A stretch of DNA of 64,000 bases from Seison nebaliae (taxonomy: Eukaryota). Position 1 is the first letter of the stretch; the number at the start of each line of letters is the position of its first letter. Of this stretch, positions 1-64,000 are shown piece by piece. The notes beneath the pieces were generated by a model, which saw nothing but the letters and a program-made list of their open reading frames with translations, did not search any database and was not told the origin of the DNA. The stretch lies in assembly GCA_023231475.1 (NCBI GenBank), contig JALJEE010000939.1:1-64000 (forward strand). Reading direction: 5' to 3'. Made by a program: the position numbers and the translations under genes.

Positions 1-1439
1 CGAAACAGTTTCTCTCATCATCGACGTAATCGAATCACGAAGATTTTTCTTCGAATAAGATTTAATGAATTTCATCTAAAAAAGTAGATTAGAAAAATAT
101 AAAAGATGTAGAATTAAAAGAAAACAAAATCGTTCGCATAATCTTTTATTTTAACGTCATCGACAAACTGATGGAAATTGTCTAAGGTTTTAATTGGTAA
201 AATAATTTTTATTTTTGAGAAAGTTGTGTTAATAGGAATCAATGATAATAATAGATTCTCTATACGGTCCATTCGTTTTATTATCAAATTATGATCATTT
301 TTAATTTGAAGATATGGGTTATCTAATTTTTCTTTGAAAATTTTATACGTATTAATAATCAGTTTGGAAAATACTAACTAAAATTTAAATTGGACATATT
401 ATGGTCGTCTTTAAAATTATGCATTCCCTTTGACATACCTAAAAAGTTTATACATATTAAAGAACAACAGATTCCAAAATACTAACTGGAACTGTACGTT
501 GGACTATTGTCATCATCAATGGAAGGGATACTTTTCGGTATTTCTAAAAAATTTCATGAATATTATTAAGTAATTTGAAAATGTGAACTGGAATTGAAAT
601 TGGAAATATTATCGTCATCGTCAAAATTATGCATTCCCTTTGACATACCTAAAATTTTTATACATATTAAAGAACAACAGATTCCAAAATACTAACTGGA
701 ACTGTACGTTGGACTATCGTCATCATCAATGGAAGGGATACTTTTCGGTATTTCTTCGGAATTGAAATTGAAAATATTATCGTCGTCGTCAAAATTATTC
801 ATTCCCTTTGACATGCCTAATAAGTTTATATATATTAAAGAACAACATATTCCAAAATACTAACTGTGTTGTGGGACAAATGTGGGAATATTTTCATTAT
901 CAATGGAATCGATTTTTTTCGATTTTTCTAAAAAACATCATGCATATTGACAAATAATTTCAAAAAACTGAACTAGAATTAAAATTTGGGGTCTTATTGT
1001 CATCTATCACATTAATTCGTTTTGATTTATCTGAAGAAGTTATTGAATAATTTAAAGAAATTTACAAAATATTTGTAACTTTTAGTTCGTATTGTAGTTT
1101 TCATTCTACTAATTAGTTCTTCATAACATTCACCTTCAGTAGTACTATCGCAATTAATAATGTCTTGAAGTTTATCAATGTCATCTGTTTAAATTAATTG
1201 AAAAAGAAAGAATAATAAATGCAGAAACTTTTCTCTGTGATTACTTTGCGTATTCGATATAGATTATAATGGATATAACGTCCGCCATTCATTAGAGAAA
1301 GTTGGTACAAATGTTGATTGTTATTAAATTGTTTATTCCAATAACAATAACGATGACCATCGAACGTTCTTAACCACTCCTTTCTTATGACGCATCGATG
1401 GTTAGAAAAATTGTCGAATTCAACCAAACAGAATTTCAT
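1..1439 (-). CDS. Transposon accessory protein (ORF2) with a DUF4806/BEN-like C-terminal region; 10 exons, 3' end beyond the window
   Basis: Exons (plus coordinates) 1229-1439, 1080-1184, 974-1030, 865-927, 697-816, 589-648, 487-543, 379-438, 126-322 (or 126-331) and 1-75 join in frame through nine 44-56 nt GTT-AG introns. N-terminus is MKFCLVEF...VIRKEWL...CYW. The C-terminal part LPIKTLDNFHQFVDDVKIKDYANDFMKFIKSYSKKNLRDSITSMMRETVS resembles DUF4806 (recognised from memory). Confidence 0.65.
379..864. repeat. Tandem repeat of an exon-intron unit (period 210 bp, then about 168 bp) inside transposon ORF2
   Basis: CATTCCCTTTGACAT(A/G)CCTAA...ATATTAAAGAACAACA(G/T)ATTCCAAAATACTAACTG recurs at about 422, 632 and 800. 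Confidence 0.9.
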
Positions 1440-1632
1440 TCTTTTTGTCGAATTTAAATATGCAGACCAAATAATGAGGAAGAAAATTTTTCGAAGTTAT
1501 GGAGTTATGGTGTTTCGAATATAAAAGAAATCACCACGTGTATTAAAGAAACAATTATTATTCAGAATTTATTATTTTCAATTAATTATTAGAGTTAAGA
1601 ACCTGTTATTGAAAAAACAAGAAGTGTACCTT

Positions 1633-1725
1633 CCCTTTTGGCAGTTGAATACTATCTTAACGTTTGAATCTTAACGTTTATATACATCAAAAAGATGTTC
1701 TCAAGACGTTCAAATGCTTACAGGG
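1633..1725. mobile_element. 93-bp non-autonomous mini-element (MITE-like) with CCC...GGG ends and a TT/TT flanking duplication
   Basis: Starts CCCTTTTGGCAGTTGAA and ends GACGTTCAAATGCTTACAGGG. Its right ~55 bp are near-identical to 3839-3892. TT lies at 1631-1632 and 1726-1727. Confidence 0.7.
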
Positions 1726-1749
1726 TTATCTCTTCTCCCATACAAAATT

Positions 1750-3576
1750 TCAATCTTCTGGCAATAACGTTATAAGAAACTGATCTTGTTCGTCTTTAAT
1801 ACAGATGAAATAGTTAATTATTTTGATCGATTCGTTTGAAATATGTCGAGGTTCGAAAATATTCTTTATCTTATACATTGAATCACATATCTCCACGTAT
1901 TCAATCTTACAATATAGCGTTTCATTCTCTTTAAAATACAAATTACCATTCATAGTTCGAATATATCTAAATTTTTTTTGGGGACGATCGGTTGGTCTAT
2001 TTTCTGAAAAATTTCCATTATGTCGTTTAAATTTATTATATATTTGCTTCGTCGTTTTATACCCATTTGGAATAATATTGGACAGAATTCCATAAAAATT
2101 CTCAAATTTAAAAGCTGATGAATGATGGAGATTACCGTGGCATTTGTAATTTTCTATAAGATGCGAGATGTAATGGACATTTAACGTTAATTGAGCTGGA
2201 TATATTTCAGAAAAATCGTTAATGAATTGGTTCAGATATTCTTCCGCCCTAACTATGTCTTGTCCAATATCAGATTGAAGAAGTAATCTTATGCCGTTAT
2301 TTAATGCCTGGATGTGAACATAGACTTCTATTGGAACAATTCCACGTAAAACATATGGAGAATAATATAGAATGAAATTTCGGTATTGATTGGCCTTCCA
2401 TCGAGTAGCATCTTTTACATTCTCGCAAAGCCGTGGAAAAAGTCGTCTAGGTATTTGGGAATTGAAGTTCACCAATCGATTGTTCAGTTTTTTAATTTCG
2501 GTATCGGATAATCTGGCAATTGAAGAACTTTTCCGTGATATAATGTTTCCCACTAATCTTTTAGCGACACCCAAGCAAAATTGATGCATGTAATCGATAA
2601 CAAAAGAATTTACTATATCCAAATACTTTAATTCTAACAGAATTGTAGGTCTAATAGCATGATTTTTATAACTTCCGCTTCGAAAATCAATATTAGTTCG
2701 TGCTGGTCCTTTATTAGGAGGAAATATCATTCTCCGTTCCTTTTTCGAATATGTTCCCTGAACTGTGCAATATTCACAAGCAAATTTACCATTATGGCCC
2801 AAAGTTCCTTTAATTAGGCTGCGTGCTGGTAAATCGCAAATAATTTTATCGAGTAAGATTTTCGGCTTAGCCACTTCCAATGTTTTCATTTCGTCAATAA
2901 AATTTTGAAGAATTTCCGAAGGCGCAGGTTTGTGATTATCAATAAACATTGCTATCAAGAAAACTTTGTTCTCAGTACGGTTGCAGGACATGGACAGTGC
3001 CCAATATTGACTTGTGGAATTTTTCAAAAGACATATTCCATCTACACTAATATCTATATAAAACAAATCGTTTTTTTCGTATTCATCCTCCCCAAAATGT
3101 AGAACCAAATTATTTTTCACCCCACAATATATAAATTTTTCAGTTACGATGATTTCATTTGGCAAGGAACCATTAAATCTTAAAAAACATTAATGAAATT
3201 GAACGATAATATTGTAAAATAACTTCATTAAAGTACGAAAATCTTTAGGAATTGTCGTTTCAGGAAATTCTTCATTTATAACTGACAGTATTTCATTTCC
3301 ACATTCCTTTGTCAAATGATATTTTAGAAAAAGTTTCCGTAGTTTTTCCGATATGGTTAATTTTTCATCGTCCAGATTGTGAGAAATAAATGAAGCTTCC
3401 GTTTGATTATCATCAATCTCTTCAGTAGAATAGTTGATCTTGCCAAATTTATTACGGTTCAAATTTTCACGTTCTGGTCTTGCTTCTATTTGTCCGTTAT
3501 TCTGTTTCCAACTGAGATATTCTAATTCGGTTTGTATTATAGTTTGTCTTAAATACTTTCTCTTATTGTGAGACAT
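1750..3576 (-). CDS. CACTA/EnSpm-like DDE transposase, 2 exons (3224-3576, 1750-3178)
   Basis: Motifs PKDFRTLMK, ISVDG, ICDLPARSLIKGTLGHNGKFACEYC, IDYMHQFCLGV, WKANQYRNF, NVHYISHL and SAFKFENF are typical of animal CACTA-like transposases. A 45-nt GTT-AG intron at 3179-3223 joins the two ORF-track frames (RTLMK|FNGSLPNEI). Confidence 0.85.
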
Positions 3577-3814
3577 GTTCTTTAGAATTTTTAGATACAA
3601 AATCTTTAGTTTAATAGTCTTCTGATTACCAAATGGAATATATGATATTAAAATTATAAGTGCAAAATTATATCAAGAATAATACCTAATTAGACATAGC
3701 TAAAGTACCATTTAATTAATTTGTAATTTAGTTAATTAAAATTGGTCTATTATTAATTACAAATATTAAATTAACTATAAAAATTTATTAATCATAAAAG
3801 AATCATAATAACTA

Positions 3815-3892
3815 CCCTGTTGGCATTTGTACGTTTTTTTAACGTTTATATACATCAAAAAACGTTCTCAAGACGTTCAAATGCTTACAGGG
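3815..3892. mobile_element. 78-bp non-autonomous mini-element with terminal inverted repeats and a TA/TA flanking duplication
   Basis: Left end CCCTGTTGGCATTTGTACGT matches the reverse complement of the right end, CCCTGTAAGCATTTGAACGT. TA lies at 3813-3814 and 3893-3894. Confidence 0.75.
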
Positions 3893-4440
3893 TATTATTT
3901 CAATTAGTCTAAATTGTTTTTTCTTACTATTCTTGACGTTCCTCATTCTTTTGATGATATTTTTATATTACTTTTCATATTCCGGAATATTTACGGGATG
4001 AAATCGACATTTGTAAAAAGCTTATTACTGATAACATGTAATGTTATTTATCATATTTTCTTTTCAATTTAATCCGGGGGAATTTGATTTTTAATAAATA
4101 AATAAAAAATGATTTATCTTCATGAAATCATGAGAAATATATAATAGAATTGATACAAATAAAAGTATCGTTGGAATACTTATTCGTTACGATAAGAAAT
4201 TTTCAACAGGTTCATCATAGAAGTGTAAGGAATGTTTAAAAAGATGAAATGAAATAATTACACAAATGGTATGATTCTCATTTACACTTGTGCAATTGGC
4301 TTACCTTGATCATAGAAAGTGACATTTGCAGTTTTAGCTATTACTGTTAGCTATCACAATTTCCTCCGAATTTGCGTTTTTGCATCTCATCGTTTTAGAG
4401 CTTTCGATATCATGCCATTCATATTATTTTAATGAATCAT

Positions 4441-5373
4441 GGTCTTTTCCTCACCCTATATAAAATTTTGGAAAATTAACAGTAAAACGGTCATTTCCTC
4501 ACCCACTTTTTTCATAATGGACTTTTTCTCACTCACTTATGCATTATGGACTTTTCCTCACCCAATTGTCTATTAAATCGACTTTTCTTCACTTAATTGT
4601 CTATTGAACGTAAATTTCCTCATGTTCTATTTGTCTTTTAAATTCCTTAATCTTAATTAAAATATCTTAAGATTATTATAATTGTTACGAATATATTTGG
4701 GCGTGTGTAGCGCAGTGGTCTATGCACATTCCCAACGTCACAATGAGACAATCTTACGAAAGGTAGCGATCTCCTATCACTGACCGTAAGGAGGAAGATC
4801 ACTCAAAGAATATTAGGGAGTTGAGTTAGACACTGCTTTTAAAACGATGTAGAAAGCGATGATTGAATGGTGGAAGAGACTGAAATAGATGGTAAAGTTA
4901 TTAGTGGATTGAACATTGGATGAGTATAATGTGGGAACGACGAAATTGAATCTTCGAAAATTTTTGTGAAATCCATGATGCGAATTTTAGATTTTGTAAT
5001 AATGCGTAAATAATTTCATATTTTTATTATCTTCATTATTTTTAGTCTCAAATAATTTATCTTATGTTAGTGAATAATTTATAGGCTTTTACCACAATAT
5101 CTGGTTTTTGTTGTATTATTTTTAATTTAAAACCCTCTTCGGGATAGGAAAGGCATTAAAAGATAATGTTTTAATTCAAAACTTACAAAACAAGAACACA
5201 AAATTAAATTTTAAGTATTGAAACTTTCAAAATAAAAAACCGCATAATTGGTGAAAAAATTCCGTTTAGTTGATCATAGGGTGAGGAAAAGTCCACTCAG
5301 TAGACAATTGGGTGAGGAAATGACCGTTTTACTGCCAATTTTGGAAAATTTTATATAAGGTGAAGAAAAAACC
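4441..5373. mobile_element. Non-autonomous foldback-like DNA element with long imperfect inverted repeats built of ~29-bp subrepeats
   Basis: 4441-4505 (GGTCTTTTCCTCACCCTATATAAAATTTTGGAAAATTAACAGTAAAACGGTCATTTCCTCACCCA) is the imperfect reverse complement of about 5310-5373. The core ACTTTTCCTCACCC recurs about every 29-30 bp in 4490-4620 and in inverted form in 5250-5325. No ORF. Exact termini and TSD are unclear. Confidence 0.7.
4699..4814 (+). mobile_element. tRNA-derived SINE-like interspersed repeat, copy 1 (nested in the foldback-like element)
   Basis: GGGCGTGTGTAGCGCAGTGGTCTATGCAC contains a Pol III A-box (TAGCGCAGTGG). It is homologous to 46719-46822 on the minus strand. Confidence 0.65.
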
Positions 5374-6378
5374 GGCTACCGTTTTAATATACTGAAAAGT
5401 ACTTTCAGAGTAATTGAAAAGGAAGTACTTGTTCATGTGTACATTATTACTGACAGAGGTTATGGTTATACTGACATTCATTATTCTTGTGAGAATTTGT
5501 AAGCATTTTTGTGTTGAATTTGACTGCGCATAGTGATGGTGAAATTATTATATAATATTATTATAAATAATTATTTTTGATTAATACACTCTTTTCTCAT
5601 TTATTTTTATTTACGGAAAGTGGTTTTTTACAAATAATGTTACACTTAAGTGTTTTTCTCACTAACAAGTTTTTCCCAGTAAGACGTTAGTTATTAATAG
5701 TGGCAATGTTTATTATTTGAAATTGAATAAATATTTTATTGGGGAGGAGACTGTAAATATTTTTATTAAAAAATAGCTACTTGTCAAATTGTTAATAATT
5801 TTTTTAAGAAAAAGAAAGTAGTTAATTATTAAATTGAATTTATTAATTCAAAAGAGGATTTGGTTATAAAATAAATCAAATCGTAAAAATCTGAGACGTT
5901 CGTATATCATTGTGTTGATAGCAGATAAGGTTATATCAAAAATGCTCTTCTCTCATAGGTGATTGTTTGATAAAAGTCATTTATGATTTTTATATTTTAT
6001 TAAAATTAGATTTAAATCTTCATTCATATGAATAGCATCTGAAAAGAAATAAATTTGCTTAATCCTCAAGAAATTGCAGTAAGGAAAGAAATTCCATTTG
6101 AGACAATATACTTAGGACTTCCAGAAATTTAGGATAAGATATTAATGGAGCATTTTAATATATCTTACCTGATAAGTTACTTTTCATAATAGTTGCACCA
6201 AAAATTAATTTGAATCGACAGACATTCTTCCAAAGTAGGAAAGTGTATAATAGGAATAAAGAGACGTTTTATATGAAATTTATTTTCTTTTCAGTTAACA
6301 GGTGTGAAAACGGAAGAAGAGTAGTGATCGATAAAATGCGATTACAATTTGGAAGAGTTATTATACAATTTTTGTTGA

Positions 6379-6405
6379 GTGTGTGTGTGTGTGTGTGTGA
6401 GTGTG
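6379..6405. repeat. (GT)n microsatellite
   Basis: Run of GT dinucleotides with one GA interruption. Confidence 0.9.
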
Positions 6406-7338
6406 CCCGATTTAATGTGTACATAGAAATTATAGAATAGTAGCAATAAAAAATTGGAGATTGAAAATCATACAGTTTGCCAGAGAAAATTTTAAATAAT
6501 CTGATTTAGATTACGATACATATCTATGATATACATGTATCTAAATCAATAAAGTTGTCAAGGTGAAAACAAGAAATTATTTGTCGTATTCATTTGATTA
6601 TTTGACTATATTTGATTCTCGTATTATTTTGAAAAAAATACCTACACAACAATTTTTGTTTAGCATGAAACAATTTGGAAAAATACATTAATATTGGTAA
6701 ATATCTATTCCTGACATTCCGCATTAAGTGACGTGAAAGTGTTTCACTTCCACTACTACATTCTTTGTATTCTACTTTAGGGAAATTATGGGATTTATTT
6801 TATTTTTATTTTTTTTTCCTTTAACACATTCTCACAATTTCACAATGTTAGTGCGCTACCAGAAAATTTTAGGGAGATCATCAACATTCCATCCAACGTA
6901 ATCATTTATTATGTACTATATTGGTATTTTTTAAATTTTTTTAAAATTGATACAATCAAATCGTCTCGGGGTAAATTAAAAAGATAATAAGATAACCGGC
7001 TGTAAAGATTATTTTTAATAAGTTCCTTTCCAACATCGATTTCATTTCATATTTTAAGTGGATATTAAAAGTTTTGAGCAGAAGAAGAACAAAATAAATT
7101 CTAATATTACTAAAAAAATAATATCGAGAAATGAGAAGAAAAATGACAGAATCATATTTTGAATCGATAAATGGAATTTCCTTATCCTAAAATTTCCATG
7201 TCAAATGACAAAATAATGAGCTGATTCGGAAGTTGATAATTCTACAAATATTTTCATAGAATAACATTTTAGTTGACATAAACAACATTGCATGTTAAAA
7301 CGACAAAGAAGAAAAGAATTGGAAATTTTACAACCAAA

Positions 7339-9498
7339 ATGAATGTCCGTCTGGGTCGATTTCTAGTACGACGAGTGATACTGATATTGTTCGTTATCAT
7401 TATATTGAACTTCTTCCGGAATAGGTTTTTCCCAATGACCGTTATTGTGACTGAAAGAAAAGTTAGCGGATTAATATCAGAGCAGTATCAGAAAACGAAA
7501 CAGATAGCTCTTATGAATAAGAGACTTCCTTTAACTTGCCAGTATCCGGTGACCGAGATTTTTGGAGATTATTATAAGAAGTTCTGGATTTTCAATGAAC
7601 GAAAAAAAATTTCATTGAAATGTGATGGAAATATCTGGGGTAAATTCAATCAACGTGCCATCATCAAAGGAATGAAAAGTGAGATGTTTTATGTGAAAGA
7701 TGAAATGATTCATGTGAATGAAGAAATGCGAGAGATTTTCAAGACGAAATATAAGGGAACAGTAACATGTCAAATCGATGAGATTAAAAGAACGAATGAT
7801 TTTAATGTTTTTTATAAGCAAATTAAAAAATTCGAATTAAATTCAGCAACATCAATTCAAATTAATGAAACTTATATTAATATAAAATGTGGAGATCCAA
7901 TGCAAATATATGAGCAATCTCTTACCGTATTCCACCGGAAGATCAGGAAAGATCTCTCCCAAACCAAATCGATCAATATCGCTATAATCGCATGTGACTC
8001 ATTATCTAATCTTCAGTTTAACCGACATGGAATTAAATCGAGAGAGATACTCGAGAATAAATTCAACACAATTCAGTTCAATGGAATTAATGTGGTTGGC
8101 GATGGAACTCCATCGTATTTAATACCTGCATTCACTGGTTCTATCTTTTCTTATTTTGAAATAAATTCTTACTTTTGACAGGTGTGTGGGAAACAACGAA
8201 TGATGGTTATGCCATAAATCAATTAATTCGAACAAAAACGAAAAAGTTTGTTGATGAATTATTGCCAACATTCGTTTTTCGAAATTTTACTCAATCCAAT
8301 TATGTTACTCGATGGCGAGAAGAAAGTTTCGAAATAGGATGTTTCACTTATCGTATGAACGGTTTCCAAACGCCATTAACTGATTATTTCGATCAACCTT
8401 ATGTAATTCATAAGGAGAAAATGGCGAAAGAAAGCAACTGTTATCAAAAGCAGAGTCTTTTGGAGAATTTCTTTGGCACAACTCTTCAATTCCACAAAAC
8501 TTTCAATAAGAACGAATTGGCTCCAGTATTGTCATTTCAAATGACGAAAATCATTCATGGTGTTTCGAATTTACCTAGTTTAACTCGCTGGTACGACGAA
8601 GAACTGTCAAAATTCTTAGTTAAATTCCACGAAAATTCATTGCATGAAAACACAAGTTATTTATTATTCACTTATTATTTTTTGTAATTTAATTTAATTT
8701 TAAGTTTTAATTCTCGTCGGAGATCATGGCAATCGGTTGAGTTCTATGCGGAAAACTCAGGAAGGCAAACAAGAAGAAAGAAATCCTTATTTTCTCATAC
8801 ATCTACCCGTATCATTTGAAAAGAAATATAAAACGATAATGAAGACATTACGAGAGAATAGTGAGAAATTAGTGACGGCGTTTGATGTGTATGCAACGTT
8901 ACATCATCTTCTGCAGATACATAATAATGCAGAAAAAAATGACACTAATTTATTGACAACGTGGAAACAAGTCCATGAAAAATTATCGAAAAAATTTAAA
9001 AATAGTGAACGATTCAATTCGATTTTTATACCAATTCCAAATAATCGAACTTGTACCGATAGTTGTATTGAACCGGAATGGTGTAACTGTTTACATTGGG
9101 AAGACGTTACACATTCAAGTAAGAAGATAGTACAATTCGGTTTGCAGTTTATTAACAGTTTACTCGACAAACATTTATGTGCTACTTATACGTTAAAACA
9201 TGTAATGTCGGTAAAGAAATATTCACCATCGGATACTTTATTACGACACGTAGGAATAAACGAGAAAGGGAAAGTTGATACAAAAATTAAAATTCCAACT
9301 GTCTACTATCAAGTCACTTTCATTCTTCTACCAAACGATGCAGCATTTGAAGTGACAATGAAAGAAATTAATCAGAAACTCTCATCTACAATCTCATCAG
9401 TGACGCGAGTCTCATTATATGGGAAATCATCTGATTGCATGCTTGGTAAGCAAGTTGAATTACTTCCAATTTGTACATGTAAAAATTTTTTGTTATAA
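7339..9498 (+). CDS. DUF229-family type II membrane protein (alkaline phosphatase/sulfatase superfamily), 3 exons
   Basis: N-terminal TM (VILILFVIIILNFF) and motifs CDSLS...FNRH, GINVVGDGT, GDHG, EERNP, LVTAFDVYATL, IPNNRTC..SCIEPEWCNC and C-terminal CTC. Introns 8138-8181 (GTTCTA..CAG) and 8656-8704 (GTTATT..AAG). Confidence 0.85.
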
Positions 9499-9770
9499 AC
9501 TAAAATAGTTTTACATTTATTATCGATGTACTTATTCGCATTGTGTTATCTATTTTACCTTTTTTCTTTATCTTACTCCGTCCAACTAAAATATTAATAA
9601 CCATCTCACAATATATTTCAACATGATTATAAGAATTATTTTCCGTTAAAAACATTTAATCTCTTTTAATTTAAATCAATAAATATTTTATTCTAATTCC
9701 AAGTAGCGTGACAGTAAAAACTTACACTATTAATATATTATTAATGTTAGTTTATATATATGTTTATGTG

Positions 9771-9803
9771 GTTTGTGGCAGTGGTTTATGCACGAAAGGT
9801 GAT
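9771..9803 (+). mobile_element. Internally deleted fragment of the SINE-like repeat
   Basis: GCAGTGGTTTATGCACGAAAGGT joins the head (GCAGTGGTCTATGCAC) directly to the ACGAAAGGT segment of copy 1. Confidence 0.45.
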
Positions 9804-9974
9804 AATATTAATTTAATATATAATTAATTAAATTACTATGTTGGGATGTCAGATTAGCATAAGTTTTCTAACATTTCCGTCATAACAATTAAAATAGAAA
9901 ATGAATTTAAATTTGAAAAAAATAAAAAGTAAGCGTGATAATGATCTTCACATGTTCATGAATTTATAAGTTAA

Positions 9975-10466
9975 ATGGCAAGGAATGAGTACTTGTGTTG
10001 GGAGGATTATTTTATGAGCGTGGCTTTATTGTCATCGAAGCGGAGTAAGGATCCCAATACACAAGTAGGTGCATGTATCGTGAATCATTTGAATAGAATT
10101 GTGGGTGTGGGATATAATGGAATGCCATTTAATTGTTCGGACGATGAATTTCCATGGTTGAAAGATAAAGATAGTGATCCATATGATACAAAATATTTGT
10201 ATGTTTGTCATGCGGAAATGAATGCTATTTGTAATAGTAATCAACTGAATATGGAAGATTGTCGAATATATGTAACGTTATTCCCGTGTAATGAATGTGC
10301 GAAATTGATTATCCAGAAACAATTGAAGGAGATCATTTATTTGAATGACAAATCGAATGGAACATCAGCTAATCGTGCCGCTAAGAGAATGTTCGATAGC
10401 AATTCCATCAAACATCGTTTGTTTGAACCATCAGAAAATGAGATAAATTTAACATTCAGAAAATAA
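9975..10466 (+). CDS. DCTD: dCMP deaminase, single exon
   Basis: WEDYFM..A.LS..RSKDPNTQVGACIVN, GYNGMP, the zinc-binding HAEMNA and TLFPCNECAKLIIQ motifs. Confidence 0.97.
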   Translation: MARNEYLCWEDYFMSVALLSSKRSKDPNTQVGACIVNHLNRIVGVGYNGMPFNCSDDEFPWLKDKDSDPYDTKYLYVCHAEMNAICNSNQLNMEDCRIYVTLFPCNECAKLIIQKQLKEIIYLNDKSNGTSANRAAKRMFDSNSIKHRLFEPSENEINLTFRK

Positions 10467-10571
10467 TTTAAATATTTCTCTTATTTCATTTAAATTCCGT
10501 TTTATATTTAATTTCAAATCCATTCATTTTTTATTCATTCTTTTCATATGTAAATAGAAAATATTTTAAAG

Positions 10572-11591
10572 ATGACAAATAATTCATTCATCACTCAAGT
10601 ATTCACAAATGTCCGTTCTCTCTTGGAGAAGGGACGAGAAGATGAGAAGAAAAAACAATTATTCGATGAAAATGAAATGACAATTCAAATGCAAATATGT
10701 ATGAAATTAATTCCAAATGTATCGATTTATGATTATCGTATAATTGAAATTCCATTTCCAATCCGTCAATCATATGATTCTATTTGTCTCATTGTACGTG
10801 ATGTGGAGAAGAGAAGTCGAGATTATAATGAATGTATCGAATTTTATCGAAATTCTATGAAAGAGAACGGTTATGAAGGTATCGATGATCTCACCATAAT
10901 TCCATTAACCCAATTAATAAATGAATTCGGCGATTTTGATAGAAAGAGAGAATTGGCAAATGCTTACACATTATTTCTCGTTGATTATCGTATTATGTCG
11001 GGTATAGGAACATTTATTGGTGGGAGAGCTTATAAGAAAAAGAGAATTCCAATTTCTGTAAATTTAAATGGAAATGAACAAAATGTATTTCATTTCAATA
11101 AAATTCTGAAAAATACTGGAACATTTATTAGTGACAAAGGTCTCCAAATCTCCTTTCCCATTGGTACGAGTGAAATGGCAATTGAGAAAATTGAAGGAAA
11201 TATCAAATCCGTTTTAATGGTATTGGATGGATTGGTACCAGGAGATTGGCCCAATATTAATCAGATTCATTTAAAATATCAAAATTTATCAATTCCAATT
11301 TATCTGAATAAGAATTTGACGAAATCAAATATCGACGTTCCAACAGAAGAGAAAGTTTTGAAGAAAATTGAAAATAGAAAAAAAACGATATCTGGAGATT
11401 TGACTACTATCCATGAAAATAAAATGGTTTTAGTCAAACATTCAGGAAATGTTAAAGTGAAAAGAACAAAGATGAATGAGAAGAAGAAACATGTTGATAA
11501 TCGATATTTGAAATTACCATCATATATGAAGAAAAATGCTGGTAAAGTAGTGAAAGCGCATCGAAATCGATATAGAAATTGTAAAGAATAA
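10572..11591 (+). CDS. RSL1D1: Ribosomal L1 domain-containing protein 1 (Cic1/Utp30-like), single exon
   Basis: ICLIVRD, KRELANAYTLFLVDYRI, KKKRIPISVNL, VPGDWPNINQIHLK and SIPIY motifs, followed by a Lys-rich tail. Confidence 0.85.
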   Translation: MTNNSFITQVFTNVRSLLEKGREDEKKKQLFDENEMTIQMQICMKLIPNVSIYDYRIIEIPFPIRQSYDSICLIVRDVEKRSRDYNECIEFYRNSMKENGYEGIDDLTIIPLTQLINEFGDFDRKRELANAYTLFLVDYRIMSGIGTFIGGRAYKKKRIPISVNLNGNEQNVFHFNKILKNTGTFISDKGLQISFPIGTSEMAIEKIEGNIKSVLMVLDGLVPGDWPNINQIHLKYQNLSIPIYLNKNLTKSNIDVPTEEKVLKKIENRKKTISGDLTTIHENKMVLVKHSGNVKVKRTKMNEKKKHVDNRYLKLPSYMKKNAGKVVKAHRNRYRNCKE

Positions 11592-11688
11592 CATTTATTT
11601 CCATTAATCATTTAATTTCCTTTCATTTTTCTTTTCATTAGATATATATTTCTAATAATTTTCAAAAGTTTGATAATTCGTTTTATTG

Positions 11689-12814
11689 ATGGGATTTGTA
11701 CAGCGTGGTGGCGGTGGCGGCGGTAGAGGAGGTAGTCGTGGTGGTCGTGGTGGTGGTGGTGGTCGAGGTGGATCTTTCGATAAAAGTCGACCATCATTCA
11801 ATCGAGATGGACGAGGTCGTGGTAGAGGAGACGGTGGACGAGGACGAGGTGGTAGAGGAGATAGAGGTGGTGGTCGTGGTGGTAGTTTTCGTGGAAATAG
11901 TCGAGGACGAGGAGGAGATCGAGGTGGTGGTCGAGGAGGTCGAGGGGGTAGAGGAGGACGAGGTGGTGGTCGTGGTGGAGGTGGAATGAGAGGTGGATCG
12001 AAAGTGATGGTTGAAGGACATCGACATGACGGTGTATTCATTTGTCGTGGAAAGGAAGATGCATTAGTAACGAAGAATATGGTAATTGGAGAATCGGTTT
12101 ATGGAGAAAAAAGAATTTCCATCGATTCAACAAGTTAATTTCTTATAAATTATTCTTTTATAATATTATTTATCAGCTGATAATGATGAAAATGGAAATC
12201 CAAAAAAGATCGAATATCGAGTATGGAATCCTTTCCGTTCAAAGTTAGCAGCAGCTATTATGGGTGGAGTGGAAGATATCCATATCGCTCCTGGAACAAA
12301 AGTTCTTTATTTAGGAGCTGCCAGTGGTACCACAGTTTCTCATGTATCCGATATCGTCGGACCAGAAGGTTTAGTATATGCCGTCGAATTCTCACATCGA
12401 AGTGGTCGCGATCTTTTGAATGTGGCACAAAAGAGAACAAATGTCATTCCCATCATTGAAGATGCGAGACATCCACATAAATATCGAATGTTGGTCGGAA
12501 TGGTCGACACAATATTTGCTGACGTAGCACAACCTGATCAAAGTCGAATCGTGGCGATAAATGCTCACAACTTTTTGAAGAGTAAAGGAAATTTTATTAT
12601 TTCGATAAAAGTTCCAACTTTCAATTTTTTTTTAATTCAAATTATTCCTCATTTTTTTTAGGCTAGTTGTATTGATAGTACGGCAACTCCGGAAGCGGTA
12701 TTCGCTCAGGAAGTCAATAAATTGAAAGAAGAAAAATTGAAACCGAAAGAACAGATATCGTTGGAACCGTTTGAAAGAGATCATGCTGTTGTTGTTGGAA
12801 TATATAGAAAATAA
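11689..12814 (+). CDS. FBL: Fibrillarin (rRNA 2'-O-methyltransferase), 3 exons
   Basis: RGG-rich GAR domain, then [68 protein letters not shown] and [13 protein letters not shown]. Introns 12134-12176 (GTTAAT) and 12611-12661 (GTTCCA). Confidence 0.98.
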
Positions 12815-13312
12815 TCAATTGGAATTTACTTTCTTTAATTTTTATTTACAGATAATCTTGTAATTTATATATTTTCTCCATTGTTATTTTCAAATTTTTT
12901 TGTTTATAAAATTCCAAAAAGTTCTTTCATTTAAACAACTTTTATTATTATTCCAATATTCATTCAAAAATAGGAATAAATCTTATTAATAATTCCTCTT
13001 AAAATTTTAGAGAATTATTTTCATTTTTCATGGAAATTATAATTCGTTGAGAAATGATGAGAGATTAGTCGTGTATGTGTGAAGGTAAAAAACGTTTATT
13101 TAAATAACAAAATATGGAAAATGTTGAGGTGGCGTTTGGTGAGGTAGTAGTGAAAATAGAAGAATGGAAGGAAGAAGAATGAGCAAAAAAAGAAATAAAT
13201 TGTACAAAATGAATCAATTTTTGAGAGAGATGATGGAATGAAATTATTCGAAATAATATGTACAGAAAGATGAAAAGAATTGATGAAAAAGAGAATACTG
13301 AAATTGAAATAT

Positions 13313-16300
13313 TTAGAGCATGATTGCCGAATCGGTGTTCGATTCAGTTTGTAATGGATAATGTTGTTGATATCTTGAATACAAATAATCTTTTGTATTA
13401 CTCGAACTAATCGGCGATGGATCGATAGTTGAACTATATGGAGGTGGTGGTGTCGATGGTGTATCGTTCGATTTGAGATTAGGAAGGAAACTTTTATTCT
13501 TCTTATCCATCATACCATCAATTTGATTCTTATCGTTAATTTGATTTTTCTCATTAATTTTATTTGGTTGTAGACTAATATGAGGTGGAGGTAAAGTTCC
13601 TATACTTTTATTCTTATTCGTTTTCTTATTATTAACAAACTTCCATGAATCATTCGAAGAGAAGACCGGTTGCATTTGATGATTTGACATAAGTGGTGGC
13701 GGTGCATATGCCTTCTCATTATTACATGTGCCAGTTGTCGAATATTGTAAATGATCAGTCTTTCTGATACTCGACGACGCTTTATAAACCGAACTATTTC
13801 CTGCATCAGAATAACCACTGAATCCAGTATGTATTGTACTCGTCTCTTCATCATCATGAACGAAATCTCTTAAGAGATTGTTTGATGGAAGATTGTGTTT
13901 TTTGGAACCATTAAGAAATTCAGTTTTGTTGAAATCATCTAAAATTCGAGAATTGATGGTCAGATAAGCATTTTGAGATTTCTGAGATTGGGGAGTAGTG
14001 GGCATCGTCGGTTTCATAGTCTGATGATTTGGCCGATGGGAATTTTGCATCGTTTTCCTTAAGGGCGTATTGGAGAAGGAGAGCATTCCATCATAAATGG
14101 TATTTGAAGTTTGTTTAGCGAATTGATTTGATGGATTATTAGTGATGAATGCGGGAACTGTATCATTCATTTGTCTCCCAAATGTATTATGTGTTTCCGA
14201 TGTTGAATTATTCATCTGCTTCTTATCATTCATGGATGATAAACCATTATCGAATGATTTCCTCATCATTCCATTTCGATTGATCAGAAGTAAAGTATTC
14301 TGATTCGGATTAGATTGTTGTTGATTTGATGAAATAAAATTATTCGATTGAAACTGATTGTTATTATTTTTCTTCTGTTGTTGTTGTTGTTGTTGTTGTA
14401 ATGTATTCATGTTAATAGCATAAAAATTGTCGCGTTGATTAGATGCAGGATTTTGAACCATCGTTTGTAAATATTGAAAATATTTACAATTATCATTATT
14501 CATTCCATTCGTATTAACAACAATTGATTGATTATTATTTTTCTGATTATTATTCTTCATCAACATTTGAGAATTATTAATTGAAGTAGAAATCAATTGA
14601 GTTGTCGGTTCTTTCGTATTCAAAATCAATAATTGATTTTGTGGCATTACATGACAATTCTTCTCATTCAAATTATTCATTTGACATTGCAACTGTTGTT
14701 GTTGTTGTTGTTGTTGACGATGAAGAGATGAAGTTCGTTTAGAATAATCATTATTTATTGATGAATTCATTTGACATTCATCCACCAAATCCTTCTTCGA
14801 TTCACAAAAAGTGGATTGGGAATGACTTTGAAGATTATTCGAATCTTTCTTTTTTTCTTTCTTCCTTTTACTACGACGACTAAATCGATGAAAAAATGAT
14901 AATTTTTCTTTATTCTCACCATCTTCTTCACCACCCTCATCATTATCAATTTGAATTTGATTCATTTGTTTATTATTATTACCCATCGTATTGGATTGTG
15001 GTCTCGTCAACATTTTCATTCTTGATCTTTGCATTGTCGTATAATTCTTCGCATTCAATCGATTCAATGTATGTTGTAATCGATTATCTCCGTCATCTGT
15101 CTCATCCGAACTGCTCATACCTCCATTTCTCTCTAACGTTCTTGTTGTTTGATAAAGTGAACTTGCACCTTGTCCATAATCATTAATCAATTCTAATTTC
15201 CTTCCATAAACTCCATTTTCATGTTCATTCTTATTCATCGTTCGATAACCATTATTATGACCATTCGTCAATTGACTACTATTTGGGAGAGGTAAAAATG
15301 ATAAACCAGTTCCATTTGATGACGGATTATTCTCATTAGAATTCGTCGAAGAATTTGTCGATTTCGTCGTATGTAACGTGAGAATATTAGCAGGATTATT
15401 TGATGGAACATTAAAAACATAAGCGATGGCATCATTCTCTTCTTCAGTCGTATATAATTTTCCATCAATCGATCTCGTAGTTCCGATATGAGAATAAGCA
15501 TTACTCTTATCTAACGTCGAAATATGTTTGCGATGTAACACTTCAATATCATCATCTACCGATTCACAATCTCCAATATAATTCGATGTTTTAATATCAT
15601 TAAAATTATTGTTATTGTTGTTGTTTTTGTTCATTAATAAAGTATTTCTATATTGTCGATTACTCATATTATTTGTTGTATTCATGGTAATTGTAGTGGA
15701 ACCGGAATTCAATGATGATTCTTTCGAATTGATTCGTTTCGATCTCTGATTTCGAGCTCGTTTCGATTTCCTCTGTTTCTTACTACAAGAAAACGTGAGA
15801 ATTGTCAATATGAAGATTAAGGCAATTGCAGCAATCATATAAATATACCATTGTTGATAAATGGTCTGTTCGATACGTTGACTCAATGTCAATCGATGTA
15901 ATCGTCTTTGTTGATTATATAAATTTAAACGTCTCGAATCCAATTTCCTCATCCATTCATTAAGATAAATCGAAAATTTCGTATTATTATTCGAACTTCC
16001 ATTAATATGGATAGAAGGCGAATGATTATCGGATGAGAAAATTGTTCCACTTCCATTTACCAATATCATACGAGCATCATAAAAAGTAGAAATGGAATTG
16101 ATTGGTAGAATCACACATGATTTATCCGATAAACTAATCGTTTTCCATTCAAATGAGAACGATGAAATTTTATGAAGAAGTTGAAGAATGAAATATTTCT
16201 TCCGATTATAAATTTTTTGTGCGGTGAGAGAAATGTCTAAAGAATTTCCATCTTTATTCATTTCAATCAATTCACAATCATCATATTTCTCTATTGATCG

Positions 16301-19300
16301 TTTCCTTTTCATCGAATTCTCCTTCATATCGAACATCACATAACCATTGATGATTTCATTAACTGATCGATCGCTCAGATTGAGGAAATCTTCCACACTT
16401 CGATTCATATATCTCATGAGATCGGAGAATTCTTCATATTTCTTCTCCGAAATTCTCGTTGTACTATTCAATTGATAATAAATGTCGAATTTGAACGATA
16501 AAGTTAAATGGGATCGAATTATCATATTTGATGGTTTCGTTTTGAAAGAAACGAAATTCGATTTACCAAACAGATTCGTTAATGAAATTGGAAAAATATT
16601 CACTTCGAATCTTTTCTCATTCGGTAAGGATGAAATAAAAACACTGAATTCTCTTTGATTTCTCTTCATTATCTTGTCTGGACAATTCGATGTGATTTTC
16701 TTTATATTTACTGGATATATCGATTTCTGTTCGATAATTGATTGATTATTAGAAATTAATCGATTAATAATTATTTGGAATGATTTGATAATTCCATTCG
16801 GTTCTGTTGGTAATTCCCATAATAGAAGTGCTGATCCATAAGAGACATATTTCGTTCTCAAATTAATCACTTCTGACGAATTCGTTTCGATTTGGCGAAA
16901 AGGAAAAAACGGAGAATTATTCACAATCAATTTCCCGTTTTTCTTCCGTTCAAATAAATCGATGGAAATCAAATAATTCTTATTTGGTTCAATATTTTCT
17001 TTCGAGAAGACTATTCGTCTCATTTGGTCCATATGGGGAAATTGGGAAAATGTTGAAAAAATTAGAGATTGACTTTTTTCCATAAAATTTCCATCAATAT
17101 CTATCGATCGATTCGACGTACAAGATGAATCGACTTGTAAATAATTTAATTTGAAAAAAGAATATTCTTCAAAATTTAAACTATTCCAATTTAATTCCCA
17201 ACCATAACCACGATTTGATTCATTCGTCAAATTTGATAGTTTGGGAAAATTTTTGAAATTTTCTGACAAATTTAATTCTTCTAATTTCAAATTAATTTCT
17301 TCCATTTCACATTCATTCCATCCATTTCCATTCTGTTCATTTTCATAACAGACATTTAATTGAATAAATTGAAAATCTTCCAAATTGTCAAAATGTTCCA
17401 AAGTGATATTGAATGAATTGGTGATGAGAAATATGGAATTCGTTTGGAGAATCTGATGGTTATTTGATGATTTTCCAATTACGATAATTGTCAATTTGGA
17501 ATTACTTCTAATATCTTCATTTAATTTGATTTCTAATAAATTCTCAATTAAACGAATTGATCGAAGTTGAAGATGAATCAACTTCTCGTTAATCTCTAAA
17601 TTTCCGTCATAAAAATATAATTGATTTTCATCAATTATATTTAATGTATCATCATTCAAATATTGATAATCATCTAATTGGTATGGTGGATGAATATCAT
17701 TCTCATTCACTTGTCTCGTCAAAAGTGAATATCGGATAATCTGATTTTTCGATTGATTATCATTAAAAATGATTCTCAATTCGAAATCGATAAAAATTGT
17801 ATCAGCAATTTCGTAGAATTGACAAATGATTGACGGATCGATTATCGATTGTTCTAACGGCCAACTGACATGTGAGATGAATATCCAATCACTTCTAATC
17901 TTCTTCAACAATGACGTTCCATCATTTCGTTGTTGTTTCGTATAGAAAATCATAAAAATATCGACACCTCTTGGAATGTTATCGAGGAAATGATTTCTAA
18001 ATGATTTGGATGATGTCCATGTCCACTTAATGGTAATTGGTCGACATTTATATTCATTCGTCTCTTCCATCTCATTATGATGATGATGAGATAATGATTC
18101 AATTTGAACAGAACCATATTCGATCCAACCGATAAATTTATTTGAATTTTTCATATTCTCTTCAAAATGAATCACTTCATTTCTCATCAATAAAATATTT
18201 TGATAAGCGAATCGGAGGAATTTCGTCAAATTGAAACTATGGGAATCAGAAACGAATTCGATCTCTTTCAACAATTCGACGATAAATGTTAAACGGATCT
18301 GTTTGCGGATACTCGTCAAATGGAAAGAAGATTCATTGAAATAAATTGGAATTTCATAGAATAATTTCTCTGAATCATTTTTCAATTCATTTCCCATTAA
18401 ATTGAATTTCATCGTTTTCAATTGTTCGTAGTTGATATGTCCGTTGGAATTTTGGTGATATCTCAACATCTTCACCAAAACCAGATATGATGATCGTTCC
18501 AACAATTCTCCCGTCACATAAATCCGAATTAATAAATGATCATTCAAATAACTTTTCGAGGAGAATTTATTCATCTCATCTTTCTCAGTGATTAAGGAGA
18601 GATGACGAATTTCATCATTCTCTTCGATTAATTCGAGAAAATTAAATTTATTTTTATTATCATCAAATATGGAAATATCGTTGAGAATTCTTCCCAAATG
18701 AAAACTTTTTCTTTTGTAATCCATTTCATTCTCATTCAAATAATTTCCATCAATTTCTTTTCTTTTATCAAACATTCTCAATTGTTTCCATTCACTTGTC
18801 ACATTCCATTCATTCACCATTGAATAAAATATTCGAAATTTCTTCATTTGTCGAAATGTCAAGAAGAAATCAGAGAATAATTTCGATAATAAATCATGTA
18901 AAGGTATTCGATAAATCGAATATTCCACATCGTTTCCAATTAACAATTCTTTCATTTTCTCATCATCAATTTGATGGTAATCGATTATCGATTGATCATT
19001 TCGTATTATGATAAAAAGTAAATTAATCAATTTAAATTCTTTCAAATTCTCCAAATTAATTCGTTGAGAGAAAATTGTGGAATTGAATCGAATATCGAAA
19101 TGATTATCGAGTTTTGACGATAAATGAAATCGATCATCATTCGTCATCAATTGAAATAGATCACTAAATATATTCATATTTCTCGGTAGTTCTAATTTAC
19201 AATTTTTCAAATATTTCCCTTCATTCATTCGTTTCATTAAATCATCTTTCTTAATGTAATCGTTTGATGATAAATGAGATGGATCAGGATAGAAAGAATA

Positions 19301-22300
19301 ATGAGAAATTGAATTGATATCTTGTTGGAACATTTTATAATAACATTTCAACATTCTTTCCATTTTTATTCGATTTAATAAATTAGTTGAATTTATTTCG
19401 AATTTCATCGAACTTTTTAAAATTTTTTCTAATTCTTCAAATTTGGATTGATCTAACGAAATTTTTCCGTCGACACCAACATCCGCTGATTGGATAAAGA
19501 TTTTTATTGAGTTTGTCGATTTACCATTTTCATTCACTGAATTAATTTCAATGGAACAATCATTTCCAGTTGGTATTTGTTGTTTTAATACGAATCGATG
19601 AATAATTCCAGAGACGTTGGGAGATCGATAATTCATATTGATCAATTTTCCACATTTTAAATGAAAATTATAAAACCGTTTGAATTTCATTCGATTATTC
19701 CATTCGTCTTCAGTTAAGGGATTTATATGGATTTGAAATGAGTGAGAGGAAGTCCATCGGAATTGATGGAAAATCATTCCAGGAGGAATTTTGGGAAAAG
19801 AAGTTTTTGTTGTAATTCTCAATTTGGATTTACTATCAAAAGTTTGTTGGAAGATTTGATTGAAACTAAATGAGGAATAATTGAAGGAAGAAGGAAAAGT
19901 GAAATCTTTCCGATTATTTGTAGGATGCATCAGACATTTCGTATCATCACAAAAAGCGATAATGATATCAGAGAAATTGGAAGCGAATAATAAATTAATT
20001 AATTGAATTTTAATTAATAAGAAATTATTTTCTTCAAAAACTTCTAAATTATCGTCGAACTTTTTTGTTGATTTCCTTCGCAACATATTTCCATTTTTGC
20101 TTTCTCGAAAGAAATATAATTCGATGGGTTTCCTGATTCTAATATATTCACTCACCGTCCATTCCACATCATAATTGTGACGAGAATATAATCGAATGGA
20201 TTTGATTAAACGATAAAATTCGTTTGTATTCTTCCCATTCTCCAACGAGATAGTAAGATGAAGTTGGAATTTTTTATCTTTCTCCAAAAATTCAAATTTA
20301 CCAATCAATTGATTTTCATAATCGATTATCGATGAATTGTCTCTTGTGGGCAGATGGACGACAGTATCAATTGTGGAAATGAGAAGTTTCTGTTCCAAAT
20401 CAAAGTCGTTATAATTGGGAAGAATTTGTAAATAATAATTTGATGTTCGTAGATGATGGAAGGAATAAAGATGGAAACAAGACCGTTTTCTTGAACAGTG
20501 AAATGTCTTCTCAATCGGAACGATAATTCGTTTAACCGATTGATTGTTATGTTTCGATTGTTTGAGAATGAAAGTGAATGAATCGATATTGAAGAATAAT
20601 TGTTTAGGAGAATACCATAAAACGGTAAAAGAGTTATAAGTTCGATTATTGAGAATATAAATGTTGTTGATTGTCCACCGGTCTAACAACGGTGCATCGA
20701 TACGAGAATATTGAATAAATTTCGAAAAATTCACCACATCCATTTCATTGCATGATAATAATGGAAATCGATTATTGATCGATTTCATCAATTCCATTTG
20801 TGTTCCATCTCCCAAATCTGATAATTGATCAATTAGACAAGAAGATAAAATATTATCATTCTCATTCTCATTTATCTTCATATTCGTCATCATTCGATAA
20901 GTACTACTACTAATGAGTTGATTAGTGGATGATGATGGAATAAGATCGATTGTTTCATTCTCATCAAACCATTGATTCACTTTACAATAATCAAATGTAT
21001 AATATAAATTATTGGTACATGATAATAATAATTGGAAATTATTAATTGCGAATATCTCTTTCCAATTCCATCTTCCTCTTTCATTCCCAGATGAACAATC
21101 ATCTTTCATTTGATACACACCTTTCTCCGGATAACTGTGACCACCGGCCGTGTAACAAGTCACAAATATTTGATAATTAGTGAAAATATCGAAATTCATT
21201 TGATGGAAATTGTTTCGGAAAGAATTCTCTTGTAGAAATGTGTCATTCATAAAACTTTTTTTATTTTTTTCAAAAAATTCTCCTTTCTCCATTTCCTTCA
21301 ACATCACACTATAAGTGGCTGGTGTTGTCGAACAGATGGTATGAAAGAGATTCTGTCGTAGATTATGACCAATGGCAATATCATAAATGAGAGTCGGTTG
21401 AAATAATTTTCTGATATGTTTAATATTTTTCAAATTCATTTTCTCCGTTTCATTCATCAATTGAAATAAATGGAAATTTCTTTTCACAAATTTATCCAAC
21501 AAATATTCTGCCCATTCACCAAACGGTTTCAAGATGATTCGATGACCTTTCAATTTACCGTTCAATACCGAATATGAAACTCTCCTCCATGAAATGTTGA
21601 GACAATATTCATTCAATTCATCATTATCAATAGAACGACGTTGAACATAATCGAATTTCACATTACTAACTGGTCGATCTGGTGCTCCTTCTTTCGTTCG
21701 AGACATTTGTGGAGGATAAGAAAATATTCCAATTCCCAAATCATTGACAGCTGCTATTCTCACCATATATTGAGACCATTTCATTAAATATTGAATTTGA
21801 AATGAATTTTTCCCTTTTCCATTAATTGGAACGTCAATGGATGACCATGCACCAGTTGTACATTCAATCTCATTCATTGTCATACAATAATCGATTTGAT
21901 ACAATTTTAACGAATTCGAATTCCATCCAGATTGTTTTGGTTCATTCCATTGAACTTCGATGATCGTATCAGAAATCGGAATTAATTCGATATTTCTCGG
22001 TGGTTCATTTGGCGGTTCTCGTGGTAATGTTACATTATTACTCCAACCTGAATCAACACTCTTACCAATTCGATTAACTAGAATTATATTGAATTGATTC
22101 TCTGTGGTTGGTAATAAATGTTCGCCCATCAATAATAAACCGCCTGATGGAAATTTGATGGTTCGATCATTCTCATTATTTGAGGTGATTTCTTTCATTT
22201 TCTTCTCATTTGTCAATTCGTTATGGAGTAATTGTCTCGAATTAGATTGATAAAATTTCAATCGATTCGAATCGACAATTCCTGAAGAAGAAACATTAAT

Positions 22301-23314
22301 TTGAATAATATCGTTTGATGGAATCCATTTATCTCTCTCATAATAGAGAGGAGCATAACGATGTTTAATTTTGAATTGTGTCAATCCTTCACCTCCATCT
22401 GCCCAAATATTAAATTTTAAAATTACTTTCCGATGTTTTAATTTTTCCATACGACGACGATAATTCTCTACATATTTTCCATCATACGACAAAATTGAAA
22501 TTTTCGATTCTTCTTCATCTCGAAGAATTCCATCGATAAATTTACTTTGTAAATGATCCGACGTTTTCCAATTGATCCATAAATGAGCAGAAACACCATC
22601 AGCTGGTGATGGAACTCCAATGACTTTCAATTGAATATCATCAACGATCGATCGATTGGAGAATAATTGACATTTATAATTTCCTTCATCCGACGCAGTT
22701 AATCGTTCGATGATTAATTTCGATCTGATCTGATTTCCATTAATCACTTTCTCATCGATCAGATATCGATTTGATTCGTTACATAAACTTCGATTATCTG
22801 AATTAAATGTCCATATTAATTTCATCGATTTCCCATTACAATGATTGATGGGAAGATGTTCCTGATAATCATTCGTATCGATTATACAATCGATAATGAA
22901 TCGTTTCGATTTGAGCACTTTGACAATTTTCGATTTTTTTTCTTTATGAAAAATTTCAATTTTTTCATTCTCCTCAACATCTCGTCGATTTCTTGAATGG
23001 ATGGAATGATAAGAAGAATAACAAAAATAATATGGTGATTTCCATTTATTCAAATTATTCTTCTTTTTATTCACTTTCAACGAATAATTTGATCGATTAT
23101 TGATGGAATTAAGAATGATTGATTTGAAATTGACTAATTGAAAATGTTCAGATGAAAAAATGGAGAGATTGTGAATTAATAATTCTTTTGATGATTCATT
23201 TCCATCAGAATGGAATTGAAAAAGAATTTTATTTTCTAATTCTTCATAATTAATATTTAATCGACACCTAATCCAACTGAGATAAAGAAGACAAATAATT
23301 AATTGTAATTTCAT
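13313..23314 (-). CDS. Large Ig/fibronectin-III single-pass receptor, Sidekick/DSCAM-like, 3333 aa, apparently intronless
   Basis: Signal peptide, Ig motif LIIERLTASDEGNYKC, FN3 repeats (EPPNEPPRNI..IEVQW; YMVRIAAVNDLGIGIFS...TKEGAP; LLWELPTEPNGIIKSFQI), TM QQWYIYMIAAIALIFILTILTF and a long N/Q-rich cytoplasmic tail with PPPPY. Confidence 0.75.
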   Translation of the reverse strand: MKLQLIICLLYLSWIRCRLNINYEELENKILFQFHSDGNESSKELLIHNLSIFSSEHFQLVNFKSIILNSINNRSNYSLKVNKKKNNLNKWKSPYYFCYSSYHSIHSRNRRDVEENEKIEIFHKEKKSKIVKVLKSKRFIIDCIIDTNDYQEHLPINHCNGKSMKLIWTFNSDNRSLCNESNRYLIDEKVINGNQIRSKLIIERLTASDEGNYKCQLFSNRSIVDDIQLKVIGVPSPADGVSAHLWINWKTSDHLQSKFIDGILRDEEESKISILSYDGKYVENYRRRMEKLKHRKVILKFNIWADGGEGLTQFKIKHRYAPLYYERDKWIPSNDIIQINVSSSGIVDSNRLKFYQSNSRQLLHNELTNEKKMKEITSNNENDRTIKFPSGGLLLMGEHLLPTTENQFNIILVNRIGKSVDSGWSNNVTLPREPPNEPPRNIELIPISDTIIEVQWNEPKQSGWNSNSLKLYQIDYCMTMNEIECTTGAWSSIDVPINGKGKNSFQIQYLMKWSQYMVRIAAVNDLGIGIFSYPPQMSRTKEGAPDRPVSNVKFDYVQRRSIDNDELNEYCLNISWRRVSYSVLNGKLKGHRIILKPFGEWAEYLLDKFVKRNFHLFQLMNETEKMNLKNIKHIRKLFQPTLIYDIAIGHNLRQNLFHTICSTTPATYSVMLKEMEKGEFFEKNKKSFMNDTFLQENSFRNNFHQMNFDIFTNYQIFVTCYTAGGHSYPEKGVYQMKDDCSSGNERGRWNWKEIFAINNFQLLLSCTNNLYYTFDYCKVNQWFDENETIDLIPSSSTNQLISSSTYRMMTNMKINENENDNILSSCLIDQLSDLGDGTQMELMKSINNRFPLLSCNEMDVVNFSKFIQYSRIDAPLLDRWTINNIYILNNRTYNSFTVLWYSPKQLFFNIDSFTFILKQSKHNNQSVKRIIVPIEKTFHCSRKRSCFHLYSFHHLRTSNYYLQILPNYNDFDLEQKLLISTIDTVVHLPTRDNSSIIDYENQLIGKFEFLEKDKKFQLHLTISLENGKNTNEFYRLIKSIRLYSRHNYDVEWTVSEYIRIRKPIELYFFRESKNGNMLRRKSTKKFDDNLEVFEENNFLLIKIQLINLLFASNFSDIIIAFCDDTKCLMHPTNNRKDFTFPSSFNYSSFSFNQIFQQTFDSKSKLRITTKTSFPKIPPGMIFHQFRWTSSHSFQIHINPLTEDEWNNRMKFKRFYNFHLKCGKLINMNYRSPNVSGIIHRFVLKQQIPTGNDCSIEINSVNENGKSTNSIKIFIQSADVGVDGKISLDQSKFEELEKILKSSMKFEINSTNLLNRIKMERMLKCYYKMFQQDINSISHYSFYPDPSHLSSNDYIKKDDLMKRMNEGKYLKNCKLELPRNMNIFSDLFQLMTNDDRFHLSSKLDNHFDIRFNSTIFSQRINLENLKEFKLINLLFIIIRNDQSIIDYHQIDDEKMKELLIGNDVEYSIYRIPLHDLLSKLFSDFFLTFRQMKKFRIFYSMVNEWNVTSEWKQLRMFDKRKEIDGNYLNENEMDYKRKSFHLGRILNDISIFDDNKNKFNFLELIEENDEIRHLSLITEKDEMNKFSSKSYLNDHLLIRIYVTGELLERSSYLVLVKMLRYHQNSNGHINYEQLKTMKFNLMGNELKNDSEKLFYEIPIYFNESSFHLTSIRKQIRLTFIVELLKEIEFVSDSHSFNLTKFLRFAYQNILLMRNEVIHFEENMKNSNKFIGWIEYGSVQIESLSHHHHNEMEETNEYKCRPITIKWTWTSSKSFRNHFLDNIPRGVDIFMIFYTKQQRNDGTSLLKKIRSDWIFISHVSWPLEQSIIDPSIICQFYEIADTIFIDFELRIIFNDNQSKNQIIRYSLLTRQVNENDIHPPYQLDDYQYLNDDTLNIIDENQLYFYDGNLEINEKLIHLQLRSIRLIENLLEIKLNEDIRSNSKLTIIVIGKSSNNHQILQTNSIFLITNSFNITLEHFDNLEDFQFIQLNVCYENEQNGNGWNECEMEEINLKLEELNLSENFKNFPKLSNLTNESNRGYGWELNWNSLNFEEYSFFKLNYLQVDSSCTSNRSIDIDGNFMEKSQSLIFSTFSQFPHMDQMRRIVFSKENIEPNKNYLISIDLFERKKNGKLIVNNSPFFPFRQIETNSSEVINLRTKYVSYGSALLLWELPTEPNGIIKSFQIIINRLISNNQSIIEQKSIYPVNIKKITSNCPDKIMKRNQREFSVFISSLPNEKRFEVNIFPISLTNLFGKSNFVSFKTKPSNMIIRSHLTLSFKFDIYYQLNSTTRISEKKYEEFSDLMRYMNRSVEDFLNLSDRSVNEIINGYVMFDMKENSMKRKRSIEKYDDCELIEMNKDGNSLDISLTAQKIYNRKKYFILQLLHKISSFSFEWKTISLSDKSCVILPINSISTFYDARMILVNGSGTIFSSDNHSPSIHINGSSNNNTKFSIYLNEWMRKLDSRRLNLYNQQRRLHRLTLSQRIEQTIYQQWYIYMIAAIALIFILTILTFSCSKKQRKSKRARNQRSKRINSKESSLNSGSTTITMNTTNNMSNRQYRNTLLMNKNNNNNNNFNDIKTSNYIGDCESVDDDIEVLHRKHISTLDKSNAYSHIGTTRSIDGKLYTTEEENDAIAYVFNVPSNNPANILTLHTTKSTNSSTNSNENNPSSNGTGLSFLPLPNSSQLTNGHNNGYRTMNKNEHENGVYGRKLELINDYGQGASSLYQTTRTLERNGGMSSSDETDDGDNRLQHTLNRLNAKNYTTMQRSRMKMLTRPQSNTMGNNNKQMNQIQIDNDEGGEEDGENKEKLSFFHRFSRRSKRKKEKKKDSNNLQSHSQSTFCESKKDLVDECQMNSSINNDYSKRTSSLHRQQQQQQQQLQCQMNNLNEKNCHVMPQNQLLILNTKEPTTQLISTSINNSQMLMKNNNQKNNNQSIVVNTNGMNNDNCKYFQYLQTMVQNPASNQRDNFYAINMNTLQQQQQQQQKKNNNNQFQSNNFISSNQQQSNPNQNTLLLINRNGMMRKSFDNGLSSMNDKKQMNNSTSETHNTFGRQMNDTVPAFITNNPSNQFAKQTSNTIYDGMLSFSNTPLRKTMQNSHRPNHQTMKPTMPTTPQSQKSQNAYLTINSRILDDFNKTEFLNGSKKHNLPSNNLLRDFVHDDEETSTIHTGFSGYSDAGNSSVYKASSSIRKTDHLQYSTTGTCNNEKAYAPPPLMSNHQMQPVFSSNDSWKFVNNKKTNKNKSIGTLPPPHISLQPNKINEKNQINDKNQIDGMMDKKNKSFLPNLKSNDTPSTPPPPYSSTIDPSPISSSNTKDYLYSRYQQHYPLQTESNTDSAIML

Positions 23315-23586
23315 TATATAGAAATGTCATTAATTCGTTTCTTTTCAATTTGGCAATTTATTGAATCATTTTTTTCTTTCCTCATCCACATGAAAATAAT
23401 AATCTAAAAATGAATCATCTGAGAAAAAAAGAAATGAAATAAAATAAAATAAAATTGTTCATGAAATGAGAATTGTCTAAAATAAAAATTCTAATTGAAA
23501 TTCTATAAAATAAATAAAAATCATTCACTCAATTTCTATTTTTTACAAATAAAACTTATTTGTTTTCTTAATTTATTTCCTTCATC

Positions 23587-24762
23587 TCACAAGACGGAAA
23601 CGATGGCTTTCATGAAATCAGATGTAGACGCATATCCTCCAATATCTCTCGTTCTCTTTTTTCGTTGTTTCAATACTTCCCGAACGGCGTTTTCGATTTT
23701 ATTCGCATAAAAATCCAGATTGATATGTCGCAATAAATTAGCAGAGGTGAGTAACATTGCCGAAGGATTAGCTCGATCTTTACCAATTCCTTCTGAATAG
23801 ATATGTCGAACACCAGCTTCAAATACGGCACAATCATATGAATACGATTCACCAGGTACCAGACCAGCTCCACCGACTAATCCAGCCGCCATATTTTGTA
23901 CAATTCCACCATACAAATTAGGTAATACGAGAACATCGAATTGTTGTGGTTTCGATGCCAATTGCATGCAACAATTATCGACGATTAATGAATTAAATTC
24001 GATTTCAGGATAATATTTCGACATTTCACGACATGATCGAAGGAAAAGACCATCACCTAATTTCATAATATTCGCCTTATGAACAGCTGTCACTTTCTTC
24101 CGATTATGTCTCGTAGCATAATCGAAAGCGAATTTTGCGATTCTTAATGACGCTTCCTCAGTAATAATTTTCAATGATTCACCAATCCCTTCACAACTCT
24201 CGTGTTCTAATGCGGAATATTCTCCTTCTGTATTTTCTCGAATAACAATAAAATTAACATTCTTATGACGAGTAGCGACACCAGATAATGAACGTGCATG
24301 TAACACACTCGCAAATAAATTCAATTGACGACGAAATTTGAGATTGAGTGAGAGATTCTCTCCAATATTAGGCGGCGAAGCAATAATTCCTTTCAAAACA
24401 ACACGATTCTTATGAACTGATGTCAATAATTGTTCAATTGTCGCTGAATTTGTTGGCATCAATTCCGATGCTGTCAACTCTTCAAATATGACTGGTACGC
24501 CAAGTCGCTTAAACATTTCTTTGACATAATTACAAAGTTCTGGATAGACACCGTCACCTGGTATTAACGTCACTGGAACGGTAACGGCTGTTGTGGCCGT
24601 CGTGATGGTTTTGGGTTGAGAGATTAACGGATATTCGAACGAATTATGTTTACTGAGTATATTGGACGAACTCGTATAAAGAGATCGAGAGAGCAAAGAA
24701 GATTTTTGGTTTAATGAAATTAATGATGCGAAGCTGCCTGATAAGAACTTGTGGACGTTCAT
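23587..24762 (-). CDS. IDH3B: NAD-dependent isocitrate dehydrogenase subunit beta, mitochondrial, single exon
   Basis: VTLIPGDG, RENTEGEYSALEHES, RIAKFAFDYAT, KVTAVHKANIMKLGDGLF, GAGLVPGESYS and RTRDIGGY. The N-terminus looks like a mitochondrial presequence. Confidence 0.92.
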   Translation of the reverse strand: MNVHKFLSGSFASLISLNQKSSLLSRSLYTSSSNILSKHNSFEYPLISQPKTITTATTAVTVPVTLIPGDGVYPELCNYVKEMFKRLGVPVIFEELTASELMPTNSATIEQLLTSVHKNRVVLKGIIASPPNIGENLSLNLKFRRQLNLFASVLHARSLSGVATRHKNVNFIVIRENTEGEYSALEHESCEGIGESLKIITEEASLRIAKFAFDYATRHNRKKVTAVHKANIMKLGDGLFLRSCREMSKYYPEIEFNSLIVDNCCMQLASKPQQFDVLVLPNLYGGIVQNMAAGLVGGAGLVPGESYSYDCAVFEAGVRHIYSEGIGKDRANPSAMLLTSANLLRHINLDFYANKIENAVREVLKQRKKRTRDIGGYASTSDFMKAIVSVL

Positions 24763-27700
24763 AGTTATCAAATGATTTCTGGATCACTATAAACGTACAG
24801 GTAAAAGAAAATTTTATTGAGCCTTCAATTCGAGGGATAATTTCATTTGAAAGAATGAATTTGATGATTCTTTATTAATTTTTTTTCAATCCGTCAACTT
24901 CAGTTGAGCCGGAAAAGTCATGGAAACGGAATTAATAAAAATGAATGTGATTAATTAAAAACGGAATTCATGATGATATCGACAAATTTCATCCATTTTT
25001 TCCACCATCCATGCGGGTAGAGAGTCATTAAAAAGAGAAATAATTTTTATGGAGAAATTAACGATTTAAAGGATCAGACCGAGTAAATGATGATACATTA
25101 AGAGAATTTTTATTGACGAGATTGTTCGGTTAAATCATTGAAATGAGCTAGAGGATTAATGATTTTATTGCCTCCAGATACATAAATATTCGGAATGGAA
25201 AAGAAATGAAAGAAAATTCTTTTTTTCTGTTCGTTTCAAGAGAAACTCGAACACATTTAGTCTCATCAATGTAAAGTTGAGATACGTTCATTCAGTGGAG
25301 ACTAGAGGAGGGGAGTATGTGCGAATTATAACAAATGAAGAGAAAGAACTATTTGGAATATAATCACCACTTGACTGGATGATTCTGTTGTAGTTTATTT
25401 GTTAGAGAGGAAAATATTTGTTTTCTTTCTAACCACGAAAAAAACAATTCGCACGACGACTGTTTCTATTCATTATCCGACATGCAACATTACCACAACT
25501 AATGTGCATACGTATATCATCATTGAGATTAAACAGAATTATTATCAATGAAACATTCATTCATCTTTCCCTTATCCTCACTCTTCTCTCCCAATCTCCA
25601 CAAATCCATTTTGTATCATATGACGATGATTAATGGAATAATTCTTATGTATTCATGAAACTTTAAAAAAAAAGAAAAACAAATATATTGAATGGACGAA
25701 CATAAACAAATTCCTATGGACAGGTAGTAAATTGTAGCATGCTACATTAACTTCCCCACATAACTCAACCATTAGAACGACTCAACAAATGTAATTGATT
25801 GAGTAAATAACGCCATAATTATCTATAACTGGTGAATGTTTCTCTCACTCTCATTTAATCATTTTGACCCAATTCTTCATAAATAATCAGAACTTTTATG
25901 AATCATCAAATGAACACATGTACTAAAGAGATTATTAGAATTGATTTCCAGTAATCTAAAAGGAAAATGACCATAAGACAAACGGGAAATGAGGAACAAC
26001 AACATCGGATTTCCCCTCGTATATTCTGTTTATTCTCTTATTGTATAATCGACTTCTCATTTCCATCGTGAGAAATCGTTTCCTTATTCTTCATTGATAG
26101 ATAATGATATCTTTTACATCTTCATCGCTTTCTCCCAAATTATCAGGTTATATGAAATCTCTCTGATTATGCCGTACAGATCATTCACTACTGAATATTT
26201 TTAAAGGATTGTCTCCCTTCGAATGGTACGTATATGAGAGATATGGTCATTATATTCCTTCTCTAACTTCCGTCTCAATTTTGTTTTTCTTTTAGATACA
26301 TCACTAGAAATTGGTGTTGTATTTGGAGAGAATTGATATTGTAACAGATGATCTCTAATAACAAAATAATATTTGTGAGAACGATAAAATGATGTAATAA
26401 ACGAAAAATAATTCCATTCATTTCTCCTCTTAATTGTTCATTGCACGATGTAACATAAATATATCATAATTCTTAGCTTGCTACTAAATATTCCACGAAC
26501 TAAACTGGTTTCCATTCCTATTTATTCATTTCCCAACAATCTTCCTAAATATTATTTAAAATAATTGACGATCAGAGATCTGTTATTCAGATGAAGAATA
26601 ATCGAACTGGAAGTGAAACTGAGAAATTTTACCATAAAATAATTGGAATCTGAAATTGTTGATTGAGAAGGAAAAGAATCGAAGTATATCTTTCTGTCTT
26701 TGTCCAGCTGTAAATTGTTAATCACATCCAACATGTCCGAGAGAACATACGAAAACGGAGACATGAGAGAACGAGAAAATAGTGAAAAGACATGTCTCCC
26801 ACTCTCCTATTGTATGTTGTCGATATTTGAATTTCTAATTCGTCTAGTGATGATGAATCTTCCTTTATCTCGACGACGAACAATCGATGTTAAGATATAT
26901 GTACTCGTACGTCCACTATTTATCGGTGTTGTTCATATATCTCATCAGACATATAGTCCGATAAATTTTTGTAGTTTATCGACTGCGATCGAATCGATGA
27001 GAGCGATCTGGTTAATTTAAAGGATTGAATAAATATGACGGATGAATGAAACGGAATGTGAATTGTTCCCAACTACGTATAAGTCAGTTGAGAACTATGT
27101 TTGATTTCGAAAATGGTTAATAAATCTTTCTGTTGTAATTCTTCTTTTACGTATCATCATTTCTACAAGAAATAGTTCTTTTTCTCAAATAAAGGTCTTC
27201 GCTATTATTTCCATCGTAATATTTTCCTTTGAAATTAGTGTCATGCTATTCCATAATTACATAATGAAATTTATTTAAATGAAATAATAATTTCCATTAA
27301 CTTTTCAACATCCTATTTAATTGGTTACGCAATGTAATGTTAAATTTTTTCTGTGATGTTATCAACTAATTAATTTGAGAAAAGAAATTTTTACAAGAAA
27401 TTTTTGTTCTTCACAATGTTCCTGGGCTCTTCTTTTTGGATATTGTATGAAATAACGATTTTATTTCCTTCCCACTCACCAATAAGACGTCGTATGAAAT
27501 TCTTTATTAGATACAGTATGATGATTATTATTGGAATATCTAACAATTCATATCATATTTATTGGAAATTTGAATTGACAAAATATACTATAGGTATATA
27601 TTATAAGGAATACAGTTGTATAACAGTTTATGAATATTTGTTAGGAATGAAATTAAATAAAAGACGGAAACAATATCTACTTCAACACCAATGTTCGTCA

Positions 27701-30700
27701 TCGAACACTAGTATTCTGTGAAGTAGATGTGGAAGAAAGGAGGAAAATTGGAATATTTTCACAGCGGCAACCGTCCACCAACTAACTACATTAATGATTG
27801 CGAGAATAAATTAATAGACGACTTCATTTAGAATTCTCGCTACATGCTTCATGAACTACGGGAGCTTTTCTTTTTGTCTTCCTAAATGGAAATTCTCTAA
27901 TCGTAAAAATAATGCTAAGAGGTGAAAACGAAAGGAAGTTATTTCGGAAAGAAATTCTCTCGAAAAAAATGGGTGAGAAAAGAATTGTCTGACAATTCAT
28001 AGAACATTATCTTGACCACTGGTCAATCATTAGAACAGTCTCAAAACGGATAATGTGGAAATATCGCTACGGGTTTTTCGAGCTTAATAACAATTCCTTA
28101 TCATTTTCCACATTTTATTGGTCTCATTTCAAATGAGTCATTTCCCATTTCTATAATGCTTCCATTTTAACGATTTTTGACGGAGTATTATAGATCTATG
28201 GTGGACAGAAATAGACAGAAATAATGGTAGAAATATCGCAAAATATGAAAAGGAAATTTGAAAGTTTCGTAGTAAATTTGTAAAATTGACAGTTAAAATT
28301 GTTCAATGTAGATGAACTTCGAGAATACTATTTTCAGAATGGTGGGTTGATTATCACAAAACTTTCACGCAATATAACATTGATTGTAGAATTACGAAAG
28401 GAAACCAACAATTCACCTGAATAATCGATTCAATCTTTTCTTATTTGTCTTCGAAGCAATAAAAAGGATGAAGAAGAAAACTGTAAAAAGGAACGAAGAA
28501 TTTTCTTTCTAAACTTCCCAAATGACTTTCGCTGGTAATGTGTTTGAAGTTTATGTAATAATAATGATGGGAAGGCAACATCGATATAAGTGAGGAAAGG
28601 AAATTAAACCATCATGATTGAAAAAGAAAAATGATTTTATTTTATAGTTTATTGGTGTATTCAAACAGTTTTTTTTGACGTGAAAGAATTCTTGGAAAAT
28701 TGATGAAAAATTAGAAAGCGAAAGTTACACCGATTATTAATTCCTGTCATATATTCATATTTTTCATTCGATTAAAAAGTAGAATTTCGTACGATATTAT
28801 AGATGAGAATAAAGACGAATTGTAAAAAATCCATATTATTTTCTTTCCTTCTTAATCATTAAGTGTATTCATTCACAACTTTACCAATAATTATTTGCTA
28901 AACAACCACAACAACAACAACACGAGCTGTAATAATTTACAATTAATTCGTAAATCTTTGATGGGAAGGAAGCAGATACACACGTCATGAGAAAATATCA
29001 CGTTGCGTTTGTTGGCAGTTCAAACGAATGAAATGTTATTTGTTCGATCATTCGATGAGGAAATGTGGGAGGAAGAAAGAAGCAAGTTTCCATCGATGGT
29101 ACGAGTAATGAAGACGAAGACATGAAAGAATGGGATTGATAGATAAAACTGATTTTCTTCTTAAAATTTACCTTCATAATGAATTTACATAATGAATTTC
29201 TTTAGAAAAACAAGTAAATTTCCCATCTGCCTTAGAGAAAAGTGGAACAGGATGAAAAGATCCTTTCATCGATGGCTCGAGCCAAGGTAAACAAACTCCT
29301 ATGAAATTGACACAATAGAAATTTATGTCAAAAAAAAATGACGATGAAACAAATTGGAGAAACATATAAAAATTTAATTATTCTTTCCAACACATTCCTC
29401 TTGTTCTTCTTCATTATTGTCATTACGAATAAATGATACATAATTGTCATGACGATGAGAGTATTTGTGATGAGGACTGTGATGTGATATAGAAGTTTGA
29501 AGTAAATGAGAATGATAATCAAATCAAAACTCCACTTGATACATTCTCTAACAGAAAAAAAACCGTTTTCCTTCAACTTAATTTCTTATCGGAAATTTCA
29601 GAAGTTCATTCTTCTAACAACACATTTGATATTATATGGAACATTTCTATAAATTATATTTGAAATTGTGACAAATATGATTCTTTATTTCCTGTTTGTC
29701 TTCATGGAGAATTATCTTCTAACAATAACAATCATTCAATTCCAATCATTTACGACAATTAATTTTATGACGATAGATTAGAAATTGACAAAAACATAAT
29801 TTCGAATATTTATTCAACTGAAAGAAGAAGACGTTCCTGTCATATAGTTCAACTCGATATAACAAATTCAGGGAGTGTGTGTGTGTGTTTGGAAATAATC
29901 TTCATGTTCGATTATCCCTTGTCATACTTCTTCTCTTACTCAATCAATAGAAGATGATGTTGTGAATTGGTCGAAGATTATCCATCAATCTCTCTGAAGA
30001 AAAGTTTCGGGACTTCCGTCTTCACCGATCGTCGACATTTAGTTGTCTGATTAATGTCTTCTCTTAATTCCGATCTAACTAGATTATAGACTCGTCATCT
30101 CAAACAATTCGTTAAGTTTATAATTATTCGAAAAATATAAATATTCAACTTTTCTTCTTCGCGAACAATCAACGGAAATTATTGATGTCGACCTTTCATC
30201 ATTCCGGATGAAAATATTCGTCTACCGACTCCTTTTTTTATAATTTGGAAATGTTAAAAAAAATCGACTCAGAACGAGAGTGATGATGATGGGAAATATA
30301 TCAGACAATTTAACAAAAATATCAATATCGAAAAAAAACCGTAATTTAAGATTACATAACACCATTATAAGTGGAAATGGAGAATTGAAAATTTGTTTAG
30401 GAAAACAATAGTATCTTTATTGAAAGTATTTGAAGAATTGAAATCAATTGAATAATATCGATTTTGGAGAATATCGTATTATTCGCTTACCGAATATTCA
30501 TCGATCTTATTCTACCAGTTCGCCTCTCTTATTTCACTCATACAATATTACTATAACCTCTTGTGAAATTTTATTTCTAATATTATTCCAATTATTCCTC
30601 CTTCCGTAACGACTTGAAATATTTACTCTGTAAGTTTCACATAAGTTCTGATCGCCTGTAAGCCACTCACCATATCCATAACTATTCAGTTGATAGCAAT

Positions 30701-33097
30701 GGTGAAGTTAATAACTAGTGATATGTTTATTTTCCAATTCCTTCGAGACATTTTTTCTTACATAATTTTCGTTTTCAAAATTTTCAATCGGATATTTCCC
30801 TCTAAAAACATACATATACTCCACTAACACACACGGGTACCATATACCTCAAAACCATTAACGATATATCGATATCTGATAACATTACTTTGAAGTACGA
30901 AGACCGAGTTAAGTCTCCATTCAACAGCCATAATTAATCAGACATTTTCTAGATAATGGAACTATTTAAATATTTTACATGATTGACTTCAACTACGTAC
31001 CATGTTTTCTCTCAATCGATAATAGAAATAAATCGATAAAAGATACAATTACCAATTTAAATTGTTCATTACTTTCGGAAATTCTATGTCGAACAACAAT
31101 TTTCATTATTTTCAGTTGATTCTTAATTGTAGAAAGAAATCAATCCTAACGAAAATTAATTTGAATTTTAGTCATTCACTAAAGGTGAAAATGAAACCTT
31201 GTAGGATTAGGTTAGAGTTCCTATATATTCCTAGTAGGTTAGATATTCCTAATAATAAATAAATATCCTTAAACCTAACACATAAACTAAACCACTTAAA
31301 ATTATTGCTCCATAAATTCTAGTTGACGAAAACGAATGAAGGACAAATTTCTTTATTGTTTATTGTTAAAATTTTCGTTATGTTAGTTGAGCAATGATTG
31401 AAAATAGAAAAGAATAAAAGATCTTAAATGTTAAATGATGAACTGAAAATTAATTGATTGTTAATATAAATATTATATGTATGAATATGAGAATGAGATA
31501 ATCGGAAATTTCTATAATTCGATATCAGTTTGATATTATCGTACTAATAACCTGTGATATGGGGGATTCAAAGATTATGTGAAAATTATAGTTCGTAATA
31601 AATTATTGATGAAGAGTGACCTGAATAGAAATTTATTAAAAGAAACATTTCATGTGAAAGGTTTTCTTTTGATTGAATATGGATATTATTGTTAAAATAT
31701 TCATCTGTTATATTAATTCCATGTTTTATTCTTTCGTGGATTCGGACGAGGGAAAATCGAGAACTTAAGTGAATAATTGTTTCAACGTATCCATTAAATG
31801 TACATTATGTCGATTTCGACGTTTTCTCATTAGGACTTGCTAATGGATAAGCAATAAGTATCGATGAAAAGAACGAGAGAACGAAAATGAATAATGGTTG
31901 AGTATTATTGAAAGAAATGTTAGAGATGTCCATAAATGTATTCGTAGCACATGATGATGCGATAATTAGAATGGCGTGGAAGCAAATGGGAAAACAGTAA
32001 TATAGTCAACTGGTCAATTTAATGGTGGTGATTCGTCTCGAATTACTATGGATATTAATTGAAAATTCGATGTAATTGGCAGGAACCAATTGAACTTGTA
32101 AATAACATTTCTTCCAATTTAATTAAATGAAAGCAAATCAGATTATGTATTGATAGAAAAAAACGGGGAAAATTGTGAGATGTGAGGGAGAATTATTCGA
32201 TCAGATATTCGATATGATCTTTTGATATGATTCACATAAAATATTTATCTCTCTCGCGTCTTGCAATGTTGGATTTCATGTTTCATCGCTTCCTTACATT
32301 CTCCGTCTGTCTTCAATCTAATCTCTTATAAGACGAATTCTATAATAAAGTCCATACACCTCACCATTTGGAAGAAAAGACTAGTCGTCTGTTTCGTTGG
32401 TGAATAAGACAGGAACGATAGACGGTCGGATGTCGATAGAGCGGCATCATAATCAGTATTCGAATACTCATTTAAATGTAGAAGAATAGAAAGTGGATGG
32501 TAAAATCAGATACTTTCTTTTTTGATGATGGTGCGACAGAAAAGAACGAAAATATTTAACGCAAGTGTTCCCGTCGAATACCGAGATTGAAAGAAGCGAA
32601 GAATTCTGGTGATGAAACGATGAAGGAAATTAGGTCAAGTCAAAAGGGAAAACATACGTTTATCTATCCATCAACTTCATGAGATCAATATGAAACAAAT
32701 GGATCAGATAAGAAAAGGGCAACAAAACGACAATTGGAAGAAGAAAGAAAAAGTGAACATCATCAACTTAACGAATCATAAAAATTCTTTTTTTCTCTCG
32801 ATTCATCAAATCATCTTTATCATTTTCCCAATTACGATCATGAGTTTTTCTTCAAAATTAATTATAATTTATTATAAAATTGTTAGTTTCTTTCTTTCTT
32901 TGTCTACCAGAAAATTTCCGGTCAAAATTCAATAAAAAATTTTCATTTCAAAAATATTCGTTTGTAATGTGAAGAGAACTTAAAAGTAAATATTAAGCTA
33001 CCGTCATTTGGTAAAGAATTGATGGTTTCTCTCTAACATTTGTAATTTTTTGGTAAATTCAATTCGAAGAAATCGAAGGAAATTTATTTCGTTTAAT

Positions 33098-33781
33098 ATG
33101 AATCGAAATGATGATAATCATTATGGTTTTGTGGAGAAGTATTGGAATAATCGGAAATCAAATTTGGAAGGAATGATCGGTTTCGAGAAGTTGGATTTGA
33201 TGGACGTGATTGATTCGAGAAAGACTTTGAAAGATTTATTTGGAGAGACAGGAGGAAGAAGAGTATTGGATTGTGGTTGTGGAATTGGGAGAATAACGGA
33301 GAAAGTATTGATGCGATTTTTTGATAGAATCGATTGTGTCGATATCAGTGGAAAGCATTTGGATTGTTTAAAGAGACGTTTATCTTCCGAAAAGATCGAG
33401 AATATATATGAGGAATCATTACATAAATTCATTCCGAAACCAGATTATTATGATTGTATCTGGATACAATGGGTAATCTTATATTTGAATGATGAAGATG
33501 CTAAAGAATTCCTTATGAGATGTGGAAGATCGTTGAGGAAAGATGGAAAAGAATCGTCGATTATTCTAAAAGTTAATGTAGCAAGAAATGATGATGGAAT
33601 ATATGATAAAGATGATAGATCATTCGTTCGATCACATAAACAATTCCATTCGTTGTTTTCTGCTTCTAATTTAATAATAAGTTACGAGAAGGAGCAACCA
33701 CATTATCCGTCTGAATTATTTCCGTTATATTCCTTCGTATTGCATGTGAACGATAATGGAATTGTTAATTCGAACGAATAA
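33098..33781 (+). CDS. NTMT1: N-terminal Xaa-Pro-Lys methyltransferase (NTMT1/METTL11 family), single exon
   Basis: YW...GMIG, DVIDSR, LDCGCGIGRIT, YDCIWIQWV, YDKDDRSFVRS and YPSELFPL motifs. Confidence 0.9.
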   Translation: MNRNDDNHYGFVEKYWNNRKSNLEGMIGFEKLDLMDVIDSRKTLKDLFGETGGRRVLDCGCGIGRITEKVLMRFFDRIDCVDISGKHLDCLKRRLSSEKIENIYEESLHKFIPKPDYYDCIWIQWVILYLNDEDAKEFLMRCGRSLRKDGKESSIILKVNVARNDDGIYDKDDRSFVRSHKQFHSLFSASNLIISYEKEQPHYPSELFPLYSFVLHVNDNGIVNSNE

Positions 33782-34987
33782 AAAATGAATTAATATTTCA
33801 ATGACGACTTGGAAATGGGGAAAAGTTTCGACTAAATTCTCCCCACGGCAATTAATAGTGATGTGGTGGAAAGAAAAGACACATATTCACGTCACTTCTT
33901 TTCCATCAGCAAGGAAATATGGTCATGGAAATATCTTTTTTAATTGGGAGAGATCACTCGAATTTATTCTACCACATTCAACGAATGAAGACAGAAAAAT
34001 GTCTAATAGAAATTCGGTATGCCAAGATATGAATCTATTATGGATCAAGGTTCCATCAATATTCTTCTTATGATTGAACTAACATTATCGACTAATTATA
34101 TTGTGCTCATGAAATTCTGTTATTCATCTCGTTGTGTTTCTATCTCATATCTCAATCTCATATCAATTCACATTAGTATTTGTTGAAGAAATTTGCATAA
34201 TTTCCTTTCGACTAATTGATTCTCATTTGCCAATAAGCAAAATTCCTCAATTTCTTATTCTTCATTTGATTTCCGAATAAAATTCATATTCTAATTTATA
34301 TTCTCCTCTTTTTTCTTTTGCTCATCCAAATTTCATATAAATTATTAGAATCAAGAATAATTTATAGAATGAATATATCGCATTATATATTGACATCAGG
34401 TGCATATATTATCCACATATATATGTAATGGAACAAGGTTCATTCTATTGGAAATTCGAATGAAAGATTTTTTTGGAAAAAAAATCAATTTAACATTTTC
34501 TTTCTATTTACACCACCCACAAATATGGTACAAAGCATGAATAAATGTCAAATTTAGTTTCTTCTTTACTAACTTATAGATAAGTTGAAGGGAAAAAATA
34601 TAATAAGAAAATTTGTGATAATATATATATTATTGTCTTGAATAAAAAAAATTAGAAAATTATTAAATTATTTTTCATATTTTAATTCTAAACAATTATC
34701 AGGATAATGAAATTGATAAATAAGAAAGTTTTATGAAAATAAAAAATTTGACAATGAAATTTTTCTTCTGATTGTTGTATATAAATTTCCATTTGTCTTT
34801 TCATTTTTGCAGCATATTCTGTAGATAAGAAAAATGAATTTATCTTTATGAGAAGTTATTTAATTTTATGAAAAATTGAAATTCAGAAAATTTGTATTAT
34901 CTTTTCTTGAATAAATGTTAAAAGAGAAGAAAAGAATAAGTGAAGTTATAAATTAAGATAAATTCAAAGAAAAAGCCGTATCTGAGA

Positions 34988-35575
34988 ATGAACGCATTGC
35001 GTCGATCTGTTCAATGGAAGACTTTTACCAGAACATGGTATCTCTTCAATGCTGAATGGCAGGATGCTGTGTTAGTGGGAGATATAAGTGCAAAATATTT
35101 ACAAGGTAAACACAAGCCTTTCTATCACGAATTGAGTGATTGTGGTGATTATGTGGTAATAATAAATTCGGAAAAGATCGCTCTCAAAGATCCGTTGTGG
35201 AGAACTCATCGATTCTCTTCTCATACGGGATATGCCCGAGGCTTCTCTCAAATTAGTGCTTGGAAGAAACATGAAGACGATCCGACATACATAGCTCGTT
35301 TATGTACACATAATGCGATGAGGAACAATGTCAGCAGGAAGATGGCAATGGCGAGACTGTTCGTCTTTCCTGATAATGAAGAGAGTGTACCAAAGAATAT
35401 TTGGAATCGGATAACTGATCAGATTGAATGTCCAATGAGAATACCGAAACGACTTAATGAATATTCGGAAGAGGAAATAGAACAATTCCCCAAACTTTTC
35501 CAATTTCCTCAATTACACACGAAAAATAGTGAAAACAGAAATTTTATTGAAAAGAATTTCTTTTATAAAAATTAA
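34988..35575 (+). CDS. MRPL13: Mitochondrial ribosomal protein uL13m, single exon
   Basis: QWKTFTRTWYL, LQGKHKPFYH..DCGDYVVIINS, SHTGYARG and PKRLNEYSEEEIEQFPKL. Confidence 0.95.
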   Translation: MNALRRSVQWKTFTRTWYLFNAEWQDAVLVGDISAKYLQGKHKPFYHELSDCGDYVVIINSEKIALKDPLWRTHRFSSHTGYARGFSQISAWKKHEDDPTYIARLCTHNAMRNNVSRKMAMARLFVFPDNEESVPKNIWNRITDQIECPMRIPKRLNEYSEEEIEQFPKLFQFPQLHTKNSENRNFIEKNFFYKN

Positions 35576-35585
35576 TAAATCTCTT

Positions 35586-36071
35586 TCATTCTTTCTTTAA
35601 TGAGAGACCTTCTTTCCCGATTCCACCAAATCCGCCTGTCGAAAAAAAAATTAAATTTCAATTTCAAATATTGAAAAATTTTAACTTTTTGGAGTATTTC
35701 TCGGTTTTGTTCTCAATTTATTGAACGATGTTTGTTGAGGTTTAGTACTGATGAATTCCTCCAACACATCATCAGATATACGAATACAAACAATACAATT
35801 TCCTCTGATATGGATTTCAGGCATCTTCCAGAATTGCGTTCCATCACTACTCGTACAAATCACATCTTTCATATGAATATTCATATAAGAATCGACGGAA
35901 ATTAATCGTCCGTTATACGATTCACCATTCTTCAATTCTATCAACTAAATTTGTGAGTGAGACAAATAAATCAGGAAATAAAACCATTACAGAATTGACA
36001 GCGGCTTTTAATAAATTTAATGGCAACTAAAAAAATGTTAATAAAGTTTTTTGAGAAAGAAATTGAACCAT
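35586..36071 (-). CDS. LSM4: U6 snRNA-associated Sm-like protein LSm4, 4 exons
   Basis: Spliced product M|LPLNLLKAAVNSVM|LIELKNGESYNGRLISVDSYMNIHMKDVICTSSDGTQFWKMPEIHIRGN. Introns 36027-36068 (GTTCAA), 35945-35984 (GTTTTA) and 35636-35685 (GTTAAA). The last exon is less certain. Confidence 0.92.
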
Positions 36072-36376
36072 TATTCAGGATGATCCTACGAATTTTATAC
36101 TTCCGGTAAAATTGTGGGAAGATTTTTATTATGAGAAATATTCGCTAAATATCGTCTGAATAAAATTGAATTGGAACATTCGAATTCTTTTAAATTTGTA
36201 GACTTCAAATTTAAGTTAATTTCTATAAATATTTTCAAATAAAAAGAAATTTTAATTTATTTAATTAAATTTATTCTAAAGCCTCTCAATATACGATTAG
36301 ATAAAAATTAGATTAGTTGAAATAAATTAAAATGAATCGTCAATGGTCGTTAATAATCGTCGTTATGTGAATGTGA

Positions 36377-37875
36377 ATGATACAATTGAATGCCATAATG
36401 TATTTAAGTGAAAATATTTTAATTTTGACTATTTCCCGAATAATCATCTTCATTATCGGAGTTTAGTAAAAATTAATTTTTTTGAGAATTTTTCAATAAA
36501 TTTTTTCTTTTATGACAGTTTATTTCCAGTTCATTGCCAACAATTTTCCCACCAACCGACGTTTATGTGACGAATATGAAATTATATAATTTGACAATTC
36601 CATCGATGGAAGCATTTCGGAAATGGGATGCAATTCATTTCATCGATATTGGTGATTATGGATATCGAACGGATCGAATGACGGCATTCTTTCCAGGATA
36701 TCCATTAATTTTGAAATTAATGAAGAATTTTCTACAAATAGATTTGATGTGTTGTGGAATATTGATAAATTTCACGGTGAATATTATTTCGATGGAATTG
36801 TTGATAGAATTGTATAAATATTTTAAATGGACGAAGAAAATGAGCAAATTAGAATGTCGATTGATTTGCTTATTATTCTCTTTCAATCCTGCTACAATCT
36901 TCTTCTTTTCTTCTTATTCTGAATCGATGTTCTTCTTTCTCACAATTCTCTCAATCACTTTAATGTTTGGGAGAAATAAGTTCTATTTATCATTAATTCC
37001 ATTATTTATCGCATCATTTATTCGATCAAATAATTTCTTATATCTAATCATAACTGGATCATATTTATTCTCGGAATTATATCATCGTTTCATTCACAAG
37101 AAGAATATTCTCTTTAGTCTCGCAATATTCTCCTTCAAATTATCTCTATCAATTCTCATTATATTCATTCCATTATTCTCATATCAAGCAATGATATACT
37201 CATATTTCTGTCAATTGAACATCATCAAAATCTTTCCTTTCAATTTACTTTTTCCTAATTCATCCAACATCTCATCACCATCCTGGTGTTCAATAGATTC
37301 ATTGATGAAACATCTTGTCGGATTTCCAATATCATATTCATATATTCAATCGAAATATTGGAATGTGGGTTTCCTTCGTTTCTACGAAATGAAACAATTC
37401 TTCAATTTCATTATGGCCTCACCGATTTTCTATTTGTCTGGTCGACTAATATCGAATTATCGAATGAAGAAATTGTGTTGTGATATGAAGAAATTAATTT
37501 TTTTCAATTATAATCATTTCTCCCTTTTGGCTATTCAACGGACATTTTTCTCTATTTCAATACTCCTCCAATTTATTATTTGTCTTATTATCGGTCTTAC
37601 TTTTATTCATATTCAAGTTAATTTTTTTCTCTATTAAAACTATAAATTTCCGTTTTCTTCAGGTAAATACCAGATTCTTGTTATCATCATCACCATTCCT
37701 CCTTCTAACATTAGTCGATTATTTGTCGGAGAACCTTCCAAAAATGGGAAAAGATGCGAATTATCTCAAAATCATTGAACATTTGAATAAAAACGAAAAA
37801 TTTATTTTTTATTTTTTCTCAATTTATTTTATTGGGGGAACGTTCGCCTTTTGTCAATTCCTTCCTTTTGTTTAA
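36377..37875 (+). CDS. PIGV: GPI mannosyltransferase 2, 3 exons (start at 36377 or 36398)
   Basis: KWDAIHF..I...GY, AFFPGYP, FNPATIFFSSYSESMF, RSN, YSYIQSKYWNVGFLRFY, HIQ|VNTRFLLSSSP and C-terminal FLPFV. Introns 36461-36518 (GTTTAG) and 37617-37662 (GTTAAT). Confidence 0.93.
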
Positions 37876-38025
37876 ATTTTTCATTCCGAGAAAATATTCG
37901 GGAAAATTTTTACGATATTTCAATTGATCAATTTCAAAAAATAATTTTTCAAAAAAATTTTTTTAGAGACTTTTTTCTTTCGATTGTTTAGAATGAATTG
38001 CAACTAAATTTACGTTGTTGGAATT

Positions 38026-39150
38026 ATGGCGTCGATGGCAAAGAATAATTTTGAGATTCCTAATTGGGCCGGTCAACCGCCATCCGGTTTACATATGGAT
38101 GTAATGAAAGAATCGAAATTAATTCAAAAATTGATGATTGATGAAAAGAATCATTATTATTTTGGAAGAAATCAATCATTGAACGATTTCTCCATCGATC
38201 ACACATCATGTTCACGTGTTCATGCTGTTCTGGTATGGCATCGTCATCTGGAATGTTGTTTTCTAATTGATTTGGGTAGTACACATGGAACATTTATTGG
38301 AACTCATCGATTGGAATCGAATGTTCCTCAACAATTGGAATTTGGGAGGGAATTCCAATTTGGTGCATCTACTCGTCAATATATTGTTCGTGAGAGACCG
38401 AACATCGGAGGAAATACTAATGCTGATTCCACAACCATCAATGATGATTTATGTTCGAGAACGAATGACACCTCACAAGAAATCCATCCCACATTGAAAA
38501 TGGATGAAGATGAATTACAGAATGTAACCGAATTCAATACGGCACATAATCGACGTTTAACTCAATTCATTGACGTACTCACCAGTTCTACAAACAACTC
38601 CCAAAAAACGGCGATATCGTTATCGAAAGGAAATTCTGGTTCTGTAACGACTACGTTGAATAAGAAGAAAAATCGGAAAAGAAAAAATGTTCATTTTCAT
38701 GAAGAAGAGGCAGTTATTAATTTAAATGAAGTTACTCCAAATATGGGGAAATTCGGATGTCTCGCTAATGTGACAATGATCGAATCGTCGAAAAAAGTTC
38801 GTTTATCTGAACCTGAACCACAATCTTTGAATCCACAAGACAAATTGGATGATGATAATTTCTCATCTCAATCGAATGGACAAACGAATAATAAAATTTC
38901 ATCTCATCATCAAATAGCGAATTGTTTGGGATTGCCAATACCGAATCTTACTCCCAGTATTAATAAGAATGAACAATTACCAACTATCGTACAACCCGAT
39001 TCAGCAATCAATTCACTCTCTCGTCCATTCGACAATTTCCAACAATTCGATTTGGAAACATTAGATGGAGTACATCGAGAAAAGAAGAAATATCAGAAGG
39101 AGACTTGGCCGAAAATGAAGGAACAATCGTTCGATACACAATTTCAATGA
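38026..39150 (+). CDS. PPP1R8: Nuclear inhibitor of protein phosphatase 1 (NIPP1), single exon
   Basis: PNWAGQPPSGLHMDVMK, FHA domain (FGRN, HTSCSRVHA, DLGSTHGTF, FGASTR), TEFNTAHNRR, RVxF-like KNVHF and C-terminal KKKYQKETWP. Confidence 0.93.
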   Translation: MASMAKNNFEIPNWAGQPPSGLHMDVMKESKLIQKLMIDEKNHYYFGRNQSLNDFSIDHTSCSRVHAVLVWHRHLECCFLIDLGSTHGTFIGTHRLESNVPQQLEFGREFQFGASTRQYIVRERPNIGGNTNADSTTINDDLCSRTNDTSQEIHPTLKMDEDELQNVTEFNTAHNRRLTQFIDVLTSSTNNSQKTAISLSKGNSGSVTTTLNKKKNRKRKNVHFHEEEAVINLNEVTPNMGKFGCLANVTMIESSKKVRLSEPEPQSLNPQDKLDDDNFSSQSNGQTNNKISSHHQIANCLGLPIPNLTPSINKNEQLPTIVQPDSAINSLSRPFDNFQQFDLETLDGVHREKKKYQKETWPKMKEQSFDTQFQ

Positions 39151-39280
39151 GAATGAGAAATAAAAAGTAAAATTTAAAATTTTATTTATGTCTCATAATT
39201 CTCTTGTAAAAATAAGTTTATAATAATAATAATCATCATAATGATAATAATAATCGTTTGATAATGAGAATTAATAAAAA

Positions 39281-40225
39281 TTATTCTAATTCAACTTTCA
39301 TTGGTGAGAGGAATAATGAATTGTTCTTATCAATGAATTCCGTTTTAATGAAAATTAATAATTTTTTCGCTTTCTTATTTAACATCGATTCCACTTCACG
39401 ATTCAATTCGTTCACTTCTTTAAACGGTTTGAATGATAAACAACATTCCGGATACAAATAACTTTTCTCAGTTGAATGTTGAAATTTTACGGAAATAATA
39501 TAATCATAATTCGGCAATTCGATTCCATAAATAATCGACCAGTAATCTTTTAAAGTTTCTTTCCTCGTCTCATCTGCTAGATGAATCGAATCAACTTTCA
39601 CTCCACTGAAATTAGGTAGGACATGGAAAAAATAATCTTTCACATTCTTCTCATTACTTGATAAGACTTTGACATTCAACGACTGATATTCGATGAGAAG
39701 TGGATGAAATTTCAAGACCATCTGATTATCCTCAATTCGAAAATTGCATCGAATTGCTGGAATTTTATAATGTTGCATTGACTTAATTGATAATAATGTT
39801 GAAATATTGACGAAATAATATTGTCTATTGATTTGAATTAGAGACCAGTTGTCGTCATCACGTTCATTAAGTCTCTTCGATAAGATACGACAAAATGCAG
39901 GAACTAAATGATGTGACGGCAAACTTTTTGATACATATGGCGAAGAAGAGAATAATGGTCCGATTTGAGTTTCGAATGATAACGGATAAAATACACAGCA
40001 ACGAAAAAAACGATATTTCTCCAGATAAAATAAACAGTTTTCTGGAAGTTGTTTAATAATTTGTCGGAGTTGGAGAATCTTATCTCGAAATGAATTATTT
40101 GGCAATTGATCGACATTGAAAATATTGAAATCGAAATCTTCGTTACATAAATCGATTTTCATATCTTTATTGAAGTAATTGTAAACTTTCACTTTTCCAT
40201 TACGAACTAATGGATTTTTGTACAT
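39281..40225 (-). CDS. C18orf63/DUF4708-like protein; 5' end uncertain (possible upstream exon at about 40245-40463)
   Basis: The motif series HVLPN ... LKDYWSIIYGIELP ... YLYPECCL resembles DUF4708/C18orf63 (recognised from memory, not searched). Confidence 0.5.
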   Translation of the reverse strand: MYKNPLVRNGKVKVYNYFNKDMKIDLCNEDFDFNIFNVDQLPNNSFRDKILQLRQIIKQLPENCLFYLEKYRFFRCCVFYPLSFETQIGPLFSSSPYVSKSLPSHHLVPAFCRILSKRLNERDDDNWSLIQINRQYYFVNISTLLSIKSMQHYKIPAIRCNFRIEDNQMVLKFHPLLIEYQSLNVKVLSSNEKNVKDYFFHVLPNFSGVKVDSIHLADETRKETLKDYWSIIYGIELPNYDYIISVKFQHSTEKSYLYPECCLSFKPFKEVNELNREVESMLNKKAKKLLIFIKTEFIDKNNSLFLSPMKVELE

Positions 40226-40528
40226 ATTTGATGAATATTGAAGATTAATATGAAAGTAAATGAATAAATAATGAATTTATTATTTTGGATAATGAAAATG
40301 AATGCGTGCATATATAAAATTCAAACGTGATTGTATTAACGTGTTGTGCATTGCACATTATATTTGAAATTATCTTTGTGTCTTCTTTTGAAAAGTTAAA
40401 GAAAAATAAAATGAATACATTCGGTTGGAAAAAAAGTGTTTTGTTCGTTCTATGAAATCTCATGAAATTAACAATTTTCTTGTATTGTCAATTGAACGTA
40501 ATTTATATCGTTAAAACACGAAAACGGT

Positions 40529-43501
40529 TTAAGGATCGACGAATGAGACCATAATATATCGAGTACCTTTAGTTGTGGGAAGACCTTCATGTATATGAGT
40601 CAATCTACCTGGATGGATTAATCCCCATCCTTGTTTTGTTTCGGTCACTTGACAATTGAAACGACCAAATGAACTACCACCTCCTTCAAAATCGAGATGT
40701 TTTCGATTTAATGACAAATTTAAAGTCCAAGTGGATGCGTCATGATGAGGTCTTAAACGGTCTTGTTCTGTCGGTTTATAACGTACAATAAAGTTCATGA
40801 TCGCTCTTGGTTTCTAAATATTAAAATATATATATAAATATATAAATTTGAGAAGATTTTTAAAATAATTAACATCGCCATCATATCCAGTGAATACCGT
40901 CATGACAACTGGAGCAACGTACGCTCTTAAAAATTCCAACCAATGACTCTCCCAATCTAATTGTTTCATATGTGTGTCGATTGTTGGAACATTTTCATAA
41001 CCGCCATCCAATCGTGCGTCCTCATGTTTTCCATGTGACCATTCGCCTAATGTTTCTGCCATGTCAATTAAACTTTCAGTGAATTCAACTGATACAACTG
41101 GAAACCAATAAACATCTGGACATGGCTATGATGAATTTTTTGGAAATTAGGCATAAAATTAAGAAGAAAACTTGAGAGATGTTAATTGGCTTATCAAAAT
41201 TTTTCGGATAATCTTTATGAATATATCGACGTTGCCATAATATGGGATTGGTGAAAATCTCATACATTTCTGGTCTGGTTCGTGATATGTTATATGTTTC
41301 AGGATTAACGAGAAATCCTATATATATTTCATTAATTACATTCATGAAATGTCCCTGGGAGAAATGAGAATTAATTTTATAAATAAAACAGAAATGACTA
41401 ACATGTTCCCGTAAGTATTTGCACAATGTCATATCAGGATCAATATCATCATTAGTGAGATCATCGGCTTTAAATGATGACATTATACCTTCAGCATTCA
41501 TGTAATCCTTCTCCTCTGATATTCTCTTCATCAACGACCATTTGATTAAATAGACTTCATTCACAAAAGGAACATTCCAGACACCACTAAAATAAACGGA
41601 CTATTTATTTAAAATCTAAAAAATGGAATAACGTTCGATCACCGTTAATAATTTGAAGATAATCTTCGGATCGTTGATAATATCCATTCTCAGATATACT
41701 ACCCCAGAAATTACTCCAATTTTGTTGTGGTCTCGTTACGACGGGTGCAATAAAATTCCTTTAAAATAAAATTTCCTTAAAATGAAATGACATTGAAGAC
41801 GGAACTTTTTTGTTTTCAAAAGATGTTTGATCGTCTGATTATTCTCCAAATGAACAATCGAGTTGATATAAAAATAATATTCACAATCACCTTTATTTGT
41901 GACGCATTCATCACTAGAACTAGTTTCACGAAAACGAGAATATCAAAAGGAAAATGAACAATGCTTTCGCTTTCGCCGTTGCTTCTCCCATATCAACTTC
42001 AACTTTCATAAATTTGATCACACTATATTTCTCGTGGTAGAGTGTCAAATAATCTTCAATCAATTTCATATGATAATCCATCTAAATATTAATGTTATAT
42101 AAATATAATAATTCTTAAATAAAATTTCTAACGGAATTGTAAATGAACAAAGTGATTTTGTCTTTAGGATAATCCAAATTATAAAGATTTTTGAAAAATT
42201 CTTCCATAAACGGAGTTGCTTGAGTCACAAACACACCAATAGTGATATGAGGTAACTAAAATTTCATTATGATTATTTTAATTAATTAAAAGAAATTATT
42301 AACTTCTTCATCTTTCAATTCTGGTTCGTTTGTGACACATCCAGGACATGGATTACTCATACTCCACTTGCCACCGACATAATTTCCAATATGATTCAAT
42401 TCCAACTATACAATGAGATAGAAAGTGATTTGTAATAAAACAAAAAAACTTTTGTTGGTCCATTACCATGGATGATTGAAGGTTCGGTATAATGAAGAGT
42501 ATTCTGAACTGATGTTTGATCCTCATCGATTAATAACTTAATATTTTGAACGTCACCGTTTAAATTCTATTCCATATTCGAAATATGTTAATAAATTAGA
42601 GAAAAGATTGAAGAACTTGGAAAATTAATGATGTTGTATCTAGTCCCCAATTTAGAGTTGTCCTTAAAGGTTCGTTTAGGAATTGCATCGTATAATATCT
42701 GGATAAATGATGGAGTTAATAAGAATTAAAGTAAGAGCAAAACCGTTGATCATCGAAAGTATTATCCAAATCTTCCTCTGGCATAATCGCCAACAATTCT
42801 TTTGCATAACCAATAAATGCTCCACTATTCAAAAACGGACTATCAATTTCTACATTCGCTACAGCAGGATATTCCGTCTATAAATTTACCATGAACTTTA
42901 TTATTTTCCTTCATCGAAATTTTATTAACATCAACTGCACGATCGGGCCAACAGAACTTTTCTGCTGAGAATACAACATTCTTTTTGAATGATTTGAATT
43001 TATTAATCACAACAATCGGTTCATCAACAAATACGACGTCATATCTAAAAGGAGAATTTATGAAGTTGTTTATTGATAAAATTGAATAAAAATTATTAAC
43101 CCGTCAACGAAAAGAACTACTGTTTTTTCGTTCTTCTTATTAATTTTTGATAATTCTTTTTTCAGAATATTTATTTTTTGTCCACCACCTTGACCGGTCG
43201 CCATATCACCACCTTCCCAATCTTCATTTAAACCCAACACCTAATAAAAATGATAAAAATAATGAGAAGAAATTGGAGAGAATATTTCTAACTTTATAAT
43301 TATAATTGAAATGTTTCAACGTTTCTTCCAATTGGTTGAAACCGTCGGTCTTTTCCGTTGCTATGGTAAGTACCACATAATCGTCAACTGTAAAATAATT
43401 GGAATTAGATGTAAAGTAAAAGAATGAGAACTTTTAATTTCATCCGCATTGATCAATTGTGAGAAGAATGAGAGGAATAAAGTCAAAGAAAGAACAAACA
43501 T
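40529..43501 (-). CDS. PLOD: Procollagen lysyl hydroxylase/glycosyltransferase (PLOD/LH3-like), 16 exons
   Basis: Signal peptide, [90 protein letters not shown] and [12 protein letters not shown]. Introns at 40814-40873, 41126-41171, 41355-41402, 41587-41632, 41759-41805, 41914-41959, 42082-42132, 42256-42303, 42406-42449, 42567-42616, 42699-42743, 42878-42929, 43045-43100, 43241-43292 and 43388-43431, all GTT-AG on the minus strand. Confidence 0.95.
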
Positions 43502-45350
43502 TCTATGGGAGAAAGATGATGTAGAGTTTTATTGGTATTCGTCTAATTTATATTTTCTCCTATTTTTGTGTGATACGAAATATCTTCTAATATTCATATT
43601 GATTGACATCTATTCTTATATATAGAATATTCCATCAATTATATGGAAGTGAATAGACAATTATTTTCTGAAAATGAGTTTTTTTTTCAAATAATATATC
43701 GATATGTCGATCACTATTAGAGGAAGATGAGATGATATTATACTAGAATTGAAAGATATGCAAATAGAAATGGGGGAAAAGAAAGAACTTCTTTTCGTTC
43801 TTTCCATTCCTCCAATCTTTTGTTCTCTAACACGTAAAAGATCGTCGATTTCAATAGTGCAGCTACTCAAACAAAGAATTTAATGTAGGTCATCTTCTTG
43901 TAAAAGCACCTCATTCCATACGAGTAATTGACGTCTAATACCCAAAATGATTTTCTTAATGCAAAACCAGAATGAGATTTAGAAAAGAATGTTTTTTTAG
44001 AATGAAAATTCTTTAGAAGAAACTGGCGTTTAATGTTATCTTTTTCCTTCTTCTATGTGGTTTTACTCTCTCATTTTATAATGATGGAAGTTGAGTAGAC
44101 GAATCACCAGCACACTTTTAGCCACGTCAGCTTATTTATCGTTTTCGACTTATGATTAACCGTCCAACATCTCTTTTATGAATGATGTGCGTTGTTGCAC
44201 ATATCACTCTCTTATTTGATCGGAAGATAGAATATCGTGCTTTTTAATCAATCACTCTCCTCATGCGTTCATATATACCGTTCATAGATATTCGTTCATA
44301 CTAGGAAAAGGCCATCGATCGTTTAGTGTTGATGTATAAGAAAATGTAAGTTAGTTAATATGTGAGATTTTATATATTTTTCCCGAAAATTTTATGTTGA
44401 TTAAAGAAACCATTAGCCAATTTTTTTCTCTCTACATTCTACTATAATTGTTATTACCAGTAATACCACTACCACCACTATTACTACTACGGAATCAGTA
44501 TCGTAGTTCGAAATAGTTGTCGGAATTATATAGGTCAAATAGAGAAATTTATCTGTCTATAACTTTCCGTTCGTTCCCATCGTGCATTATCGAATCAATT
44601 AAAATCATTTAAACTCTGTTTGATCTTACTCTAATCGTCATCTGACTATCTGAAGAACATATTCTCAAATATCCAAACTATTCCGATAATTATATGAAAC
44701 TTCCTGTCTGTAAAAATAATTTACTTTTATAATAGAAACTAAATTTGAAATTGAAATCGAATTGAAAGAAACCTTTTCAATTTTTTAAAAATAATTAATA
44801 ATTTTAATTAATTAATTTCAGTAATCAGAGTCGCTTTCATGAGATAGAGGGACGGAATTGTTATTAAATGAATTTAAATGCATGGAAACGAAATTTTTGA
44901 ACATTTTGTAAACCGTCAATAAATGTTTTCAAATTGTTAAACATTTGTTAATGCTCTTACAATTCCTTAGAATACATTGATCTAAGGAATTTGTAAGGTC
45001 AATTACTTTTGTTCAAATGAAAACTAACATCATACTATAAGTCCTATATATTCGAGTGTTCGAGTATTCGATATATAATAAGAGAAAATTCATCGTTATC
45101 AATGTCTGCCATGATATATGATGGAAATCAAACTAAACTTTTGTTTGGTCAGTTGGTCACGCCACTATTAGAAGATAAGATATCTACATAGATGTATATT
45201 AGATACTTATCGATGTAATTCTATATTAATCAGCAAATTTATCAACAAATGTTGGCGATGTCAAATATAAGATGCGGAATATAAAACATAGAAATTTCTT
45301 GTTCGATAGTTTAATTTGAAAAATATTTTTAGAATTTAAATAATTTTATC

Positions 45351-45904
45351 ATGAAAATACTGACTATTTGGATATTAGTCATAAACATTATAATTTCAGT
45401 GTGTTAATATTTTAATTTAAATTCCTAAATATTTTATTTAGTTGCGCTAAATGAACCGTGTCGACGAAATCGATGCTTTAACGGAAGATGTACTAGTGAG
45501 TAAACCTTTTTTATTTTCAGTATTTTTATAATCAAATTATTATAGATAATAAATGCCTTTGTGATAAAGATTATGGCGGTGAACTGTGTGATCAATTAGT
45601 GACTGTACCACCACCTTGTCCAATAACACCTTGCCAATCGACGAGTACATGTGTTGATGGGATATGTCAATGCAATCCGGGTTTCACTGGTTTAATCTGT
45701 GACGAGATTCCTAATTTGGTATGTGGCGGTTCTGTATGTGTCCAAGCGAGTGATTGTATGCCTTCGGCTGGTACATCAGTTTGTAAGTGTCACGGAGGAT
45801 TTACTGGAAGGCATTGCGATCAACTTGGAATGGCTCCGCATACACTGAAATATTCTTCGTTAATTATTCTAACATCAATCCTAGTAGCATTCCATTATCT
45901 GTAA
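45351..45904 (+). CDS. Small secreted, probably GPI-anchored protein with three EGF-like repeats, 3 exons
   Basis: Signal peptide MKILTIWILVINIIISVFA, three EGF modules (CLCDKDYGGELC, CQCNPGFTGLIC, CKCHGGFTGRHC) and a hydrophobic C-terminus. Introns 45403-45441 (GTTAAT) and 45496-45545 (GTGAGT). Confidence 0.8.
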
Positions 45905-46718
45905 CTGTTCTATTAGTCTTTTAAATTTTATTATTTTTGTTTTTATTTCAGTCAATATTTCAAAAAAGTGAAGAGTTCAAAGAAATAGAGAATATTTAAA
46001 TAAATACTTCATCCGCTTATATAGAAACTAACAAGGGAACCACATTTTTTCGCAATTGCCAAAGAAGCTGAAAAAATCATGCATATCCTAAGAATAATGT
46101 AAAGTAAGTTTAAAACAAAATTGGCTTCTGAATGGATTTTTAAGGTACATTTCTAGGCTATTTTATCTCCAATGTGTTGATGATAAGAAGAAGGCAGCCG
46201 AAAAATTTCATAATATTAAAATTATTATTAATATGATTTTTTTATATTATATTTTATATTAATATTATTAATAGACAAAGTAAATCAGGTTAATATCATA
46301 TGTCTAATTTTGTTCCGAACATCTCAATTCGTTCTACTATAAGATATTTGGTGAGTTTCTTAATTTCACAAATGAATATATTCATATAATACTATAATGA
46401 AAATATATGTTCAACAATGAAATCGAATAAGGTGAAAAGGACAACATCAAATCAACAAAAGTGATTGAAATTTAATTTAAGTGTTTTGAGTGATAAAATT
46501 ATAGTAATTGAACTAGAAATTATCTCATCATTATATGTCATCATATGACGATAAGATATCTTAATCATTATAAATAATATTTATTTGAGTTTAATTAAAG
46601 GTAAGTATTATTTATACGTAATGTTTCTCGCTACTAATTGTTTCGATACAAATATATGTTGTCGAGTGATGTGAAAATACCTTTTTTTATAAATCAAATT
46701 CTCGACGGGATAAATTGA

Positions 46719-46822
46719 AATATTGTTGATCGATCTATTCTTTTACGGTCAGTGGTAGGAGACCTACGTCCCACCGTTGTGGCTTTGGGAACGTGCATAG
46801 ACCACTGCGCTAGGAACGTCTC
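46719..46822 (-). mobile_element. tRNA-derived SINE-like interspersed repeat, copy 2
   Basis: The reverse strand reads GAGACGTTCCTAGCGCAGTGGTCTATGCACGTTCCCAAAGCCACAACGG...CTCCTACCACTGACCGTAAAAGAATAGATC and is homologous to 4699-4814. Confidence 0.7.
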
Positions 46823-47182
46823 TTTTCTAGATAGTTTTTGAATCAGAGAAGGGTATAATGATAAATTAGATTATAATTACTTGTTAGAGGACAGATCTAT
46901 ATTTCCAATGAACATTTCATTAGTTTACATTAGGAGAATTTACAGTGAAGATAAGAAGAATTTAAAAGTGAAGCCAAGTTTAAACGAGAGCTTAGTGAAT
47001 GGGGACAGATTTCATTGAAATTTCCTCTAATTATTCTGTACGAGATAAGAATTGTTTTTATAAGAAGTGTAGTGAATGTACATTGTACGTTAGTGTCAGA
47101 AATAAAGTGAATTTAAAAGAAATTAAAAAGAGTTTTCATTTCAAATAACTTTCATTCAACTTCAAGTGTTTTTGGAAAGACA

Positions 47183-50100
47183 ATGCCTGTATTATTTGGT
47201 GCCTCATTTCAACCGCAAAAGAATCGTGTGAAAATAAAAGGATATTTCCCATGTAAATCAACGGGAGAATATTTTAAGACATATGAACAATTCTTTGAGA
47301 GACAATTACAATGTCGAGAGAAAAAATGGAAGAGTGCATTCAACAAAACGGAAAAAATGACTTTCGATGAAGCAAAAGAGAAAGAAGATAAAATTATTGA
47401 GAATCTCATAAAGGAGAATGGAAATTTCTTGAAAAGTTTAATCAATTTAATTCACTTCCACCACTTCGATCATTTGCTGACGATGAAGAGACATTTATAT
47501 CGCTTATGTGTCGATCATTTCTTCAATGGGGAGATTGTGTGTTATGGAGAAAAGAAAATTTTCCGTTGGAACGATAAAGTTAAAACGGAGATATTGGAAC
47601 GATTACCATCTGATTCTGAAACGATAATTAATTACAAAGTAAAGAATGAATTAAAAAATGAATTTGTCACTCATGAAAAACGATTAAAGTTTTCTTTTTT
47701 CTAAACATTCTACAAATATTTATTTCTTATTTTATTTCATTGTGACAGACGGCGGAATACATATTTGAAACAAGATTTCTTTTTCTCATTAATTCGCTTC
47801 ATCTCTTATCAAGACAATACGGGAAAATTCCTAATCGATGTTTAATTTTTATTTATTTGAAAAAATGAATTATAATATATTTCTAGGATCCATTCAAATC
47901 ATTTATTGATGAAGATGAAAATAAATATCGATTCGAATTAGATAAATTGGAGAAAATTGTTAAAGAATATAAAAAAGAATTGGAACAGAATGGAGATCAT
48001 CATAAAAAAGAATTGGAAGAGAAAGGAAATAATGATAAAAAAGAATTAGAAGAGAATGGAAATGATCATAAAAAAGAATCAGAGGAAAAGAAAAAAATGG
48101 GAATACCAAAGAATAAAATAGCATTCTTAATTCTCGACGGAAATTTCATCGAAGTTATTTTTCATTTATTTTCTTGTATTCTTTTTGTTGTTGTTGTTGT
48201 TGTTATTACGTTCTTCAATTTATTTTTGAAGATATTTATAATAAATTGATTTTAATAACAACTAAATTATCGATTTCATCTGCTTCACTTATTCAATTTA
48301 AAGAAAAATAATTTTTCATATTTTGAATAATTTTTATGGAAATCAACAAAAAAATATTTTTAATTTCAATTTCATTCTAAAAGAACTTTTATCATATTCA
48401 TCTGAAACAATTGATGTTTTTGTAGAAAAAGAAATTACCAGAAAAGAAATTACAAGAAAATAAATTAAAACGAAAGAAATTACCAGAAAAGAAGATCATT
48501 CGAATGGAAATGTTGCAGAAACCGGAATCTCGTAAAATTGTAGCGATGTCGAAAGAAGTTAATATTTTTAATTTAATCATAAAAATATAATTTGACATTT
48601 TCTCTCAAGAAAATGCCAGAATTCCCAGAAATCGTTTCGAGAATTCCATTAGATAAATTTGACGATTGTTTTCGCATCATTCAATTTTTAAATACGAAAA
48701 TGAAATTTTTCAACGTTGAAATGTTTAAAGAAGATTTTATTTCGTTAAGATGGGGAAATGTGGAAGAGATCGATAATTATATGAACGAGATTGTAAATAA
48801 GAAGAAGATTAATCATAATCCGATATTTCGATCGGGCAGGAACATGATCAATAATTTCTTTCAAATCGATGACAAAGAGCCGATGTTCACTATGGGAATG
48901 TTGGAAGAGGCATTACATGAGAAAAATGGAAATGGAATTCTTTCAAAATTGCTCGTTTTCCTTTTAGATTCGATATTGGAGATATCTGATAATTATTATC
49001 ATGATTTTTGTGAAAAGAATCAAATCGAAATGGTCAATGATAAACCGATGTCAAAAGGAATTTCTTATTTCACCGATAATTTCTTATTTACTAAATTCCG
49101 ATCTACTATGGATAAAAAATTCGCTGTGAGAAAATTTAAAGCGAGTTCGAATACGGTAAAGGTTTGTCTTACAGCGTGTAAAAATCTCTGTCATCCGTCA
49201 ATGCCAAAATCGACGATTTGGCGAGATTTCCGTAAAGAACTTCCATCGGCGTCGTTGACAGGAGAAGGATGTGATCCGATGTGTATAAATTATCCATTTC
49301 TCATCGATTTATTATGGAAATTGAAGAATGTGAATAATATGAGAGTGAAAGAATTTTCAAAACATTTAACACAAAAATTCAATATATTATTCTTAACAAT
49401 TCATGGACGTTTATATGAAACGATGATTTTAGATTCAACCACAATTAGTGAAATGATTCGATGTTATTATTTAATCACTGATATCAACGGTTGTTTGCCC
49501 GGTTGTGCTATTAACAACAAAAGTCAATATCAAGAAGAGAAATTGAGCCGAAGAAGTGAAATGTTGAAAATTGTTGAGAAATTGTCATTTTATTCCGTCT
49601 ACGATTTATCGGTGAAAGAGAAGATTATGTTGATTGATGATTTAATGGAAATGTTATTGAGTTCTCATAATTTCTTTAAGTTCAATGATAAACAACGAGC
49701 GAGATTACATTGTTTGGAGAAAGATTTGATGGAAATGTATATTGGAGAACGGAAACGACGAGAAATGTTCATTGCGAAAATCGAATTTGAGAAGAATTAT
49801 AAAAAAAATGAGAAAACAAAAGAGAAATCGATTCAATTGAGAAATGAATCGATAATAAAATTTAAAAATTTTTCAAAAAAAACAATTTCTTTAAAATCGA
49901 AAGTTTATCGATTGAGATATCTATCAGCAATAGAACCTATAGGAATCGATCGATTTCAACGATGTTATTATCTCGATTGGAATTCCTCCTCAATTCTCAT
50001 ACGACAACCAATAGAAGATGAGAAGATTTCCTGGAGTTTTATTTCAACGAAAGAAATGTTCGATGATTTAGTATCGTCGTTAGATGTGAAGACGAATAGA

Positions 50101-51288
50101 CAAGAGACATTATTATATACGAGATTAATGGATGATTATGATATGTATCAAGAAATGTTGGATTATTGTCCTGAACAATTTTATTCCGATCGAAATAAAT
50201 TCCGGAAAATCATTTCGTTAGAAGAAGATAATTCAACGAGAGATTCATTAATTGAATCGATTAAATCATTTATCGATGAATTAACTGAACATAATTTATT
50301 ATCATTAAATCGTCGAAAATTGAAAACGATCGATATCCTGTTAGATGATGATGTAAGAATCAATATTTCCAAAATGGAAATTTTCACTTCACAATTTGTC
50401 GATTCAACTTTATTTATTGGTAAATTGGATCATTCTGATATTGAAGAACGTTTCGTTATCTCACAGAAATGTAAAATGATCGTGAAAGCGATTAAGATAA
50501 TTGTGGAGAATTTGAACGAATCAGCACTCGTTCAACCGATGAATTGTCGAGAGGAAAAAATTAAAAATTTCACACAATTCTCACTACCAAATCAGCTTCC
50601 ATTTCTTCTTTATGATTGTTTGGAGAATTGGATGATATCATTATCGTCAGTGACAAGTTACTCGCAAATCGCTCTTCATTTACAATCATTGAAACGATCT
50701 CTCGTTTATCAACATGACATATGGAATGATGTTTTCGAGGGTGATAAACGACGACGACGTTTTAAAATTGGTGAATGTAAAAAATGTGGAAATAATTACA
50801 CAATTCGTCAATGGAATTCAATACATTGTTCGGATTGTGATGTCGATAATTCATCAAATTTGTCAGATAAAGAAAATGGTGAATTAAATGGAATGTTGAG
50901 AGAGGAGAAAGAGGATGGCAATGGAGTAACAGTTTCAATAATGAACAATAATAAGAAATTGACGAAACAAGAAACTCCGTCGAAGAAGATCCAATTGAAA
51001 TTGACTCATTTCATTCCCAATCTCACCAATGGAATTTCTCAAAATATGAATAAATTAGAAAATGACGAACAGAAAAATGAAAAGAAAATTGAAGAAATTC
51101 AAATTGAAGACGATGAAAAAGATGAGGATGAAGACATTATTTATGAGAGTGACGATTATGAAATTCCAGAAAAGAAAATAACCAATTTTAGGAAAAGAAG
51201 TCTAACGAAACATCAAAATAGTTCGATGAACAATCAACCGACTAAACAACGGAAAATTATCCAAGAGCCAGTGACTATCTGCGACTGA
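47183..51288 (+). CDS. Divergent ACF1/BAZ1A-like ISWI chromatin-remodelling subunit (WAC, DDT-like, WHIM/WSD), 5 exons
   Basis: WAC motif TGEYFKTYEQFFER...W...MTFDEAKEKE, LDSTTISEMIR, YDLSVKEKI..I..L, WSD motif EPIGIDRFQRCYY...WSFISTKEMFDDLVSSLD and SYSQIALHLQSL. Introns 47689-47748, 47840-47886, 48154-48425 and 48558-48609 (all GTT). Confidence 0.75.
47971..48087 (+). repeat. 33-bp coding tandem repeat (KKELE(Q/E)xGNxx, about 3.5 copies)
   Basis: AAAAAAGAAT recurs at 47971, 48004, 48037 and 48070. Confidence 0.85.
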
Positions 51289-52136
51289 ACTTCCGAGATA
51301 TCGATAAATGTCGAATAAAGTCTAATATGAACATTCTTTAAAGAAGACGAATTGTAAATATGATATGCGTTCGTATAATTTTCATTTTAATTAATTTCAA
51401 TTCTCTTTATTATATGATTCTTAATAATTATGATTCTAAGCTTTATATTAATTTTGATGGTGAGAATCATAAAAATTCCATAATTGATCTCAATTATCCC
51501 GTTCATCCTCAATGAAACCGATTCGCATCGTTTCAAATTATTAATTCTCTTAATTTCATTTATTCTCTTTATTGTTCGCCATTTTTTTCAAGTTTCTTTT
51601 TTAGTTTACTCAACTTTCTCAATTCTGCCAAAGTTTCTTTAAATAAAATTCTAAAATTTCAATTAATAATCTAAAATTTCCCAAATTTCACTTCATAAAT
51701 TATAATTATAAAATAAACAAATTTATTCTAACAATTATTTGTCTTTATCACTAGAGAAAATATTTATCATTTTATGATATGGCAAATTGATTAATTGAGA
51801 AATTAGAAAATTTGGTGGTTAAAAACTAAAAGAAGCTAAAATTTCACTTTTACATGAATGAAAATTGGAATAAAATAAAGTTGATTATTTCTTTTTGAAA
51901 ATTCAAACATGTGTCAAATAATTAACAACAACGTTATTTTATAATAGTACAAATTATTAATATCAATGATATGTTCTGATAATATTGATGGCAAATTCTA
52001 GGATTTATATATGTTGTATTAATCGAATGCATGATTTATATAATAAGAAATATTTCATCATTTCATTTATTCTTTTTTATTTGTCATAGATAGATTTTTA
52101 TCTAACATATTTCTCAAAATTTAAAAAAGATTCAAA

Positions 52137-52440
52137 ATGGGTCACGAAAATGTGTGGAAAAGTCATTCGAAAACGATGGGACAGGGCTCGAGACATTGGT
52201 TCAATTTTCCTTTTCTTAAAATTATAATTAAAATTTCCTTTTTAGTCGCGTCTGCTCCAATCGTCATGGAATAATTCGTAAATATAATTTAAATATGTGT
52301 CGTCAATGCTTCAGACAATATGCTCCAAAAATCGGTTTTATGAAAGTTAATTTTAATTTTAATTCCTTTTAATTCATCTATTTTTTGTTTTGTGTCAATT
52401 CTCAAAAAAATGTTCGATTTACGATTACTAGTTGGATTAA
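52137..52440 (+). CDS. RPS29: 40S ribosomal protein S29 (uS14), 3 exons; absent from the ORF track
   Basis: Exons 52137-52198, 52246-52345 and 52432-52440 give [56 protein letters not shown]. Donors are GTTCAA and GTTAAT. Confidence 0.97.
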
Positions 52441-52675
52441 AGACTAAAATTTTTCATTTATATTTCTTATATAAATTAAAATACAAATAAAATAAAATAA
52501 AAAATATGTCAATAAGTTTTCTTTTCGAATGCTCATATATTTTCTGACAGAATTACATCAAAAAAATTTATGAAAATAAAATGATTTTGTCCCATTGAGA
52601 TGGAAATGAAATAAATAAATTTCTCTTTCATTCTTTCATCAAATAAATCTTTTCATCAAATTCAGTTTGTTCAAT

Positions 52676-53117
52676 TCATTCGGCTAATGTGTTCGCCAAT
52701 TGTTTCTTGATGAATAAATACAATTTATATTTTTGGAAATCATTCAAATCTTTCTCGTTTCGGACGATTAGGCCTCCTAACTCCTTCAACATCGTCTTCC
52801 ACCATTTTATCCACATTTCTACAAATAATATGACAAATACTATAATGATAGAAATGAGACTGACTTGTTTGAACGAAGAATTGATCGGAATTTTGGAATA
52901 ATTCCGGATGCGTATAAATGATTTTACTCATACTTTTCGTAAATTGATTTGGTGCTTCGACAGCATCATCACCATCGTTCGTGATTGGGAAATCGGTAAT
53001 TTTGTTCGATCGTCTGTTTATCATATTATATGACTCATTATCATGCACACGACACGAAGAGAAATAGAACGACAGTTGTAATAGAAAGACTATTGAAGTT
53101 ATTGAATGAAACTTCAT
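52676..53117 (-). CDS. Small secreted protein of unknown function; 3' structure ambiguous
   Basis: Signal-peptide-like N-terminus MKFHSITSIVFLLQLSFYFSSC and an RR site. The unspliced ORF ends at 52740. A 46-nt GTCAGT..TAG intron would extend it to a TGA at 52676 (KMWIKWWKTMLKELGG...). Confidence 0.45.
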
Positions 53118-56100
53118 CTCTGATGGGGAAGTAGAAGAGGAAGAAATTGGAGGAAATGGAAACTTCAGGAAATCTTCTACGGAAACAAATAAAAAATTTT
53201 TTGTGTTGAGTAAACGAAAATTTTAGTGGAGATATCTCATCTTTTAATAGATAGGTGTAGAGATGTGTGCCATAATAATATTAAACATTTCCCTAAATGA
53301 TTATTAGTTTTCCATTAAGGAAATGTCACGAAAGAGAGCACTAATATTCATTAGATTGAATGGAAAAATAAAACAAATTGAACAATTTCCTTTATTCTCT
53401 TACCGTACCTCTCATTATTATCGTTAATGTTATTGAAATCAATTTCTTTCGAGAATCAAACGTAATTTCTTCAAAGATTTTTTATTAGATTTCTATTCGA
53501 TCTCATCTTTCCTTCTGATCAAACATTTCATATCGTTAGATCATAACAAAGCCACCAGACATTATTGGCAGTTTATGGTATATGCCGATTCTCTTTCAAA
53601 TTTATTCGAATTATCTCATGACATAAATAGAACGATGATAATTTGGAATGATAAGACATTTTATTCTATACTACACCTTCAAATGGTATACATGTTGATT
53701 CTGATCGTAATTATTGTTGTTTTACAGAAACGGCAATGTGAGAATATGGAGTAGAATGGATGAATAAGATAAATCGAATACAGTTTAGAATAAATCGAGG
53801 AAACTGTTATTATGATAGTTGACTTTTTAGTCAAAGTCTACATTCAAACTTAATAATGTTTAATGCATTCTCATTAAATAACTTATAGGATGAATAGTGG
53901 GAAGATTAATGACATTCATTAATGAACTTGCCCATATTTCTTTTTTGGAAGTTGCATTAAACTTATTTTCTTAAGGTAAATCTAAAATATTATAATTGTG
54001 CTTAACGTAGAAAATAGATAATATCATCTTCCACTTTCTAAATAGATACGATTACTAAGAAAGAAAGAGTGGATAAATAGACGATGTCATACATAACTAG
54101 ATTGATATGCACTAAAAGAAGCTAAAATTTGATACGTCTGAAGCAAGAAAAGGATAAATATTTAATTAATAATTATCATAATTTTTGCCCGGTTACTGTT
54201 GCTCTTGATGGTTTTTTTTTGTTGAGTGGGGGAGTAGTTGTTAAAATTTTCTTGCACACATTCTATTTTTCATCAAATCCTCAATTCTTTGGAAACTATT
54301 TCTGATGAATATATTAAGTATGAATGAAGGAAATCGATGTTACTAATAATAATCGAAAAGAAGAATGATGAATGACGTCCGATTTTTCCGACAGAACTAC
54401 CAACCGAAACGATGACATTAATTTGTTTAGTTAATGATAAAATGATTCTTAGTCCTCATTCAATCACATATTCCTTCAAACAAATGAAGGAAACGTAAAG
54501 ACATTTTCTTTTTCAATTTGTACAAAAATCGATTGGTTGTACCTCCACTCCTAAATACAGGACAAAAATGTATTTAATAATATTTCTCCTGATGTCTCTT
54601 ATGTGAGATGATAGAATTTTCGTTTAATTTCGTTTGCATTAAATGTATTTTGGTGCGGAAAGAAAGAAGTATTATGTTTCGATAATTTTGAAGAAATAAA
54701 ATGATAATAAACAGATCTAATTGTGGATAATAATGGAAATATTTGGCATGGAATAATATTCGGAATGATCATCCTTCTCTATCAGTTAATTATCAACACC
54801 GAAAAATGACTTTAATTATTCTTCTGCCATTCTTCTTGTAAAGTAAATTGAAAGAAAATCCAACCAACCCCAAACAAAAGAAGAAGATGATATGTGTAAT
54901 CAAATCAGAAATATGAATAGAGTGAATGTGAAGAAATCCCAAGAATCAGGGAACTTATTTTGAACAATAACTCATTTCGCTGTGTCACTAATAAATGAGT
55001 ATTCTATTCACCAATTCTTACAAGATTTAAGTATACCAATATAATATGAAGTATAAGAATATTAAAAGTTGCAATTCTCTCATTGCGGCAACCACCTCAC
55101 TCCTCCCCAATTCCAATATAAAACGTCAAAACATAAAAACATTTCCTATAAATCATAGAAAATGTTAAGAGAATTGAAATACTTCAAAAATTGTTTTTGA
55201 TTTTGTTATATTAAAATTCGAAGACTTCAGCAATACGAGAATATGTTGAGGAATCAATATCACTGTCCAACAATTTTTTATAAAACTGCTAAATAACATT
55301 TTTATAAGAATGAGAATTGTCGTTGTATGAAAAACGTGGAACCTTAGTTTAGTGCCGTTACTTTAATGTGTCGATAACATTTTAGTCAAATTATTAATCG
55401 AAATGCAAATGATGCATTAATAAGAACACTTTCAGAAAACAAACAATATTTATTGAGTTACAAATTAGTTAACGAAATGCTTCAACGAAAAAAAAATGTG
55501 CAACTAAATGTAATTTTAACATGTTTCGATAACCATTTTAAAAGGAAATAAGATATATTCAAATTCTTGGTGTTCTTGAATAATTCAAGGATCTTTATAA
55601 ATTTATTTTAACCTAATTCAATGTATCAGGAACTAAATAAAATGCATTTGAAATTGAAGGAAGTGAATATTCTTATTAAATTAATATTAATAGTTCACAA
55701 TTTTCGTTAATTCTTTTTCAATTTCTGAAAAATTCCAAGTGGAAAACAGTTTAACCTAGTTAAAATTTATAATTAAAATAATTAGTTTCTTTTTACCATT
55801 TGCTTCTTAAATTAAACAAAAAATCAGAATAAGTTTCTTCGTCAGTAATAAATTTTAGTTTAATTAATTCGATATTCGTTGTAGGAATTCTCCATCCTTT
55901 TACGATATCATTTATATGGACGAAATGGAAGTAATGAAATATTTAAAAATTTGCTAATACATTTTGGAAATAATGAATCGTTCATTGTTTCGACAGAACG
56001 CACATGTGCACCAAAATTGCGTTTATCGATATTACTGAGAATGTGGTTGTTTTGTTTGATATGAAGAAGATTGTGTGTCTGTAAATAATATGAAACTCTT

Positions 56101-59100
56101 GAGATAATTATGAAGAATTAGAGATGATGATGATGATGATCTTAAGTAAAGAGACACCGTTGGGTTTTATGCATTCAATATGCACATACCTTTTGGTATT
56201 CGTTAACACATCCATCCTACTCATCTAATTGTTGATTGATTCATTTATTGGATTGTTACATTTTAATAGAGTTATGAATGTAGGATGAATTATCTTTAAG
56301 GATTTTTTTGTTTCGAATTATTGAGTTATCTCAACTAATTCGAAAAGAAAAATACTTATTGTTACAACGAAAATTTGTTGGTCGAAATGCATATGAAAAA
56401 TGGTTCCAACATAATTGGATGTATACTGGATGAAAGTAACCTTCAAATAAGTAAATTCATATTTGTAATTATTTGTATAGAATAATAACAATATGTAAGG
56501 AGTGATGCACCTAACTCCCCAAAATTCTTTAGGATTTTGAGAAATGTAATTAAAAATTTTATTTCATTTCCGACGTCTTATGGAAATTTGATATTTTCGA
56601 TTAATCATTCGTTAAGATAGTTCGAGAAGTTCTCTAATATCAATCTCGCGAATAGCATAATCATTTGTCTTTTCATCTCTTTCATAAAACCGATGCAGGT
56701 ACGAACTTGAAATTTTATTAGAGAAAACATTGAACGTTGAACGTAATCGAAAAAGATGTACTCTGAAATAAAAAAATCTAAAAAAACCAGAATAATTTTC
56801 CTGAAATGATATTACATTTCAATAATATCGTTATTAGTTCGAATATCATCTCAAATTATTTGACGGACGTAATTCATCAAAAGGTAGTTCCTTTCCTAGT
56901 CTTTCCCCTTTTGAAAAGTTTTTCAACAATCTTTCGAATTTTTTTGTCAAATATTTGACATGTTTTCCCGTCCTTTCTTGTACAGAAAATATTTGGTGAA
57001 GAAGTAAGACATAATTTACAAAAAATTTTGGTTTATAAAAATTCTAAATCGGTTTGTTTTTCTGGTTTGTACCCAAAAATATAATTCAGTTTTATAGACG
57101 AACATAAAAAGTATTAAAAGATAAGGATTATGAAAATTAACTCGATGTTTAGTAAGTTTACGGTTTAAACGATTTGGCGTATCGGAATGTAACATCAGAT
57201 ACATCATGTCAACCTCATGTTTCATCGAATTTTTCCTTGTCTACATTTGTTAAACTGACTTTTTGAATTATTTACAATAACTATATAGATTATAGAAAAA
57301 ATAATCTTATAGATAATCCACCATTCTTAATCAATTATGTTCTTTGCATCTTCATTTTTAGTGTAAACCAGCCTTGGCAAAGGTAACTCTCATTTGTTGA
57401 AACATTGAATAATTTCCATCTTGCGTAACATAACTGATGGAATGGAGAATCAATTAGAAATGATTAGATGTAATGCTTTTAGCAAAAGTGCCATAATTTG
57501 CTTCAGTTAAAATGACCTTACCAATTGTGCAGTTTAACAATTATTTCATTCCAAACTTTTAACGAACTGGACAACGATCATATTATGTCTTAACAATTCG
57601 TTTTAACACAATCTCTAAAGATATCTGCAAACGAAAAGAATATTCGGGTTAATTCTTTTAATCTCTAATTTACTTTCAATTGCCTTCATTCTAACATACG
57701 AAAATAATTACTAATCTTCTACTTGTGCGTTGCCTTTAACATATTTAATTTTCATTTTTCCATCCTTCTATCCTAATGTGAAACTTTCTAAAATATCATC
57801 TTCTCAAAATTAAACGATTAGAAAAAGAAAAATGTATTTCCATTTTTGACTGTAAATTATACATCTTTGTTTTCGTTCTTCCATTTGGAACAATGATATA
57901 TTGATACATATATTAAATGATGATATGAGAGAAGAACGTTCTTCGTCCGTTCCTCCTTCTCGATCATATAAAAAATAAAGGAAATATCTATTTCTGTGGA
58001 TAATACAGCTGTGGATAAGATAAATAAAATCGATAGCAATAAACGATTGAGATAAAGATGCAAACTCACGAATTGTATAGAGATCTCCTCAACCGTTTTT
58101 GTTCGTTTGTGGCTTTCTTTCTTTCTTTTTGTGGTAAGAATTTGGAGTTCAGAATAAAATATTTTATCGTTCTCTACACAAATATTTAATGTTTAAAATT
58201 TTCACTGCATATATCATATCTACCTATTGAACTCCATCCGCTCACATTTTACAATACGGATTTAGATAACATCAAGAATCTATTAAAAATATCGATGTTA
58301 CTGATAGAACAATCTTGATGTAGATGTAGAATAGGTGAAGAATATCTGTACGTAAAAGAAAAGACTCAGATTATTTTCCGATGTTATTAATTGTTGTGTA
58401 ACTGTTGAAATTAATTTCATCGTATACAAAAGATGAAAGATGTTTTAGAAAATAAAGTGCACAAATAATTGATGGAAAGAAATAATTGAGAAAGAAGAAG
58501 AAATCGTTCGTAGATAGAGTAAAAGTTAACATCGAAAATGATGCAACTGAATTATTTCGTAAAACATTTACCCATGTTCTCTATCAGCCAACTCTAGCAT
58601 TTGATGATTCGACGTGGAGAAGAAGAAATTATGCACATCGTATGGAAACAGGAGATTAGCAACAGGTCTCACCAGATGATGAAACGGTTCATCCTTTCAG
58701 TCGTTTATTGCTAATTAAGCAGGAGTTCTCTAACCATCGAAATATTAAATCAAAATATTAAATCGAAATGATAAAATTAAATGAGAAATTAATCTAGTTT
58801 TTCTTGAAGGTTCTTCCTCAAAACAACATTCACACAAACATCATTCACCATTAGATATTCATTCACCCTGGTGGAAAGATAAAAAACGACTCCAGTTCTT
58901 ATATACTTTATATTTTAGACCTCTTAATTATTATTTTAAAACGGCTCCTTCCGCTTTCATGAGGAGTTTACTTCACATAATCGTCTATAGAACTTCTTAA
59001 CGAAGTTAAACTCCTCATATTCAAGATATTTTTATTTCCCAAGTAGTCTCCCCTCCACAACCATGATGATGAAAAGGTTTTCTTTTTAAATATCCTTTAA

Positions 59101-59318
59101 CTATTCTTTATTTCTCCATCAGTTTTCTTATGTTTTTGCTTGTTGTTTCGATGTTCTCATCAATATTTTCTTCCATCGTGTATTCCTGCCGTTGTTGAAA
59201 TTGCGTTGAAAATTAAAAAACAAATATATTCTTTTTTTGTTTCTTCCCAATAATAACAAAATTCTAGAGAACCTCTTACTTCTTATTTTGATTCGTGAAT
59301 AGTAACTAATTCATTTTA

Positions 59319-62300
59319 ATGTCTTTAATTTCAAGGAATTATCCAAATTATCAAACAACTTCATATGAACCAAATGCTTCTCAATATCAGCCTGAACACA
59401 GTCGAACTTCTTTGAATAAATACCATTGGAAAGAAGAAGATAAACCGAATGAATTATATTCAAATTGGAATCATCAAGACAATCCCAATGAACGGTCGAC
59501 GAATGATACGTCTCTGAGAAGAATAAGTAAGAAAGCCATCGAACTCAATACGTTACTCAACAAGAATGGCCCGACGAAGAATCGCATTACAATTTCATCA
59601 ATAAAACCCGACCTGAAATCTTATAATAATATCATTTCTGATACAAATAAAAATAATCATTATTATAATCGTTCGAATGATTATCAAACCAATTCCAAAT
59701 ATGAGAAGACTATTGAAATTCAACCGACAAAATATTCGGTTTTAATGCAACCAATTCATTCTCCAACGAGTTTTAATAATCAGAATTACGAACAGAATTA
59801 TCATCAGAATCAACAACCATCATTGATCACTAATTATAATAACAATCAGAGAAATAATTTCACTCATCAACCAAATTCATTCGATAATAACAATAGTAAT
59901 CAACCCAGAAAGAATAGTATTGTGACTCTGAACTTAAGACGAATAAACACACAATTAAATGATTCGGAATCTATCAATAAATTCGGATATATTTATTACG
60001 ATCCTGATAAACAATCAATAAATAAGCAAATTGAATCCAATCAATCAAATATGGATCGATCTGGAGCAATGCCATTTCGAAGAACAACAATATCATCAAT
60101 TAATATTCCAATGGCTGACTATGACAATGCAGTTCCATCCAATAAATTAAATAAATGGAATATTAAAAGACGTCTCAGTAGTGAAACCGAAAATATCAAA
60201 GATTTATCCACCGATTATGATTACACACCTCACCATAATCCGGTAGGCGAGAGTAATAATCCAATTGCTATCAAGATCAGTAGTACTGCACCAACTATTC
60301 ATCGACTACCGAAATATAATCAATCTCCAAATAACGAGAATAATAATATGATTCAAAATAAATTTTCTAATTATGATTATGGTCGATATCAACCAAAATA
60401 TTCCAATTTCTCTCAAAATAATGATAAAATATTTTATCCTCAACCCACTCTACAATCGATTAACAAACCGAATTCTTTTTATAATCCTGATTCATCACCC
60501 GCTTCATATAAACCTGATTTATCATCAACATCTTATAAACCTGATATACCATCAACGTCTTATAAACCTGATATACCATCAACATCTGATAAACCTGATC
60601 TGGCATCAACATCTTATAAACCCAATTTGTCACCAAGAAATTACCAACCTGAACCATCATTATTATCATACAAATCAGAACCATCAGCAATGTCGTACAA
60701 TCCCGATCAATCGCCAGTATCATATGAAAATCGTTATAAACCATTTAGTCGTCCAAGTAACCTGAAATTATTTACTCCAATGGCACAACCAAATATTTGG
60801 CAACCTCAAGTTCACACTCCAAAATCGACGTCAGAAGATTCTCAAAAAAGTTTTCCCGTTTTTACCGACAGTTATTCGACAGGACAGACTGATCAGGAAA
60901 ATTATTCGAATCCCATTTATCAACCATCAGAATCAACACTTGTGCCACAAAAAATCGAACCTCAATATGACGAATGGTGGAAGAATGAGAAAGATATCGA
61001 GAATTATGACAGAAACGAACCAAATGACCATTATCGAATGGGGAGACCATTAGCACGAAAAACTCATTCAGAAAAATATCGTTCATGTTCCCCATCTAAA
61101 AACAGTTTCAATATTCGATCTTATAATAATCATTCATTCATGTATCTTAAACTAATTTGTTCTAACAGAAATTGGTAGTCGGAGATCGGTAATGCCATGT
61201 TGCCCACCGTATTTCGGAGATGTACATCGTCGAAGTCGCATGGACTTAAAGAATGAGCACAAACGCTTAGCACATGCCATAGCTGCATCATTAGATCCAT
61301 CAGTTAGTAAACAATTATTTAACACACCAACATCTTTGGGAAGTCATAATGACATGCTCAAGGTATTCTCCTTTATTGTTACCGTTGCCAGAAAACTACC
61401 TTTCTATTTCATCTATCTATCTATATATCTATCTATCTATTTACATATGCTATTTTATTACTTAATTCCTTTCTAATTATTTTACACAAACATCTTCATA
61501 AAACGTGCCATTCCCTAAAAGATCGTTTTAATATAGGAGAAACACTTTCGAAAAAAACAAAAATCTCTAAAATTATTGCCATTAACAGGTTACAGAACGA
61601 TTAGCTGAGAGAGAGAAAATGAGACAAGGATATCCTGCTTCCGAATGCCAAAGTGTTCTCGATACGGAAATACCAGATGTCGTCCTTCGAAGTGTTGAGA
61701 TGGCGAAGCAGCAAGTTAAAATTTCTTCCAATTACTCAATAGCTTTTGGATTTTTCTTGCAGGATGCAAATTCACAAATCGCTTGTGCTAACGATTGGGC
61801 AGATACGAGGGCAGCGGTGGGTGAAATTTCCTGTCCAGAAACTACATCTCAGATAAGTGCAGCACATGCCATAGCTAACGATATAACTGGAGGATTACAA
61901 TCGCCATTCGGACGCTCATCTGGAAAAGGAGCAAAATTATTTCAAGTTTCGATAATAAAATTCATTCTCCATCTTTTTAATTATTATTTCCAATCGTTAA
62001 CAGAAAAGAAGGGAACGTAGTGAAAAATTTATTGTTGATGAACAAACGAGAAATCGTTTCCAACCGACGACTCAAACACCAACACCAGTTTATGCCGAAT
62101 TACCGATAAGATATACCCAAAGTGATGCAGATGAAATCAGTTCATACGATCGATCTTCCACCAATCAATACAATTTTTATAATCCAGAACAAAATGCTGC
62201 ACCAAAAGTATTCCCATCTTATTTACCTGCCAATCTCAAAGTTTAATTATATTATTAAATAAATTTTTTTTACATGTTTAAATTTTCATTTATTCTAAAA

Positions 62301-62504
62301 TTAAAGAATGAAAAACCATCAAACGAGTATAGTGATCGACGTACATTTAACGCCAAACCAAAAGGTTGGACACCAAATTACACAAGTTCCCGTTTTTTTT
62401 CGAGAGGTTTCTAACAACTTCATTTTTGATATGTTTCAGTGACAACACCTTCATTACAATCGTTCTCAACAAATACGGAGAAGCCAAATTATACGGATTT
62501 ATAG
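59319..62504 (+). CDS. Calsarcin/myozenin-synaptopodin-like Z-disc protein with a long low-complexity N-terminus, 6 exons
   Basis: Spliced GKGAKLFQ|KRRERSEKFIVDE, RTFNAKPKGW and the C-terminal YTDL resemble the KG..LF..R..R..KF, FNRT(P/A)xxW and acidic-DL ends of calsarcin/synaptopodin proteins. Introns 61105-61168, 61363 or 61378-61588, 61946-62003, 62241-62306 and 62386-62439. Confidence 0.65.
60471..60730 (+). repeat. 27-bp coding tandem repeat (STSYKPDIP-type nonapeptide, about 9 degenerate copies)
   Basis: TCTTATAAACCTGATATACCATCAAC-type units translate as PASYKPDLS STSYKPDIP STSYKPDIP STSDKPDLA STSYKPNLS ... Confidence 0.85.
61411..61440. repeat. (ATCT)n microsatellite, intronic
   Basis: ATCTATCTATCTATATATCTATCTATCTAT. 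Confidence 0.85.
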
Positions 62505-62839
62505 AAGGATCGTTAATTAATAATTTATTTTTGATTATTGATGGTGAAATTAATAATCTCTCTTAAACATTTAATGATAATAACCCGGTCTTCAATATTT
62601 TTGCGCTTCAATCTCATTTTTGCATTCGAAATGTTTATCGCATTTATGATTTTACTTCATATGGGAATATAATCATCTTTCTCTATATTTCAACAAAATA
62701 ACTTGCGATATTCATTGACATCTCTTGGCTTCTATATAAATTAATGGTATTACTTCCATCACAACCTTAACCAACCGAACAAGTGTTTTATTATTTTTAA
62801 CTACAAAAATAATCGATGAATAAACTTACGTTAAATAAA

Positions 62840-63879
62840 ATGATATTTCATATTTCATTTATCCTTCTCCTTATATTTCGATCCATCCAAGGTTCGTTCA
62901 ATTTGGATGTTCTTCAAATATTTCATTTTCTCATTATCATTAGGAGACTTAAGAGATTATGGTGGAATTTATTTATGGAGAGATTTTTGTAAAAATGATA
63001 AAATGTTGATAAACATTCGTCTCACTTCCACCAATACCAGTAGTCCAAATCATAAAAAATCAGACAAATGTACATTAGAGACTTTTGCATTCAAAGAAAA
63101 GCATACTATGACTGATTTCTTATTTTACACTATTTATTTTCAAATCGTAAACCAAATGGATAGAAAAGTGACGACGCCGGGAGAAAAGAAAGAATCGTTT
63201 AAACCGTTCGATATGGAATTCGAGTTTGATGTTAATAGAAATTTGACAGTTGATCAACGTTTTCCTGTAAATAAATACTTATTGAAATGTGAAGATTCAA
63301 GGGGCAATGATCGGGCATTTGTTATTATAACTCTCATATAAAATTAGTTTGTTCATTTTAGATAAAAGATTTCCTTCTCTGCAACAGGCTGTGAAGGGAA
63401 TATCGTTATTCCAATGACGAACAAAAAATTAGTAATAGCTGCACCATTAGCGCCATGTGAGGTTCAGAATTATTATCAAATCGATCTAATATTCGTCATA
63501 AGTTAAATTAGACAATAATGACTCTTGAAACTCAACCGAACGATACATTGTTCCTACATTTATGTCTCTTCGCCAGAGGTGATGCAGTTCAAAACAATTC
63601 ATCATCGGTTTATCAATTAACAATCTCAACAGTTGAATTAATTGTCTATTGCAGGTACCTACCGAATTCTTACCTTTGAAAGATATCACCTTCTTCTATC
63701 CCAACAATTATTTGCAGGACAGAAGTGCCCAACCAAAATTCCCTATGAACAGTTTATCGAGAATCTTAGGCTCCGCTTTAATCATTTCCATACCCGTCAT
63801 TATAATTTGCATCATATCGTGGATTGTATTCTGCGTTAAATTATCTCTAAAAGATCATCATATTATTATGAGAAAATAA
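62840..63879 (+). CDS. Orphan type I membrane protein, about 5 exons
   Basis: Signal peptide MIFHISFILLLIFRSIQG, a Cys-containing ectodomain and a C-terminal TM (ILGSALIISIPVIIICIISWIVFCV). The frame is restored by introns 62892-62943, 63321-63368, 63462-63511 and 63608-63654 (all GTT). No family recognised. Confidence 0.55.
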
Positions 63880-64000
63880 AAATTGTTATAAAAAAATTTT
63901 CAATTAATAACTGAACTTAAACTAACATAAGTCATTAAAATTTAACTTTTTGGTGAGGTATAACCAAAACTATTTGGCACTTTCATGAGAAATACTGAAC

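Follow-up and report, generated by a model that had tools for sequence, protein, structure and literature searches.

Donor sequences in the Seison contig

Few features of animal splicing are as strongly conserved as the 5' end of U1 RNA and the purine at intron position +3. In a stretch of the genome of Seison nebaliae, a tiny marine seisonid rotifer, nearly all introns seem to begin with GTT. Has the donor signal really changed in this animal, and if so, which part of the splicing machinery has changed with it? Our evidence comes from one contig (JALJEE010000939.1, whose positions 1 to 64,000 are here called the window) and from homologues of its genes. GC content is 27-35% throughout the window and the genes are of animal type (Table 1).

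We rebuilt 51 introns between positions 76 and 63654. Fifty of them start with GTT, one starts with GTG and all 51 end with AG, in agreement with the preliminary description, which had counted 49 GTT donors among about 52 introns. When four repeat copies are left out, the count becomes 46 of 47, with no GTA at all. All 11 rebuilt intron-bearing genes, on both strands, display the bias. The sole exception, GTGAGT at 45496 in a small EGF-repeat gene, is a canonical donor that is apparently used; a blind gene finder also picks a non-GTT donor at this site. It was retained as a true exception. Two candidates were excluded before counting, namely a putative first PIGV intron, which failed the frame check, and a BAZ1A intron near 48154 with an ambiguous acceptor, for which 28 of 28 frame-compatible solutions start with GTT.

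Table 1. Genes with rebuilt introns in the window, with positions of introns or of their donors.
Gene	Position	Strand	Introns or donors	Remarks
PLOD (lysyl hydroxylase)	40529..43501	-	15 introns, all GTT..AG	introns 44-60 nt
PLOD, donors 1-8		-	43431, 43292, 43100, 42929, 42743, 42616, 42449, 42303	
PLOD, donors 9-15		-	42132, 41959, 41805, 41632, 41402, 41171, 40873	
Fibrillarin (FBL)	11689..12814	+	GTT introns 12134-12176, 12611-12661	343-aa open frame
RPS29 (uS14)	52137..52440	+	GTT introns 52199-52245, 52346-52431	56-aa product
LSM4	35586..36071	-	GTT introns 36068-36027, 35984-35945, 35685-35636	
P0241 gene	59063..62504	+	7 introns, all GTT: 59077-59335, 61105-61168, 61303-61588, 61715-61762, 61946-62003, 62241-62306, 62386-62439	deposited protein
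P0242 gene	62840..63879	+	4 introns, all GTT: 62892-62943, 63321-63368, 63462-63511, 63608-63654	library protein, 280 aa
DUF229 gene	7339..9498	+	GTT introns 8138-8181, 8656-8704	frame only; Pfam segments adjoin
PIG-V gene	36398..37875	+	GTT introns 36461-36518, 37617-37662	Pfam PF04188; start and end approximate
BAZ1A/ACF1-like gene	47183..51288	+	GTT introns 47689-47748, 47840-47886, 48558-48609	WAC and WSD domains
Small EGF-repeat gene	45349..45904	+	45403-45441 (GTT), 45496-45545 (GTGAGT)	
Repeat-containing gene	1..1439	-	9 introns, all GTT; donors 1228, 1079, 973, 864, 696, 588, 486, 378, 125	open frame, runs past window start; four donors are repeat copies

Introns were divided into three tiers according to what fixes their junctions. 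In tier A the junction is fixed by non-Seison proteins, and all 19 introns (PLOD introns 2-15, FBL intron 2, RPS29 introns 1-2 and LSM4 introns 1-2) start with GTT. Tier B relies on the spliced proteins P0121, P0241 and P0242 (deposited or library), which may carry the learned bias of a predictor, and gives 12/12. Tier C uses the reading frame alone, its introns having been picked with the hypothesis known, and gives 19/20. The preliminary description had listed 24 GTT junctions in five genes, most of them fixed by conserved motifs. Nineteen are fixed by homology, whereas PLOD intron 1, FBL intron 1, LSM4 intron 3 and the two PIGV introns, the first of which has a GTA alternative, are plausible rather than fixed.

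The PLOD model reproduces deposited protein P0121 exactly, with 15 introns. All GT/GC..AG alternatives that lie within 36 nt and keep the frame were scored with a profile of 92 non-Seison PLODs, and the GTT junction scored highest in 15 of 15 introns; 12 junctions have no GTA or GTG alternative whatsoever, and at the remaining three the alternatives lose 15-32 bits. A spliced aligner with no prior for +3 recovered the same 14 introns (2-15) with each of the nemertean, snail and tardigrade PLODs. The aligners permitted GT/GC..AG termini only, and in the deposited PLOD model each junction has a GT..AG solution. In FBL, exon 2 reaches residue 183 of the human protein of solved structure, and exon 3 continues from its residue 184. 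RPS29 exons 1 and 2 correspond to homologue residues 1-19 and 22-54 of 56, respectively. LSM4 exon 3 starts at homologue residue 16, leaving Met plus 14 residues before it, and introns 1 and 2 are jointly fixed by this count.

A gene finder whose donor prior required only GT or GC called 57 introns, of which 45, errors included, begin with GTT. Among the 12 non-GTT calls, those at 42889, 35990, 61363 and 59295 were dropped because they are contradicted by homology or by a deposited protein; the others dropped lay beyond a stop codon or in unsupported sequence. At 35990 the finder had taken a GTA that is in frame and lies six bases 5' of the second LSM4 donor; its use would make the protein two residues shorter. 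The same finder recovered six of the nine introns of the repeat-containing gene. No convincing genes were found at about 24.8-33 kb and 53.3-58.7 kb of the window, so that non-GTT exceptions could be missed there.

Base composition does not explain the bias. The preliminary description held that AT-richness favours GTA as much as GTT, which is incorrect for the window, where GTT sites outnumber GTA sites 2122 to 1229, but this compositional preference is far too small. T follows GT at 40% of window sites and at 55% of intron-interior sites; against these rates, 46 of 47 has a binomial p of 2e-17 and 3e-11, respectively. In 20 kb of intron-free exons, coding-sequence GTA, GTT and GTC all fall below synonymous shuffles, GTA being lowest, and cryptic GTT..AG pseudo-introns were counted once against 4.1 expected (p = 0.11), a comparison without power.

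Comparison with Rotaria-like PLOD loci

A metagenome scan with a Rotaria PLOD query yielded 37 loci. In a quick tree, 14 rows cluster with Rotaria at SH-aLRT 100, and Seison forms a long branch of unsure placement. After removal of duplicates and intronless loci, 12 loci were kept (L031 and L035 by identity only), mostly 74-80% identical to the Rotaria protein (L014 81%); the set is bdelloid-like. L021, perhaps a further relative and weakly placed, has four GTA and two GC donors.

Introns of these relatives are equally short (median 53 nt) and the loci are 24-34% GC. Their 75 gap-free introns, which sample one gene repeatedly and come from rows that are not independent, start with GTA in 67 cases, GTT in four, GTC in two and GTG in two. 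Comparison with related taxa, as proposed in the preliminary description, thus sets GTA-dominated loci against GTT in Seison. The contrast persists when L010 alone is compared, with GTT in 15/15 Seison PLOD introns vs 1/13 there (p = 4e-7). Of 14 intron positions in Seison PLOD, nine coincide with L010 in both residue and phase, and the L010 donors at these nine are six GTA, one GTC, one GTG and one GTT. L027 has seven positions in common with Seison, and all seven donors are GTA.

All four GTT donors of the relatives are accompanied by +5G, compared with 6/46 in Seison, so GTT in Seison no longer needs +5G support. The weak +5G signal is partly common to both, being present in 29/75 introns of the Rotaria-like loci.

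We take A as the ancestral +3 state because it is the general animal consensus (PMC11732430). An origin from Introners or other transposons finds no support, since the best pairwise score of intron interiors, 0.41, lies inside the shuffled range (maximum 0.43), and the positions common to L010 are not new. Because positions are common to relatives and interiors are no more alike than shuffles, old introns were rewritten in place and GTT was not brought by a mobile element.

Taken together, near-fixed +3T, the absence of GTA among 47 donors, the GTA of relatives at the same positions and the lack of a transposon-like intron family support a lineage-specific shift in the sequence that is accepted as donor. 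Judged from sequence, the GTT feature is real in the Seison contig and specific relative to bdelloid-like loci, and the splicing machinery has likely been retuned to a different start signal. The preliminary description spoke of an alternative code and of rewired recognition. A lineage-specific donor change agrees with this, but since the introns stay ordinary GT-AG, it would be a transformed consensus and not a separate code.

Structure of Seison introns

Most introns (44/47) are 39-66 nt long, and their interiors consist of 50% T and 6% G. Information over background reaches 0.93 bits for +3T and drops to 0.25, 0.18 and 0.05 bits at +4, +5 and +6. Contrary to the earlier view that +4 to +6 are essentially free, these positions retain a faint A/G trace: T is depleted at +4 (p = 0.008) and +5 (p = 0.003, both uncorrected), and +5G, while a minority as stated before, is in slight excess (7/47 vs 6% background, p = 0.02 uncorrected). 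A occupies +4 in 21/47 and G occupies +6 in 6/47; among triplets at +4 to +6, AAT is the most frequent (9/47). In all three phases, exon ends carry A more often than expected (-2A 29/47, -1A 27/47), and the last exon base is often not G, as already described (-1G 10/47). The donors clearly depart from the animal consensus GURAGU, with a purine at +3 in 1/47 and the mentioned minority of +5G.

At the acceptor, position -3 is T in 24, C in 17, A in 6 and G in none of the 47 introns, giving YAG or AAG. T is the commonest base from -12 to -4, forming a U-rich tract. A branch-point signal is marginal at most: the motif CTRAY occurs in 9/47 introns vs 4.7 in shuffled sequences (p = 0.046), and three looser motifs show no enrichment. 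Termini and acceptors are thus those of U2-type (major) introns. A U12-type (minor) reading, with the donor motif RTATCCTT, was rejected, as no rebuilt Seison donor has A at +3. Because G is scarce, there are few unused GTs near acceptors. Across 28 short introns, the zone 39-66 nt from the acceptor contains 13 unused GTs in all, and six of these introns have an unused GTA or GTG.

Pairing of donors with U1 RNA

An Rfam search found no RNA gene, and so no snRNA, in the 64-kb window. When real donors are to be told apart from GT decoys close by, canonical U1 reaches an AUC of 0.84 in the relatives and of 0.57 in Seison. With free duplex folding, the U1 variant U6A reaches 0.60 in Seison vs 0.57 for canonical U1; four other single variants score higher (U2A 0.73, C8A 0.68, C8G 0.64, A7G 0.61; 33 tried, post hoc). 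When decoys were restricted to GTT and positions +1 to +3 ignored, the AUC was 0.71 for the ordinary register, 0.66 for a +1 shift and 0.56 for the 5' register. The flanks of Seison donors fit the ordinary U1 register at least as well as the +1 shift, although shifted-register matches are slightly above null (p = 0.03). An Entamoeba-type donor with strict +4U, +5G and +6U does not describe these sites: TGT at +4 to +6 has 0.91 matches vs 1.06 under the null, and TGTT 1.36 vs 1.55.

Possible causes of the donor change

Position +3 faces nucleotide 6 of U1 and, at a later step, the G within the ACAGA box of U6 (10.1101/2022.06.08.495308, PMC10581693, PMC4856993). We see about an even chance that the snRNA core of the major spliceosome has been rewritten, as U1 ACUAAC or as an altered U6 ACAGA box, with ancestral introns turning individually from GTA to GTT genome-wide. 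For the more specific proposal, that T at +3 is enforced by a matching change at nucleotide 6 of the donor-reading U1 RNA, we put the chance slightly below even. According to this proposal, introns would be removed by the major spliceosome via intron definition, short length and G scarcity leaving few rival GTs. The donor helix would depend on +1 to +3 together with weakly pairing flanks. In U1, A would replace pseudouridine at nucleotide 6, opposite +3 (5'-ACUAAC), so that GUU would form a fully paired core and GUA a mismatch, and loop 1 of U5 would keep hold of the A-rich ends of exons.

We favour U1 with A at nucleotide 6 because canonical U1 barely discriminates in Seison and the flanks fit the ordinary register. 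The switch from the relatives' GTA to GTT at common positions also counts in its favour. A precedent exists in Entamoeba, where +3U/+4U donors occur with U1 ACAAAC, and Mastigamoeba has ACGUAC (10.1101/2022.06.08.495308). Against it, U6A gains little and is outscored by four of the 33 variants, one canonical GTGAGT donor is apparently used, and U5 and U6 could just as well be the source of the flank signal (-2A, +4A, +5G). Donors have moreover changed with U1 intact in Saccharomycotina (PMC10581693), in Thecamonas and Mamiellales (10.1101/2022.06.08.495308) and in the tunicate Fritillaria (PMC13326754).

If U1 is canonical, +3U might be chosen later, at the U6 ACAGA box or in the catalytic core, a close rival to which we give about one chance in four. 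Pairing of +4 to +6 would have decayed, and +3U would form a wobble pair with the ACAGA G or pair with an A replacing it, possibly helped by PRP8. The box is described as pairing with intron positions +2 to +6, +3 lying opposite its G (10.1101/2022.06.08.495308), donor commitment has been argued to occur at the transfer to U6 (PMC11732430), and +1 to +3, where the sequence is strict, lie closest to the cleavage site. However, no Watson-Crick trace of U6 pairing is seen at +4 to +6, where TGT stays below null, and the ACAGA box is reported as invariant in 240 fungal genomes (PMC10581693). Another close rival, slightly less likely in our view, is that both snRNAs are canonical and that proteins, intron length and G-poverty set the donor, with a preference for U at +3. 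Candidates would be a changed U1-C or LUC7, a TIA-1-type U-binding protein, or loss or change of SNRNP27K or METTL16. Tight lengths and T-rich, G-poor interiors leave few decoys, the poor discrimination by canonical U1 agrees with this reading, donor shifts in yeasts and tunicates have been explained by changes of proteins or modifications (PMC10581693, PMC13326754), and TIA-1 recruits U1 via U-rich runs (PMC9311317). The yeast and tunicate cases, however, affect +4 or relax the whole site, the depletion of T at +4 and +5 means that no U-run follows GTT, and a rule obeyed in 98% at a single position would rather resemble base pairing.

Very improbable is a U1, standard or altered at nucleotide 8, that pairs one base out of step in a shifted or bulged register (GUUAAGU). 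The frequent AAT triplet, the slight excess of shifted matches and the C8A scores (0.68 and 0.66) speak for it, and a small fraction of human sites use such registers (PMC4856993). Yet the fit of the flanks to the ordinary register is no worse, and +6G (6/47) and +4A (21/47) are low compared with +3A in the relatives (89%), which argues against a plain one-base slide of the old consensus. Almost no credence can be given to neutral T-richness, a quirk of the contig or an artefact of reconstruction, with unaltered machinery. T after GT is already frequent within introns, junctions are sequence-based and come from a single contig, and tiers B and C may be biased; but tier A reaches 19/19 without a +3 prior, the bias is highly significant even at the 55% rate, it appears in all 11 rebuilt genes on both strands, and relatives of similar GC use GTA.

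Significance

A literature search, with most subscription journals outside its coverage, found GTT-dominant donors reported for neither Seison nor any other animal. The accessible parts of the Seison genome paper (PMC8351084) and lamin paper (PMC10125929), and likewise of the acanthocephalan (PMC7310846) and bdelloid (PMC5916493) genome papers, contain no description of donor sequences that we could find. Apparently, this is a transformed major-class donor undescribed in animals, though pan-eukaryote intron tables might hold its logo unremarked.

The switch from A to U at +3 of old positions offers a natural experiment in which a recognition factor and thousands of targets would have changed together. 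It also asks whether U1, U6 or proteins police +3, with relatives that keep A and tolerate some GTT. If the snRNA core has indeed been rewritten, it would represent co-evolution of an snRNA and its targets inside Metazoa. On the practical side, gene-prediction software that was trained with other animals may put Seison junctions in the wrong place.

Comparison with known systems

A close look-alike is Entamoeba, whose GUUUGU(U) donors have co-evolved with U1 5'-AACAAAC (Roy and Bowser, 10.1101/2022.06.08.495308). Both share near-invariant +3U (46/47 in Seison), GT-AG introns and an AT-rich genome. In Entamoeba, however, introns are few and the donor motif is both long and strict (88-90% GUUUGU), whereas Seison is an animal that is strict at +3 only, with T depleted at +4 and +5 and with a PLOD gene of 15 mostly ancient introns. 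The Rotaria-like loci (L010-L035) resemble Seison in GT-AG termini, length of about 50 nt, common positions, weak +5G and -2A; they differ in +3A (67/75) and in having +5G at each of their few GTT donors.

Fritillaria borealis is likewise an animal with altered splice signals, there genome-wide, but 95% of its introns escape GT/AG, while Seison keeps GT/AG and has one position switched (PMC13326754). U1 and U6 sequences are reported as conserved in Fritillaria, with U2AF paralogues and m6A implicated (PMC13326754). Saccharomycotina share with Seison a single-position A-to-U donor switch, which there concerns +4, with strong +5G/+6U kept and U1/U6 unchanged, and is linked to loss of METTL16 and SNRNP27K (PMC10581693). 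Finally, shifted or bulged U1 registers make GUU-starting sites readable in human as well, where about 1.5% of sites have validated non-canonical registers and strong downstream pairing (PMC4856993). In Seison, by contrast, nearly all sites start with GUU and pair weakly downstream.

Internal repeat with donor-like exon starts

The gene running off the start of the window contains an internal repeat (973-330, minus strand), in three copies of which the same intron is found. The copy near 790-760 (minus strand) is devoid of this intron and reads through with one additional residue, the intron apparently having been lost imprecisely from this one copy. In two repeat copies, the exon opens, directly 3' of the acceptor, with GTATGT (window 648 and 438, minus strand), which resembles a textbook donor. 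These exon starts provide a natural test of whether such donor-like sites are ignored.

We compared the counts of GTA and GTT in 20 kb of intron-free coding sequence of the window with those in synonymous shuffles. Both were less frequent than in the shuffles, the deficit being stronger for GTA (150 versus 213) than for GTT (269 versus 304).

Features located in the window
Feature	Position	Strand	Remark
Repeat-copy introns	973-928, 588-544, 378-332	minus	same intron in three copies
ORF, 479 aa stop to stop	3189-1753	minus	intron-free
ORF, 160 aa stop to stop	3672-3193	minus	intron-free
Open frame, 3,333 residues	23314-13313	minus	intron-free
LSM4	36071-35586	minus
FHA protein	38026-39150		Pfam FHA

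Intron-free sequences

Whereas other genes of the contig are interrupted by introns every 100-200 nt, the longest frame in the table has none; by eye, its N-terminus looks like that of a secreted protein, its tail is of low complexity and it includes a membrane segment. The two shorter ORFs look transposase-like by eye, and no Pfam match was found for either.

Among the PLOD loci retrieved from metagenomes with the Rotaria query, three (L017, L018 and L019) are PLOD-like genes without introns (35-38% identity, 24% GC), located on contigs of up to 36 kb. Their source is possibly large DNA viruses or another non-animal one.

Possible related lineage and splicing-related neighbours

Low-depth contigs of X3, one of the runs matched to the window, are about 87% identical over exons at 35822-35951, 38041-38380 and 40528-40814. 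Such sequence divergence suggests that this run contains a related lineage or species.

Two splicing-related genes, LSM4 and the gene of the FHA protein, which we take to resemble NIPP1, lie near each other in the window. LSM4 comprises 117 aa versus 139 in human, its glycine-rich tail being shortened.
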